From contig OX597814.1 of the NCBI GenBank assembly GCA_951406725.2, forward strand, positions 195,176,001-195,240,000: 64,000 nucleotides of DNA. Reading direction: 5' to 3'. Under the pieces are notes generated by a model, which saw only the letters and a list, made by a program, of their open reading frames with translations, had not been told where the DNA came from and ran no database searches. This document shows positions 1 through 64,000 of the stretch, piece after piece. Numbering within the stretch: position 1 is the stretch's first letter; the number at the start of each line of letters is the position of its first letter. The translations under genes were made by a program, and so were the position numbers. Origin of the DNA: Octopus vulgaris. Taxonomy: Eukaryota.

Positions 1-59
1 TGAGGAAAATTTCATTGGTAATCTTCAGTATTGTAGGAAAATATGCTCTCCCCCACATC

Positions 60-540
60 ACTGTAATTTCTTACATTTTGATCTTAAGAATCTTCCTATT
101 CTACGAATTGCCTTATATAACAAATTTAGCATCTTTGACATGCTTCATTCTTAAACAAACTTCTGATACATGGGCTCTGATTTCAAAACTCTGCCGCTTT
201 CGTCTCTTCTTAGGCAGATCCTGTTGATGTCACTGTTTCTGTGGAAGTTTCCGTTTGATGTCAGGATTTTGCGTGTTTTAATGTCCATGGAGTGGATTTC
301 CTCTACAGATCAGTCAAATATCTCAAACTTGGTATCAGCAAAAGTACTGCAGATGCATTGTGGGATATTGTAAGCTTCGATTGCCTTATAAACAATTATG
401 AACTTATTTTGAACACTTTTATGTAAACTTTTTAAACACAAAGCCTCTCTTAACATTTTCTTATCATTGCCAAAGACTCTATCACTGCATTTTAATACAT
501 CTATGCTCACTAATTTTTAACATCACAAAGCCTTCAACTT
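60..540 (-). pseudogene. Decayed R4/Dong-like non-LTR retrotransposon RT fragment
   Basis: Minus-strand translation D*SVEEIHSMDIKTRKILTSNGNFHRNSDINRICLRRDESGRVLKS aligns with WNMSEVKNIDRKIRKLLSCNRMHHPKADVDRLYLPRAQGGRGLIQ of the element at 17-25 kb. Contains stops; boundaries approximate. Confidence 0.65.
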
Positions 541-632
541 TACTTTTGAAAATGTTTTTTTAAAAAAAGTGTAAGTGGTCAAGTCAATAAATATCTTTAA
601 AAGACCCCTGCATTTTCAAATTCTCTTCCCTG

Positions 633-636
633 TATA

Positions 637-732
<96 letters not shown>
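633..732. repeat. (TA)n microsatellite
   Basis: Seen directly. Confidence 0.95.
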
Positions 733-734
<2 letters not shown>

Positions 735-1049
735 TAGATGGAGAAGTATGCATACACACACATATATATGATATATTGCATATATATATATATCTCGTTC
801 AGAGATATATTATATATATATAATCATATATATACGCCCATACACATATACACAGACATGTACATATAGACTCATAAATATATACGCATATCCGACCTTA
901 TTCACATATACATAGCTATGCATACTTACGTACATAGGTGCAGAGTTGAGTTAGATATACATATCAAGATATATATCCGTACACATACTTATATACAAAT
1001 ATATATGAACATATATATCCAGACAGACACGCATATACATTCTACATTC

Positions 1050-1093
<44 letters not shown>

Positions 1094-1347
1094 CATTTCT
1101 AATTTTGTAGTATTAATTTACGGTAATATTATTACCTTTGCCCATATAATACAATAGATGAACTGATTGTTTGGCAATTTTTAACATCTATGTATTAGTC
1201 TTGTTGGGTACCTATCTAGCAGTATATTGGATATATGTTATCCCATGGTGGGTTGAATTTTCAACCCCTATCTCATTTTATAACATATATATATATATAT
1301 ACATACATACACATATACACGAAGAAATCCATATATACATACGTATA

Positions 1348-1478
1348 TAGTCTTTGTGTGACACATGCCTTGGGGCCAGCTCTCCTTTGTGACATATGTC
1401 TTGGGGTTAGCTCTCTTTTGTGACATATTTTGGGGCCAGACCTCCTCCAGGTCCTGTATGCCTTAACTACATGATTAT
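1348..1478 (+). repeat. ~130 bp dispersed repeat with ~31-bp internal subrepeats, copy 1
   Basis: tagtctttgtgtgacacatgccttggggccagc...actacatgattat recurs at ~3106-3236. Confidence 0.85.
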
Positions 1479-1595
1479 ATATGTGTATAACATATATGTA
1501 TTCATAGTCATGCATACACACATAGACGGACAGTTACATAAACACACATAGATTGACAGGTATATACACTTATACACCTGTATACATATCCGTGT

Positions 1596-1962
1596 GAAGG
1601 CGCAATGGCGCAGTGGTTAGGGCAGTGGATTCGCGGTCGTAGGATCGTGGTTTCGCTTCTCAGACCACGCGTTGTGAGTTTTTATTGAGCGAAAACACCT
1701 GAAGCTCCACAAGGCCCGGCATGGGGTGGTGACGAACCCTGCTGTACTTTTTCTCTCTCTCTTTCTTCCTGTTTCTGTTGTACCTGTATTTCAAAGGGCC
1801 AGCCTTGTCAGACACTGTGTCACGCTGAATCTCCCCGAAAGTTACGTTAAGAGTACACTTGTCTGCGGAGTGCTCAGCCACTTGCATGTTAATTTCACGA
1901 GCAGGCTATTCCCGTTGATCGGATCAACTGGAACCCTCGTCGTCGTAACCGACGGAGTGCCA
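1596..1962 (+). mobile_element. tRNA-derived SINE, family 1
   Basis: Head ggcgcaatggcgcagtggttagggcag (A box) with a degenerate B box. Body is the reverse complement of 5548-5924. Confidence 0.8.
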
Positions 1963-2396
1963 TGACGTATCCGTACATACTCGCATATACATACCCATAC
2001 ATACACACATAGATAAAGAAGTACATACACACACACATACATATATCCAAGTATCCACTCATACTCACATTCACATATACACACATATACACATATACAC
2101 ACGCGCATACATACATGTGTACTTCGATGGACAGTTAAATCTACACATGTACATACATATTCATATATATATACATATTCATATATACATTTCCTTACAT
2201 AAACGTACACACACACATCCGCACACACACATACACAGACACACACACACACATAGACAGACAGACAGACAACCCTCCCCCACACAGATACATACACTGA
2301 CAGATACAGAAATACATAAAAATTTATGAAATTTAATTAGCGTTATTAGCAAGAACTCAATTTTCTTGAAAGCTCATTAACGAATAAATGCAAAAA

Positions 2397-2427
<31 letters not shown>

Positions 2428-2803
2428 AACACCAAACTAAGAATTAGAATTATATATATATATAAAAAAAAAAGGGGCTCCGAGTAATAAATAATTCTTA
2501 GCAGTGTTTCACACATTGCTCCCAGAATTCCTTATATTTATTGTTTTCTGGGGTTTTATGACTTGGGAAATTGTCAGGCTGGTTTTATAATTGTTATAGG
2601 AAGAATTGTTTTAAAAGTCAATTGTAACCCAAATTCATTCTAGCCATTCCCAGATCCAGCACTTTTGGTTATTGCGTTATTCACTGATGAGAGCTAATAA
2701 GCCGGAAACATGTCAACAGTTATCACAGTGTTGCAAAGATCAGATTCATTACCCACTACATTCTATCTTTAATTCTTTCTGTCTTTGACTCTGTTCGTCT
2801 GTT

Positions 2804-2842
<39 letters not shown>

Positions 2843-3105
2843 ATTTTCATGTTTATTTTACAAGTATCGGCGATCATAGCTCTTCATGCCAAAGCCCAAA
2901 GATCCTTGATTTTTCTTGGGAAAGAACCTGGGGAAAATATACAGAAGTGGTTATCTGTTTCCTATTGTCTGTATATTTAAGGTTTGCTTGTGCTAGTTCC
3001 CTCTGGTCGTCTCCTGTTTTTCTGAGTTTACCCTTAATGCATAGGGTCTATTTCCTTTTTAGGCTGGGGGACAGTTCATATGACATTAGGACACATCCAC
3101 ACACT

Positions 3106-3236
3106 AGTCTTTGTGTGACACATGCCTTGGGGCCAGCTCTCCTTTGTGACATATGCCTTGTGGTTAGCTCACTTTTGTGACATATTTTGGGGCCAGCCCT
3201 CCTCCAGGTCCTGTATGCCTTAACTACATGATTATC
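3106..3236 (+). repeat. ~130 bp dispersed repeat, copy 2
   Basis: Near-identical to 1348-1478. Confidence 0.85.
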
Positions 3237-3429
3237 TTTTGCTATTTGACCCATAATTGGGGCCCTTGACATGTAAAGCCTCTCCCGGACCCGAACAGAT
3301 TTTAGTTGTGATTAAGGGATAATTCATTATTCCTCCAAATTCGAACTCTCGAGCTGGGGCCTCATCACCGGATGTAGTTTCATACCTTGCCCAGAAGATA
3401 TAATTTATTTTTGCTATTTTCAAATCGGG

Positions 3430-3728
3430 AGTTATCTCTCCTACATTTCTTGACCAGAATTAATTATTGTATTACAGCTATATTCACCCCATTGCAGTTA
3501 TACTGTTCGGAATGAGGCAATTGGGTGCGGTTGTTTGACCATTGGCGATTTGGCACGGCTGGAAGTACATTCAGCCAGTTTTGGCAACGGTATGTTTTAA
3601 CGATGGAGGCAAACACACGTATGCACAAACACACATAAACACACACAAACACACACACAAACACACACACACACATCACACAACACACACACTCACACAA
3701 ACACACATCCTGCTTTTATATATACAGA
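3430..3728 (-). mobile_element. Possible non-autonomous Helitron-like fragment (5' end)
   Basis: Minus strand reads A|TCTGTATATATAAAAGCAGG followed by a (TG)n tract, as in non-autonomous Helitron 5' ends. 3' end not identified. Confidence 0.35.
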
Positions 3729-3852
3729 TTAAGGGATAATTCATTATTCTTCCAAACTGTACACGCACGCACACACACACACACACACGCACACACATAC
3801 ATGCACGCACATATATACACGTAAGCACGTGTAGAAGCACACACATCAACTA

Positions 3853-3970
3853 AAGAGAGAGAGAGAGAGAGAGATTGATAGAGATAGAAAGAGAGACTGA
3901 GAGAGAGAGATATGAAGAGAGATAGGGAGAGAGGGAGAGAGTGAGAGAGATGAAGAGAGAGAAAGCGCGC

Positions 3971-4006
<36 letters not shown>

Positions 4007-4019
4007 TGAAGAGAGAGAA

Positions 4020-4078
<59 letters not shown>

Positions 4079-4092
4079 AAGAGATGGAGAGA
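3853..4092. repeat. (AG)n microsatellite / purine tract
   Basis: Seen directly. Confidence 0.95.
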
Positions 4093-4469
4093 GGTGCAGC
4101 AGAGAACGAGAGAAGCATTAAAACTTCTGATGTCAAATAAATTAGCGTCGAATCTGCGACGCCAAATAAGCGGCACCAAACGGCTGTTCTAAAGCATTTC
4201 ATATCCACAAAGTTAACGAATTAAAACTTCTTAACTCATTAGAATAAGTATGTTAACTTTCTCACTAGGGATATGCAGTTAATTAATTAAAATTTCTTAG
4301 CTCATTATATTATATATGTTAACTTCCTCACTACTGGCGTATGGTTAATTAATTAAAACTGTTTAGCTGATTACGTTAAGTGTGTAACGGCTACCATTAT
4401 ACTAGAAGATGGAGGTAGATTGTTTCTTAATGGAACCACGTTCTTATCATTATGGTGATGCTGTAGTGA

Positions 4470-5250
4470 AGGCGGCGAGCTTGGCAGAATCGTTAGCACG
4501 CCGGGCATAAAGCTTAGCGGTATTTCGTCTGCCATCACGTTCTGAGTTCAAATTCCGCCGAGGTCGACTTTGCCTTTCATCCTTTCGTGATCGATAAATT
4601 AAGTACCAGTTACGCACTGGGGTCGATGTAATTGACTTAATCCGTTTGTCTGTCCTTGTTTGTCCCCTCTGTGTTTAGCCCCTTGTGGGTAGTAAAGAAA
4701 TAGGTATTTCGTCTGCCGTTACATTCTGAGTTCAAATTCCGCCGAGGCCGACTTTACCTTTCATCCTTTCGGGGTCGATAAATTAAGTAGCATTTACGCA
4801 CTGGGGTCGATATAATCGACTTAATCCGTTTGTCTGTTCTTGTTTGTCCTCTCTGTGTTTAGCCCCTTGTGGATAGAAAAGAAATAGGTATTTCGTCTAC
4901 CGTTACGTTCTGAGGCCGACTTTGCTTTTCAATCCTTTCGGGGTCGATCAATTAAGTAGCATTTACGCACGGGGGTCGATGTAATCGACTTAATCCGTTT
5001 GTCTGTCCTTGTTTGTCCCTTCTATGTTTAGCTCCTTATGGGAAACAAAGAAATAAGAATCGTTACCACGCCGGGCGAAATACTTAGCTGTATTTCGTCT
5101 TTCTTTACGTTCCGAGTTCAAATTCCGCCGAGGTCGACTTTGCCTTTCATCCTTTCGGGGTCGATAAATTAAGTACCAGTTGCGTACTGGGGTCGCTCTA
5201 ATCAACTGGCCTCTTCCCACCAAATTTAAGGCCTTGTGCCTATGGTAAAA
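4470..5250 (+). mobile_element. Tandem cluster of ~4 copies of SINE family 2
   Basis: Repeated gagttcaaattccgccgaggtcgactttgcctttcatcctttcggggtcgataaattaagtaccag core with A-box-like tggcagaatcgttag and B box gagttcaaat. The core resembles Meta/Sauria-SINE central domains, from memory. Confidence 0.85.
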
Positions 5251-5547
5251 AAAGCATTATGTTGATGCTGTAGTTGTTGCATAATTGCAGGTCAGCTCCA
5301 ACTGGAAAGACATAATATCGAAGGCGCTTCAAATATGACCATTCCAAACAAAATATATCCATAACTACATAATCCAACTGGTCCCTTGAAGTGTGAGTGA
5401 GGTTCAGCTGCGGTCTCTAGCAGATCCAGGTTATTTATTGGCTCGTCTTATCAGTGTGACGTGGTACAATGTGTATAAACCTTGCATTTAATAACTTTTA
5501 CTAGAAAAATATAATACTTCCTCTGCACCCCACCGCCTCTGTGGGAA

Positions 5548-5924
5548 GCACTCCGTCGGTGACGACGACGAGGGTTCCGGTTGATCCGATCAACGGAACA
5601 GCCTGCTCGTGAAATTAACGTGTAAGTGGCTGAGCACTCCACAGACACGTGCACCCTTAACGTAGTTCTCGGGGATATTCAGCGTGACACAGAGAGTGAC
5701 AAGGCCGGTCCTTTGAAATACAGGTACAACAGAAACAGGAAGAAAGAGTGAGAGAAAGTTGTGGTGAAAGAGTACAGCAGGGATCACCGCCATCCCTGCC
5801 GGAGCCTCGTGGAGCTTTTAGGTGTTTTCGCTCAATAAACACTCACAACGCCCGGTCTGGGAATCGAAACCGCGATCCTACGACCGCGAGTCCGCTGCCC
5901 TAACCACTGGGCCATTGCGCCTCC
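5548..5924 (-). mobile_element. tRNA-derived SINE, family 1
   Basis: Reverse complement begins ggaggcgcaatggcccagtggttagggcagcggactcgcggtcgtaggatcgcggtttcgattccc (A and B boxes). Homologous to 1596-1962. Confidence 0.85.
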
Positions 5925-6046
5925 TGCCTCTGTATAAACCTACGTACTAGATATACAAGCATGTCAAGTTTAGTTACTCCTGTGCAGACTGAAGAAAAAA
6001 TTATCAACAGCATTATTCGATTTTTGATCCTTATAGGGGTCTCATC

Positions 6047-6472
6047 CAGGGCCGGATTAAGACCCATCGAGGCCCTAAGCACTTAAAAGATTTTTGGTGC
6101 CCCTATAAAAAATTATGTAATTCAAAATATAAACAGTAACAAGCCATAAAATAAATTTTTGCTTTTCAAAACGAAACAAAACAGTAAGAGGGAAAATAAT
6201 GTTTACTTTTGTATACTTCCACTTTTTTTTATATTTGAAAAGTTTCCTCCTACTTTTTTTAATTGCAAAGTCTTTGATCAGATCCTCTAAATTAATCTTA
6301 TGTAACACATCTGCAGCTATACTTAGTAGAGATAAAGGCATCCCGAATATTATTTTAGCAAGTTTAAAGTGATTTCTTTTGTGCTGCAGACAATTTACCA
6401 TTTCTGTGGTGCCCTACTTCCCTTTGATGCCCTACACACAGGCTTTTCGGCTTAATGGTTAATCCAGCACTG
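6047..6472 (-). mobile_element. Non-autonomous hAT element with transposase C-terminal remnant
   Basis: TIRs CAGGGCCGGATTAA ... TTAATCCAGCACTG. Minus frame LSLLSIAADVLHKINLEDLIKDFAIKKSRRK resembles the end of the hAT dimerization domain. No clean 8-bp TSD. Confidence 0.75.
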
Positions 6473-6542
6473 AAAGGAGAGGGGAAGGACAAGAAAAGTG
6501 TTATCGATCTGTGTATGTGTGTGTAAATTAGTAGCCTGGGGT

Positions 6543-6921
6543 CAGGGCTGGATTAAGTCCCATCGAGGCCCTCAGCACTTAAAAGATTTTAGTACCCCCA
6601 TAAAAGATTATGTAATTCAAAATATAAACAAACAAAATATAAACAATAACAAACAAGACAAAACAAAACAGTGTGAGGGGATATAAAGTTCAGTTTTGTA
6701 TACTTCCATTTTATTTATATTTGAGAAGTTCCCTCCTATTTTTTTTAAATTGCAAAGTTTTTGGTCAGATCCTCAAAATTAATCTCAGGTAACACGTCTG
6801 CATCTATACTTAGTAGAGATAAAGGCATTCCAAATATTATTTTAGCAAGTTTAAAGTGATTTCTTTTGTGCCGTAAACCATTTACTATTTCTGTGGTGCC
6901 CTCCTCCTTCCCTTGATGCCC
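6543..6921 (-). mobile_element. Second, truncated copy of the same hAT element
   Basis: Starts cagggctggattaagtcccatcgaggccc and is colinear with 6047-6435. Right TIR missing. Confidence 0.75.
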
Positions 6922-7559
6922 TTTGTTCTGTTTTCACTCTCGTAATTCTATCTCTTTGTATTTTCTACTTTCTATATTTGCCTAACGACATTTTCTTTAA
7001 GTGAAAATCTTTGACAATATTTCGTTTTTGTATTCATGATGTGAACTTGTGTGTTGAAACAGATTGACTTATATGTCGAGAGGATCATCTTGCCAATGAT
7101 AGATCTGAAGCAGATCTGGAGTTGAGAGGTCACGTCATTGATGGGATCGCGAATGGCAACGAAAGGACTTTGACAAATCTAGCTGACTGATTGACTGAAC
7201 GGATTAATCAAACAATCGATTAAAATATAAAGTAATTGTCTAATAATGATAAAAGAAGTGAAATAAAACCAGTGCGTGAGCTCATTATTAGCAGAACGAC
7301 CCTCCCAAGATAGAATAAACTTTGACCATAACAATACAACATGTGTGGATTGGCATATTCTAGAATTTTCTTGTAGCATCAACCTGAGATTCTTTGTTGT
7401 GTATCATGATTTATTTGTGTATAATTCTAACATAATCCTAACAGAGATTCCATTGAACGAATCTTTCAAACCTGACATGTATATATTTACTCCGTTGTCG
7501 CCATAATGTCTTTCCTTTCTTCATATCCGTCACACATTCCGCCATTACTTTTGACTTGT

Positions 7560-7680
7560 ACTTTACTTTATCGACCCCGAAAGGATGAAAAACAAAGTCG
7601 ACCACGGAATTTGAACTCAGAATATAAAGAAGCGGAGGAAATGCTGATAAGCTGTTAGTTCGACGCGCTAACGATTTGCC
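7560..7680 (-). mobile_element. SINE family 2 fragment
   Basis: ttatcgaccccgaaaggatgaaaaacaaagtcgac...ggaatttgaactcag is the reverse complement of the family-2 core. Confidence 0.7.
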
Positions 7681-7883
7681 GGCTCGGTATCTTTTAGTTA
7701 TATAAAAATTTATATGCATTGCTGGAAAATTATGAAGGTTTTGTAGTTTTAGTACATTAAGGGGTTAAAGTTAATTTAGAGAGAGAAAAAAAAAGTGAAC
7801 AGTATCGCTCGTATATCACATTGCAGTTTAATAAACAACGTACAGCTATTAAAAAAAAGAAACAAAAAAATAACAGGAAGGCC

Positions 7884-7907
7884 TGCCGTGACTAGGATTC
7901 GAACCTG
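7884..7907 (-). pseudogene. tRNA-His 3' fragment (B box + acceptor strand)
   Basis: tgccgtgactaggattcgaacctg only. Confidence 0.8.
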
Positions 7908-8074
7908 TGAAGGCACAGTAGTAGTATTAGTGCATTAAGGGGTGTAAAGTTAATTTAGAGAGAAAAAAAAGTGACACAAATAACTAGAACAGTATCGCTC
8001 GTATATCACATTGCAACTTGATAAACAATGTACAGCTCTTAAAAAGAATATAAAAAAAAAAGTAACGGAAGGCC

Positions 8075-8098
8075 TGCCGTGACTAGGATTCGAACCTG
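8075..8098 (-). pseudogene. tRNA-His 3' fragment
   Basis: tgccgtgactaggattcgaacctg only. Confidence 0.8.
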
Positions 8099-8262
8099 TG
8101 AAGGCACAGTAGTAGTATTAGTACATTAAAGGGTGTAAAGTTAATTTACAAAAAAAAATGTGACACAAATAACTTGAGCAGTATCGCTCGTATATCATAT
8201 TGCAACTTAATAAACAAATGTACAGCTCTTAAAAAAAATAACATAAAAAGTAACGGAAGGCC

Positions 8263-8334
8263 TGCCGTGACCAGGATTCGAACCTGGGTTACCACGGCCA
8301 CAACGTGGGGTCCTAACCACTAGACGATCACGGC
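8263..8334 (-). tRNA. trnH-GUG: tRNA-His(GTG), consensus
   Basis: 72-nt cloverleaf, anticodon loop TTGTGGC, A/B boxes, downstream T run; A at -1. Confidence 0.97.
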
Positions 8335-9231
8335 TACTAGGCCAACCGGCGATGACACTCTGAATTAACCCATATCTAGGAAGCGTAAACTACTGTCAGT
8401 TCAGCGTTTGTTTGTTCAGCTTCTGTTTGACAACTTCGTAAGTTTTCTCGTAATTGCTATGAAAATTGTTTGTTTTACTAAAGACAAAAGACAGAAATAT
8501 TTCACACATAACCTGCTCTCTCGAACAAAGAAAGGTCAATACAGGACAGGCAGATTTACTTTAATCATACCTAAGGACACAGACTGGGATAAATTCTCAC
8601 GAATATTTTTTTTCTGTCTCACGATCATCTAGTTTTTTTCTTTTAAGGTGAAGTGTGTCAAGGACTACATTTATTTTAGATACAAACGTCTCCTTGAAAA
8701 ATTTTAGACAATACGGTTTAGTTTAAAGAAGATTGCGCTACTATTTCTAGCAGTACACGCATCCACGTGGGAACTCACATCTGCTCGGCAATAAGGAGAA
8801 TATTATAATTAGCCAATTACTTCTATCGTTATTTATCAGCTAGTTTCAAAGCTTTTAGAAAAATTTTAAATGTTGTTTCTAACTTTACATTGAAGTCATA
8901 AATATTTTATGTTAACATTAAAGCGATTTTATAGCGAAATATATAGCTGTTTACGTCTTTTAATTTCGTTTAATAATGAAGTGTGATGGACATTTCGAAA
9001 GCAATACTATTATCGCTATATCAATATCATTATACGAATCAAAATATATTTTTATTTTGATACAATTACCAAGTGTTTATTTATAAAGGGTCAAGTATTT
9101 ATTATATACATAACAAACAATAAATTATAGAAGCAAAAAATAAAAATAAAAAAGCTGTTAAAGGGAAATAACTCGTAATTAACTATTTACCTATTATTTC
9201 CCCTGAAAATATAAAACTTAATTTTCCTACT

Positions 9232-9614
9232 TTACTCTCCTTTACTCTTCTACTTGTTTCAGTCATTTTGACTGCGGCTATGCTGGAGCATCACATTTAG
9301 TCGGGCAAATCGACCCCAGGACTTATTCTTGGGAAGCCTAGTACTTATTCTATCGTTTTTTTGCCGAACCGCTAAGTTACGGGTACGTAAACACACCAGC
9401 ATCGGTTGTCAAGCGATGTTGGGGGACAAACACAGACACACAAACACACACATACACATATATATACATATACATATATACGATGGGCTTCTTTCAGTTT
9501 CCGTCTACCAAATTTACTCACAAGGCTTTGGTCGACCCGAGGCTATAGTAGAAGACGCTTGCCCAAGGAGCCATGCAGTGGGACTGAACCCGGAACCATG
9601 TGGTTGGTAAGCAA
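9232..9614 (-). mobile_element. tRNA-derived SINE family 3, body (head displaced to 10882-10953)
   Basis: tacttgtttcagtcattttgactgcggc...ccgctaagttacgg...gcagtgggactgaacccggaaccatgtggttggtaagcaa. Related pieces at 12713-13190, ~15200 and ~19045. Confidence 0.8.
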
Positions 9615-9779
9615 AAGCAGAGTCATGATCACTACTAGAAAAACTTTGAAGTCTAAAATTATATATAAAAGTAATACAAACAACTTGAACAGGGTGTCGC
9701 TGTGATATCACATTGCAGTAAAATAAGAAAATCAATAAATAAGTGGAAAAAATATATGAAAAAAAAAGTGAAACTAAGC

Positions 9780-9851
9780 TGCCTTGACCAGGATTCGAAC
9801 CCGGGTTACCACGGCCACAACGTGCGGTCCTAACCACTAGACGATCACGGC
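9780..9851 (-). tRNA. trnH-GUG: tRNA-His(GTG) variant, 3 substitutions, possibly pseudogene
   Basis: Anticodon stem GCACG (mismatch), T stem CCGGG (wobble), acceptor TCAAGGC (mismatch). Confidence 0.7.
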
Positions 9852-9993
9852 TAACAGATCCGCTACTACGTTAGTCTTTAAATTATCTATGTCTAGAACA
9901 AACAAACTAATTAACTTTTGTCAGGTTAGTTAATTGTCTTTGTTTCTTTTAGATATACGTAATATAAAACTTGTTTTACAAGCAGGCGTGTTA

Positions 9994-10065
9994 GCCGTGA
10001 TCGTCTAGTGGTTAGGACCCCACGTTGTGGCCGTGGTAACCCAGGTTCGAATCCTGGTCACGGCA
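9994..10065 (+). tRNA. trnH-GUG: tRNA-His(GTG), consensus
   Basis: Exact consensus; T run terminator from 10075. Confidence 0.97.
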
Positions 10066-10200
10066 CGTCATCTCTTTTTTTTCTTTTTTAGTAATCTACA
10101 ATGTGATATCGCAGTGATATCTGTTTAAGTTCTTTGTTTCTTTTATTGACTCCAGTTTCCTAGTTTGTCTGAAGATTGCTTTCGTTGTGTTTGGAGAATA

Positions 10201-10481
10201 TTTGGCATTCCTTCGATATAACTCGACAAAATCAAAACATTTCACTTCGAGTATTTCCGTGGGTTGTGGAGTATAGATGTAATGAAATTATGCCAGCAAT
10301 GTCTCATTTTAAACTTGAAGGAAAAAAAGCCTTACATATTTGTTCCTACCCGTTTCATGCGTGTATGTAAAATCCGCAAATTTCCCAAGCAGAAAACAGA
10401 ATCGAACTGTCATTTGCATCCACGGAAATACCCGAAGTGAAATGCTTTGATTTTGTCGAGTTATATCGAAAGAATGCCGAA
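10201..10481. mobile_element. ~280 bp MITE with ~60-bp TIRs
   Basis: ggcattccttcgatataactcgacaaaatcaaaacatttcacttcg ... cgaagtgaaatgctttgattttgtcgagttatatcgaaagaatgcc. Confidence 0.75.
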
Positions 10482-10881
10482 TATTTTTATTTCTTCTTTT
10501 TTTTTTATTTTCTTCATAAAAGACAAATACGAGGTTTGTCAGGCAATAAGAGGTTGTCTTTTCGTCCCTTGATCAACGCTAATCGAGCAGACCTATGATG
10601 AAGTCGTGACTGTCAGTATTTTGTATTGATGTATAGTTATCCCTGTAGATATTCTATTGAATTTAGATCCAGCACTAAAAGTTAACGACGTTTCGTACAC
10701 GAATACGTATATATAGACAATGCGTTCGAAGAAGGGGCAATCACTCCCGATATATATATATACCGTAAATCCTCGAGTATAATGCGCATTTTTTTCCCAA
10801 AATTTAAATGTCAAAATCCTTAGTGCTTACTATTTACGAGGTTAAAATGAAAATATTTTTCTAAGCAATATCCGAGTCTCT

Positions 10882-10953
10882 ATGCAGTGGGACTGAACCC
10901 GGAACCATGTGGTTGGTAAGCAAGCTACTTACCACGCAGCCACTCCTGCGCCT
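10882..10953 (-). mobile_element. SINE family 3 tRNA-like head
   Basis: Reverse complement aggcgcaggagtggctgcgtggtaagtagcttgcttaccaaccacatggttccgggttcagtcccactgcat (A and B boxes). Confidence 0.8.
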
Positions 10954-10992
10954 ACATAAAAGTTTTACCCCGAAGTTCCTGAATTTGGATTA

Positions 10993-11171
10993 CCATATTT
11001 TAACGTGTATAAGGAACCCTCGTGTATGAGGAATACCCTAATTTGGGGGCTTAAAATTTGGAAAAAAGGTTTTGTAAGGGATTATAATACTATCCATGTA
11101 TAAGAAACTCCCACATTTTTAAACCTAATTTTTGACAAAAAATAAGTTCCTTTATACACGTTAAAATACGG
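10993..11171. mobile_element. 179-bp Tc/mariner (Tc2/pogo-like) MITE
   Basis: TA|CCATATTTTAACGTGTATAAGGAAC ... GTTCCTTTATACACGTTAAAATACGG|TA: TIRs with TA target duplication. Confidence 0.8.
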
Positions 11172-11419
11172 TACAGCATGTTTTAGCTTGGGGTTACCAC
11201 TATAACGAAGTATTGAGTGAATGAGGAAGTGTTGGAATGAAATACATATGACTTGAGGTTGAAAATGAACTGGTAAGCGACGATTTATTCTCCGTTATAA
11301 AATACAATGATTGCTATACAGGAAATAAAATAACATAACAGGTTACAACAAAGATGTGTGAGAGACTTCGTGGTTAGGCTGAACTGTTGATATTGTAGAT
11401 AAAGTTGACGTACTGTTTG

Positions 11420-12090
11420 GTGGTGGTAGAACCGTTAGCACGCCGGGCGAAATGCTTAGTGGTGTTTCGTCTGCCGTTACGTTCTGAGTTCAAATTCCGC
11501 CGAGGTCGACTTTGCCTTTCATCCTTTCGGGGTCGATAAATTAAGTACCAGTTACGCACTGGGGTCGATATAAATCGACTTAATCCGTTTGTCTGTCCTT
11601 GTTTGTCCCCTCTATGTTTAGCCCCTTGTGGGTAATAAAGAAATGGATATTGTAGATAAAATTGACGTACTGTTTGGTGGTGGCAGAAACGTTAGCACGT
11701 CAGGCGAAATGCTAAGCGGTATTTCGTCTGCCGTTACGTTGTGAGTTCAAATTCTGCCGAGGTCGACTTTGCCTTTCATCCTTTCGGGGGTCGATAAATT
11801 AAGTACCAGTTACGCACTGGGGTTGATGTAATCGACTTAATCCGTTTGTCTGTCCTTGTTTGTCTCCTCTGTGTTTAGCCCCTTGTGGGCAGTAAAGAAA
11901 TAGGTATTTCGTCTGCCGTTACGTTCTGAGTTCAAATTTCGCCGAGGTCGATTTTGCCTTTCATCCTTTCGGAGTCGATAAATTAAGTAGCAGTTACGCA
12001 CTGGGTCGATATAAATCGACTTAATCCGTTTGTCTGTCCTTGTTTGTCCTCTCTGTGTTTAGCCCCTTGTGGGTAGTAAAGAAATAGGTA
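11420..12090 (+). mobile_element. Tandem of 3 SINE family 2 copies
   Basis: Family-2 core repeated at ~11485, ~11745 and ~11930. Confidence 0.85.
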
Positions 12091-12712
12091 TGTAAAGGCA
12101 GCTGTTGGTCTGTTGGCCGTGTGATGTTCATACAGCAACGATGTAGGCAGGCGTCTAGTGGAGATGAAAGCTGAGAGTGGCTGGAGTCTGATACATCTTT
12201 GTCAGAGACGAGTCGCATGTAGTCAGTGGCGTGTGCCAAAGACATAGAACAGTCAAGAACTACGTTTCTTACAGAGAATAGTGGGCTCCCAGGAGAGATG
12301 AAAGCTTTTCCGCCAAGAGCACACGTGATACATTTTAACTCATATGATTAGTTGACCGTGTAATTTGGCAGAGTTGTTTAAGGGGCCATTTGCACCTAAA
12401 ATCTAACCATTCAGAACAATGGTTACAACTTGGTCGTTATAGCTTAGTATTTTCTGCTACGTCCAAACAACAACTATAAATCAAAGGGTGAGAGAATGAT
12501 TTGCTTTCCTTTATTTTATCAATCCGTTCTGTTACAATGGTAATTCACGGAGAGAAAAGGAATCTGAACTTTCCAAATAACCGATTCATATAATAGATTC
12601 TGTTTTTGTTTTTCTTTTTTGAGGCCATTTTAAAATATCAGCTCTTTTTTCTTTCCTCTGTGACATACAAAATTATCTAAATGCATTGACTTAGTTATCT
12701 TTTATCCTCCAT

Positions 12713-13190
12713 CTTTTACTTGTTTCAGACATTACACTGCGGCTATACTGGGACTCCGCCTTGATGAATTTTTAGTCCAATGTAAAAACTCCAGGACTTA
12801 TGTTTTTTTCTAAAGCCCAGTACTTATTCTGCCGGTCGCTTTTGCCGAACCGCTAAGTTACGGGGACGTAAAATCACCAATACCGGTTGTCAAGCGGTGG
12901 TGGGGTACAAACACACACACACACACGTATGAACTCGCATGTGTGCATATACATGCACACACACGCGCATATATATGCATACACATATATGCATGATTGT
13001 TTGTATGTATGTGTGTGTGTATGTCTATGTGCGCGTGCGCGTGTGTGCGTGCGCGCGCGTGTTTGTATAGGTGCTTCCAAACCACATGGTTCCGGATCCA
13101 GTTCCACTGCGTGGCACCTTGAGCAAATGTCATCGACTAAAGCCTCGGGCTAACCAAAGCATTGTGAGTGGATTTGGTAGGCGGAAACTA
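12713..13190. mobile_element. SINE family 3 fragments in opposite orientations separated by CA/TG repeats
   Basis: 12713-12920 matches 9240-9430. 13070-13190 matches the reverse complement of ~9495-9605. Confidence 0.7.
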
Positions 13191-13785
13191 AAAAAAGAGT
13201 ATATTCGGCATATTCTCCTTTATTCGTTCAATAAAAGCAACCACGCAACGGAAAGTGCAAGCAATATTAATGCAATATATGCGGATTGGACAATAAGCAT
13301 AAGCCAGTGTCAACGGTGGTTCCAGAAGTTCCGAGTCGGAAATTGCAGGCTAGAAGACGAGCCTCGTTTTGGAAGATCTATAGAGCTCGACGAAGACGTC
13401 CTGCAAACCCTGGTGGAACAAAATCCCATCGTAACTGTTGAGGAACTAGCTGAAAAGCTTCGATTTGGTCATTGAACCAGTCATTCAAGTCAGCGCTAGA
13501 AAAAAAATGACCATCTTTAGTTTCAAGACGAAAAGTGTTCTTCCACCAGGATAATGCTTGGTCACATACAGAGAAGATGACATTCCAAAGGCTGGAGTAG
13601 TTTGAATGGGAAACGATGCCCCACCCACCATATTCGTCGAACATTGCTCCATCTGGTTATCATTTATATTTTGCAATCTTCAAAATTATTTGGACGGAAA
13701 AAATATGAATTTCGTAGACGAGGTCAGAACAGTGCTGGAGGAGTATTTTTCGTCACAGACAAGTGAATCTTGGAAGAGGGGCCTT
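13190..13785 (+). pseudogene. Decayed mariner transposase (internally deleted)
   Basis: HTH region YIRHILLY...CQRWFQKFRVGNCRLEDEPRFGRS...PIVTVEELAEKL. Downstream frames give FFHQDNA and PHPPYSSNIAPSGYHL (YSPDLAPSD motif). Stops and frameshifts present. Confidence 0.85.
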
Positions 13786-14113
13786 CGTTCACTTTTAGTG
13801 CTGGATCTAAATTCAATAGAATATCTATAGAGATAACAATACATCAAAACAAAATGCTGACGATCACGACTCCATCATAGGTCTGCTCGATTAGCGTTGA
13901 TCAAGGGACGAAAAGACAACCTCTCATTGTCTGACAAACCTCGTATTTGTCTTTTATGAAGAAAAAAAAAAGAAAGAAAAGATCTTCTCCAAACTCAACC
14001 AAAACAATCTTCAAAGAAACTAGGAAACTGGAGTTAATAAAAGAAACAAAGAACTTATACCGATATCGCTGCGATATCACATTCTAAATTACAAAAAAAA
14101 AAAAAAAGTGACG

Positions 14114-14185
14114 TGCCGTGACCAGGATTCGAACCTGGGTTACCACGGCCACAACGTGGGGTCCTAACCACTAGACGATCACGGC
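14114..14185 (-). tRNA. trnH-GUG: tRNA-His(GTG), consensus
   Basis: Exact consensus, long T terminator. Confidence 0.97.
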
Positions 14186-14321
14186 TAACACGCCAGTTAG
14201 TAAATCAGGTTTTATATTACATATATCTAAAAGAAACAAGACAATTAACTAACCTAACAAAAGTTAATTAATGTTTATTCTAGATATACATAATTTAAAG
14301 CCTAACGTAGCGGATCTGTTA

Positions 14322-14393
14322 GCCGTGATCGTCTAGTGGTTAGGACCCCACGTTGTGGCCGTGGTAACCCAGGTTCGAATCCTGGTCACGGCA
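14322..14393 (+). tRNA. trnH-GUG: tRNA-His(GTG), consensus
   Basis: Exact consensus, T run at 14406. Confidence 0.97.
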
Positions 14394-14890
14394 GCTCAGT
14401 TTCACTTTTTTTTTCATATATTTTTTCCACTTATTTATTGATTTTCTTATTTTACTGCAATGTGATATCACAGCGATACCTGTTCAAGTTGTTTGTATTA
14501 CTTTTATATATAATTTTAGACTTCAAAGTTTTTCTAGTCGCGATCATGCCTTTGCTTTTGCAGTGTGGACCAGAATATAGCGTTGTTGATAAATTACTTT
14601 TGTTTTTGATTTCTCCAGGAATTTGTTTCTTCACGCTGGGAAGTAATATTATCTCTAACAATGTTAGGTATTCCAATGCAGTAATTGACTGTTCACGCCC
14701 TGTAAACACACTAATGGCTTGGCGACAACGTGGCTTTGGTTTTCAATCTCACTGCGCTTTACTTTCGGCAAATGGCTTCTACAATAGTCCCGAACACGAA
14801 ATTTCTTTCTCACGAGAGTTCCGGACCCTAGTTATGAACTCATTTGCATACAGCCAATCAGAGCTCAACTATCAAACTAGTGTCCACCAA

Positions 14891-14990
14891 TTCTTCTTCT
14901 TCTTCTTCTTCTTCTTCTTCTTCTTCTTCTTCTTCTTCTTCTTCTTCTTCTTCTTCTTCTTCTTCTTCTTCTTCTTCTTCTTCTTCTCCT
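14891..14990. repeat. (TTC)n microsatellite (tail of short SINE)
   Basis: Seen directly; positionally equivalent to (TTA)n in units B and C. Confidence 0.95.
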
Positions 14991-15048
14991 TCAGGACACT
15001 GCCCGGAATCGAACTCGGAATCTTGGGGTTGGTAGTCCGCGCTCTTAA
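14991..15048 (-). mobile_element. Short tRNA-like SINE head with trinucleotide tail
   Basis: Reverse complement ttaagagcgcggactaccaaccccaagattccgagttcgattccgggcagtgtcctga + (GAA)n. B box GAGTTCGATTCC; the A box is retained only in the 18831 copy. Confidence 0.65.
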
Positions 15049-15978
15049 GATGAAAAAGTCGTAAAGGCTGAAACCGGTACTAAAATGTTCTTCATGATGA
15101 AATTATTTTAGCATTTTTTATCTTGTCCTATTTTCCTTATACATATCCACTCGTGTGTTGCTTTTCAACCTTATACACTCCACCTACGCACATTTTTATT
15201 CTTTTACTTGTTTCAAAGCATTTGACTACGGCCATGCTGGAGTACCACCTTTAGTCGACCCCAGGTCATATTCTTTGTAAGCTTAGTACTTATTCTATCG
15301 GACTCAAGGAGGTCTATATAACGTCCTTGGTTTGTAAAACTGTATATGGTGACGTCCTTTATTATTAATGTACATATAACATAATGCAAACGTGTAGCTT
15401 TTTTGTGCATTTTGTTTGCAGAACGTAAAGAAATAACAGTAATAACATTTAATAAAGTTACTTACTGCAAGTTATGGATGATTCTTTTATGACTTCATTG
15501 CTTTCAGGCTTAGCATAAGGTATTTTCGCGCCGGACATTGCAAAATACGTCTGAATAAATATTGCCAGACAGCAAATAGAAACTCGGACATTGCTTAGAA
15601 AATAATTTCCATTTTTAACCTCGTATATAGTAAGCACTAGGGATTTTGGCCTTTAAATTTTTGGGAAAAAATGCGCATTATACTCGAGGATTTACGGTAT
15701 ACATATTTCGGGGGTGATTGCTCCTTCTTCGAACGCATTGTCTATATATACGTATATATACTTTTGTCTATATATACTTTTGGTGCTGGATCTAAATTCA
15801 ATAGAATATCTACAGAGATAATTATACATCAAAACAAAATACTGACGCTCACGACTCCCATCATAGGTCTGCTCGAGTAGCGTTGATCAAGGGACGAAAA
15901 GACAACCTCTTATTGTCTGACAAACCTCGTATTTGTCTTTTATGAAGAAAATATAAAAAATAGAAGAAATAAAATACA

Positions 15979-16259
15979 TTCGGCATTCTTTCGATATAAC
16001 TCGACAAAATCAAAGCATTTCACTTCGGGTATTTCCGTAGCAGCAAATGATAGTTCAATTCTGTTTTCTTCTTGGAAATTTGCGGATTTTACATACACAC
16101 ATGGAACAGGTAAGAACAAATATGAAAGGCTTTTGTTTCCTTCAAGTTTAAAATAAGACATTGCTGGCATAATTTCGTTATATCTATACTCCACAACCCA
16201 CGGAAACAATCGAAGTGAAATGTTTTGATTTTGTCGAGTTATATCGAAGGAATGCCAAA
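15979..16259. mobile_element. ~280 bp MITE (unit B)
   Basis: Same TIRs as 10201-10481; absent from unit A at ~13980. Confidence 0.75.
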
Positions 16260-16399
16260 TATTCTCCAAACCCAACGAAAGCAATCTTGCAATCTTCAGA
16301 GAAACTAGGAAACTGGAGTCAATAAAAGAAACAAAGAACTTAAACCGATATCGCTGCGATATCACATTGTAGATTACTAAAAAAAAAAAAAAAGTGACG

Positions 16400-16471
16400 T
16401 GCCGTGACCAGGATTCGAACCTGGGTTACCACGGCCACAACGTGGGGTCCTAACCACTAGACGATCACGGC
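16400..16471 (-). tRNA. trnH-GUG: tRNA-His(GTG), consensus
   Basis: Exact consensus. Confidence 0.97.
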
Positions 16472-16610
16472 TAACACGCCTGCTTGTGAAGCAGGTTTTA
16501 TATTACGTATATCTAAAAGAAACAAGACAATTAACTAACCTAACAAAAGTTAATTAATGTTTATTCTAGATATACATAATTTAAAGCCTAACGCAGCAGC
16601 GGATCTGTTA

Positions 16611-16682
16611 GCCGTGATCGTCTAGTGGTTAGGACCCCACGTTGTGGCCGTGGTAACCCAGGTTCGAATCCTGGTCACGGCA
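16611..16682 (+). tRNA. trnH-GUG: tRNA-His(GTG), consensus
   Basis: Exact consensus. Confidence 0.97.
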
Positions 16683-17193
16683 GCTCAGATTCTTTTATTT
16701 CTTTTTTCGTATATTTTTTCTCCTCTTTTATTGATTTTCTTAATTTACTGGAATGTGATATCACAGCGATACCAGTTCAAGTTGTTTGTGTTACTTTTAT
16801 ATATAATTTTAGACTTCAAAGTTTTTCTAGTCGCGAGCATGGCTCTGCTTTTGCAGTGTGGACCGGAATATAGCGTTGTTGACAAATTACTTTGTTTTTG
16901 ATTTCTCCAGGAAATTGTTTCTTCACGCTCGTATCTCTAACAATGTTAGGTATTCCAATGCAGTAATTGACTGTTCACGCCCTGCAAACACACTAATGGC
17001 TTGGCGACCACGTGGTTTCGGTTTTCAATCTCACTATGCGGTACCTTCGGTAAATGCCTTCTACAATAGTCCCGAACACGAAATTTTTTTCTCACGAGAG
17101 TTCCGGACCCCAGTTATGAACTCATTTGCATACAGCCAATCAGAGCTCAAATATCAAACTAGTGTCGACCTATTATTATTATTATTATTATTA

Positions 17194-18891
<1,698 letters not shown>

Positions 18892-19799
18892 TTAAGCTGA
18901 AAAAGTCGCAAAGTCTGAAACCGGTACTAAAATGTTCATAATAAAATTATTTTGGCATTTTTTATCTTGTCCTATTTTCCTTATACATATCTACTCACGT
19001 GTTGCTTTTCAACCTTATACACTCCACCCACACACATTTTTATTCTTTTACTTGTTTCAGGCATGGAGTACCACCTTTAGTCGACGCCAGGTCATATTCT
19101 TTGTACTTATTCTATCGGACTCAATGAGCTCTATATAACGTCCTTGGTTTGTATAACTGTATATGGTAACGTCCTTTATTATTAATGTACATATAACATA
19201 ATGCAAACGTGTAGCTTTTTTGTGCATTTTGTTTGCAGAAAGTAAAGAAATAACAGTAATAACGTTTAATAATGTTGCTTGCTGAAAATTATGGTTGATT
19301 CTTTTATGACTTCATTGCTTTCAGGCTTAGCTTAAGGTATTTTCGCGCCGGACAACACAAAATGCGTCTGAATAAACATTGCCGGACAGCAAATAGAGAT
19401 TCGGACATTGCTTATAAAATAATTTTCAATTTTAACCTCATATATAGCACGCACTAGGGATTTTGACCTTTAAATTTTGGGAAAAAAATGCGGATTATTA
19501 CTCGAGGATTTACGGTATATATATATTTCGGGAGTGATTGCCCCTTCTTCGAACGCATTGTCTACATATACGTATTCGTGTACGAAACGTCGTTAACTTT
19601 TGGTGCTGGAGCTAAATTCAGTAGAATATTTACAGAGATAACTATACTTCAAAACAAAAGACTGTCGATCACGACTTCATAATAGGTCTGCTCGATTAGC
19701 GTTGATCAAGAGACGAAAAGACAACCTCTTATTGCCTGATAAACCTCGTATTTGTCTTTTATGAAAAGAAAAAAAAAAAAAAAGAAGAAATAAAAAATA

Positions 19800-20080
19800 T
19801 TCGGCATTCTTTCGATATAACTCGACAAAATCAAAGCATTTCACTTCGGGTATTTCTGTGGAAGCAAATGACAGTTCGATTCTGTTTTCTGCTTGGAAAT
19901 TTGCGGATTTTACATACACACATGAAACAGGTAAGAACAAATATGAAAGGCTTTTGTTTCCTTCAAGTTTAAAATAAGACATTGCTGGCATAATTTCGTT
20001 ATATCTATACTCCACAACCCACGGAAACAATCGAAGTGAAATGTTTTGATTTTGTCGAGTTATATCGAAGGAATGCCAAA
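19800..20080. mobile_element. ~280 bp MITE (unit C)
   Basis: Same TIRs as the other copies. Confidence 0.75.
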
Positions 20081-20218
20081 TATTCTCCAAACCCAACGAA
20101 AGCAATCTTGCAATCTTCAGAGAAACTAGGAAACTGGAGTCAATAAAAGAAACAAAGAACTTAAACCGATATCGCTGCGATATCACATTGTAAATTACAA
20201 AAAAAAAAAAAAATGACG

Positions 20219-20290
20219 TGCCGTGACCAGGATTCGAACCTGGGTTACCACGGCCACAACGTGGGGTCCTAACCACTAGACGATCACGGC
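20219..20290 (-). tRNA. trnH-GUG: tRNA-His(GTG), consensus
   Basis: Exact consensus. Confidence 0.97.
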
Positions 20291-20433
20291 TAACACGCCT
20301 GCTTGTGAAGCAGGTTTTATATTACGTATATCTAAAAGAAACAAGACAATTAACTAACCTAGTAAAAGTTAATTAGTTTGTTTGTTCTAGACATACATAA
20401 TTTAAAGACTAACGTAGCAGCGGAGATCTGTTA

Positions 20434-20505
20434 GCCGCGATCGTCTAGTGGTTAGGACCCCACGTTGTGGCTGTGGTAACCCAGGTTCGAATCCTGGTCA
20501 CGGCA
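20434..20505 (+). tRNA. trnH-GUG: tRNA-His(GTG) variant (2 substitutions)
   Basis: GCCGCGA acceptor mismatch; TGTGG anticodon-stem wobble. Confidence 0.8.
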
Positions 20506-20940
20506 GCTCAGATTCTTTTATTTCTTTTTTCGTATATTTTTTCTCTTCTTTTATTGATTTTCTTAATTTACTGTAATGTGATATCACAGCGACACCTTGT
20601 TCAAGTTGTTTGTTTTATAATTTTAGACTTCAAAGTTTTTCTAGTCACTAGCATGACACTGTTTTTGCAGTGTGGGCCGGAATATAGTGTTGTTCTTGAT
20701 TTCTCCAGGAATTCTTCACGATGGGAAGTAATCGTATCTCTAACAATGTTAGGTATTCCAATGCAGTAATTAACTGTTCACGCCCTGTAAACACACTAAT
20801 GGCTTGGCGATCACGTGGTTTCGGTTTTCAGTATCACTGCGAAATGCCTTCTACAATAGTCTCGGACACGAAAGTTTTTTTCCCACGAGAGTTCCAGACC
20901 CCAGTTATGAACTCATTTGCATACAGCCAATCAGAGCTCA

Positions 20941-21020
<80 letters not shown>

Positions 21021-21586
21021 ATTCAGTAGTTTTATTTTTATAGCGTGCTTTCACTTCACTACCGAGCGCAGCTCTGTGTGCCTTGGGTATGTGCTGTGAT
21101 TTGTTGTGATGCTCTGATGGTTATTGTATGGAAAGTGTTCTGCGTAGGATGTGTGCAGTGCCTAGTAGTGCAATTTTCTGTATGTTATATGTGTTTGTAA
21201 GTCCTGGTGTTTTTGTTATGTATTTGTCTGAATATTTTTTTATCATGCCTAATGCACCTACTATGATAGGAATTGTTTCTGTTTTCAGATTCCACATTCT
21301 AGTTACCTCTATTTCCAGGTCTTTGTATTTTGAGAGTTTCTCCATTTCTTTTGGAGACACGTTGTCATCAGCCGGTATTGATACATCAATTAGAAAGCAT
21401 TTTTTTTCTTCATGATCTCTGACAACTATATCTGGTCTGTTGGCCTTAATTTCTCTATCTGTGTGTATCGGCATATCCCAGAGTATGGTTGCTTTCTCGT
21501 TTTCTGTCACCTTTTCTGGTGTGTGCCTATACCATCTTTTTTCTGTTGTTATTCCATAATGTTGGCATAGCTTCCAATGTATGTAG

Positions 21587-21587
<1 letters not shown>
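21021..21587 (-). mobile_element. Heavily 5'-truncated R4/Dong-like element, family B, within (TAA)n
   Basis: Distinct 3' UTR; (TTA)n at 20944-21018 and 21588-21875. Confidence 0.88.
21121..21587 (-). CDS. Partial restriction-like endonuclease domain (family B)
   Basis: YIHWKLCQHY...ILWDMPIHTDREIKANRPDIVVRD...LIDVSIP...EKLSKYKDLEIE...IPIIVGALG: homologous to family A but clearly diverged. Confidence 0.75.
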
Positions 21588-21660
<73 letters not shown>

Positions 21661-21675
21661 CATCATCATTATTAC

Positions 21676-21744
<69 letters not shown>

Positions 21745-21755
21745 CATTATTATCA

Positions 21756-21830
<75 letters not shown>

Positions 21831-21875
21831 TTATTATTATTATTATCATTATTATTATTATTATTATTATTATTA
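21588..21875. repeat. Long (TTA)n/(TCA) microsatellite
   Basis: Seen directly. Confidence 0.95.
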
Positions 21876-22047
21876 CTTTTTTTTTCTTTCAAATTTGCTT
21901 CCATTTCTTGCCGAGTGTCTTCCCGACTCCTAGGGCAAAGAAACTCATAGTATACATTGGTAGGCCATTAAACCAAACTCAATAGTTCGTTCATATTTTT
22001 TTTTATTTTTTTAAAGTTAAATTAAAATACATGAGCAGCAACAGTTC

Positions 22048-22838
22048 TCACATCGACAATGCTCTTCTCAATACGTGTGATGTACCAGTTAAGACAATCT
22101 TTTGCACTTCTTGCAGGGATGGTAAGCCAGGGATCATTCTCATATAATTTTCGGTTCCCTTCTTGATCATTCCTAGTGCTCCTACGATCACTGGTATTGT
22201 AACCGCCTTGAGATGCCACATTTTCTCAATTTCAATGAGTAGGTCTTTATATTTTCTGAGCTTGTCAAACTCTTTCGCTGAGATATTATGATCACAGGGG
22301 ATGCTCATGTCGATCAATAAGCAAACTTTATTGTTTTGGTCTTTCACAACAATATCTGGTTTATTGGCCTTGATTGTTCGGTCTGTATGTACTGGAAAGT
22401 CCCACAGAATGGTTACATTTTCTCCTTCAGTTACAGCCTCAGGGTGGTGATTATACCACTTGTCGGCAGTTTTGATATTGTAATGCCGACTTATTAGCCA
22501 GTGGAGATATTGGCCAACTCTGTCATGTCTTAATTTATACTCCACTGGTGCTAAGACTTTACATCCAGAGATTAGGTGGTCCACTGTTTCAATCATGTCG
22601 TTGCAGAATCGGCATTTTGGGTCTGCCCCATTTTTCATCACATTGGCCTGGTAGTTCCGGGTTAATAGGCTTTGATCTTGAGCAGCCAGGATGAAACCTT
22701 CGCTCTCTGCTTTTAGCCCTGAGCTCCGTAGCCACTGATGGGTTTGCTTCTGGTCAACATCAGCTTGTTTGCTGCGGGTCACATATTTGCCGTGCAGAGG
22801 TTTCTCCTCCCACCTACCAGCCAATTGCTCGTGCGCTT
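22048..22838 (-). CDS. C-terminal CCHC + RLE endonuclease frame after the frameshift
   Basis: Same protein as the 17378 ORF; joined to the upstream frame by restoring one T at 22837-22841. Confidence 0.8.
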
Positions 22839-25682
22839 TTTCATTGCCATCATTTTCACCTTCTTTGCAACAATAGTTGCCGTACTTCCCTCGGGTTGTT
22901 CAGTTTGGGTATCCTGCACGAGATCAATAGCAAATTTTTTGCTTTCCTTTATGATAGAATGAAGCTTCTTTCGTCTCTCGTGATTTTCCACGAGCTTTAG
23001 CATCCAGTCATTCAATATTTCGAGATATTTGGCCAGTCCAATTGTGGTTGTTTTGTAAGCTAGTTCAAATTGGATCAGGCCTCGACCTCCTTGGGCTCTG
23101 GGAAGGTAAAGGCGATCTACGTCTGCCTTTAGGTGGTGCATCTTATTACAACCCAGCAGCTTGCGTATTTTTCTATCTATATTCTTTACTTCACTCATAT
23201 TCCAGTTCAACACATTGTAGCTATAAGTAACAACTGGAACTGCTAAGGAATTTATAGCTAACACCTTGTTACGTGCATTTAGTTCAGATTTCAGGACTGC
23301 ACGAACTCTCCTATAACATTCCTTCCTGATTTTCTCTTTCATGCTTGCATGCTGAATACCAGAGCCTTCATTTATCCCTAAATATTTGTATGTTTGTTCT
23401 TGCTCAAGCTCTCTTATGACTGTGTCAACATCTAACACGACTGAATTTGTGGTCTTCACTTTCCCTTTCTGGAAAGTGGCCTTGGCACACTTCTCAAGTC
23501 CAAACTCCATCCCGATGTCATCGCTGAATGCTTTCACGGTGCGCAATAGGCCTTCAAGTTCATTATTGTCTTTACCATAAAGTTTTAAGTCATCCATATA
23601 AAATAGATGGCTTATTTTTTTATTGGCAATTTTATACCCATACCCTGTTCTGTTTAATTCACTTGTAAGGGGTATTAGGGCTATGCAGAATATTAAAGGT
23701 GAAAGTGAGTCACCTTGAAAAATTCCACAGTTGATGTTTATATTTTCTGAGGCAAGTACTCCATTAGAGTGGTATAATTGGAGATTCGTATTCCACAACG
23801 ACATATTGTGCTTCAGGAAGTTTGAAATCACAGGGGAAATTTTGAAGATGTCCAGCGATCTCAAGATCCATGGATGCGGTATACTGTCGAAGGCCTTTTT
23901 GTAGTCAATCCATGCGGTGCTGAGATTTCTGCGCTTGTTGCGACAGTTCTCAAGGATCATACGATTGATTAGCAGTTGATCTTTGCATCCGTAAGAGCCT
24001 CGGCGGCACCCTTTTTGTTCAGTGGGGAAAATATCGTTTTTCTCCATGAATGCATATGTTTTCTCCGCCAGGATAGATGTTAGGATTTTATACGTGGTGG
24101 ATAGACAGGTTATAGGCCGATAGTTTTTTGGAAGGTTAGTTTCGTTATTCTTTGGGAGTAGGTAAGTAATGCCACTTGCTAACCATTCAGGTGTTTTCTT
24201 TGGGTCTCTCATAATTCCATTGAGCAGCTGAACTAGCTTACCGTGTGCGCATGGGAGCGATGCGAGCCAGAAATTCGGCACCCTATCTTTACCGGGGGAT
24301 TTCCAATTATGGGCCTTCGTGAGTGCCTTTCTTAGGTCTGCTATTGTGATGTCTTCCCATGCTTGTTGTTGTAAATTTTGGTAGGATCCTTCAGTTTGTA
24401 TAATCCAGTCTGCATTTATGTTGTACGTCTTCTTGTCACTCCAAATCCTTTTCCAAAAGTTTTGAACTTCTTCCATGGGAGGGGGGTCTTTAACGATTAC
24501 TTTCTCCTTCCCTATTTCTCTGTAGAATTTTTTGGCATTGGATGTGAACAGCTTATTTTGCTTGTAAAACTTGTTTCTCTTCTCAAATCTTCGTATTCTT
24601 TGGGCTTTTGCTTGGACTTTTTGTTTCAGCGTTTCTTTTATTGATATCAGTTCTTCTCTTGGTGAGGATCCAAATTTTCTCTTCATCTTTCTTCCTGTTC
24701 TGGATCTTACATCATTTCCACATATTAGTTCATTTAATATTGATGTTTCCCCTCTCATAAATTCAATCTCTTTTTCAATTTTACTTCTCCAGGTTTGATT
24801 TCTTCCCAGGTTTTGTTTTCTTTGTTTTTTCGGGGGCATACAGCTGGTTTCAATTGCCCTAGCAGAAGCGTAAATAATTTCATTTAACTCAGTAAAATCA
24901 GGTTTTAATTCTCGTATTATTTCATTTGTTACATAGTTGCCAATTTGGATTTGTTTTTTATTTTGGTTTGTATTTGAGAGTTTATGAAGTGGTTCTCTAT
25001 CATTCATACTTGTATGTCTTACAACTTCAAGCGTATTCAGGATTTTCTGCCTCATTTCTGCCATAGACTCTCTGTGTTCTTCAGCAAATGTGAGATCTTC
25101 AGTTACTGTTGTTTTTTCGTTTTCCTGGCTATCTTTAACAGGTACAATAGAATTTCTTGTATCTTCAGGCCTTTGCGTACTTTGGTCAGATGGCAGTCTT
25201 TCAATTAAGCCTCGTGGCGGGCTATACTGTTCATCTGATTCTTCATTCCCTTTGTGTCTTATATTTATGTCATTTTCCGTTGCGTGCTTGATCGCGCTTA
25301 TTTCACTGTCTGTGAGTCTGTTATTTCTAAGGATATCCCTCCTCACATTTGCTAATTTGTTCTCGTCCAAATAGGGCCTACTGTCTTGATTCCGTGTTCT
25401 CCATATACTGTAAGAGTTTGCGGTGTCTCTCTCTTGAGATGGCCTACCTAATGCATAGTAATAAGCGTATATTACTTCTTTATACTCTTCTCGGGTCCAT
25501 TTGTTCCGCTTACATTTTTCTTTCTGTGGTGGTTGTGGTGGTGAACTTGGAGGGCTCGAGTTGGGGGATTTCCCGTTCAAGTGACCATCCATGTCCGTAT
25601 TCGGAGAAGAGTTTGTGCCAGTTGATGACTTTTCGATCCCAGGCTGGCTCTTCCCTGGGGGACGCGCTTCCAGATTAACCAT
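22779..25682 (-). CDS. Reverse transcriptase of R4/Dong-like element
   Basis: KSPGKD, NYRPITCL, EQKGC, WIDYKKAFDSIPH, GIFQGDSLSP, LFYMDDLKLY, YKYLG. Likely start MVNLEARPP at 25682; the frame is open to 25805. Confidence 0.92.
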   Translation of the reverse strand: MVNLEARPPGKSQPGIEKSSTGTNSSPNTDMDGHLNGKSPNSSPPSSPPQPPQKEKCKRNKWTREEYKEVIYAYYYALGRPSQERDTANSYSIWRTRNQDSRPYLDENKLANVRRDILRNNRLTDSEISAIKHATENDINIRHKGNEESDEQYSPPRGLIERLPSDQSTQRPEDTRNSIVPVKDSQENEKTTVTEDLTFAEEHRESMAEMRQKILNTLEVVRHTSMNDREPLHKLSNTNQNKKQIQIGNYVTNEIIRELKPDFTELNEIIYASARAIETSCMPPKKQRKQNLGRNQTWRSKIEKEIEFMRGETSILNELICGNDVRSRTGRKMKRKFGSSPREELISIKETLKQKVQAKAQRIRRFEKRNKFYKQNKLFTSNAKKFYREIGKEKVIVKDPPPMEEVQNFWKRIWSDKKTYNINADWIIQTEGSYQNLQQQAWEDITIADLRKALTKAHNWKSPGKDRVPNFWLASLPCAHGKLVQLLNGIMRDPKKTPEWLASGITYLLPKNNETNLPKNYRPITCLSTTYKILTSILAEKTYAFMEKNDIFPTEQKGCRRGSYGCKDQLLINRMILENCRNKRRNLSTAWIDYKKAFDSIPHPWILRSLDIFKISPVISNFLKHNMSLWNTNLQLYHSNGVLASENININCGIFQGDSLSPLIFCIALIPLTSELNRTGYGYKIANKKISHLFYMDDLKLYGKDNNELEGLLRTVKAFSDDIGMEFGLEKCAKATFQKGKVKTTNSVVLDVDTVIRELEQEQTYKYLGINEGSGIQHASMKEKIRKECYRRVRAVLKSELNARNKVLAINSLAVPVVTYSYNVLNWNMSEVKNIDRKIRKLLGCNKMHHLKADVDRLYLPRAQGGRGLIQFELAYKTTTIGLAKYLEILNDWMLKLVENHERRKKLHSIIKESKKFAIDLVQDTQTEQPEGSTATIVAKKVKMMAMKKRTSNWLVGGRRNLCTANM

Positions 25683-25704
25683 AGGACAAGCGATTTGGTA
25701 TACT

Positions 25705-26120
25705 GATTTAGTTTTCCTTTTAGTTTCCAAAATACAAAAATGCGCTGAGTCATACAGACTGTCTGCAAATGCGCATGCGCATTCAACTGTCAAAGGTAAT
25801 ATCATCTCCGTCCAATCAAAAAACAGCTGGCAATCTATTGGCGTATCTAGCTGTATGCACGCATCGCGTACAAATTTCTTAGCGATTTTGAATGGATATG
25901 TCCATAACTTATGGGCATAAGAGGTCGGTTTATCGATTTTTTAATGGCTTTCTGGGGTGACTGCAGAAATGAAAAGATCTTCACGATCACCTTCAGACAG
26001 TTTTGAAAGCCCATAGAAAATGTGAGCCTTTTACGTGAAAAACTGTGGATTTGTATAAAGGACACACAGACACACAGACACACAGATATACAGACATTTT
26101 GCCGTTTATAGATATAGAGA
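25705..26120 (-). mobile_element. Possible non-autonomous Helitron-like fragment
   Basis: Minus strand A|TCTCTATATCTATAAACGGCAAAATGTCTG followed by (TGTGTGTC)n. No 3' CTRR/hairpin found. Confidence 0.45.
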
Positions 26121-26199
26121 TATCACCGTAAAATTTAATTTTGGATAGTATGATCCGACTAGTGCCGAGCGATCTCATTACATTTAATCATCCATTAAT

Positions 26200-26745
26200 C
26201 CATGTCGGATGAAATGCTTAGCAGCATTTCTTCCGGCTTTACGTTCTTGGTTGTAACATTCTTTTGGGGTTGATAGAATAAATATTAGCTGGGCCTTGGG
26301 GTCGATGTAATCGACTCCTCCCTACCCGGAAACTGCTGGCCTTGCGCCAAAACCTGAAACCGATATAACCTAAGGGGGAGAGGTGATAGAGTCGTGAGTA
26401 CGCCGGACGAAGTGCTTTATCTTCTGAGATCAAATACTGCTGAGGTCGACGTTGCCTTTCATTCTTTCAGGGTCGATAAATTAAGTACCAGTTGCATACT
26501 GGGGTCGATCTAATCGGCTGCCCCCCCCCAAAAAAAAATTCAGGTTTTGTGCATAGAGTAGAAAAGAATCGTTAGCACGCCGGACGAAATGTTTAGCGAC
26601 GTTGCATCCACCTTAACGTTTTGAGTTCAAATACTGTCAAAGTCAGCTTTGTTTTTTTATCCTTTCAGGGTCGACAAAATAAAACACCAGTCAAATTAAT
26701 TGACTAATCCTCTTTCTAAAATTGCTGACATTGCGTGAAAATTAG
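26200..26745 (+). mobile_element. Degenerate SINE family 2 cluster
   Basis: Several cores gaggtcgacgttgcctttcattctttcagggtcgataaattaagtaccag. Confidence 0.7.
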
Positions 26746-27486
26746 AAAGATTTAATATCCACCGACTTTAGGCAGAAAGCTGGCAGAATTATTTGCTGGT
26801 TAGTATGCCGGACGAAAAGCTTTGAAACCAATGTAATCCGCTAGCTCAAAAGAAATCTTCAGGCAACAAGCTTCTTGTAATATAAATCTCCAGCCACCCG
26901 CTTCTATAAAACTATTCCCCTCAGATGTTTTCTTTTAGTATCCTGCTCAAAAACCACAATAACAGCCAGAGAGAGGAACTTCAAATTTAAATTTCCGCTA
27001 ACTGACATTTTGAACCTAATAAATTATACAGAATATATAACAGACCAGTTCAATAGGTAGAAAGACTCAAAAGATAACTAGAGATCAATATATCTTGTCT
27101 GTTACATGGTAGCTATGATTATTAATCAACTTTGATCAATGGATCTGCCTTCTAGTAACATTAATCTTCATAGCTTTATTCAATCTTCAGTTCCTTCTGA
27201 TTACGTCTTTTTAACATAAATAGATTAATAGATTTTTCAAATCTTAATGAATCTCTCATCTTCACTGAACTTCTAAGGTTTTTAGATTGACTAATATCAG
27301 AGGAAAAAGAAGTGCCATCCACCTCTCACCCGAGAGATATTGACGCTGTTATTCAAGATGGCTGCCCCGATCTGAAACCAAGGCAAAACAGTTTGTAACA
27401 AAGAGCTATCAATTATAGTCATCACTGTGATAATGTATTCTTTACAGAGACAATAATCACGCACGAAAGTTTTCTGAGAAAAGTTA

Positions 27487-27491
27487 GTGAG

Positions 27492-27550
<59 letters not shown>

Positions 27551-27620
27551 TAGCGGGAGAGGGAGAGAGAGGAGAGAAACAGAAAGAGAGAGAAAGAGAG
27601 GGACAGAAAGAGAGAGAGAG

Positions 27621-27657
<37 letters not shown>

Positions 27658-28156
27658 AAGGGAGAAACGGAAAGAGAAAGATAGAATTGGAGAGAGAGAG
27701 GAGAGAGAAACGGAGAAAGAGGGGAAATAGTGACGGAAGGAGAGGGGAAAGAACGAGGGAAAGCGAAAGAGAGAAAAAGGAAGAGAGACAGGGGGAAATA
27801 CAGAGGGGAAGAAACAGAGAGAAAGACACCAAGAGGGAGAGACAGAGAGAAAAACAGAGGGAGAGAGAAAGAGAGAAAGAAGGAGAGAAAGAGAGAGAGA
27901 GAAGTAGAGGGAGAGTGAGAAAAAGTGAGAAAAGAGAGAATGAAAAAAAGAAGTAGAGAAAGAGAGGGAGAAAGTGACAGTGAATGAGGAAGAGAAGAAG
28001 AGAGAGAAAGAAAACGACTGAATGTAAAAGAAAGAGAAACAAATAGAAAGAGAGATAGAGAGAGCGAGAGAGCGAGAAGGAGTGGGAAAATGAGAGAGAT
28101 GGGGAAAGAGAGAAAGATAGGGAAAGATGCAGAGAGAGAAAGTGTGTGTGTGTGAG

Positions 28157-28220
<64 letters not shown>
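27487..28220. repeat. Polypurine (GA-rich) low-complexity tract plus (TG)n
   Basis: Seen directly. Confidence 0.95.
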
Positions 28221-28223
<3 letters not shown>

Positions 28224-28704
28224 AACTGAAATAGAAAATTTACGATATTTAATCTCTATGAAATATTTGAAAGCCAGCGATGAGTTAGTGTTGATGTGAT
28301 TATTTGGGTCATTAACTTCACCTTAAGAGATGAAACACTTATCAATATTTATATCTACATTCAAATTCCGCCGAGGTCGACTTCGGTTATCATCCTTTCG
28401 TGGTTGATAAAATAAGTACCAGCCGAACAATATTTATATCTACATGACGCTTCCGTCAATTCCAACGCCATTCACATTTCACAGCTTCCCAAAAGTCATC
28501 AATGAGGACAAATTTCTTGTAACATTATCGTACCCAATGCATGCGAAAATATTCTATACGGGATTCAGAACTGAGCTCTGATTTGTCCAGAACACGATAT
28601 TCAAGGAGCTTTCACGAACTCCTTTTTATTTGCTCTTTCAATGGGGAACGGAGAATCGGTGTGTTCCAAGAATTACTTTGTTCGTGTTCGGTCGGAGAAA
28701 TTGC

Positions 28705-28921
28705 GAAAGGCGGTGAGCTGGCAGAAACGTTAGCACGCCGGGCGAAATGCCGCTACGTTCTGAGTTCAAATTCCGCCGAGGTCGACTTTGCCTTTCATCC
28801 TTTTCGGGGTCGATTAAATAAGTACCCGTTACGCACTGGAGTCGATGTCATCAACTTAATCCCTTTGTCTGTCCTTGTTTGTCCTCTTTATGTTTAGCCC
28901 CCTGTAGGCAATAAAGAAATA
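28705..28921 (+). mobile_element. SINE family 2 inserted upstream of the first array tRNA
   Basis: gaaaggcggtgagctggcagaaacgttagcacg...aataaagaaata interrupts the array upstream sequence. Confidence 0.8.
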
Positions 28922-28991
28922 CAAATATTATTCTAGCGCAAATATTCTAGATGTACAAACTTGAGAATGCGCACCAGCGGCTGGTCTTATG

Positions 28992-29063
28992 TCCATTACC
29001 GTCCAGTGGTCAGGACCCCACGTTGTGGCTGTGGTAATCCAGGTTCGAATCCTGGTCACGGTA
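28992..29063 (+). pseudogene. tRNA-His pseudogene
   Basis: 5' acceptor strand degenerate (tccattacc); rest recognisable. Confidence 0.85.
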
Positions 29064-30233
29064 GATCGGTTAATTTATTTTTCATATCCTTTTTTTTTCT
29101 TTTTATTGATTTTCTTTATATACTGCAATATGATATCGCAGCGATATCTGCTTAAGTAATTTGTATTTATTTTATATTGTTGATAAATTATTTTGCTTTT
29201 GTTTTCTCCAGGAAATGGTTTCTTCACGCTGGGAAGTGATCACAACTCTAACAATGTTAGGTATTCCAATGCAGTAATTGACTGTTCACGCCCTTTAAAC
29301 AAACAGCTGCAGAGGAAAATGCATCCCATACTGGGATTCCAACACGTCTATGATTCATGGCCGTTGAAATCAACTCAGAGAGGAAACTCTTATCGGTTCT
29401 GCGAAGGCAACGTACTGTGATACCATTACAAAGCTCAGAAATCTTGATTCGTTCACTCCAGAGGACTTTCTGAAACCAGTCTGAATCATTGATACCATAC
29501 TTGGACAAAAACGTGCACCCGGTGCCTAATATCTTTAGTACGCTGGGCAAAAGGATTACCGGCATTTCGCCTGTCTTCCCATTTTGAGTTCAAACTTTGC
29601 CGAGGACTGAACCACCGTTACCATACTTGCCCAAAACAGTGCAACCGATGCTTAATATTTTTCTAGGTGAACAAGTCCGCCAAGGTCGACTTTGCCTTTC
29701 ATGTTTTTGGGGTCGGAAAAAATAAATGCCAGTTGATCACTGGGGTCGATGTCATCGACTTAGCCCCTTCCCCAAACCAGTAGCCCTTGTGCTAAAATTT
29801 GAAACCAATATTTTTCTTGGTGAACTGGCAGAATCGTTAGCACGTCGGGAAAAGTGCTTAGCAACATTTCGCCCTTCTTCTAATTTTGAGTTCAAATCTT
29901 GCTGAGGACTATTTTACTTTTCATCCTTTTGGGCTGAATAAAACAAGTACTAGTTGAGAAATGGTATTGATATAATGGACTTACTCCATCCCAGAAAAAT
30001 TTCAGGCATTGTGCTTTCTCATAGAAAAGATTATCCTATTAAAAATTACAAATCCACGAAGAAACCCCCAAGGGCATGCAGAAATAACTCTATAGATTAA
30101 TATGGATTAACATATTACTTCGATTTACTTTTGTCCAGGAAACTACTTTTTCAACGCTCGGAAGCAATCTTAGTCTATCGCCATTATTATAGATGCACAT
30201 AATTTAAAAGATAGCGCTATAGCTGGTCTGGTT

Positions 30234-30306
30234 GCCGTGATCGTCTAGTGGTTAGGCTCCCAACGTCGTAACTGTGATAACCCAGCTTCGAATCCTGATA
30301 ACGGCA
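30234..30306 (+). pseudogene. tRNA-His pseudogene
   Basis: Anticodon arm disrupted (loop TCGTAAC); B box mutated (GCTTCGA). Confidence 0.85.
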
Positions 30307-30466
30307 GGTAGGTTAATTATTGCTCTTGTACATTATTTTTTGTTTCGTATTTTATTGATTTTCTATATATTCTGCAATGCGATATCGCAGCGATATCTCT
30401 TTACGTTGTTTGCATTACTTTTATATGTAATTTTATATTTCAAAGTTTTCTGAGTGTTTGTCTCTG

Positions 30467-30750
30467 GGAGCTGGCAGAATGGTTAGCACCCCAAGCTAAA
30501 TGCTAAGCGGTATTTCGTCTGCCGCTACGTTCTGAGTTCAAATTCCGCCGAGGTCGACTTTGCCTTTCATCCTTTCGGGGTCGATTAAATTAGTACCAGT
30601 TACGCACTGGGGTCGATATAATCGACTTAATCCGTTTGTTTGTCCTTGTTTGCCCTCTCTGTGTTTAGCCCCTTGTGGGTAGTAAAGAAATAGGTATTTT
30701 GTCCGTCTTTCGAGTGCTGCGTTCAAATTCAGTCGAGGTCAACTTTCTTT
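30467..30750 (+). mobile_element. SINE family 2
   Basis: Well-preserved family-2 core and tail. Confidence 0.8.
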
Positions 30751-31078
30751 TTTCCTACTTCCACATCTCACAGTCCCCAAAAATTCACCAGAGATGGCAA
30801 ATTTCTTGTTACAAGTTCGTATGGAAAGCATGCGAATATATCCTACACGTGATTCAAACTTGAACTCTGACTTTTCCAGAACATGATATTCACTGAGTTT
30901 TTCGCGAATAATTTTCAAGATGTTTTGACAGTTTTAGCAGGAGAAGAGCTTCGTTGAAAAAATTATTTTGTGTTCTTGACCGAGAAATTGATTTGTTCAC
31001 CCTGAGAAATAATCGTATTCTAGCGCCAATATTCTAGATATAGATAACTGAAAGCGCATTCCAACAGCCGGTCTCTCG

Positions 31079-31150
31079 GCCGTGATCGTCTAGTGGTTAG
31101 GACCCCACGTTGTGGCCGTGGTAACCCAGGTTCGAATCCTGGTCACGGCA
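31079..31150 (+). tRNA. trnH-GUG: tRNA-His(GTG), consensus, genomic G-1
   Basis: Exact consensus; preceded by tctcg. Confidence 0.97.
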
Positions 31151-31800
31151 GATCAACTAATTCATTTTTAATACATATTTTTCTCTTTTTATTGATTTTC
31201 TTAATATACTGCAATGTAATATCACAGCGACCTCTGTTTAAGTTATTTGTTATATTTTTAGGTTATAATTTTACATTTCAATGTTTTTCTGAGAGGAAGC
31301 ACGTCTCTAATTTCGCAGTGTGGGTCGGAATATTGCTTTGTTGATAAATTACTTTGCTTTTGTTTTCTCCAGGAAATCGTTTCTTCTCACAGGGAAGTAA
31401 TAATTTCTCTAAGAATTTTAGGTATTCCAATGCAGTAATTGACTGTTCACGCCCAGTAAACAAATTAAGGGCTGAAGAGGAAAATGCATCCCATACTAGG
31501 ATTCCACCTGGTCTACGATTCGTAGCTGTTGAAATCCACTCATAGAGAGGTGTCTCTTATCGGTTCTGTGAAGGCAACGTTCAGTGGTACCATTACAATG
31601 CTCAAATCTTGATTCGTCCACTCCAGCTGATTTCTGAAACCAGTCTGAGTCATCGTTACCCTCCTTGGCCAAAACAGTTCAACCAGTGCTTAATATTTCT
31701 CTAGGTGAACAAGTTCCCCCGAGGTCGACTTTGCCTTTCATGTTTTTGTGGTGGAAAATAATAAGTACCAGTTGATCATTGGGGTCGATGTAACTGACTT

Positions 31801-31823
31801 AGGTTCGAATCCTGGTCACGCCA
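31801..31823 (+). pseudogene. tRNA-His 3' fragment at a deletion junction
   Basis: aggttcgaatcctggtcacgcca fused to SINE sequence actgactt. Confidence 0.8.
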
Positions 31824-32826
31824 GAATGGCTAATTTAATTTTCATACACATTTTTCTCTTTTTACTGATTTTCTTAATATACTGCAATGTAATATCACAG
31901 CGACCTCTGTTTAAGTTATTTGTTATATTTTTAGGTTATAATTTTAGATTTCAATGTTTTTCTGAGAGCAAGCACGTCTCTAATTTCGCACTGTGGGCCG
32001 GAATATTGCTGTTTTGATAAATTACTTTGCTTTTGTTTTCTCCAAGTAATCGTTTCTTCACACAGGGAAGTAATCCTATCTCCAAGAATTTTAAGTATTC
32101 CAATGCAGTAATTGACTGTTCACGCCCAGTAAACAAACTAAGGGCTGCAAAGGAAAATGCATCCCATACTAGGATTCCACCTAGTCTACGGTTCTGTAGA
32201 GGTAACGTTCTGTGGTACTATTACAAGGTTCAAATCTTGATTCGTCCACTCCAGAGGACTTTCTGAAACCAGTCTGAGCCATCGTTACCACACTTGTCCA
32301 AAAAATGCAACTGGTGCTTAATATTTCTCTAGGTGAACAAGTTCCGCCGAGGTCGACTTTGCCTTTCATGTTTTTGTGGTGGAAAAAAATAAGTACCAGT
32401 TGATCACTGGGGTCGATGTAACTGACTTAGTCCTTCTTCGAACCTGCTGCCCTTGTGCCAAAATTCGAAACCAATATTTTTCTTGGTGAACTGGCAGAAT
32501 CGTTAGCTCGCCGGGCAAAGTGCTTAGCAACATTTCGCTGAGGACTATTTTAATTTTCATCCTTTTGGGCTGAATGATATAAGTACCAGTTGAGCACTGG
32601 AGTTGATATAATCGACTTACTCCCTCCCGGAAAAATTTCAGGCCTTGTGCCAAAGTAGAAAGGATTAACTTATTACATATTACAAAGCTGTTCACAGCTT
32701 CGTTGAAAAAATTATTTTGTGTTTTGTCCGCGAAATTGATTTGTTCACCCTGGGAAATAATCGTGTTCTACCGCCAGTATTCTAGATAGAGATACTTGGA
32801 TAGCTAATCGAGCAGCTGGTCTGTCA

Positions 32827-32898
32827 GCCGTGATCGTCTAGTGGTTAGGACCCCACGTTGTGGCCGTGATAACCCAGGTTCGAATCCTGGTCACGGCA
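32827..32898 (+). tRNA. trnH-GUG: tRNA-His(GTG) variant
   Basis: One change, CGTGA at the top of the anticodon stem; A-1. Confidence 0.88.
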
Positions 32899-34850
32899 GT
32901 ATCAGCTACTTTACTTTGCTTTTTATGTATATTTTTCTGTTAACAGGGTACGATGTGATATGGCATCTGTTTAAGTTATTTGTATTACTTTTAAATATAA
33001 TTTTAGATTTGGGAGCTTTACTAGTCGCGAGTTACTTTTGCATTGTGGAGTGGAATATTACTTTGTTGATAAATTACTTTGTTTTTGTTTCCTGTAGAAA
33101 ATGGTTTCTTCACACTGGGAATTAAGCGTATCTCTAACAATGTTAGGTATTTCAATGCAGTAATTGACTGTTCACGCCCTTTAAACAACTAACGGCTGCA
33201 GAGGAAAATGCATCCCATACTGGGATTCCACTTCGTCTATAATTCATAGGTATTGAAATCCACTCAGTGAGGGATCTCTTATCAGTTCTGTTAAAGCAAC
33301 GTTCTGTGGTACCATTACAAAAGTTCGAATTCTGATTCATCCATTCCAAAGGACTTTCTGTAACCAATCTGAGACATCGTTACCACACTTGTCCAAAAAA
33401 ATGCAACTGGTGCTTAATATTTTTCTAGAGTAACAAGTTCCGCCGACGTCGACTTTGCCTTCCATGTTTTTGTGTTAGAAAATAATGAGTACCAGTTGAT
33501 CCCTGGGGTCGATGTAACTGACTTAGCTCCTAACTCGAACCTGCTGCCCTTGTGCCAAAATTTGAAACAAATATTTTTCTTGATGAACTGGCAGAATCGT
33601 TAGCTCGTCGGGCAAAGTGCTTAGCAAGATTTCGCCCTTCTTTCCATTTCGAGTTCAAATTTCGCTGAGGATTATTTTAATTTTCATCCTTTTAGGCTGA
33701 ATAATATAAGTACCAGTTGAGCACTGGAGTTGATAAAATCGACTTACTCCCTCCCAGAAAAATTTCAGGCCTTGTGCCAAAGTAGAAAGGATTAACTTAT
33801 CACATATTACAAATCCATACAAAACACCCACAAGAACATGCAGAAATAAATCTATAGTTTAATATGGAATAACACATCCGTTTCCTTTCTTGAAAAAAAA
33901 AATTCCTTTGAGCAAACAATCGGATTATTATTTTCTTGCATCAAGAAATATCGCTGTTGTCCCATTCGCGTTTCAGAGTTTCCCAATATTTATTAGAGAC
34001 AGTAAATTTTCTTGTGAGAAGATCATGCCCAGAGCATGTCTTAATATTGTACACGGGATTAAAAACTGAACTCTGACATGTCCACAATACGATATTCAAG
34101 GAATTTTCGAAGATCTACTTTTCAGTTGTTTCTGCAGCGTGGACAAGTGTTGCTTTGTTGAAAAATTACTTTGATTTTAGCTAATTAAAAAATCCCTATA
34201 AAAGATGAAAGCAATAACTATACTGGGGAGCAATGCTTTATGCCACTTTAACATGGCTGTTCCGTAGAAAGCGACGTTATCGTTAATTGAAGCCGATGGG
34301 AACTCCTCCTGCAGCTGGTTATTCGATGCAATCTCCATCCGATATATACTGCAAGCAAGGGAGTGAACCCCTACCATGATAAAACCACGAGATCACCAGA
34401 CGGCACGGTTACATCCTTTATGCGGTTATACTCTGTGATGGACTTAGTTCCTTCCCTGAAGTTGCTGGCATTGTACCAACATTTGAAAATGATATTTATA
34501 TCTGCATTACGTTTCCATCAATTACAACGCCATTCGCTTTTCATAGTTTCCCAAAACTCGTCAGAGATGTCAAATTTCTTGTAACAAGATCGTAGCAAAT
34601 GCATGCGAAAATATTCTCTACGTGATTCAAACGTGAGCACTGATTTGTCCAGAAAACGATATTCACTGAGTTTTTCACGAATTATTTTCAGGATGTTTTT
34701 ACAGTGTGAGCTGGAGAACAGCTTCGTTGAAAAAATTATTTTGTGTTTTGTCGGCGAAATTGATCTAATCACTCTGGGAAATAATCATATTCTACTGCCA
34801 GTATTCTAGATAGAGATAATTGGAAAGCCGAGCCAGCAGCTGGTCTCTCG

Positions 34851-34922
34851 GCCGTGATCGTCTAGTGGTTAGGACCCCACGTTGTGGCCGTGGTAGCCCA
34901 GGTTCGAATCCTGGTCACGGCA
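34851..34922 (+). tRNA. trnH-GUG: tRNA-His(GTG) variant, G-1
   Basis: Variable loop TAGC. Confidence 0.92.
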
Positions 34923-36700
34923 GTATCAGCTAGTTTACTTTTTCATACATATTTTTCTCTTTTTATTGATTTTCTTAATAGAGTACGATGTGATATGGCA
35001 GCGACATCTGTTTAATCTATTTGTATTACTTTTATATATAACTTTAGATTTGGAAGTTTCACTAGTCTCGAGCATCACTCTGCTTTTGCATTGTGGGACG
35101 GAATATTTCTTTGTTGATAAATTACCTTGTTTTCGTTTCTTGTAGAAAATTGCTTCTTCACGCTTGGAATTAAACGCATCTCTAACAATGTTAGGTCTTC
35201 CAATGCAGTAATTGACTGTTCACGCCCTTTAAACAAACTAACAGCTGCAGAGGAAAATGCATCCCATACTAGGATTACACCACGTCTATAATTCATAGCT
35301 GTTGAAATCCACTCAGTGAGGGATCCCTTATCAGTTCTGTTAAAGCAACGTTCTGTGGTACCGTTACAAAAGTTCGAATTCTGATTCATCCATTCCAAAG
35401 GACTTTCGGAAAACAGTCTGAATCATCGTTACCACACTTGTTCAAAAAAGTGCAACCGGTGCTTAATATTTTTCTAGGGTAACAAGTTCCGACAAGGTCG
35501 ACTTTGCCTTTTATGTTTTTGTGGTGGAAACCAATATTTTACTTGGTGAATTAGCAGAATCGTTAGCACGCGGAGGAAAGTGCTTCGCAACATTTCGCCC
35601 TTTTTTCCATTTCGAGTACAAATTTCGAGGACTATTTTACTTTTTATTCTTTTGGGGTCAATAAAATAAGTAGCATTTGAGCACTGGAGATGATATAATC
35701 GACTTACTCCCTCCCAGAAAAATTTCAGGCCTTGTGCCAAAGTACAAAGGATTAATTTATTGCTTATTACAAATCCATAAAAACCGCCCACAAGAACATG
35801 CAGAAATAAATCTATAGTTTAATACGGAATAGCACATCCGTTTCCTTTCATCAAAAAAAAAATTCCTTTGAGCAAACAATCGGATTATTATTTTCTTGCA
35901 TCAAGAAATATCGCTGTTGTCCCATTCGCGTTCTAGAGATTCTCAATATTTATTAGAGACAGTCAATTTTCTTGTGAGAAGATCATGCCCAGAGCATGTC
36001 TTAGTATTGTACACAATACGATATGTCCACAATACGATATTCAAGGAATTTTCAAAGATCTACTTTTCAGTTGCTTCTGCAGTGTGGTCAAGTGATGCTT
36101 TGTTGAAAAATTACTTTGATTTTAGCTAATTAGAAAATCCCTATAAAAGATGAAAGGAGTAACTATACTGGGAAGCAATGCTTTATGCCACTTTAACATG
36201 GCTGTTCCGTAGAAAGCGACTTTACCGTTATTTGAAGCCGATGGGAATTTATCCTGCAGCTGGTTATTCGATGTAATCTGCATCCGATATATACTGCAAG
36301 CAGGGGAGTGAACACCTACCATGATATAGCCACGAGATCACCAGACGGCACGGTTACGACCTCTATGTTGTCATACTCTGTGATGGACTTAGTTCCTTCC
36401 CTGAAGTTGTTGGCATTGTGCCAACATTTGAAAACAATATCGTATCGAATGCATACGAAAATATTCTCTACGTGATTCATACTTGAGCACTGACTTGTCC
36501 AGAAAACGATATTCACTGAGTTTTTCACGAACTATTTACAAGATGTATCTACAGTGTGAGCAGGAGAACAGCTTCGTTTAAAAAATTATTTTGTGTTTTG
36601 TCTACGAAATTGATTCGTTCACTCTGGGAAATAATCATGTTCTACCGCCAGGATTCTTGATAGAGATAATTGGATAGCTAATCGAGCAGCTGATCTGTCA

Positions 36701-36772
36701 GCCGTGATCGTCTAGTGGTTAGGACCCCACGTTGTGGCCGTGGTAACCCAGGTTCAAATCCTGGTCACGGCA
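36701..36772 (+). tRNA. trnH-GUG: tRNA-His(GTG) variant
   Basis: T loop TTCAAAT; A-1. Confidence 0.92.
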
Positions 36773-38700
36773 GTATCAGCTACATTACTCTACATTTTAT
36801 GTATATTTTTCTGTTAACAGAGTACGATGTGATATGGCATCTGTTTAAGTGATTTGTATTACTTTTATATATAATTTTAGATTTGGGAGCTTTACTAGTC
36901 GCGAGTTACTTTTGCATTGTGGAGTGGAATATTACTTTGTTGATAAATTACTTTGTTTTTGTTTCCTGTAGAAAATGGTTTGTTCACGCTGGGAATTAAA
37001 CGTATCTCTAACAATGTTCGGTATTCCAATGCAGTAACTGACTATACACGCCCAGTAAACAAACTAAAGGCTGCAGAGGAAAATGCATCCCATACTGGGA
37101 TTCCTCCTCGTCTATAATTCATAGGTACTGAAATCCACTCAGTGAGGGATCCCTTATCAGTTCTGTGAAAGCAACGTTCTGTGCTACCATTACAAAAGTT
37201 TAAATTCTGATTCATCCATTGCAAAGGACTTTCGGAAACCAGTCTGAATAATCGTTACCACTCTTGTTCAAAAAAGTGCAACCGGTGCTTAATATTTTTC
37301 TAGGTGAACAAGTTCCGACAAGGTCGACTTTGCCTTTTATGTTTTTGTGGTGGAAAATAATAAGTACCTGTTGATCCCTAGGGTCGATGTAATTGACTTA
37401 GCCCCTTCCCCAAACCTGCTGCCATTGGGCCAAAATTTGAAACCAATATTTTTCTTGGTGAATTAGCAGAATCGTTAGCACGCGGAGCAAAGTGCTTCGC
37501 AACGTTTCGCCCTTCTTTCCATTTCGAGTTAAAATTTCGCGAAGGACTATTTTATTTTTTATCCTTTTGGGGGTCAATGAAATAAGTGGCATTTGAGCAC
37601 TAGAGATGATATAATCGACTTAATCCTTTCTACTTATGCCAAAGTAGAAAGGATTAATTTATTGCTTATCACAAATCCATAAAGAACATGCAGAAATAAA
37701 TCTATAGATTAACAAGGAATAACATATCCGTTTACTTTCTTGACAAAAAAATTTCTTTCAGCAAACTATCGGATTATTATTTTCTTGCATCAAGAAATAT
37801 CGCGATTGCCCCATTCGCGTTTCAGAGATTCTCAATATTTATTAGAGACAGTAAATTTTCTTGTGAGAAGATCATACTCAGAGCATGTCTTAATATTGTA
37901 CGCCGGATTAAAAACTGAACTCTGCCAAGTCCACAATACGATATTCAAGGAATTTTCAAAGATCTACTTTTCAGGTGCTTCTGCAGTGTGGAGAAGTGTT
38001 GCTGTGTTGAAAAATTACTTTGATTTTAGCTAATTACAAACATCTCTATAAAAGATGAAAGGAGTAACTATACTGGGAAGCAATGCTTTATGCCACTTTA
38101 ACATGGCTGTTCCGAAGGAAGCGACGTTACCGTTATTTGAAGACGATGAGAACTCCTCCTGCAGCTGGTTATTTGATGCAATCTGCATCCGATATATATT
38201 GCAAGCAAGGGAGTGAACCCCTACCATGATAAAACCATGAGATCACCAGACGGCACGGTTACGTCCTATATGCGGTCATACTCTGTGATGGACTTAGTTC
38301 CTTCCCTGAAGTTGCTGGCATTGTACCAACATTTGAAAATGATATTTATATCTGCATTACGTTTCCATCAATTACAACGCCATTCACTTTTCATAGTTTC
38401 CCAAAATTCAATCAGAGATGGCAAGTTTCTTGAAACAAGATCGTAGCAAATACATACGAAAATATTCTCTACGTGATTCATGCTCGAGCACTGACCCTTC
38501 CAGAACACGATATTCACTGAGTTTTTCACGAACTATTTACAAGATGCATTTACAGTGTGAGCAGGAGAACAGCTTCGTTGAAAAATTATTTTATGTTTTG
38601 TCCGCGAAATTGATTTGTTCACGCTGGGAAATAATCGTGTTCTACCGCAAGTATTCTAGATATAGATAATTGGAAACCTAATCGAGCAGCTTGTCTGTCA

Positions 38701-38773
38701 GCCGTGATCGTCTAGTGGTTAGGACCTCCACGTTGTGGCCGTCGTAACCCAGGTTCAAACCCTGGTCACGGAA
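38701..38773 (+). pseudogene. tRNA-His probable pseudogene
   Basis: 1-nt insertion (ggacctccacg), CGTCG stem mismatch, TTCAAAC, acceptor end cacggaa. Confidence 0.8.
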
Positions 38774-40726
38774 GTATCAGCTACTTTACTTTTTATGCAT
38801 ATTTTTCTCTTAACAGAGTACGATGTGATATGGCATCTGTTTAAGTGATTTGTATTACTTTTAAATATAATTTTAGATTTGGGAGCTTTACTAGTCTCGA
38901 GCTGCTTTTGCATTGTGGGACGGAATAGTGCTTTGTTGATAAATTACCTTGTTTTCGTTTCCTATAGAAAATTGTTTCTCCACACACTGGGAAGTAATCC
39001 TATCTCTAACAATGTTAGGTATTCTAATGCAGTAACTGACTGTTCACGCCCTTTAAACAAACTAACGGCTGAAAAGGAAAATGCATCCCATACTGGGATT
39101 CCACCTCGTCTATAATTCATAGCTGTTGAAATCCACTCAGTGAGGGATCCCTTATCAGTTCCGTGAAAGCAACGTTCTGTGGTACCATTACAAAAGTTCA
39201 AATTCTGATTCATCCATTCCAAAGGATTATCGGAAACCAGTGTGAATCATCGTTGCCACTCTTGTTCAAAAAAGTGCAACCGGTGCTTAATATTTTTCTA
39301 GGGTTACAAGTTCCGACAAGGTCGACTTTGCCTTTTATGTTTTTTTGGTGGAAAATAATAAGTACCAGTTGATGCCTGGGGTCGATGTAACTGACTTAGC
39401 CCCTTCCCCAAACCTGCTGCCCTTGCGCCAAAATTTGAAACCAATATTTTACTTGGTGAATTAGCAGAATCGTTAGCACGCGGAGCAAAGTGCTTCGCAA
39501 CATTTCGCCCTTTTTTCCATTTAGAGTACAAATTTCACGGAGGACTATTTTACTTTTTATTCTTTTGGGGTCAATAAAATAAGTAGCATTTGAGCACTGG
39601 AGATGATATAATCGACTTACTCCCTCCCAGAAAAATTTCAGGCCTTGTGCCAAAGTGGAAAGGATTAACTTATTGCTTATTACAAATCCATAAAAACCGC
39701 CCACAAGAACATGCAGAAATATATCTATAGTTTAATACGGAATAGCACATCCGTTTACTTTCTTGAAAAAAAAAATTCCTTTGAGCAAACAATCGGATTA
39801 TTATTTTCTTGCATCAAGAAATATCGCTGTTGTCCCATTCGCGTTTCAGAGTTTCCCAATATTTATTAGAGACAGTAAATTTTCTTGTGAGAAGATCATG
39901 CCCAGAGCTTGTCTTAGTATTGTACACGGGATTAAAAACTGAGCTCTGACAAGTCTGAGCTCTGACGATATTCAAGGAATTTTCAAAGAACTACTTTTTA
40001 GTTGCTTCTGCAGTGTGGAGAAGTGTTGCTGTGTTGAAAAATTACTATGATTTTAGCTAATCACAAAAATCTCTATAAAAGATGAAAGCAGTAACTATAC
40101 TGGGAAGCAATGATTAATGCCACTTTAACATGGCTGTTCCGTAGAAAGCGACGTTACCGTTATTTGAAGACGATGAGAACTCCTCCCGCAGCTGGTTATT
40201 CGATGCAATCTGCATCCGATATATATTGCAAGCATGGTGTGAATCCCTACCATGTTAAAACCATGAGATCACCAGACGGCACGGTTACGTCCTATATGCG
40301 GTCATACTCTGTGATGGAGTTAGTTCCTTTCTTGAAGTTGCTGGCATTGTGCCAACATTTGAAAATAATTTTTATGTTTACATTACGTTTCCATCAATTA
40401 CAACGGAATTCACTTTTCATAGTTTCCCAAAATTCATCAGAGATGTCAAATTTCTTGTAACAAGATCGTAGCAAATGCATGCGAAAATATTCTCTACGTG
40501 ATTTATACTGGAGCACTGACTTGTCCAGAACACGATATTCACTGAGTTTTTCACGAACTATTTAAAAGATGTATTTATAGTGTGAGCAGGAGAACAGCTT
40601 CGTTGAAAAAATTATTTTGTGTTTTGTCCACGAAATTGATTTGTTCACGTTGGGAAATAATCGTGTTCTACCGCCAGTATTCTTGATAGAGATAATTGGC
40701 AAGCTAAACGGGCAGATGGTCTGTCA

Positions 40727-40798
40727 GCCGTGATCGTCTAGTGGTTAGGACCCCACGTTGTGGCCGTGGTAGCCCAGGTTCGAATCCTGGTCACGGCA
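40727..40798 (+). tRNA. trnH-GUG: tRNA-His(GTG) variant
   Basis: Variable loop TAGC; A-1. Confidence 0.92.
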
Positions 40799-41907
40799 GA
40801 ACGACTAATTTATTTTTCATACATGTTTGTCTCTTTTTATTGATTTTCTTAATATACTGCAATGTAATATCGCAGCGACCTCTGTTTAAGTTATTTGTTA
40901 TATTTTTAGGTTATAATTTTACATTTCAATGTTTTTCTGAGAGGAAGCACATCTCTAATTTCGCAGTGTGGGTCGGAATATTGCTTTGTTGATAAATTAC
41001 TTTGCTTTTGTTTTCTCCAGGAAATCGTTTCTTCACACAGGGAAGTAATAATTTCTCTAAGAATTTTAGGTATTCCAATGCAGTAATTGACTGTTCACGC
41101 CCAGTAAACAAATTAAGGGCTGAAGAGGAAAATGCATCCCATACTAGGATTCCACCTGGTCTACGATTCGTAGCTGTTGAAATCCACTCATAGAGAGGTG
41201 TCTCTTATCGGTTCTGTGAAGGCAACGTTCAGTGGTACCATTACAATGCTCAAATCTTGATTCGTCCACTCCAGCTGATTTCTGAAACCAGTCTGAGTCA
41301 TCGTTACCCTCCTTGGCCAAAACAGTTCAACCAGTGCTTAATATTTCTCTAGGTGAACAAGTTCCGCCGAGGTCGACTTTGCCTTTCATGTTTTTGTGGT
41401 GGAAAATAATAAGTACCAGTTGATCATTGGGGTCGATGTAACTGACTTAGTCCATTCCTCGAACCTGCTGCCCTTGTGCCAAAATTCGAAACCAATATTT
41501 TTCTTGGTTAACTGACAGAACCGTTAGCACGCCGGGCAAAGTGCTTAGCAACATTTCGCCATTTTGAGTTCAAAGTTCGCTAAGGACTATTGGGATAAGT
41601 ACCAGTTGAGAAATGGAATTAATATAATCGACGTACTCCATCCCAGAAAAAAATTAGGCCTTGTGCTTTCTCATAGAATAGATTATCCTATTAAAAATTG
41701 ATTTTCCAGAGCATGATATTAATTGAGTCTTTCGCGAATTATTTTCAGATGCTTTTACAGTGTGAGCAGGAGAAAAGCTTCGTTGAAAAAACTACTTTGT
41801 GCTTTTGTCCAAGAAATTGCATTGTTCACCCTGGGAAATAATCGTATTCTACTGCCAATATTTTAAATATAGATAATTGAAAGCTTAATTCAACAGCCGG
41901 TCTCTCG

Positions 41908-41979
41908 GCCGTGATCGTCTAGTGGTTAGGACCCCACGTTGTGGCCGTGGTAACCCAGGTTCGAATCCTGGTCACGGCA
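41908..41979 (+). tRNA. trnH-GUG: tRNA-His(GTG), consensus, G-1
   Basis: Exact consensus. Confidence 0.97.
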
Positions 41980-42629
41980 GACCGGCTAATTTAATTTTCA
42001 TACATATTTTTCTCTTTTTATTGATTTTCTTAATATACTGCAATGTAATATCACAGCGACCTCTGTTTAAGTTATTTGTTATATTTTTAGGTTATAATTT
42101 TACATTTCAATGTTTTTCTGAGAGGAAGCACGTCTCTAATTTCGCAGTGTGGGTCGGAATATTGCTTTGTTGATAAATTACTTTGCTTTTGTTTTCTCCA
42201 GGAAATCGTTTCTTCACACAGGGAAGTAATAATTTCTCTAAGAATTTTAGGTATTCCAATGCAGTAATTGACTGTTCACGCCCAGTAAACAAACTAACAG
42301 CTGAAGAGGAAAATGCATCCCATACTAGGATTCCACCTGGTCTACGATTCGTAGCTGTTGAAATCCACTCATAGAGAGGTGTCTCTTATCGGTTCTGTGA
42401 AGGCAACGTTCAGTGGTACTATTACAAGGCTCAAATTTTGATTCGTCCACTCCAGCTGACTTCTGAAACCAGTCTGAGTCATCGTTACCCTCCTTGGCCA
42501 AAACAGTTCAACCAGTGCTTAATATTTCTCTAGGTGAACAAGTTCCGCCGAGGTCGATTTTGCCTTTCATGTTTTTGTGGTGGAAAATAATAAGTACCAG
42601 TTGATCATTGGGGTCGATGTAACTGACTT

Positions 42630-42652
42630 AGGTTCGAATCCTGGTCACGCCA
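42630..42652 (+). pseudogene. tRNA-His 3' fragment at a deletion junction
   Basis: Identical junction to 31801. Confidence 0.8.
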
Positions 42653-43656
42653 GAATGGCTAATTTAATTTTCATACACATTTTTCTCTTTTTACTGATTT
42701 TCTTAATATACTGCAATGTAATATCACAGCGACCTCTGTTTAAGTTATTTGTTATATTTTTAGGTTATAATTTTAGATTTCAATGTTTTTCTGAGAGCAA
42801 GCACGTCTCTAATTTCGCACTGTGGGCCGGAATATTGCTTTGTTGATAAATTACTTTGCTTTTGTTTTCTCCAGGAAATCGTTTCTTCTCACAGGGAAGT
42901 AATCCTATCTCTAAGAATTTTAAGTATTCCAATGCAGTAATTGACTGTTCACGCCCAGTAAACAAACTAAGGGCTGCAAAGGAAAATGCATCCCATACTA
43001 GGATTCCACCTAGTCTACGGTTCTGTGGAGGTAACGTTCTGTGGTACTATTACAAGGCTCAAATCTTGATTCGTCCACTCCAGAGGACTTTCTGAAACCA
43101 GTCTGAGCCATCGTTATCACACTTGTCCAAAAAATGCAACTGGTGCTTAATATTTCTCTAGGTGAACAAGTTCCGCCGAGGTCGACTTTGCCTTTCATGT
43201 TTTTGTGGTGGAAAAAAAATAAGTACCAGTTGATCACTGGGGTCGATGTAACTGACTTAGTCCTTCTTCGAACCTGCTGCCCTTGTGCCAAAATTCGAAA
43301 CCAATATTTTTCTTGGTGAACTGGCAGAATCGTTAGCTCGCCGGGCAAAGTGCTTAGCAACATTTCGCTGAGGACTATTTTAATTTTCATCCTTTTGGGC
43401 TGAATAATATAAGTACCAGTTGAGCACTGGAGTTGATATAATCGACTTACTCCCTCCCGGAAAAATGTCAGGCCTTGTGCCAAAGTAGAAAGGATTAACC
43501 TATTACATATTACAAAGCTGTTCACAGCTTCGTTGAAAAAATTATTTTGTGTTTTGTCCGCGAAATTGATTTGTTCACCCTGGGAAAGAATCGTGTTCTA
43601 CCGCCAGTATTCTAGATAGAGATATTTGGATAGCTAATCGAGCAGCTGGTCTGTCA

Positions 43657-43728
43657 GCCGTGATCGTCTAGTGGTTAGGACCCCACGTTGTGGCCGTGGT
43701 AACCCAGGTTCGAATCCTGGTCACGGCA
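43657..43728 (+). tRNA. trnH-GUG: tRNA-His(GTG), consensus
   Basis: Exact consensus; A-1. Confidence 0.97.
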
Positions 43729-45690
43729 GTATCAGCTACTTTACTTTACTTTACTTTTTATGTATATTTTTCTGTTAACAGGGTACGATGTGATATGGCA
43801 TCTGTTTAAGTTATTTGTATTACTTTTAAATATAATTTTAGATTTGGGAGCTTTACTAGTCGCGAGTTACTTTTGCATTGTGGAATGGAATATTACTTTG
43901 TTGATAAATTACTTTGTTTTTGTTTCCTGTAGAAAATGGTTTCTTCACGCTGGGAATTAAACGTATCTCTAACAATGTTAGGTATTTCAATGCAGTAATT
44001 GACTGTTCACGCCCTTTAAACAAACAACTAACGGCTGCAGAGGAAAATGCATCCCATACTGGGATTCCAGTTCGTCTATAATTCATAGGTATTGAAATCC
44101 ACTCAGTGAGGGATCTCTCATCGGTTCGGTGAAAGCAACGTTCTGTGGTACCATTACAAAAGTTCGAATTCTGATTCATCCATTCCAAAGGACTTTCGGA
44201 AACCAGTCTGAATCATCGTTGCGACACTTGTTCAAAAAAGTGCAACCGTTGCTTAATATTTTTCTAGAGTAACAAGTTCCGCCGACGTCGACTTTGCCTT
44301 TCATGTCTTTGTGTTGGAAAATAATAAGTACCAGTTGATCACTGGGGTCGATGTAACTGACTTAGCCCCTTCCCCAAACCTGCTGCTCTTGCGCCAAAAT
44401 TTGAAACCAATATTTTACTTGGTGAATTAGCAGAATCGTTAGCACGTGGAGCAAAGTGCTTCGCAACATTTCGCTCTTCTTTCCATTTCGAGTTCAAATT
44501 TCGCCGAGGACTATTTTACTTTTTATTCTTTTGGGGTCAATAAATTAAGTAGCATTTGAACACTGGAAATGATATAATCGACTTACTTCCTCTCAGAAAA
44601 ATTTCAGGCCTTGTGCCAAAGTAGAAAGATTAATTTATTGCTTATTACAAATCCATAAAAAACACCCACAAGAACATGCAGAAATAAATCTATAGTTTAA
44701 TACGGAATAGCACATCCGTTTCCTTTCTTGAAAAAAAAACCCCATTCCTTAGAGCAAACTATCGGATTATTATTTTCTTGCATCAAGAAATATCACTGTT
44801 GTCCCATTCGCATTTCAGAGTTTCCCAATATTTATTAGAGACAGTAAAATTCTTGTGAGAAGATCATGCCCAGAGCGTGTCATAATACTCTCTACAGGAT
44901 TAAAACTGAACTCTGACAAGTCCACAATACGATATTCAAGGAATTTTCAAAGATCTACTTTTCAGTTGCTTCTGCAGCGTGGAGAAGTGTTGCTGTGTTG
45001 AAAAATTACTTTGATTTTAGCTAATTAGAAAATCTCTATAAAAGATGAAATCAGTAACTATACTGGGAAGCAACGTTTAATGCCACTTTAACATGGCTGT
45101 TCCGTAGAAAGCGACGTTACCGTTATTTGAAGACGATGAGAACTCCTCCTGCAGCTGGTTATTCGATGCAATCTGCATCCGATATATATTGCAAGCAAGG
45201 GAGTGAACCCTTACCATGTTAAAACCATGAGATCACCAGACGGCACGGTTACGTCCTATATGCGGTCATACTCTGTGATGGATTTAGTTCCTCTCTTGAA
45301 GTTGCTGGCATTGTACCAACATTTGAAAATAATATTTATGTTTACATTACGTTTCCATCAATTACAATGCCATTCGCTTTTCATAGTTTCCCAAAATTCA
45401 TCAGAGATGTCAAATTTCTTGTAACAAGATCGTAGCAAATGCATGCGAAAATATTCTCTACGTGATTCAAACGTGAGCACTGACTTGTCCAGAAAACGAT
45501 ATTCACTGAGTTTTTCCCGAATTATTTTCAGGATGTTTTGACAGTGCGAGCAGGAAAATAGCTTCGTTGACAAAATTATTTTGTGTTTTGTCCGCGAAAT
45601 CGATTAGTTCACGTTGGGAAATAATCGTATTCTACCGCCAGTATTCTAGATAGAGATAATTGGGAAGCAGTTCCAGCAGCTGATCTCTCG

Positions 45691-45762
45691 GCCGTGATCG
45701 TCTAGTGGTTAGGACCCCACGTTGTGGTCGTGGTAACCCAGGTTCGAATCCTGGTCACGGCA
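45691..45762 (+). tRNA. trnH-GUG: tRNA-His(GTG) variant, G-1
   Basis: Anticodon loop TTGTGGT. Confidence 0.92.
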
Positions 45763-47702
45763 GACCGGTTAATTTAATTTTCATACACATTTTTCTCTTT
45801 TTACTGATTTTCTTAATATACTGCAATGTAATATCACAGCGACCTCTGTTTAAGTTATTTGTTATATTTTTAGGTTATAATTTTAGATTTCAATGTTTTT
45901 CTGAGAGCAAGCACGTCTCTAATTTCGCACTGTGGGCCGGAATATTGCTGTTTTGATAAATTACTTTGCTTTTGTTTTCTCCAGGAAATGGTTTCTTCAC
46001 GCTGGGAATTATACGTATCTCTAACAATGTTCGGTATTCCAATGCAGTAATTGACTGATCACGTCCTATAAACAAACTTAGGACTGCAGAGGAAAATGCA
46101 TCCAATAGTGGGGTTCCACCTGGTTTACGATTCGTAGCTGTTGAAATCCACTCACAGAGAGGTATCACTTATCGGTTCTGTAAAAGCAACGTTCTGTGGT
46201 ACCATTACAAGGCTCAAATCTTGATTCGTCCTCTCCAGAGTACTTTCTGAAACCAGTCTGAGTCATCGTTACCCTCCTTGGCCAAAAAAGTGCAACCGGT
46301 GCTTAATATTTTTCTAGGTGAACAAATTCCGCCGAGGTCGACTTTGCCTTTCATGTTTTTGTAGTGGAAAATAATAAGTACCAGTTGATCACTGGGGTCG
46401 ATGTAACTGACTTAACCCCTTCCTCAAACCTGCTGCCCTTATGCCAAAATTTGAAACCAATGTTTTACTCGGTGAATTTGCAGAATCGTTAGCACGCGGA
46501 TCAAAGTGCTTCGCAACATTTCGCCCTTCTTCCCATTTTACGTTGAAATTTTGCTGAGGATTATTTTAATTTTCATCCTTTTAGGCTGAATAATATAAGT
46601 ACCAGTTGAGCACTGGAGTTGATAAAATCGACTTACTCCCTCCCAGAAAAATTTCAGGTCTTGAGCCTTTCAGAGAAAGGATTATTTTATTATGTATTAC
46701 AAATCCATAAAAAAACACCCACAAGAACATACACAAATAAATCTATTGTTTAATATGGAATAATATATCCATTTCCTCTCTTAAAAAAACCCCATTCCTT
46801 TGAACAAACTATCGGATTATTATTTTCTTGCACCAAGAAATATCGCTGTTGTCCCATTCGCGTTTCACAGTTTTGAGATCGTAAATTTTCTTGTAAGAAG
46901 ATCATGCCGGGATTAAAAACTAAGCTCTGACAAGTCCACAATACGATATTAAAGGAATTTTCAAAGATCTACTTTTCAGTTGTTTCTGCAGTGTGGAGAA
47001 GTGTTGCTGTGTTGAAAAATTACTTTGATTTTAGCTAATTAGAAAATCCCTATAAAAGATGAAAGCAATAACTATACTGGGGAGCATTGATTAATGCCAC
47101 TTTAACATGGCTGTTCCGAAGGAAGCGACGTTATCGTTAATTGAAGCCGATGGGAACTCCTCCTGCAGCTGGTTATTCGATGCAATCTCCATCCGATATA
47201 TACTGCAAGCAAGGGAGTGAACCCCTACCATGATAAAACCACGAGATCACCAGACGGCACGGTTACGTCCTTTATGCGGTTATACTCTGTGATGGACATA
47301 GTTCCTTCCCTGAAGTTGCTGGCATTGTACCACCATTTGAACTCAATATTTATATCAGCATTACGTTTCCATCAATTACAACGCCATTCACTTTTCATAG
47401 TTTCCCAAAACTCGTCAGAGATGTCAAATTTCTTGTAACAAGATCGTACCCAATGCATGCGAAAATATTCTCTACGTGATTCAAACGTGAGCACTGATTT
47501 GTCCAGAAAACGATATTCACTGAGTTTTTCCCGAATTATTTTCAGGATGTTTTTACAGTGTGAGCAGGAGAACAGCTTCGCTGAAAAAAATTTTGTGTTT
47601 TGTCGGCGAAATTGATTTGTTCACTGTGGGAAATAATCATATTCTACTGCCAGTATTCTAGATAGAGATAATTGGAAAGCCGAGCCAGCAGCTGGTCTCT
47701 CG

Positions 47703-47774
47703 GCCGTGATCGTCTAGAGGTTTGGACCCCACGTTGTGGCCGTGGTAACCCAGGTTCGAATCCTGGTCACGGCA
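47703..47774 (+). tRNA. trnH-GUG: tRNA-His(GTG) variant, G-1
   Basis: D loop TAGAGGTTTGG (2 changes in the A-box region). Confidence 0.8.
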
Positions 47775-49618
47775 GTATCAGCTAGTTTACTTTTTCATAC
47801 ATATTTTTCTCTTTTTATTGATTTTCTTAATAGAGTACGATGTGATATGGCAGCGACATCTGTTTAATCTATTTGTATTACTTTTTTATATATAATTTTA
47901 GATTTGGAAGTTTCACTAGTCTCGAGCATCACTCTGCTTTTGCATTGTGGGACGGAATATTTCTTTGTTGATAAATTACCTTGTTTTCGTTTCCTATAGA
48001 AAATGGTTTCTTCACGCTGGGAATTAAACGTATCTCTAACAATGTTAGGTATTCCAATGCAGTAATTGACTGTTCACGCCCTTTAAACAAACTAACAGCT
48101 GCAGAGGAACATGCATCCCATACTAGGATTACACCACGTCTATAATTCATAGCTGTTGAAATCCACTCAGTGAGGGATCCCTTATCAGTTCTGTGAAAGC
48201 AACGTTCTGTGGTACTATTACAAATGTTCGAATTCTGATTCATCCATTCCAAAGGACTTTCGGAAACCAGTCTGATCATCGTTGCCACTCTTGTTAAAAA
48301 AAATGCAACTGGTGCTTAATATTTTTCTAGGGTAACAAGTTCCGACAAGGTCGACTTTGCCTTTCATGTTTTTGTGGTGGAAAATAATAAGTACCAGTTG
48401 ATGCCTGGGGTCGATGTAACTGACTTAGCCCCTTCTTCGAACCTGCTGCCCTTGCGCCAAAATTTGAAACCAATATTTTACTTGGTGAATTAGCAGAATC
48501 GTTAGCACGCGGAGCAAAGTGCTTCGCAACATTTCGCACTTTTTTCCATTTCGAGTACAAATTTCGAGGATTATTTTACTTTTTATTCTTTTGGGGTCAA
48601 TAAAATAAGTAGCATTTGAGCACTGGAGATGATATAATCGACTTACTCCCTCCCAGAAAAATTTCAGGCCTTGTGCCAAAGTAGAAAGGATTAACTTATT
48701 GCTTATCACAAATCCATAAAAACCGCCAACAAGAACATGCAGAAATAAATCTATAGTTTAATACGGAATAGCACATCCGTTTACTTTCTTGAAACTATCG
48801 GATTATTATTTTCTTGCATCAAGAAATATCGCTGTTGTCCCATTCGCGTTCCAGAGATTCTCAATATTTATTAGAGACAGTAAATTTTCTTGTGAGAAGA
48901 TCATGCCCAGAGCATGTCTTAGTATTGTACACAATACGATATGTCCACAATACGATATTCAAGGAATTTTCAAAGATCTACTTTTCAGTTGCTTCTGCAG
49001 TGTGGTCAAGTGTTGCTTTGTTGAAAAATTACTTTGATTTTAGCTAATTAGAAAATCCCTATAAAAGATGAAAGCAGTAACTATACTAGGAAGCAATGCT
49101 TTATGCCACTTTAACATGGCTGTTCCGTAGAAAGCGACTTTACCGTTATTTGAAGCCGATGGGAATTTATCCTGCAGCTGGTTATTCGATGTAATCTGCA
49201 TCCGATATATACTGCAAGCAGGGGAGTGAACCCGTACTATGATATAGCCACGAGATCACCAGACGGCACGGTTACGACCTATATGTTGTCATACTCTGTG
49301 ATGGACTTAGTTCCTTCTTTGAAGTTGTTGGCATTGTGCCAACATTTGAAAACAATATCGTATCGAATGCATACGAAAATATTATCTACGTGATTCATAC
49401 TTGAGCACTGACTTGTCCAGAAAACGATATTCACTGAGTTTTTCACGAACTATTTACAAGATGTATTTACAGTGTGAGCAGGAGAACAGCTTCGTTGAAA
49501 AAATTATTTTGTGTTTTGTCCACGAAATTGATTTGTCCACCCTGGGAAATAATCGTGTTCTACCGCCAGTATTCTAGATAGAGATAATTGGATAGCTAAT
49601 CGAGCAGCTGGTCTCTCA

Positions 49619-49690
49619 GCCGTGATCGTCTAGTGGTTAGGACACCACGTTGTGGCCGTGGTAACCCAGGTTCAAATCCTGGTCACGGCA
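49619..49690 (+). tRNA. trnH-GUG: tRNA-His(GTG) variant
   Basis: GGACACCACG and TTCAAAT; stems intact. Confidence 0.9.
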
Positions 49691-51641
49691 GTATCAGCTA
49701 CTTTACTTTTTATGTATATTTTTCTGTTAACAGAGTACGATGTGATATGGCATCTGTTTAAGTGATTTGTATTACTATTAAATATAATTTTAGATTTAGG
49801 AGCTTTACTAGTCGTGAGTTACTTTTGCATTGTGGGACGGAATATTTCTTTGTTGATAAATTACTTTGTTTTTGTTTCCTGTAGAAAATGGTTTCTTCAC
49901 GCTGGGAATTAAACGTATCTCTAACAATGTTAGGTATTCCAATGCAGTAATTGACTGTTCACACCCTTTAAACAAACAAATAACGGGTGCAGAGGAAAAT
50001 GCATCCCATATTGGGATTCCACCTTGTCTATAATTCATAGGTATTGAAATCCACTCAGTGAGGGATCCCTTATCAGTTCTGTGAAAGCAACGTTCTGTGG
50101 TACCATTACAAAAGTTCGAATTCTGATTCATCCATTCCAAAGGACTTTCGGAAACAAGTCTGAATCATCGTTACCACTCTTGTTCAAAAAAGTGCAACCG
50201 TTGCTTAATATTTTTCTAGGGTAACAAGTTCCGACGAGGTCGACTTTGCCTTTTATGTTTTTGTGGTGGAAAATAATAAGTACCAGTTGATCCCTGGGGT
50301 CGATGTAACTGACTTATCCCCTTCCCCAAACCTGCTGCCCTTGGGCCAAAATTTGAAACCAATATTTTACTTGGTGAATTAGCAGAATCGTTAGCACGTG
50401 GAGCAAAGTGCTTCGCAACATTTCGCTCTTCTTTCCATTTCGAGTTCAAATTTCGCGGAGGATTATTTTACTTTTTATTCTTTTGGGGTCAATAAAATAA
50501 GTAGTATTTGAGCACTGGAGATGATATAATCGACTTACTCACTCCCAGAAAAATTTCAGGCCTTGTGCCAAAAGTAGAAAGATTAATTTATTGCTTATTA
50601 CAAATCCATAAAAAACACCCACAAGAACATGCAGAAATAAATCTATAGTTTAATACGGAATAGCACATCCGTTTCCTTTCTTGAAAAAAAAAAAAATTCC
50701 TTTGAACAAACTATCGGATTATTATTTTCTTGCATCAAGAAATATCGCTGTTGTCCCATTCGGGTTTCAGAGTTTCCCAATATTTATTAGACAGTAAATT
50801 TTCTTGTGAGAAGAACATGCCCAGAGCATGTCATAATATTCTATACGGGATTAAAACTGAGCTCTGACAAGTCTGAGCTCTGACGATATTCAAGGAATTT
50901 TCAAAGATCTACTTTTCAGTTGCCTCTGCAGCGTGGAGAAGTGTTGCTGTGTTGAAAAATTACTATGATTTTAGTTATTAGAAAATCTCTATAAAAGATG
51001 AAATCAGTAACTGTACTGGGGAACAATGCTTTATGCCACTTTAACATGGCTGTTTCATAGAAAGCGATGTAAACGTTATTTGAAGCCGATGAGAACTCCT
51101 TCTGCAGCTGGTTATTCGATGCAATCTGCATCCGATATATATTGCAAGCAAGGGAGTGAACCCCTACCATGATAAAACCATGAGATCACCAGACGGCACG
51201 GTTACGTTATATGCGGTCATACTCTGTGATGGACTTAGTTCCTTCTTTGAAGTTGCTGGCATTGTGCCAACATTTGAACCCAATATTTATGTTTACATTA
51301 CGTTTCCATCAATTACAATGCCATTCGCTTTTCATAGTTTCCCAAATTGCATCAGAGATGTCAAGTTTCTTGTAACAAGATCGTACCCAATGCATGCGAA
51401 AATATTCTCTATGTGATTCATACTTGAGCACTGACTTGTCCAGAAAACGATATTCACTGAGTTTTTCACGAACTATTTACAAGATGTATTTACAGTGTGA
51501 GCAGGAGAACAGCTTCGTTGAAAAAATTATTTTGTGTTTTGTCCACGAAATTGATTTGTCCACCCTGGGAAATAATCGTGTTCTACCGCCAGTATTCTAG
51601 ATAGAGATAATTGGATAGCTAATCGAGCAGCTGGTCTCTCA

Positions 51642-51713
51642 GCCGTGATCGTCTAGTGGTTAGGATCCCACGTTGTGGCCGTGGTAACCCAGGTTCAAAT
51701 CCTGGTCACGGCA
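51642..51713 (+). tRNA. trnH-GUG: tRNA-His(GTG) variant
   Basis: GGATCCCACG (D-stem wobble) and TTCAAAT. Confidence 0.88.
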
Positions 51714-53674
51714 GTATCAGCTACTTTACTTTTTATGTATATTTTTCTCTTAACAGAGTACGATGTGATATGGCATCTGTTTAAGTGATTTGTATTACTG
51801 TTAAATATAATTTTAGATTTAGGAGCTTTACTAGTCGTGAGTTACTTTTGCATTGTGGGACGGAATATTTCTTTGTTGATAAATTACTTTGTTTTTGTTT
51901 CCTGTAGAAAATGGTTTCTTCAAGCTGGGAATTAAACGTATCTCTAACAATGTTAGGTATTCCAATGCAGTAATTGACTGTTCACACCCTTTAAACAAAC
52001 AAATAACGGGTGCAGAGGAAAATGCATCCCATATTGGGATTCCACCTTGTCTATAATTCATAGGTATTGAAATCCACTCAGTGAGGGATCCCTTATCAGT
52101 TCTGTGAAAGCAACGTTCTGTGGTACCATTAACAGGCTCAAATCTTGATTCGTCCTCTCCAGAGTACTTTCTGAAACCAGTCTGAGTCATCGTTACCCTC
52201 CTTGGCCAAAAAAGTGCAACCGGTGCTTAATATTTTTCTAGGGTAACAAGTTCCGACAAGGTCGACTTTGCCTTTTATGTTTTTGTGGTGGAAAATAATA
52301 AGTACCAGTTGATCCCTTGGGGTCGATGTAACTGACTTATCCCCTTCCCCAAACCTGCTGCCCTTGGGCCAAAATTTGAAACCAATATTTTACTTGGTGA
52401 ATTAGCAGAATCGTTAGAACGTGGAGCAAAGTGCTTCGCAACATTTCGCCCTTCTTTCCATTTCGAGTTCAAATTTCGCGGAGGATTATTTTACTTTTTA
52501 TTCTTTTGGGGTCAATAAATTAAGTAGCATTTGAACACTGGGAATGATATAATCGACTTACTTCCTCTCAGAAAAATTTCAGGCCTTGTGCCAAAGTAGA
52601 AAGGATTAGCTTATTGCTTATTACAAATCCATAAAAACCGCCCACAAGAACATGCAGAAATAAATCTATATTCTAACAAGGAATAACACAAACGTTTCCT
52701 TTCTTGAAAAGAAAAAAAAACCCCATTCCTTTGAGCAAACTATCGGATTATTATTTTCTTGCATCAAGATATATCGCTGTAGTCCCATTCGCGTTTCAGA
52801 GTTTCCCAATATTTATTAGAGACAGTAAATTTTCTTGTGAGAAGATTATGCCCAGAGCTTGTCTTAGTATTGTACACGGGATTAAAAACTGAGCTCTGAC
52901 AAGTCTGAGCTCTGACGATATTCAAGGAATTTTCAAAGAACTACTTTTTAGTTGCTTCTGTAGTGTGGACAAGTGTTGCTGTGTTGAAAATTACTTTGAT
53001 TTTAGCTAATTAGAAAATCTCTATAAAAGATGAAAGCAGTAACTATACTGGGAAGCAATGATTAATGCCACTTTAACATGGCTGTTCCGTAGAAAGCGAC
53101 GTTACCGTTATTTGAAGACGATGAGAACTCCTCCCGCAGCTGGTTATTCGATGCAATCTGCATCCGATATATATTGCAAGCAAGGGAGTGAACCCTACCA
53201 TGATAAAACCATGAGATCACCAGACGGCACGGTTACGTCCTATATGCGGTCATACTCTCTGATGGACTTTGTTCCTTCCCTGAAGTTGCTGGCATTGTGC
53301 CAACATTTGAACACAATATTTATATCTGCATTACGTTTCCATCAATTACAACGCCATTCACTTTTCATAGTTTCCCAAAACTCGTCAGAGATGTCAAATT
53401 TCTTGTAAGAAGATCGTAGCAAATGCATGCGAAAATATTCTCTACGTGATTCAAACGTGAGCACTGACTTGTCCAGAAAACGATATTCACTGAGTTTTTT
53501 ACGAATTATTTTCAGGATGTTTTTACAGTGTGAGCTGGAGAACAGCTTCGTTGAAAAAGTTATTTTGTGTTTTGTCAGAGAAATTGATCTAATCACTCTG
53601 GGAAATAATCATATTCTACTGCCAGTATTCTAGATAGAGATAATTGGAAAGCCGAGCCAGCAGCTGGTCTCTCG

Positions 53675-53746
53675 ACCGTGATCGTCTAGTTGTTAGGACC
53701 TCACGTTGTGGCCGTGGTAACCCAGGTTCGAATCCTGGTCACGGCA
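53675..53746 (+). tRNA. trnH-GUG: tRNA-His(GTG) variant, likely defective
   Basis: G1>A, D-loop GG>TG, anticodon-stem C>T. Confidence 0.6.
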
Positions 53747-54448
53747 GTATCAGCTACTATACTTTTCATGCAAATTTTTTTGTTTTGATTTTCTTTTTCA
53801 TTGTGGGGCGGAATATTGCTTTGTTGATAAATTACCTTGTTTTTGTTTCCTATAGAAAATTGTTTCTTCACGCTGAGAATTAAGCGTATCTCTAGCAATG
53901 TTAGGTATTCCAATGCAGTAATTGACTGTTCACATACAAACTAACAACTGAAAAGGAAAATTTATTCCATACTGGGATTCCACCTTGTCTATAATTCATA
54001 GCTGTTGAAATCCACTCAGTGAGTGTCCCCGAACCTTCTGCGTTTGTGTCAAAATTTGAAGCCAATATTTTACTTGGTGAACTGGGAAAATCGTTCGCAT
54101 CCCGTGCAAAATTTTTGTATTACATTTTTTATATATAATTTTATAATTCAAAGTTTCCAGGAAGAGATGGCAAGTTTCTTGTAACAAGATCGTAGCAAAT
54201 GCATGCGAAAATATTCTATACGTGATTCATACTTGAGCACTGACTTGTCCAGAACACGATATTCACTGAGTTTTTCACGAAGATTTTCAGGATGTATTTA
54301 CAGTGTGAGCAGTAGAAAAGCTTCGCTGAAAAAATATTTTGTGTTTTGTCCGCGAAATCGATTTGTTCACTCTAGGAAATAATCGTATTCTACGGCCAGT
54401 AATCTAGATAGAGATAATTGGGAAGCAGTTCCAGCAGCTGATCTCTCG

Positions 54449-54520
54449 GCCGTGATCGTCTAGTGGTTAGGACCCCACGTTGTGGCCGTGGTAACCCAGG
54501 TTCGAATCCTGGTCACGGCA
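54449..54520 (+). tRNA. trnH-GUG: tRNA-His(GTG), consensus, G-1
   Basis: Exact consensus. Confidence 0.97.
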
Positions 54521-54849
54521 GTATCAGCTAGTTTACTTTTTCATACATATTTTTCTCTTTGTATTGATTTTCTTAATAGAGTACGATGTGATATGGCAGC
54601 GACATCTGTTTAATCTATATGTATTACTTTTTTTTAATATATAATTTTAGATTTGGAAGTTTCACTAGTCTCGAGCATCACTCTGCTTTTGCATTGTGGG
54701 ACGGAATATTTCTTTGTTGATAAATTACCTTGTTTTCGTTTCCTGTAGAAAATTGTTTCTTCACACTGGGAATTAAACGTATCTGTAACAATGTTAGGTA
54801 TTCCAATGCAGTAATTGACTCTTCACGCCCTGTAAACTAACTAACGGCT

Positions 54850-56070
54850 TATAAAAATAGGATCACATGCGGTCGTATCGTGTAAGAGACACGGTAGCAC
54901 GTGGCCATATTCTTAATGAGATATTACAGACCATATAATACATACAGCGGTAATAGAACACAAGTGGAATGACAACAAGATTTCTTTTTGAATTATATAC
55001 ATTATTTATTTTACATACTTTACAATCATGCTGATGTTGGGAGTTTGTAAGTGTTAGCATGTTTTTGTGTCCGTGTGTTCGAGAGGCATAAAAAGTACTG
55101 ACCAGAGAAATAACAATGGAATTTGGTTCACAGTTCATGTTGTTGGTATCAGCCTAGCAACAGGTAGTAGCAGATGGCTTAAGGTAGTTCTTAGAAGAAC
55201 TAGAACTCAAGACAGATAATTGATTTACCGTTTATGAGGTACACGGAGTGTAAGAGTTCCATATCAAGATGTTGCGTCTCGTAGTTGAGATTAATTGAAT
55301 CACTTGTTGCGTTTATCTTTCTCTTGATATGAATATACTTCCAGATGTGTTAACTGTAGCCGTTTTTCCCGTGGTGAGATTTTCACCTAACCGCTATAGT
55401 TGAATCTGTAGTTGTCTTGTGTACAAATTAAACCTTAGTAGATAGAGACGATGTTTGGCGATGAGTTGTGTCTGTCGCTTGGTTTTTGCTGCGTCTTCAT
55501 TATATATTCTGCTTGGTTATTTTTCTCTAGTTATAGATATCCTGTAACCGTTCTTTTCGTGGTGATATTTTCACACTAACAGTATGAGAGGAATCTGTAA
55601 CATCTTGTATACAAGCTAAATCTTCGTGGATAGTTATGCTTGGTGATTGCCTGCCTTTCGAACCGGAACATAGTTGGTATGCTCTGTGTGGTCAGAGGTC
55701 CGCTCTGAAAAGGACTGTAACCTAAGACGAGCTCTGTGGTCAGAGGTTAGTCCTGAGAAGGACTAGAACCAAAGACGGATATTTGTCTGAGAACACTTCT
55801 TTATATAAGGTTTATGTGGCTCAAAACGAACTTCAGAAATGGAAAGCTGTGATTGGCTGCTTGGAACAAATGGCGCGAAAATAAGCGGAGGCAAATCGCG
55901 TCACGTGACAACCAGCGGTGCGAACGTAGTAGAGACCACGTGTCAGCCAATCGGATTAGTGTTTACAACAATGTTAAACTAGCCGAAGATGTTTGTAATC
56001 TCGAACGAGATTATTCTTAATACTCTTCTCAAACAGTGAAGATAGCAATGAGGGAAACGATATTGTTACA
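54850..56070 (-). repeat. 3' LTR (1221 bp)
   Basis: Minus strand begins TGTAACAATATCG and ends ...TTTTATA. Confidence 0.8.
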
Positions 56071-56240
56071 TATAGCCTCTTGCCAGACGTTTTGTCGTAG
56101 ACAAAACGACGATAAAATTGATATTATATATTTTTTTTTGTTTTTCTTAAAAAGTTCCTTCTTCAGCGTTCTCTTGTGTCAATTCCGTAACTTATGTTTA
56201 CCGTTGGCCGCGCAATATATCAGAATGGCTGCGTATTAAA

Positions 56241-56250
56241 GGGGTCACCA
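56241..56250 (-). promoter_or_regulatory. Primer binding site, tRNA-Trp-like
   Basis: TGGTGACCCC one base after the 5' LTR; complementary to the ...GGGGUCACCA 3' end of metazoan tRNA-Trp. Confidence 0.7.
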
Positions 56251-56251
56251 G

Positions 56252-57030
56252 TATAAGAATAGAATCACATGCGGTCGTATCGTGTAAGAGACACGGTCGC
56301 ACGTGGCCATATTCTTAATGAAATATTACAGACCATATAATACATACAGCGGCAATAGAACACAAGCGGAATGACAACAAGATTTCTTTTTGAGATATAT
56401 ACATTATTTATTTTACATATTTTACAATCATGCTGATGTTGGGAGTTTGTGAGTGTTAGCATATTTTTGTGTCTGTGTGTTCGTGAGGCATAAAAGGTAC
56501 TGAACATAGAATTAACAATGGCATTTAGTTTACTGTTCATTGGGCAAGGTGCTGGAATCTACTCGAGAGGCTTTCAGTGGTTGTATAGATTAGCGTAGCA
56601 ACAGGTAGTAGCAGAGACAATCGCATATCTCTAAGTTGAGCAGCAGGTGGCCTAAGTTAGTTCTTAGAAGAACTGGAACTCAAGACATAAGTGTCTGTGA
56701 ACCCTGCTTTATATACTGTTTGGTTGGCTCACCGAACTCCAGAAAATGGAATTTTAACCGAAAGTCTTGATTGGCTGATTCGCAATTATGGCGCGAAATA
56801 AGTCGAGACAATTCGCGTCACGTGTCAACCAGTGGCGCGGACTACGTAGGGACCCTCGTGTCACATGTCAACCAGTGGTGCGAACGTAGTAGAGACCACG
56901 TGTCAGCCAATCGGATTAGAGTTTACAACAATGTTAAACTAGCCGAAGATGTTTGTAATCTCGAACGAGATTATTCTTAATACTCTTCTCAAACAGTGAA
57001 GATAGCAATGAGGGAAACGATATTGCTACA
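56252..57030 (-). repeat. 5' LTR (779 bp)
   Basis: Minus strand begins TGTAGCAATATCG and ends ...TTCTTATA. Confidence 0.8.
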
Positions 57031-58344
57031 GGCTGAAAAGGAAAATGCATCCCATACTGGGATTCCGCCTCGTCTATAATTCATAGCTGTTGAAATCCAC
57101 TCAGTGAGGGATCTCTTATCAGTTCTGTGAAAGCAACGTTCTGTGATACCATTACAAAAGTTCGAATTCTTCCACCCAAGGGGATATTCTGAAACCAGAC
57201 TGAATCATCGTTACCACACTTATCCAAAAAAGTGGAACCAGTGCTTAATATTTTTCTAGGGGAACAAGTTCCGACGAGGTCGACTTTGCCTTTTATGTTT
57301 TTGTGGTGGAAAAAAATAACTATCAGTCGATCACTGGAGTCGACGTAATCGAGTTGGTCCCTTCACCGATCCTTCTGCGTTTGTGTCAAAATTTGAAACC
57401 AATACATTTCTTGGTGAACTGGCAAAATCGTTAGCATGCCGGGAAAAATTTTTGTATTACATTTATAAATAATTTTACATTTCAAAGGTTTCTTGATGTT
57501 TGTCTTTGCGATCTGGCAGAATGGTTAGCACGCCGAGCAAAAGATATTTAGCGTTATTTCGTCAGTCTTTCACGCACGGAGTTCAAATTCCGCTATTTTC
57601 GGGGTAGATAAAATATGTAGCAGTTGAACAGTGGGGTCAATGTAAACGACATACTTCCTTCCCCGTGGGGTACTCCATCCCAGAAAAAAATTCAGGCCTT
57701 GTGGCAGCGATATCTGTTTAAGTTATTTGTATTACTTTTATATATAATTTTAAATTTCAACGTTCTTCTACTCGCGAGCATCACTCTGCTTTTGCGTGCG
57801 CCTGGTATTAGAATTAGAGGGACGTCATCCCAAAGGAACAATCATGTTTTGGTGTCTATAAACGTTACTTTGATTTTCTTGTTTCCAGGAAGCTGCGTTT
57901 TGACGCCCGGAAGTAATTTTATTCCAACCGGTGCTTAATATCAATCTTGGGAGCTAGAAGAATCGTTAGTCGGCATCATTTCGTCTGTCTTGCCATTTTG
58001 AGTTCAAATTTGGCCGAGCATTATTTTACTTTTCATCCTTTTGGGGTCAATAAAATAATTACCAGTTGCGCAATGGCATTGATATAATCGACGTACTCAA
58101 TCTCAGAAAAAATTTCAGGCCTTGTGCCTAACATAGAAGGGATTATCCTATTAAATATTACAAATCCACGAAAACCCTCCCAAGGACAATCAGAAATAAA
58201 CCCATAGATTAATATGGATTAACATATTACTTTGATTTATTTTTGTCCAGGAAACTGCTTTTTCAACGCTCGGAAGCAATATTATGCTATCACCAATATT
58301 CTTGATATGCATAACTTAAAATATGTGCTGCCGGTGGTCTGGTT

Positions 58345-58411
58345 ACCGTGATCTTCTTGTGGTTAGAGCGCTGCGTTCTGGCTGTGACAACCCAGGTTCG
58401 AACTCACAGCA
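58345..58411 (+). pseudogene. tRNA-His-derived pseudogene (loop reads CTG)
   Basis: accgtgatcttcttgtggttagagcgctgcgttctggctgtgacaacccaggttcgaactcacagca; 3' T-stem strand deleted. Confidence 0.8.
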
Positions 58412-59138
58412 GGAAGGTTAATTATTGTTCTTCGTATATTTTTGTTTCGTATTTTATAGATGTTCTTGATATACTGCAATGCGATATCGCATCTATATCT
58501 CTTTATGTTGTCTGTACCACTTTTATATATAATCTTATATTTCAAATTTTTCTGAGTGTTTGTCCATGCGAACTGGCAGAATTGGTCGCAATCCCAGCAA
58601 AATACTTAGCGGCATTTCGTAGGCCTTTCCCGTACTGCGTTCAAATTCTGCCGAGGTCGACTTTCTTTTTTTCTTACTTTGGGTGAGGATAAAATAAGTA
58701 CCAGTTAAGCAGTTGGGATCAATGCAATCGACTTACGTCTTTCCCTGAAATTGCTGGCATTGTGCCAACATTTGAACACAATATTTATATCTACATTATG
58801 TTTCCATCAATTACAACGCCATTCACTTTTCATAGTTTCCCAAAATTTATCAGAGATGGCAAGTTTCTTGTAACAAGATCGTACCCAATGCATGCGAAAA
58901 TATTCTCTATGTGATTCATACTTGAGCTCTGATTTGTCCACAACACGATATTCACTGAGTTTTTCACGAACATTTTCAAGGTGTTTTTACAGTGTGAGCA
59001 AGAGAACAGCTTCGTCGAAAAAATTATTTTGTGTTTTGTCAGAGAAATTGATTTAATCACTCTGGGAAATAATCGTATTATACCGCCAGTAATCTAGATA
59101 GAGATAATTGGAAAGCCGAGTGTGCAGCTGGTCTTTCG

Positions 59139-59210
59139 GCCGTGATCGTCTAGTGGTTAGGACCCCACGTTGTGGCCGTGGTAACCCAGGTTCGAATCCT
59201 GATCACGGCA
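59139..59210 (+). tRNA. trnH-GUG: tRNA-His(GTG) variant, G-1
   Basis: T stem CCTGA mismatch. Confidence 0.85.
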
Positions 59211-60142
59211 GTATCAGCTACTATACTTTTCATGCAAATGTTTTTGTTTTGATTTTCTTTTGCATTGTGGGACGGAATATTTCTTTGTTGATAAATTACC
59301 TTGTTTTTGTTTCCTATAGAAAATTGTTTCTTCACGCTGAGAATTAAGCGTATCTCTAGCAATGTTAGGTATTCTGATGCAGTAATTGACTGTTCACAAA
59401 CAAACTAACGACTGAAGAGGAAAATGCATCCATACTGGGATTCCACTTCGTCTATAATTCATAGCTGTTGAAATCCACTCAGTGAGGGATCTCTTATCAG
59501 TTCTGTGTCACCATTACAAAAGTTCGAATTCATCCACTGAAGAGGACTTTCGAAAAACAGACTGAATCATCGTTACCACTCTTGTCCAAAAAAGTGCAAC
59601 CGGTGCTGAATATTTTTCTAGGGTAACAAGTTCCGCCGAGGTCGACTTTGCCTTTTATGTTTTTGTGGTGGAAAAAATAAGTATCAGTCGATCACTGGAG
59701 TCGATGTGATAGAGTTAGAACCTTACCCGAACCTTCTGCGTTTGTGTCAAAATTTGAAGCCAATATTTTTTTGGGTGAACTGGAAAAATCGTTAGCATCC
59801 CGTGCAAAATTTTTGTATTACATTTATATATAATTTTATTTTTCAAAGTTTCCAGGAAGAGATGGCAAGTTTCTTGTAACAAGATCGTAGCAAATGCATG
59901 CGAAAATATTCTATACGTGATTCATACTTAAGCACTGACTTTTCCAGAACACGATATTCACTGAGTTTTTCCACGAAGATTTTGAGGATGCTTTTACAGT
60001 GTGAGCAGGAGAACAGCTTCGTTGAAAAAATTATGTGTTTTGACCGCGAAATTGATTTGTTCACCCTGGGAAATAATCGTACCCTACCGCCAGTATTCTA
60101 GATAGAGATAATTAGAAACCTAATCGAGCAGCTGGTCTCTCG

Positions 60143-60214
60143 GCCGTGATCGTCTAGTGGTTAGGACCCCACGTTGTGGCCGTGGTAACCCAGGTTCGAA
60201 TCCTGGTCACGGCA
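60143..60214 (+). tRNA. trnH-GUG: tRNA-His(GTG), consensus, G-1
   Basis: Exact consensus. Confidence 0.97.
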
Positions 60215-61854
60215 GTATCAGCTAGTTTCCTTTTTTTTCATACATATTTTTCTCTTTGTATTGATTTTCTTGATAGAGTACGATGTGATATAACAGCGAC
60301 ATCTGTTTAATCTATTTGTATTACTTTTTATATATAATTTTAGATTTGGAAGTTTCACTAGTCTCAAGCATGGCCCTGCTTTTGTTTTGTGGGACGGAAT
60401 ATTTCTTTGTTGATAAATTACCTTGTTTTCGTTTCCTGTAGAAAATTGTTTCTCTACACACTGGGAAGTAATCGTATCTCTAACAATGTTAGGTATTCCA
60501 ATGCAGTAATTGACTGTTCACGCCCTTTAAACAAACTAACGGCTGAAAAAGAAAATGCATCCCATACTGGGATTCCACCTCGTCTATAATTCATAGCTGT
60601 TGAAATCCACTCAGTGAGGGATCTCTTATCAGTTCTACGAAAGCAACGTTCTGTGGTACCATTACAAACGTTCGAATTTTGATTCATCCATTCTAAAGGA
60701 CTTTCTGAAATCAGTCTGAATAATCGTTACCACACTTGTCCAAAAAAGTGCAACCGGTGCTTAATATTTTTCCAGGTGAACAAGTTCCGCCGAGGTCGAC
60801 TTTGCCTTTTATGTTTTTGTGGTGGTAAAAAATAAGTATCAGTCGATCAGTGGAGTCGATGTAATCGAGTTGGACCCTTCCCCGAACCCTCTGCGTTTGT
60901 GTCAAAATTTGAAACCGATATTTTTCTTGAACTGGCAAAACCGTTAGCACCCCGGGTAAAATTTTTGTATTACATTTATATATAATTTTATATTTCAAAG
61001 TTTTCTTCATGATTGTCTTTGCGATCTGACAAAATGGTTAGCACCGCGAGCAGAATGTTTAGCGTCATCTCGTCAGTCTTTCATGCACGGAGTTCAAATT
61101 TCGCTATTTTCGGGGTAGATAAAATAAGTATCAGTTGAACAGTGGGGTCAATGTAAACGACATACTTCCTTCCCCGTGGGGTACTCCATCCCAGAAAAAA
61201 TTCAAGCCTTGTGGCAGCGATTTCTGTTGAAGTTATTTGTATTACTTTTATATATAATTTTAGATTTCAACGTTCTTCTGCTCGCGGTCGTCACTTTGCT
61301 TTTGCGTGCGCCTGGTATTAGAATTAGAGGGACGTCATCCCAAAGGAACAGTCATGTTTTGGTGTCTATAAACGTTACTTTGATTTTCTTGTTTCCAGGA
61401 AGCTGCGTTTTGACGCCTGGAAGTAATTTTATTCCAACCGGTGCTTAATATCAATCTTGGGAGCTAGAAGAATCGTTAGTCGGCAGCATTTCGTCTGTCT
61501 TGCCATTTTGAGTTCAAATTTGGCCGAGCATTATTTTACTTTTCATCCTTTTGGGGTCAATAAAATAATTACCAGTTGCGCAATGGCATTGATATAATCG
61601 ACGTACTCAATCTCAGAAAAAATTTCAGGCCTTGTGCCTAACATAGAAAGGATTATCCTATTAAATATTACAAATCCACGAAAACCCTCCCAAGGACAAT
61701 CAGAAATAAACCCATAGATTAATATGGATTAACATATTACTTTGATTTATTTTTGTCCAGGAAACTGCTTTTTCAACGCTCGGAAGCAATATTATGCTAT
61801 CACCAATATTCTTGATATGCATAACTTAAAATATGTGCTGCCGGTGGTCTGGTT

Positions 61855-61921
61855 ACCGTGATCGTCTTGTGGTTAGAGCGCTGCGTTCTGGCTGTGACAA
61901 CCCAGGTTCGAACTCAGAGCA
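61855..61921 (+). pseudogene. tRNA-His-derived pseudogene (loop reads CTG)
   Basis: Duplicate of 58345-58411. Confidence 0.8.
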
Positions 61922-62646
61922 GGAAGGTTAATTATTGTTCTTCGTATATTTTTGTTTTGTATTTTATAGATGTTCTTGATATACTGCAATGCGATATCGC
62001 ATCTATATCTCTTTATGTTGTCTGTACCACTTTTATATATTATCTTATATTTCAAATTTTTCTGAGTGTTTGTCCATGCGAACTGGCAGAATTGGTCGCA
62101 ATCCCAGCAAAATACTTAGCGGCATTTCGTAGGCCTTTCCCGTACTGCGTTCAAATTCTGCCGAGGTCGACTTTTTTTTTCTTACTTTGGGTGAGGATAA
62201 AATAAGTACCAGTTAAGCAGTTGGGATCAATGCAATCGACTTACGTCTTTCCCTGAAATTGCTGGCATTGTGCCAACATTTGAACACAATATTTATATCT
62301 ACATTATGTTTCCATCAATTACAACGCCATTCACTTTTCATAGTTTCCCAAAATTTATCAGAGATGGCAAGTTTCTTGTAACAAGATCGTAGCAAATGCA
62401 TGCGAAAATATTCTCTACGTGATTCATACTTGAGCTCTGATTTGTCCACAACACGATATTCACTGAGTTTTTCACGAACATTTTCAAGGTGTTTTTACAG
62501 TGTGAGCAAGAGAACAGCTTCGTCGAAAAAATTATTTTGTGTTTTGTCAGAGAAATTGATTTAATCACTCTGGGAAATAATCGTATTATACCGCCAGTAA
62601 TCTAGATAGAGAAAATTGGAAAGCCGAGTCTGCAGCTGGTCTTTCG

Positions 62647-62718
62647 GCCGTGATCGTCTAGTGGTTAGGACCCCACGTTGTGGCCGTGGTAACCCAGGTT
62701 CGAATCCTGATCACGGCA
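62647..62718 (+). tRNA. trnH-GUG: tRNA-His(GTG) variant, G-1
   Basis: T stem CCTGA mismatch, as at 59139. Confidence 0.85.
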
Positions 62719-63650
62719 GTATCAGCTACTATACTTTTCATGCAAATGTTTTTATTTTGATTTTCTTTTGCATTGTGGGACGGAATATTTCTTTGTTGAT
62801 AAATTACCTTGTTTTTGTTTCCTATAGAAAATTGTTTCTTCACGCTGAGAATTAAGGGTATCTCTAGCAATGTTAGGTATTCTGATGCAGTAATTGACTG
62901 TTCACAAACAAACTAACGACTGAAGAGGAAAATGCATCCATACTGGGATTCCACTTCGTCTATAATTCATAGCTGTTGAAATCCACTCAGTGAGGGATCT
63001 CTTATCAGTTCTGTGTCACCATTACAAAAGTTCGAATTCATCCACTGAAGAGGACTTTCGAAAAACAGACTGAATCATCGTTACCACTCTTGTCCAAAAA
63101 AGTGCAACCGGTGCTGAATATTTTTCTAGGGTAACAAGTTCCGCCGAGGTCGACTTTGCCTTTTATGTTTTTGTGGTGGAAAAAATAAGTATCAGTCGAT
63201 CACTGGAGTCGATGTGATAGAGTTAGAACCTTACCCGAACCTTCTGCGTTTGTGTCAAAATTTGAAGCCAATATTTTTTTGGGTGAACTGGAAAAATCGT
63301 TAGCATCCCGTGCAAAATTTTTGTATTACATTTATATATAATTTTATTTTTCAAAGTTTCTAGGAAGAGATGGCAAGTTTCTTGTAACAAGATCGTAGCA
63401 AATGCATGCGAAAATATTCTATACGTGATTCATACTTAAGCACTGACTTTTCCAGAACACGATATTCACTGAGTTTTTCCACGAAGATTTTGAGGATGCT
63501 TTTACAGTGTGAGCAGGAGAACAGCTTCGTTGAAAAAATTATGTGTTTTGACTGCGAAATTGATTTGTTCACCCTGGGAAATAATCGTACCCTACCGCCA
63601 GTGTTCTAGATAGAGATAATTAGAAACCTGATCGAGCAGCTGGTCTCTCG

Positions 63651-63722
63651 GCCGTGATCGTCTAGTGGTTAGGACCCCACGTTGTGGCCGTGGTAACCCA
63701 GGTTCGAATCCTGGTCACGGCA
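63651..63722 (+). tRNA. trnH-GUG: tRNA-His(GTG), consensus, G-1
   Basis: Exact consensus. Confidence 0.97.
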
Positions 63723-64000
63723 GTATCAGCTAGTTTCCTTTTTTTTCATACATATTTTTCTCTTTGTATTGATTTTCTTGATAGAGTACGATGTGATATA
63801 ACAGCGACATCTGTTTAATCTATTTGTATTACTTTTTATATATAATTTTAGATTTGGAAGTTTCACTAGTCTCAAGCATGGCCCTGCTTTTGTTTTGTGG
63901 GACGGAATATTTCTTTGTTGATAAAGTACCTTGTTTTCGTTTCCTGTAGAAAATTGTTTCTCTACACACTGGGAAGTAATCGTATCTCTAACAATGTTAG

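What the first reader, a model, noticed from the sequence alone, without database searches (positions are those of the whole stretch)
8263..64000. Large single-isoacceptor tRNA-His(GTG) cluster with two architectures
Seen: 31 tRNA-His loci and four fragments in 56 kb, with no other tRNA species. 13 copies are identical while flanks diverge strongly between groups. The layout is one lone copy, four divergent pairs, then a unidirectional ~2 kb array that continues past the window. Established: His(GTG) is the usual sole His isoacceptor in metazoans, and tandem tDNA arrays evolve by unequal exchange and birth-and-death. Inference: gene bodies are under purifying selection or conversion. The amplification might serve His-rich products (C2H2 zinc fingers, hemocyanin, structural proteins) if this is a cephalopod, or might be neutral satellite-like expansion.
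Basis: partly seen in the sequence, partly recalled or inferred. Interest (0 to 1): 0.7.

Follow-up and report, generated by a model that had tools for sequence, protein, structure and literature searches.

The report
Histidine tRNA cluster with clamped precursors
This is a real but ordinary 90-kb cluster of histidine-tRNA genes, likely kept by selection while copies are born and die; the surprise is that the sequences just before and after histidine-tRNA genes, unlike the other tRNA genes tested, are complementary and are predicted to zip the precursor RNA shut, which may control how it is trimmed.

Summary
Confirmed: 31 His(GTG) loci, 4 fragments, 13 identical. The cluster runs on to about 98 kb (64 units, 30 structurally intact). 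Pairs and array descend from one unit. Gene bodies change about 2.5-4 times less than their own flanks, so it is not a neutral satellite. Asp and Glu have their own clusters, so His demand is not needed. Four dispersed retrocopies carry cluster-type leaders and trailers, indirect evidence of past germline transcription, yet the cluster gave only 4 of 24 assigned retrocopies. Unexpected: in 16 His flank families the leader and trailer are complementary in one register (-6..-13 with +1..+8, 67% Watson-Crick, changing pair types, p=2e-5); 44 Asp, Glu and other genes show nothing. His genes in unnamed metagenome contigs also pair (62 families, p=5e-5), in other registers. Leader-trailer stems are known in yeast and human; a His-specific one was not found in my searches. 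The scan noted Ala arrays in this genome and a His leader-trailer pairing in another animal before. No direct RNA evidence.

The parts
7884..8098 (-). Two 3'-end fragments of the gene (7884-7907, 8075-8098) in a local 191-bp tandem duplication of the lone copy's downstream flank
8263..8334 (-). Lone tRNA-His(GTG), identical to the commonest sequence
9780..10065 (.). Head-to-head pair 1 (9780-9851 minus, damaged by two broken stem pairs; 9994-10065 plus, intact)
14114..14393 (.). Head-to-head pair 2, inverted relative to pair 1; the spacer also occurs in contigs of two other organism labels
16400..16682 (.). Head-to-head pair 3
20219..20505 (.). Head-to-head pair 4 (20434-20505 has one broken acceptor pair)
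28992..63722 (+). Unidirectional array, 22 full-length loci: 28992, 30234, 31079, 32827, 34851, 36701, 38701, 40727, 41908, 43657, 45691, 47703, 49619, 51642, 53675, 54449, 58345, 59139, 60143, 61855, 62647, 63651; continues to about window coordinate 98,000
32827..53746 (+). Young ~2 kb-period stretch; nine monomers differ 8-12% in downstream spacer and 3.9% in the gene body
30234..30306 (+). Degenerate His-derived pseudogene
58345..58416 (+). Degenerate His-derived pseudogene, CTG at the anticodon, broken stems; duplicated at 61855 (3.5-kb higher-order repeat)
31801..31822 (+). 3'-half fragment; duplicated at 42630
41863..41880 (+). Example of the conserved TATA-like upstream block (-45..-28), shared by all cluster units; promoter role inferred
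41881..41894 (+). Example of the mutation hotspot (-27..-14), 4.86 changes per site against 1.91 further out; read as transcription-associated mutagenesis (inferred)
41895..41907 (+). Example of the 13-nt leader; -13..-6 is complementary to the trailer, -4..-1 is predicted to bulge
41980..41987 (+). Example of the trailer strand (+1..+8) of the predicted leader-trailer helix; first T4 run at +16

Best explanation
The region is a histidine-tRNA gene cluster grown from one ancestral unit by duplication and inversion, whose intact copies are likely kept by purifying selection and likely transcribed by Pol III into precursors predicted to be closed by a histidine-specific leader-trailer helix. Shown: common ancestry of all units, conserved bodies, decayed subfamilies, leader-trailer complementarity in one register with changing pair types, its absence in the other isotypes tested, and retrocopies that end at -13 and at the T-run. 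Inferred: transcription starts near -13; leader -13..-6 pairs with trailer +1..+8, leaving -1..-4 bulged and the oligo-U tail free; RNase P, RNase Z, CCA addition and Thg1 then mature the tRNA. My committed guess for the helix (about 35%) is that it fixes the RNase P cut at +1, so that the purine always found at -1 is not kept in the position where Thg1 must add the G-1 identity base.
For: One profile of gene plus flanks finds all units; 64 full units, 39 with at most 3 differences, 30 structurally intact, 20 of them in the window. On a flank-only tree of the 38-member main clade, damaged copies included, bodies carry 0.62 terminal and 0.22 internal changes per site against 1.48 and 0.78 in near flanks (-100..-26, +11..+40; summed rows). 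Identical bodies sit in unrelated flanks on other contigs. Hotspot at -27..-14 (p=1e-8) and a drop on the helix strand -13..-5 (1.67 per site, p=6e-5). 4 retrocopies carry cluster leaders and trailers; 6 of 11 retrocopy leader matches of 8 nt or more end at -13. Helix: 7 unrelated loci, exact permutation 1 of 5040; 16 families 67% Watson-Crick at one register, p=2e-5 over 11 registers; Asp 14, Glu-CTC 9, Glu-TTC 6, mixed 15: p=0.16, 0.98, 0.18, 0.80. Purine at -1 in 16 of 16. 62 metagenome His families: cognate -8.3 against -6.4 kcal/mol within body type, p=5e-5; mock leader p=0.33.
Against: No cluster-specific precursor was seen in 4 RNA-type runs, all contigs. The cluster holds 30 of 44 intact genes but gave 4 of 24 assigned retrocopies, so many copies may be weak or silent, or younger than the retrocopies. 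34 of 64 units are damaged. Conversion among bodies was not separated from selection. The fixed register is not shared by the metagenome His genes (0.24 at that register, p=0.74), and their largest short-trailer group pairs weakly (-3.2 kcal/mol). Some identical cluster copies have a weak helix (31079, 66168). Control isotypes cover only Asp, Glu, Arg, Ala, Thr, Cys and Lys, and no non-His control exists for the metagenome set. The role at RNase P is untested.
Confidence: 0.72

Rival explanations
1. The array is mostly silent today: a few ancestral copies were active, the rest are recent passive duplicates, as in the silenced Arabidopsis clusters, and dispersed genes make most tRNA-His.
For: 4 of 24 assigned retrocopies come from the cluster against 9 from the C4/C20 type and 8 from C25; over half the units are damaged; body changes are enriched on terminal branches.
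Against: Terminal-branch body rate is still about 0.4 of flank rate; the upstream hotspot is present among the young 2-kb monomers (22.6% against about 10%).
Confidence: 0.2
2. Bodies are homogenised by gene conversion, not by selection on each copy.
For: The same variants recur in different flank clades (positions 46, 56, 64).
Against: Conservation stops sharply at the gene ends; whole subfamilies have escaped and decayed; bodies match copies on other contigs with unrelated flanks.
Confidence: 0.12
3. The leader-trailer complementarity is a by-product of hairpin-templated mutation at transcribed tRNA genes or of common descent, with no RNA function.
For: All His genes may share remote ancestry; the register differs between lineages.
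Against: Other isotypes lack it; pair types change at a fixed register while the 4-5 nt bulge stays; templated extension would be expected to abut the acceptor stem (inference).
Confidence: 0.15
4. His genes were amplified to serve His-rich proteins.
For: About 44 intact His genes were found.
Against: Asp and Glu are clustered and at least as numerous; earlier notes report Ala arrays (not checked here).
Confidence: 0.07
5. Neutral satellite-like expansion of a unit that happens to hold a tRNA gene.
For: 2-kb period, higher-order duplications, many dead copies.
Against: Body 3.9% against spacer 8-12% in the same nine monomers; internal-branch deficit.
Confidence: 0.05

Closest known systems
Homogeneous tDNA clusters of eukaryotes (PMC2888827; passages read)
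   Same: One isoacceptor, mostly parallel copies, some head-to-head pairs, pseudogenes mixed in.
   Different: Large (64 units); that survey says most clusters are small and defines them at under 1000 nt spacing, which much of this array exceeds.
Silent Arabidopsis tDNA clusters (PMC7544208; abstract and outline) and the human 1q23 tRNA VNTR (PMC4041453; search listing only)
   Same: Tandem extra copies beside dispersed genes.
   Different: Units here are about 10-30% diverged in flanks; cluster-type precursors were retrocopied; silencing and copy-number variation untested.
Transcription-associated mutagenesis at tRNA loci (PMC6130373; first of six parts read)
   Same: Conserved body with a hypervariable inner 5' flank.
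   Different: That paper treats leaders and trailers as neutral or weakly selected; here -13..-5 is protected and the peak lies at -27..-14.
Extended acceptor stems of yeast and human pre-tRNAs and of MALAT1 mascRNA (PMC8457004; first part and passages; Lee 1997 and Gogakos 2017 known only through its citations)
   Same: Leader-trailer pairing with a bulge just 5' of the RNase P site.
   Different: Confined to His among isotypes tested, G+C-rich, fixed register with changing pair types, 4-5 nt bulge; that paper says tRNA leaders and trailers lack conservation.
Chimeric retrocopies of Pol III RNAs such as U6-L1 (PMC4476161; search listing only)
   Same: Short RNA joined to a repeat-derived 3' tail at a new site.
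   Different: Here the RNA is the unprocessed pre-tRNA, so each copy carries its parent's barcode; tails were not assigned to named elements.

Membership tests
Functional eukaryotic tRNA-His(GTG) gene | Cloverleaf, GTG anticodon, A73, internal A and B boxes | tested here: met
   20 of 31 window loci and 30 of 64 cluster units pass my rule of no indel, no broken stem pair, no change at 11 conserved positions; 47703 passes but has A21T
Functional eukaryotic tRNA-His(GTG) gene | Oligo-T terminator downstream | tested here: met
   First T4 run at +6 to +30 in all 64 units
Functional eukaryotic tRNA-His(GTG) gene | G-1 not gene-encoded but added by Thg1 | tested here: inconclusive
   Position -1 is A in 11 and G in 5 of 16 families; mature 5' ends not seen
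Functional eukaryotic tRNA-His(GTG) gene | Transcribed by Pol III | tested here: inconclusive
   Indirect only: 4 retrocopies and the hotspot; no precursor
Birth-and-death homogeneous tDNA cluster | Single isotype, units of common descent | tested here: met
Birth-and-death homogeneous tDNA cluster | Bodies conserved over spacers, pseudogene lineages present | tested here: met
Neutral satellite or homogenised VNTR | Near-identical units with uniform divergence along the unit | tested here: not met
Silent tDNA cluster (Arabidopsis type) | Methylated and transcriptionally silent | not testable with these tools
   no methylation or raw RNA reads available
tRNA-derived SINE | Decayed tRNA head plus body and LINE tail, dispersed | tested here: not met
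   Cluster units have intact bodies and long shared flanks; only the dispersed retrocopies have tails
Pre-tRNA extended acceptor stem (yeast/human kind) | Leader-trailer complementarity with a bulge at -1 | tested here: met
   (predicted structure)
Pre-tRNA extended acceptor stem (yeast/human kind) | Occurs across isotypes | tested here: not met
   44 non-His genes, p=0.88; isotype spread in yeast and human is from my recall, source papers not held
Pre-tRNA extended acceptor stem (yeast/human kind) | Affects RNase P processing | not testable with these tools
   needs an assay

The most novel reading that the evidence does not exclude
Animal tRNA-His precursors carry a selected, isotype-specific terminal helix, kept by compensatory change across loci and lineages, that governs 5' end choice ahead of G-1 addition: a hidden structural element in flanks generally treated as neutral. 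In some lineages it is elaborated with a second acceptor-like strand in the trailer.
Probability: 0.4. Interest if true: 0.75.

Novelty: new variant of a known kind. Interest (0 to 1): 0.5.

Why it matters
The cluster alone is one more tandem tRNA family. A His-specific precursor helix would mean that tRNA flanks carry isotype-specific processing information, would add a step to the G-1 pathway, and can be tested at once with compensatory mutants. The retrocopy barcodes also offer a sequence-only record of which tRNA genes were transcribed in the germline and where their transcripts begin.

Tried and rejected
RNA evidence: four RNA-type runs laid on 53500-55200 gave only retrocopy-containing contigs, spacer repeats and mature-tRNA-like pieces from another organism label; contigs cannot show absence. 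Folding-rescue idea: the His body forms its acceptor stem alone (P=0.999), like nine other tRNA bodies, so intrinsic misfolding is not the reason for the helix. A universal register across animals: not found. Mobile-element origin of the unit: dispersed source genes share no long flank with it. Gln, Tyr and Leu calls beyond the window at relaxed ARAGORN threshold: those at 79764, 83065, 90413, 94212 and 96397 are His-derived decayed units; the two minus-strand Leu calls at 60654 and 64162 were not examined. Viral contigs held no match. The tree count for pairs stopped early and that for the decayed clade did not run. The +41..+160 flank is inflated by non-homologous sequence and was left out of the quoted ratio. 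Contig depths were not used as copy number. Lee 1997 and Gogakos 2017 were not held.
Full report
Observation. ARAGORN and Rfam each find 28 tRNA-His(GTG) genes and no other tRNA. The window is G000:C1:195176001-195240000 in a 2.8-Gb genome; earlier scan notes call it an octopus, which I did not test. In 100 kb on each side the family continues to about window coordinate 98,000, next to a 100-N gap, and is absent upstream.

Anatomy. A profile of gene plus flanks finds every unit: 64 full units, 19 identical, 39 with at most three differences, 25 degenerate. Lone copy, pairs and array share an upstream TATA-like block and a downstream block, so the two architectures are one family rearranged by inversion and tandem duplication. 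By a structural rule 30 of 64 are intact, 20 of them in the window. Decayed subfamilies have themselves been duplicated. The head-to-head spacer occurs in contigs of two other organism labels with 10-12 differences over 137-168 aligned bases, so the layout likely predates their split.

Selection. Among all 22 array loci in the window, bodies differ 8.3% and flank zones 18-30%. In nine 2-kb monomers the body differs 3.9%, the TATA-like block 4.8%, the downstream spacer 8-12% and the -27..-13 zone 22.6%. On a flank-only tree of 38 units, damaged ones included, bodies carry 0.62 terminal and 0.22 internal changes per site against 1.48 and 0.78 in 101 near-flank sites (summed). This is birth-and-death under purifying selection; conversion may contribute and was not excluded. 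The hotspot just upstream (4.86 against 1.91 changes per site in 33 units, p=1e-8) resembles the transcription-associated mutagenesis of PMC6130373 (part 1 read); the link is inferred.

Not special to His. Exact searches give 48 and 69 His matches, 28 and 31 of them in the cluster. A like pattern gives 112 matches, all 100 listed being Asp, with arrays on C5 and C10, and Glu-CTC and Glu-TTC clusters lie on C7 and C10 (its 229 matches include SINE-like hits). Single-isoacceptor clustering is this genome's habit.

Retrocopies. Of 41 His copies fetched outside the cluster (one further degenerate hit dropped), 27 have a short or no leader, a trailer ending at the T-run and then a repeat tail; 14 were treated as source genes, of which the C20 copy may itself be a retrocopy. 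Target-site duplications were not checked and the tails were not assigned to named elements. 24 of 27 could be assigned: 9 C4/C20 type, 8 C25, 4 cluster, 3 others. So cluster-type genes were likely transcribed in the germline, but they are under-represented for 30 of 44 intact genes (p=3e-7); lower activity and recent expansion both fit. Leader matches end at -13 in 6 of 11 cases, placing the likely start there.

The helix. In 18 His loci the own trailer pairs with the leader at -8.6 kcal/mol against -3.8 for swapped trailers; for 7 unrelated loci the true assignment is the best of 5040; mock leaders show nothing. With one rule for all isotypes (commonest body, no recognised tail, one per flank family), 16 His families give p=2e-5 while 14 Asp, 9 Glu-CTC and 6 Glu-TTC give 0.47, 0.21 and 0.39; 24 of 29 mixed tRNAs that could be scored give 0.73. 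Pairing sits in one register, leader -(5+k) with trailer +k: 67% Watson-Crick for k=1..7 against 16-29% in ten other registers, with C-G, A-T, G-C and T-A all used at -7:+2, and it ends after -13:+8. The leader strand changes a third as often as the hotspot beside it (p=6e-5). Position -1 is a purine and -2 a pyrimidine in 16 of 16.

Other animals. Their organisms are unnamed; the bodies differ from this one by a few bases. The fixed register is absent (p=0.74), but with trailers taken to the terminator the own trailer pairs better than swapped ones within body type (-8.3 against -6.4, p=5e-5; mock leader p=0.33), and 18 of 62 trailers hold a second acceptor-like 3' strand, against 0 of 16 here. 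No non-His control exists for this set. An earlier scan note (e1-7594471, seen after these tests) describes the pairing and the decoy strand in another animal and rated the pairing ordinary.

Mechanism. Likely: Pol III starts near -13, stops at the T-run, and the ends zip into a stem of up to 8 bp under a 4-5 nt 5' bulge, with the U tail free. RNase P, RNase Z, CCA addition and Thg1 follow (PMC6470698, PMC10275265; passages). A bulge 5' of the cut is needed when acceptor stems are extended (PMC8457004). Since His alone takes its identity from position -1, I guess that the helix fixes the cut at +1 (about 35%); ordering of 5' and 3' cuts or precursor stability are alternatives. Rescue from intrinsic misfolding was not supported.

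Literature. Homogeneous clusters, silent clusters, flank mutagenesis and extended acceptor stems are known. Searches listed no paper on a His-specific leader-trailer helix, and searches 14 and 52 none on cephalopod nuclear tRNA clusters; I saw listings and abstract starts only, and two key papers were not held, so prior description cannot be excluded.

Verdict. The cluster is real and ordinary (about 0.25 alone). The His-specific helix is statistically strong in this genome, echoed in other lineages, untested in function, and lifts the finding to 0.5.

Noticed in passing
window 21588-25940 (-), partial copy 17171-18733: Non-LTR retroelement with an RVT_1 frame of 1053 aa and a (TAA)n tail between the pairs and the array; a 5'-truncated 97.6% identical copy sits between pairs 3 and 4.
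   Followed up: partly
beyond the window, coordinates 70315, 73142, 83065, 90413, 94212, 96409: A decayed subfamily with a one-base insertion; bodies differ 20% while outer flanks differ 6-9%. Could be a still-transcribed pseudogene mutating without selection, or CpG decay. ARAGORN calls three of them Gln(TTG) at relaxed threshold.
   Followed up: partly
L063, L067, L074, L078, L080, L081, L085, L088 and others: Pre-tRNA retrocopies with the same repeat tails also exist for Ala, Lys, Arg and Thr, so many dispersed tRNA genes in this genome are probably retrocopies that inflate annotation counts.
   Followed up: partly
G000:C5:51226947-51304295: tRNA-Asp(GTC) tandem arrays with a 158-bp period in both orientations.
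   Followed up: no
G000:C7:54059576-54099740 and C10:81834016-81868025: Glu-CTC and Glu-TTC single-isoacceptor clusters.
   Followed up: partly
L065 (G000:C12:25267077-25270148): Dense tRNA-Cys cluster, seven calls in 3 kb, including ACA and ACT anticodon variants.
   Followed up: no
G000:C25:3.44-4.34 Mb (L034-L037): A second, looser His gene group of eight genes with its own flank family; source of 8 retrocopies.
   Followed up: partly
L175, L179, L183, L184, L198, L200, L201, L222, L229 and others: His trailers with a hairpin and a second acceptor-like 3' strand that could pair with the gene's 5' strand, 18 of 62 families.
   Followed up: partly
beyond the window, coordinates 84750-84900: A His unit split by a short insertion in the middle of the gene.
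   Followed up: no
beyond the window, coordinates 105893-111603 and 140665-144128: Two related long-ORF elements, probably retroelements, just past the assembly gap.
   Followed up: no

What the first reader, a model, noticed from the sequence alone, without database searches (positions are those of the whole stretch)
14881..25700. Natural experiment on R4/Dong target choice: (TAA)n paralogs are hit, the (TTC)n paralog is empty
Seen: each ~2.3 kb unit has a trinucleotide tract shortly after cagccaatcagagctca. In unit A it is (TTC)n (14891-14990) and carries no insertion. In unit B it is (TTA)n split by a 1540-bp truncated element, with the same right flank tcaggacactgcc resuming at 18831. In unit C it is (TTA)n holding two stacked elements. 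All three insertions are oriented so TAA is on the sense strand. Established: Dong elements of the R4 clade target TAA repeats through an RLE endonuclease. Inference: these are sequence- and strand-specific insertions, and the tract motif decides whether a unit is a target.
Basis: partly seen in the sequence, partly recalled or inferred. Interest (0 to 1): 0.72.

Follow-up and report, generated by a model that had tools for sequence, protein, structure and literature searches.

The report
Dong retrotransposons in TAA microsatellites
Two young retrotransposon families, likely of the Dong group, sit in TAA repeats in one orientation across this genome, as is known for that group; the single empty GAA repeat proves little, because about four in five comparable TAA repeats are empty too and this GAA repeat likely arose from a TAA repeat.

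Summary
Partly confirmed. Three paralogous tRNA-His units exist. A has an empty (TTC)32. B has a 1.54-kb truncated LINE inside (TTA)n. C has two stacked LINEs, but the larger has no TTA at its 5' end and C's right flank is missing. The tract is the internal (AAT)n of an abundant tRNA-headed repeat, so A's GAA is derived. TAA and strand preference hold genome-wide: 76 of 78 visible 5' junctions have (AAT)n upstream; in a systematic 800-kb sample 16 of 66 AAT tracts versus 0 of 93 others lead into an element, all on the TAA strand. That is published Dong behaviour. The 'natural experiment' is weak: only 13 of 68 matched TAA tracts are hit, so one empty site has a likelihood ratio near 1.2; matched GAA tracts give 1 of 13 (p 0.45). 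Unexpected: GAA runs lie almost only 3' of TAA tracts (7,259 versus 114) and abut 14 of 53 full-length family-1 5' ends (background about 3%). The scan had noted Dong/TAA elements and the host repeat on other DNA.

The parts
13982..14890 (+). Unit A, left part: spacer, inverted tRNA-His pair (14113-14185 minus, 14322-14393 plus) and a cut fragment of a dispersed repeat ending at the tract
14891..14991 (.). (TTC)32 tract, empty; on the minus strand AAG GAG (AAG)31 AAT; likely converted from (AAT)n
14992..15048 (-). tRNA-like head of an abundant repeat (Penelope-type end repeat by earlier scan notes), part of the A box lost
16399..16682 (.). Unit B inverted tRNA-His(GTG) pair (16399-16471 minus, 16611-16682 plus)
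17171..17192 (-). (AAT)7 at the 3' end of the unit-B element
17195..18733 (-). Family-1 RLE LINE, 5'-truncated (positions 4016-5535 of a 5,536-nt full-length copy, 97.2%); open frame with CCHC knuckle and RLE motifs
18734..18830 (-). (AAT)32 at the 5' junction of the unit-B element; the host repeat's own tract
18832..18893 (-). tRNA-like head of the host repeat, unit B copy
20218..20505 (.). Unit C inverted tRNA-His(GTG) pair (20218-20290 minus, 20434-20505 plus)
20941..21023 (-). (AAT)24-25 at the 3' end of the family-2 element; about 21 nt of left flank missing against A and B
21024..21587 (-). Family-2 RLE LINE, 5'-truncated (563 nt at 98.8% to a 3,939-nt copy); RLE region and 3' UTR
21588..21875 (-). 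Compound (AAT)~96 between the two stacked elements
21876..25732 (-). Family-1 RLE LINE, 3,857 nt, whole coding region with a 1-nt deletion that breaks the frame after the RT; about 1,690 nt of 5' UTR absent; no TAA at the 5' junction
25733..25990 (+). Unrelated dispersed repeat (461 candidates), entered mid-body at a CAAAA microhomology; extends further right

Best explanation
Two young single-ORF retrotransposon families with a restriction-like endonuclease, likely of the Dong/R4 clade, sit in (TAA)n tracts on the TAA strand throughout this genome, and three copies inserted, likely independently, into this tandemly duplicated tRNA-His unit. History (steps 1-2 shown by sequence, 3-5 inferred): (1) a tRNA-headed repeat with an internal (AAT)n tract landed in a tRNA-His unit; (2) the unit was duplicated in tandem, and the copies now differ by 4-9%; (3) much later family-1 and family-2 elements inserted by target-primed reverse transcription, likely from a nick in the TTA strand, into the B and C tracts, one into the tail or flank of the other; (4) a microhomology-joined deletion, at or after insertion, removed C's 5' tract and right flank; (5) A's tract changed from TAA to GAA, most likely by slippage of a variant unit at the tract's 3' end. 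A is empty mainly because most tracts are empty. Loss of TAA probably adds protection, but this locus cannot show it.
For: Domain order Myb-like WTxEE, RT (YMDD), CCHC, RHD, PD..D in intact copies of both families, with no N-terminal zinc-finger pattern; the only PDB relatives are R2 proteins (5 sequences, best E 1.4e-28). 5' junctions: 96 copies examined, 78 with the junction in view, 76 with (AAT)n upstream, 2 without; background 0.2% of positions. 3' ends AAT in 95 of 96. Systematic sample of 80 x 10 kb: 16 of 66 AAT clusters lead into an element on the AAT strand, 0 of 66 on the other strand, 0 of 93 non-AAT clusters on the same strand (p 2e-7). Host repeats split by an element with the native sequence resuming after it: L258, L260, L316, L349, L268, L160. 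B and C copies differ at 28 of 1,527 sites and each is closer to copies elsewhere (13-14 differences); units differ at 37-65 of about 850 and 107 of 1,237 sites. Head + (AAT)10: 1,179 loci; head + (AAG)5: 13 loci. Dong/(TAA)n in insects, molluscs and cnidarians: PMC7998251 (passages), PMC3812793 (passages). Compound microsatellites arising at tract ends: PMC2644718 (abstract and passages).
Against: No labelled Dong, R4, Rex6, Hero or NeSL sequence was available, so the RT tree cannot assign the clade. GAA runs abut 14 of 53 full-length family-1 5' ends against about 4 of 121 comparable tracts (p 2e-5), which plain slippage does not obviously explain. L385 has an element directly after a tract with no TAA left. 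Two of 78 junctions, plus the window's own large copy, have no 5' TAA. Six of the 16 sample hits are stacked behind another element and are not independent. Two of two TAA tracts hit here is above the 19% base rate (chance about 0.04, but the locus was picked for it). Pooling the two tests gives p 0.04 without L160 and 0.13 with it, so some GAA avoidance is likely real but unproven.
Confidence: 0.82

Rival explanations
1. One reading: the tract motif alone decides; unit A was spared because it is GAA.
For: 0 of 5 GAA-only clusters in the sample and 0 of 12 head-GAA tracts without a TAA remnant are hit, against 29 of 134 TAA tracts (pooled p 0.04, pooling chosen after the fact). None of the 10 visible 3' ends of GAA-abutting copies has a GAA run.
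Against: 81% of matched TAA tracts are empty, so one empty site has a likelihood ratio near 1.2. The date of A's conversion relative to the insertions is unknown. L160 and L385 are GAA-headed tracts with elements. Tracts ending in GAA lead into an element in 4 of 30 cases against 16 of 66 (p 0.28).
Confidence: 0.3
2. The elements make the GAA runs: the RT stutters on the AAG at the family-1 5' end (or carries a GAA run over from the donor site in its RNA), so GAA tracts, including A's, are scars of complete or aborted insertions that convert targets into non-targets.
For: AAT-then-AAG 7,259 versus AAG-then-AAT 114 genome-wide; the AAC control is 5,709 versus 8,553. 14 of 53 full-length 5' junctions abut GAA, against 2 of 66 truncated junctions (p 2e-4) and about 3% of tracts. 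Family 1 has AAG-rich sequence at both ends.
Against: 25-26 of 30 AAT-AAG tracts have no element directly after the GAA run, and elements are not enriched on either side (4 of 30 downstream, 8 of 30 upstream). Several GAA runs are parted from the element by an AAT unit, as in element-free tracts (L380, L382). End-of-tract slippage is a published route to compound repeats (PMC2644718).
Confidence: 0.15
3. TAA on both sides is element-made (tail plus 5' slippage or duplication) and insertion is not targeted.
For: 3' tails are TAA in 95 of 96 copies; 2 of 78 genomic copies and the window's large copy lack 5' TAA.
Against: Elements split the native tract of a host repeat whose sequence resumes after them (six loci); truncation points vary over kilobases yet all but two meet TAA.
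Confidence: 0.04
4. The GAA tracts, including A's, are sequencing or assembly errors in long TAA runs.
For: No independent reads across the tract were obtained (one search was uninformative); the strict polarity could suit a directional read error.
Against: Tandem duplicates L369 and L370 share the same interrupted GAA run while their TAA lengths differ; matches are balanced between chromosome strands (3,688 and 3,571).
Confidence: 0.04

Closest known systems
Dong (Bombyx mori), DongAg, DongBg and ostracod Dong1/2; R4 clade (PMC3812793 and PMC7998251, passages read; PMC3774820, passages read)
   Same: (TAA)n target, single ORF with N-terminal Myb-like segment and no N-terminal zinc finger, RT, CCHC, RLE; 5' truncation; TAA on the sense strand at both junctions.
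   Different: Very high copy number here (83,761 first-look candidates for the family-2 C-terminus, all related families included); about 1.7-kb 5' UTR in family 1; GAA runs at a quarter of full-length family-1 5' ends; the HDV-like ribozyme shown for B. mori Dong was not detected by my scans.
Dong-R4 families of Octopus vulgaris (PMC13282606, part 1 of 3 and passages read: 5 recently active families, 1,129 insertions; PMC8967140, passages read)
   Same: Same superfamily label, young age and genus; proteins named Octopus vulgaris match parts of family 1 at 92-99%. These families are probably among those counted.
   Different: I did not compare sequences with their library. 'Target site' does not occur in the main text of PMC13282606; its supplements were not opened.
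R2 elements (PDB 9nl3, 9dou, 9nl2, 8gh6, 8ibw)
   Same: RT plus CCHC plus RLE layout; the model for target-primed reverse transcription used here.
   Different: Distant (best 102 bits, against 634 bits for a Pediculus protein); no N-terminal zinc fingers; target is a microsatellite, not 28S rDNA.
Koshi (TTC)n-targeting elements (PMC3812793, passage read)
   Same: Shows that (TTC)n can be a target for other non-LTR elements.
   Different: Another lineage (Tx1 by recall and by an earlier scan note); no such element lies in unit A.

Membership tests
R4/Dong clade | Single long ORF with RT and C-terminal CCHC + restriction-like endonuclease, no APE domain | tested here: met
   1,229-aa (L096, L120) and 1,242-codon (L310) open frames; RVT_1 in 12 of 12 aligned proteins and no APE family hit; CCHC, RHD and PD..D motifs aligned. 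No Pfam model for the RLE itself matched; it is read from motifs.
R4/Dong clade | N-terminal diverged Myb/SANT-like segment without zinc fingers (PMC7998251) | tested here: met
   Conserved WTxEE segment in the alignment; no C2H2 or CCHC pattern in the first 480 aa of either family. The Myb label rests on the motif and the paper; Pfam gave no Myb hit.
R4/Dong clade | RT phylogeny groups with labelled Dong/R4/Rex6 and apart from R2, NeSL, Hero | tested here: inconclusive
   Both families fall in one clade (100/99) with insect, crustacean and cnidarian proteins, including a Pediculus protein, a species in the published R4/Dong alignment; no labelled RLE references were in the tree.
Dong lineage | Insertion into (TAA)n in fixed orientation | tested here: met
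   76 of 78 5' junctions; 16 of 66 versus 0 of 93 clusters; 16 to 0 by strand.
Dong lineage | HDV-like self-cleaving ribozyme at the 5' end (PMC3774820) | tested here: inconclusive
   No Rfam ribozyme hit on L106 and L128; a strict home-made descriptor found nothing in four 5' ends and had no positive control.
Dong lineage | Endonuclease nicks (TTA)n and not (TTC)n | not testable with these tools
   Needs biochemistry.
Penelope-like end repeat (host of the tract) | tRNA-like head + (AAT)n + hammerhead-type CTGATGA...GAAA segment | tested here: met
   Seen in most of 29 other loci and in the head+tract loci; the window's copies lack the part after the tract. The hammerhead label is read from the motif.
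Penelope-like end repeat (host of the tract) | Linked to a Penelope RT/GIY-YIG ORF | not tested
   Taken from earlier scan notes only.

The most novel reading that the evidence does not exclude
Dong activity rewrites its own targets: the element adds GAA runs to the 3' end of TAA tracts during complete or aborted insertion, which would explain the 64-to-1 genome-wide TAA-then-GAA order, the GAA runs at 26% of full-length family-1 5' ends, and fully converted tracts such as unit A. The empty TTC paralog would then be a scar of the element, not a site it ignored.
Probability: 0.15. Interest if true: 0.68.

Novelty: new member of a known kind. Interest (0 to 1): 0.3.

Why it matters
TAA targeting by Dong is known from flanks, and this genome confirms it at scale with young, intact copies of two families (47% identical proteins) that are good material for biochemistry on how a Myb-like domain and an RLE read a microsatellite. 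The locus itself adds little. The part worth following is the one-way TAA-to-GAA conversion: whether made by slippage or by the element, it removes targets over time and gives 13 matched GAA versions of one host repeat for a properly powered test.

Tried and rejected
DNA search with the family-2 3' end found nothing, probably because its words are too common; a protein query worked. Reads and contigs laid on the repeat-free spacer right of tract A gave no read across the junction: 3 raw reads in three runs and a pile of short repeat contigs in one; no conclusion on the tract or on polymorphism. Rfam found only tRNAs above threshold in 13700-26500 and no ribozyme at family-1 5' ends. The head does not fold better than shuffles (z 0.56). 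Two protein searches returned no hit named Dong or R4. PMC309301 (original Dong paper) and PMC4400214 were not held. Rejected: B and C elements as one insertion duplicated with the unit; the tract as the tail of a simple SINE (the family continues after the tract); true insertion into GAA with GAA on both sides (0 of 10 visible 3' ends). Rows dropped before counts: one AAG run inside a family-2 ORF (L242) and, a weak opposite-strand protein hit (L325, 25% identity). One search had an empty family-3 query and gave 9 of 68; with the corrected library and a non-autonomous family gave 13 of 68, which includes one duplicated pair (L268/L269) and one doubtful 77-nt fragment (L327). Literature searches for the TAA-GAA polarity found nothing on it (only PMC2644718 bears on it, and the passages I saw treat strand conformation and end-of-tract origin, not 5'-to-3' order).
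Full report
Setting. The window lies in a 2.8-Gb genome (G000:C1:195176001-195240000). Proteins named Octopus vulgaris match parts of the large element at 92-99%, so the host is likely an octopus. The window holds 28 tRNA-His(GTG) genes. The three 'units' are tandem copies of a stretch with an inverted tRNA-His pair. 14891-17201 aligns with 18731-20987 at 87.7%. Left parts differ at 48 of 875 (A-B), 65 of 840 (A-C) and 37 of 845 (B-C) sites, right parts at 107 of 1,237.

Observation. A and B are as described: (TTC)32 empty, and (TTA)7 + element 17195-18733 + (TTA)32 with the right flank at 18831. All three elements read on the minus strand, so TAA is on their sense strand. C differs. A 564-nt family-2 piece (21024-21587) lies between (TTA)25 and a compound (TTA)~96. 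A 3,857-nt family-1 copy follows (21876-25732). It lacks about 1,690 nt of 5' UTR, has no TAA at its 5' end, and joins the middle of another repeat (461 candidates) at a shared CAAAA. The unit's right part has no match after C, and about 21 nt of the left flank are missing too. C is therefore a damaged site, not a clean replicate.

What the tract is. The 'right flank' is, on the minus strand, a tRNA-like head with A- and B-box-like motifs. It has at least 1,004 candidates in the genome. In the 29 other loci fetched the head runs into an AAT-type tract, and in most of them the family then continues with a segment holding a hammerhead-type CTGATGA...GAAA motif (label read from the motif). Earlier scan notes call this a Penelope end repeat; I did not test the link to a Penelope ORF. 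Exact patterns give 1,179 loci of head + (AAT)10 and 13 of head + (AAG)5. So TAA is ancestral. Because A and B descend from one insertion of this repeat, A's tract changed in place after the duplication; it ends in one AAT unit, like many GAA runs elsewhere.

The elements. Intact copies elsewhere encode 1,229 aa (family 1; 2 of 39 copies fully open) and a 1,242-codon frame (family 2), 47% identical to each other. Both show a WTxEE segment, YMDD RT, CCHC, RHD and PD..D motifs, and no N-terminal zinc-finger pattern. Pfam gives RVT_1 and no APE domain. The only PDB relatives are five R2 sequences. This is the layout that PMC7998251 gives for R4/Dong (passages), which also states that (TAA)n is the target in most insects, molluscs and cnidarians. 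PMC13282606 lists 5 recently active Dong-R4 families with 1,129 insertions in O. vulgaris (part 1 of 3 and passages; supplements not opened). My RT tree puts both families in one well-supported clade with a Pediculus protein but has no labelled references, and scans for the 5' HDV-like ribozyme were blank without a positive control. Membership is likely, not proven. Family-1 copies differ by a median 1.6%. The B and C copies differ at 28 of 1,527 sites, and each is nearer to copies on other chromosomes (13-14 differences), so they inserted independently, well after the duplication.

Target test. I examined 96 genomic copies (28 + 39 of family 1, 29 of family 2; best-scoring hits, not random; two duplicated pairs and one copy present in two samples). 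95 end in AAT. The 5' junction was in view in 78. The script called 68 AAT, 5 AAT-then-AAG and 5 other. By eye four of the 'other' have the tract behind a short duplicated piece or an AT run, and one scored AAT (L102) has none. That gives 76 of 78 with (AAT)n upstream, against a background of 0.2% of positions. In a systematic sample of 80 stretches of 10 kb, 16 of 66 AAT clusters lead into a Dong-type 5' end on the AAT strand and none on the other strand. Six of the 16 are stacked behind another element. Of 93 non-AAT clusters none does so on the same strand (two have an opposite-strand element end beside them; one AAG run inside an ORF was dropped). In six loci an element splits the host repeat's tract and the native sequence resumes after it.

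Is the locus an experiment? No. Of 68 head + (AAT)10 loci (the first ones listed on C1; 68 of 1,179), 13 are hit. An empty site is the usual state, and one empty site favours 'GAA is avoided' by a factor of about 1.2. The 13 head + (AAG)5 loci give 1 hit, L160, where the element follows a GAA-GAT run and keeps a TAA tail (p 0.45; 0.20 without it). GAA-only clusters in the sample give 0 of 5 (p 0.58). Pooling gives p 0.04 without L160 and 0.13 with it. The trend fits avoidance but is underpowered, and today's motif need not be the motif at insertion.

The unexpected part. Genome-wide, (AAT)5(AAG)5 occurs 7,259 times and the reverse order 114 times; for AAC the counts are 5,709 and 8,553. GAA runs thus form almost only at the 3' end of TAA tracts. 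In the first 30 such loci elements are neither enriched nor clearly depleted (4 directly downstream, perhaps 5; 8 upstream). But at full-length family-1 5' ends caught by one pattern (53 loci after merging overlapping matches by hand), 14 abut a GAA run, 38 a TAA run and 1 is mixed. The comparison figures are about 4 of 121 tracts and 2 of 66 truncated junctions (p 2e-5 and 2e-4). Thirteen of the 14 keep 10 or more AAT units further upstream. One (L385) has no TAA left, so a GAA-only tract like A's can stand before an element. All 10 visible 3' ends are TAA without a GAA run, which argues against true insertion into GAA. The simplest reading is end-of-tract slippage (PMC2644718, abstract and passages), helped by the AAG at the element's first bases. 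RT stutter, or a GAA run carried from the donor site in the RNA, is not excluded. Four searches found no paper on this polarity (in the scan's notes, 79, 87). An assembly error is unlikely (shared interrupted run in duplicates L369/L370) but no independent reads could be brought to bear.

Verdict. TAA- and strand-specific insertion by likely Dong elements is real and known. The three-unit contrast is an anecdote with one damaged replicate and a derived, undated GAA tract. Interest 0.30, resting mostly on the one-way TAA-to-GAA conversion and its excess at full-length 5' ends.

Noticed in passing
G000 genome-wide; L350-L379: (AAT)5(AAG)5 outnumbers the reverse order 7,259 to 114, while AAT/AAC is 5,709 to 8,553; many GAA runs end one AAT unit before the flank.
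   Followed up: partly
L380-L390, L092, L123, L128: 14 of 53 full-length family-1 5' ends abut a GAA run; 13 keep TAA upstream, L385 does not.
   Followed up: partly
L243:5756-6311; L170, L185, L228, L234, L160, L349: A 556-nt non-coding family flanked by (AAT)n on both sides shares its 3' 110-120 nt with a coding Dong-type family (L023); likely a non-autonomous partner. Its head was not analysed.
   Followed up: partly
window 8263-63722: Array of 28 tRNA-His(GTG) genes, about 2 kb apart to the right of the finding, and as inverted pairs at 9780-10066 and in units A-C.
   Followed up: no
window 9611-10883: Inverted fourth copy of the unit (about 91% identical) that stops before the tract.
   Followed up: partly
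window 13071-13790: Mariner-type transposase remnant (Pfam HTH_48, E 3e-16) at the left edge of unit A.
   Followed up: no
L106 and other full-length family-1 copies: About 1.7-kb 5' UTR with internal A-runs, GAT/AAT repeats and frequent internal deletions; its first 100 nt hold several hairpins, possibly a ribozyme that my scans missed.
   Followed up: partly
L218, L242, L249, L310, L092, L113: At least five Dong-type families stack in the same TAA tracts, head to tail.
   Followed up: partly
L005, L024, L125, L295: Short duplications of the element's first 20-35 nt at the 5' junction, as expected from re-priming during insertion.
   Followed up: no
L258: A short inverted-repeat element is nested in the 3' region of a Dong-type copy.
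   Followed up: no
window 25733-26110: Dispersed repeat with a TGCGCATGCGCA palindrome and an ACAG/ACAC run near its end, resembling Helentron-type non-autonomous elements (label recalled, not tested).
   Followed up: partly
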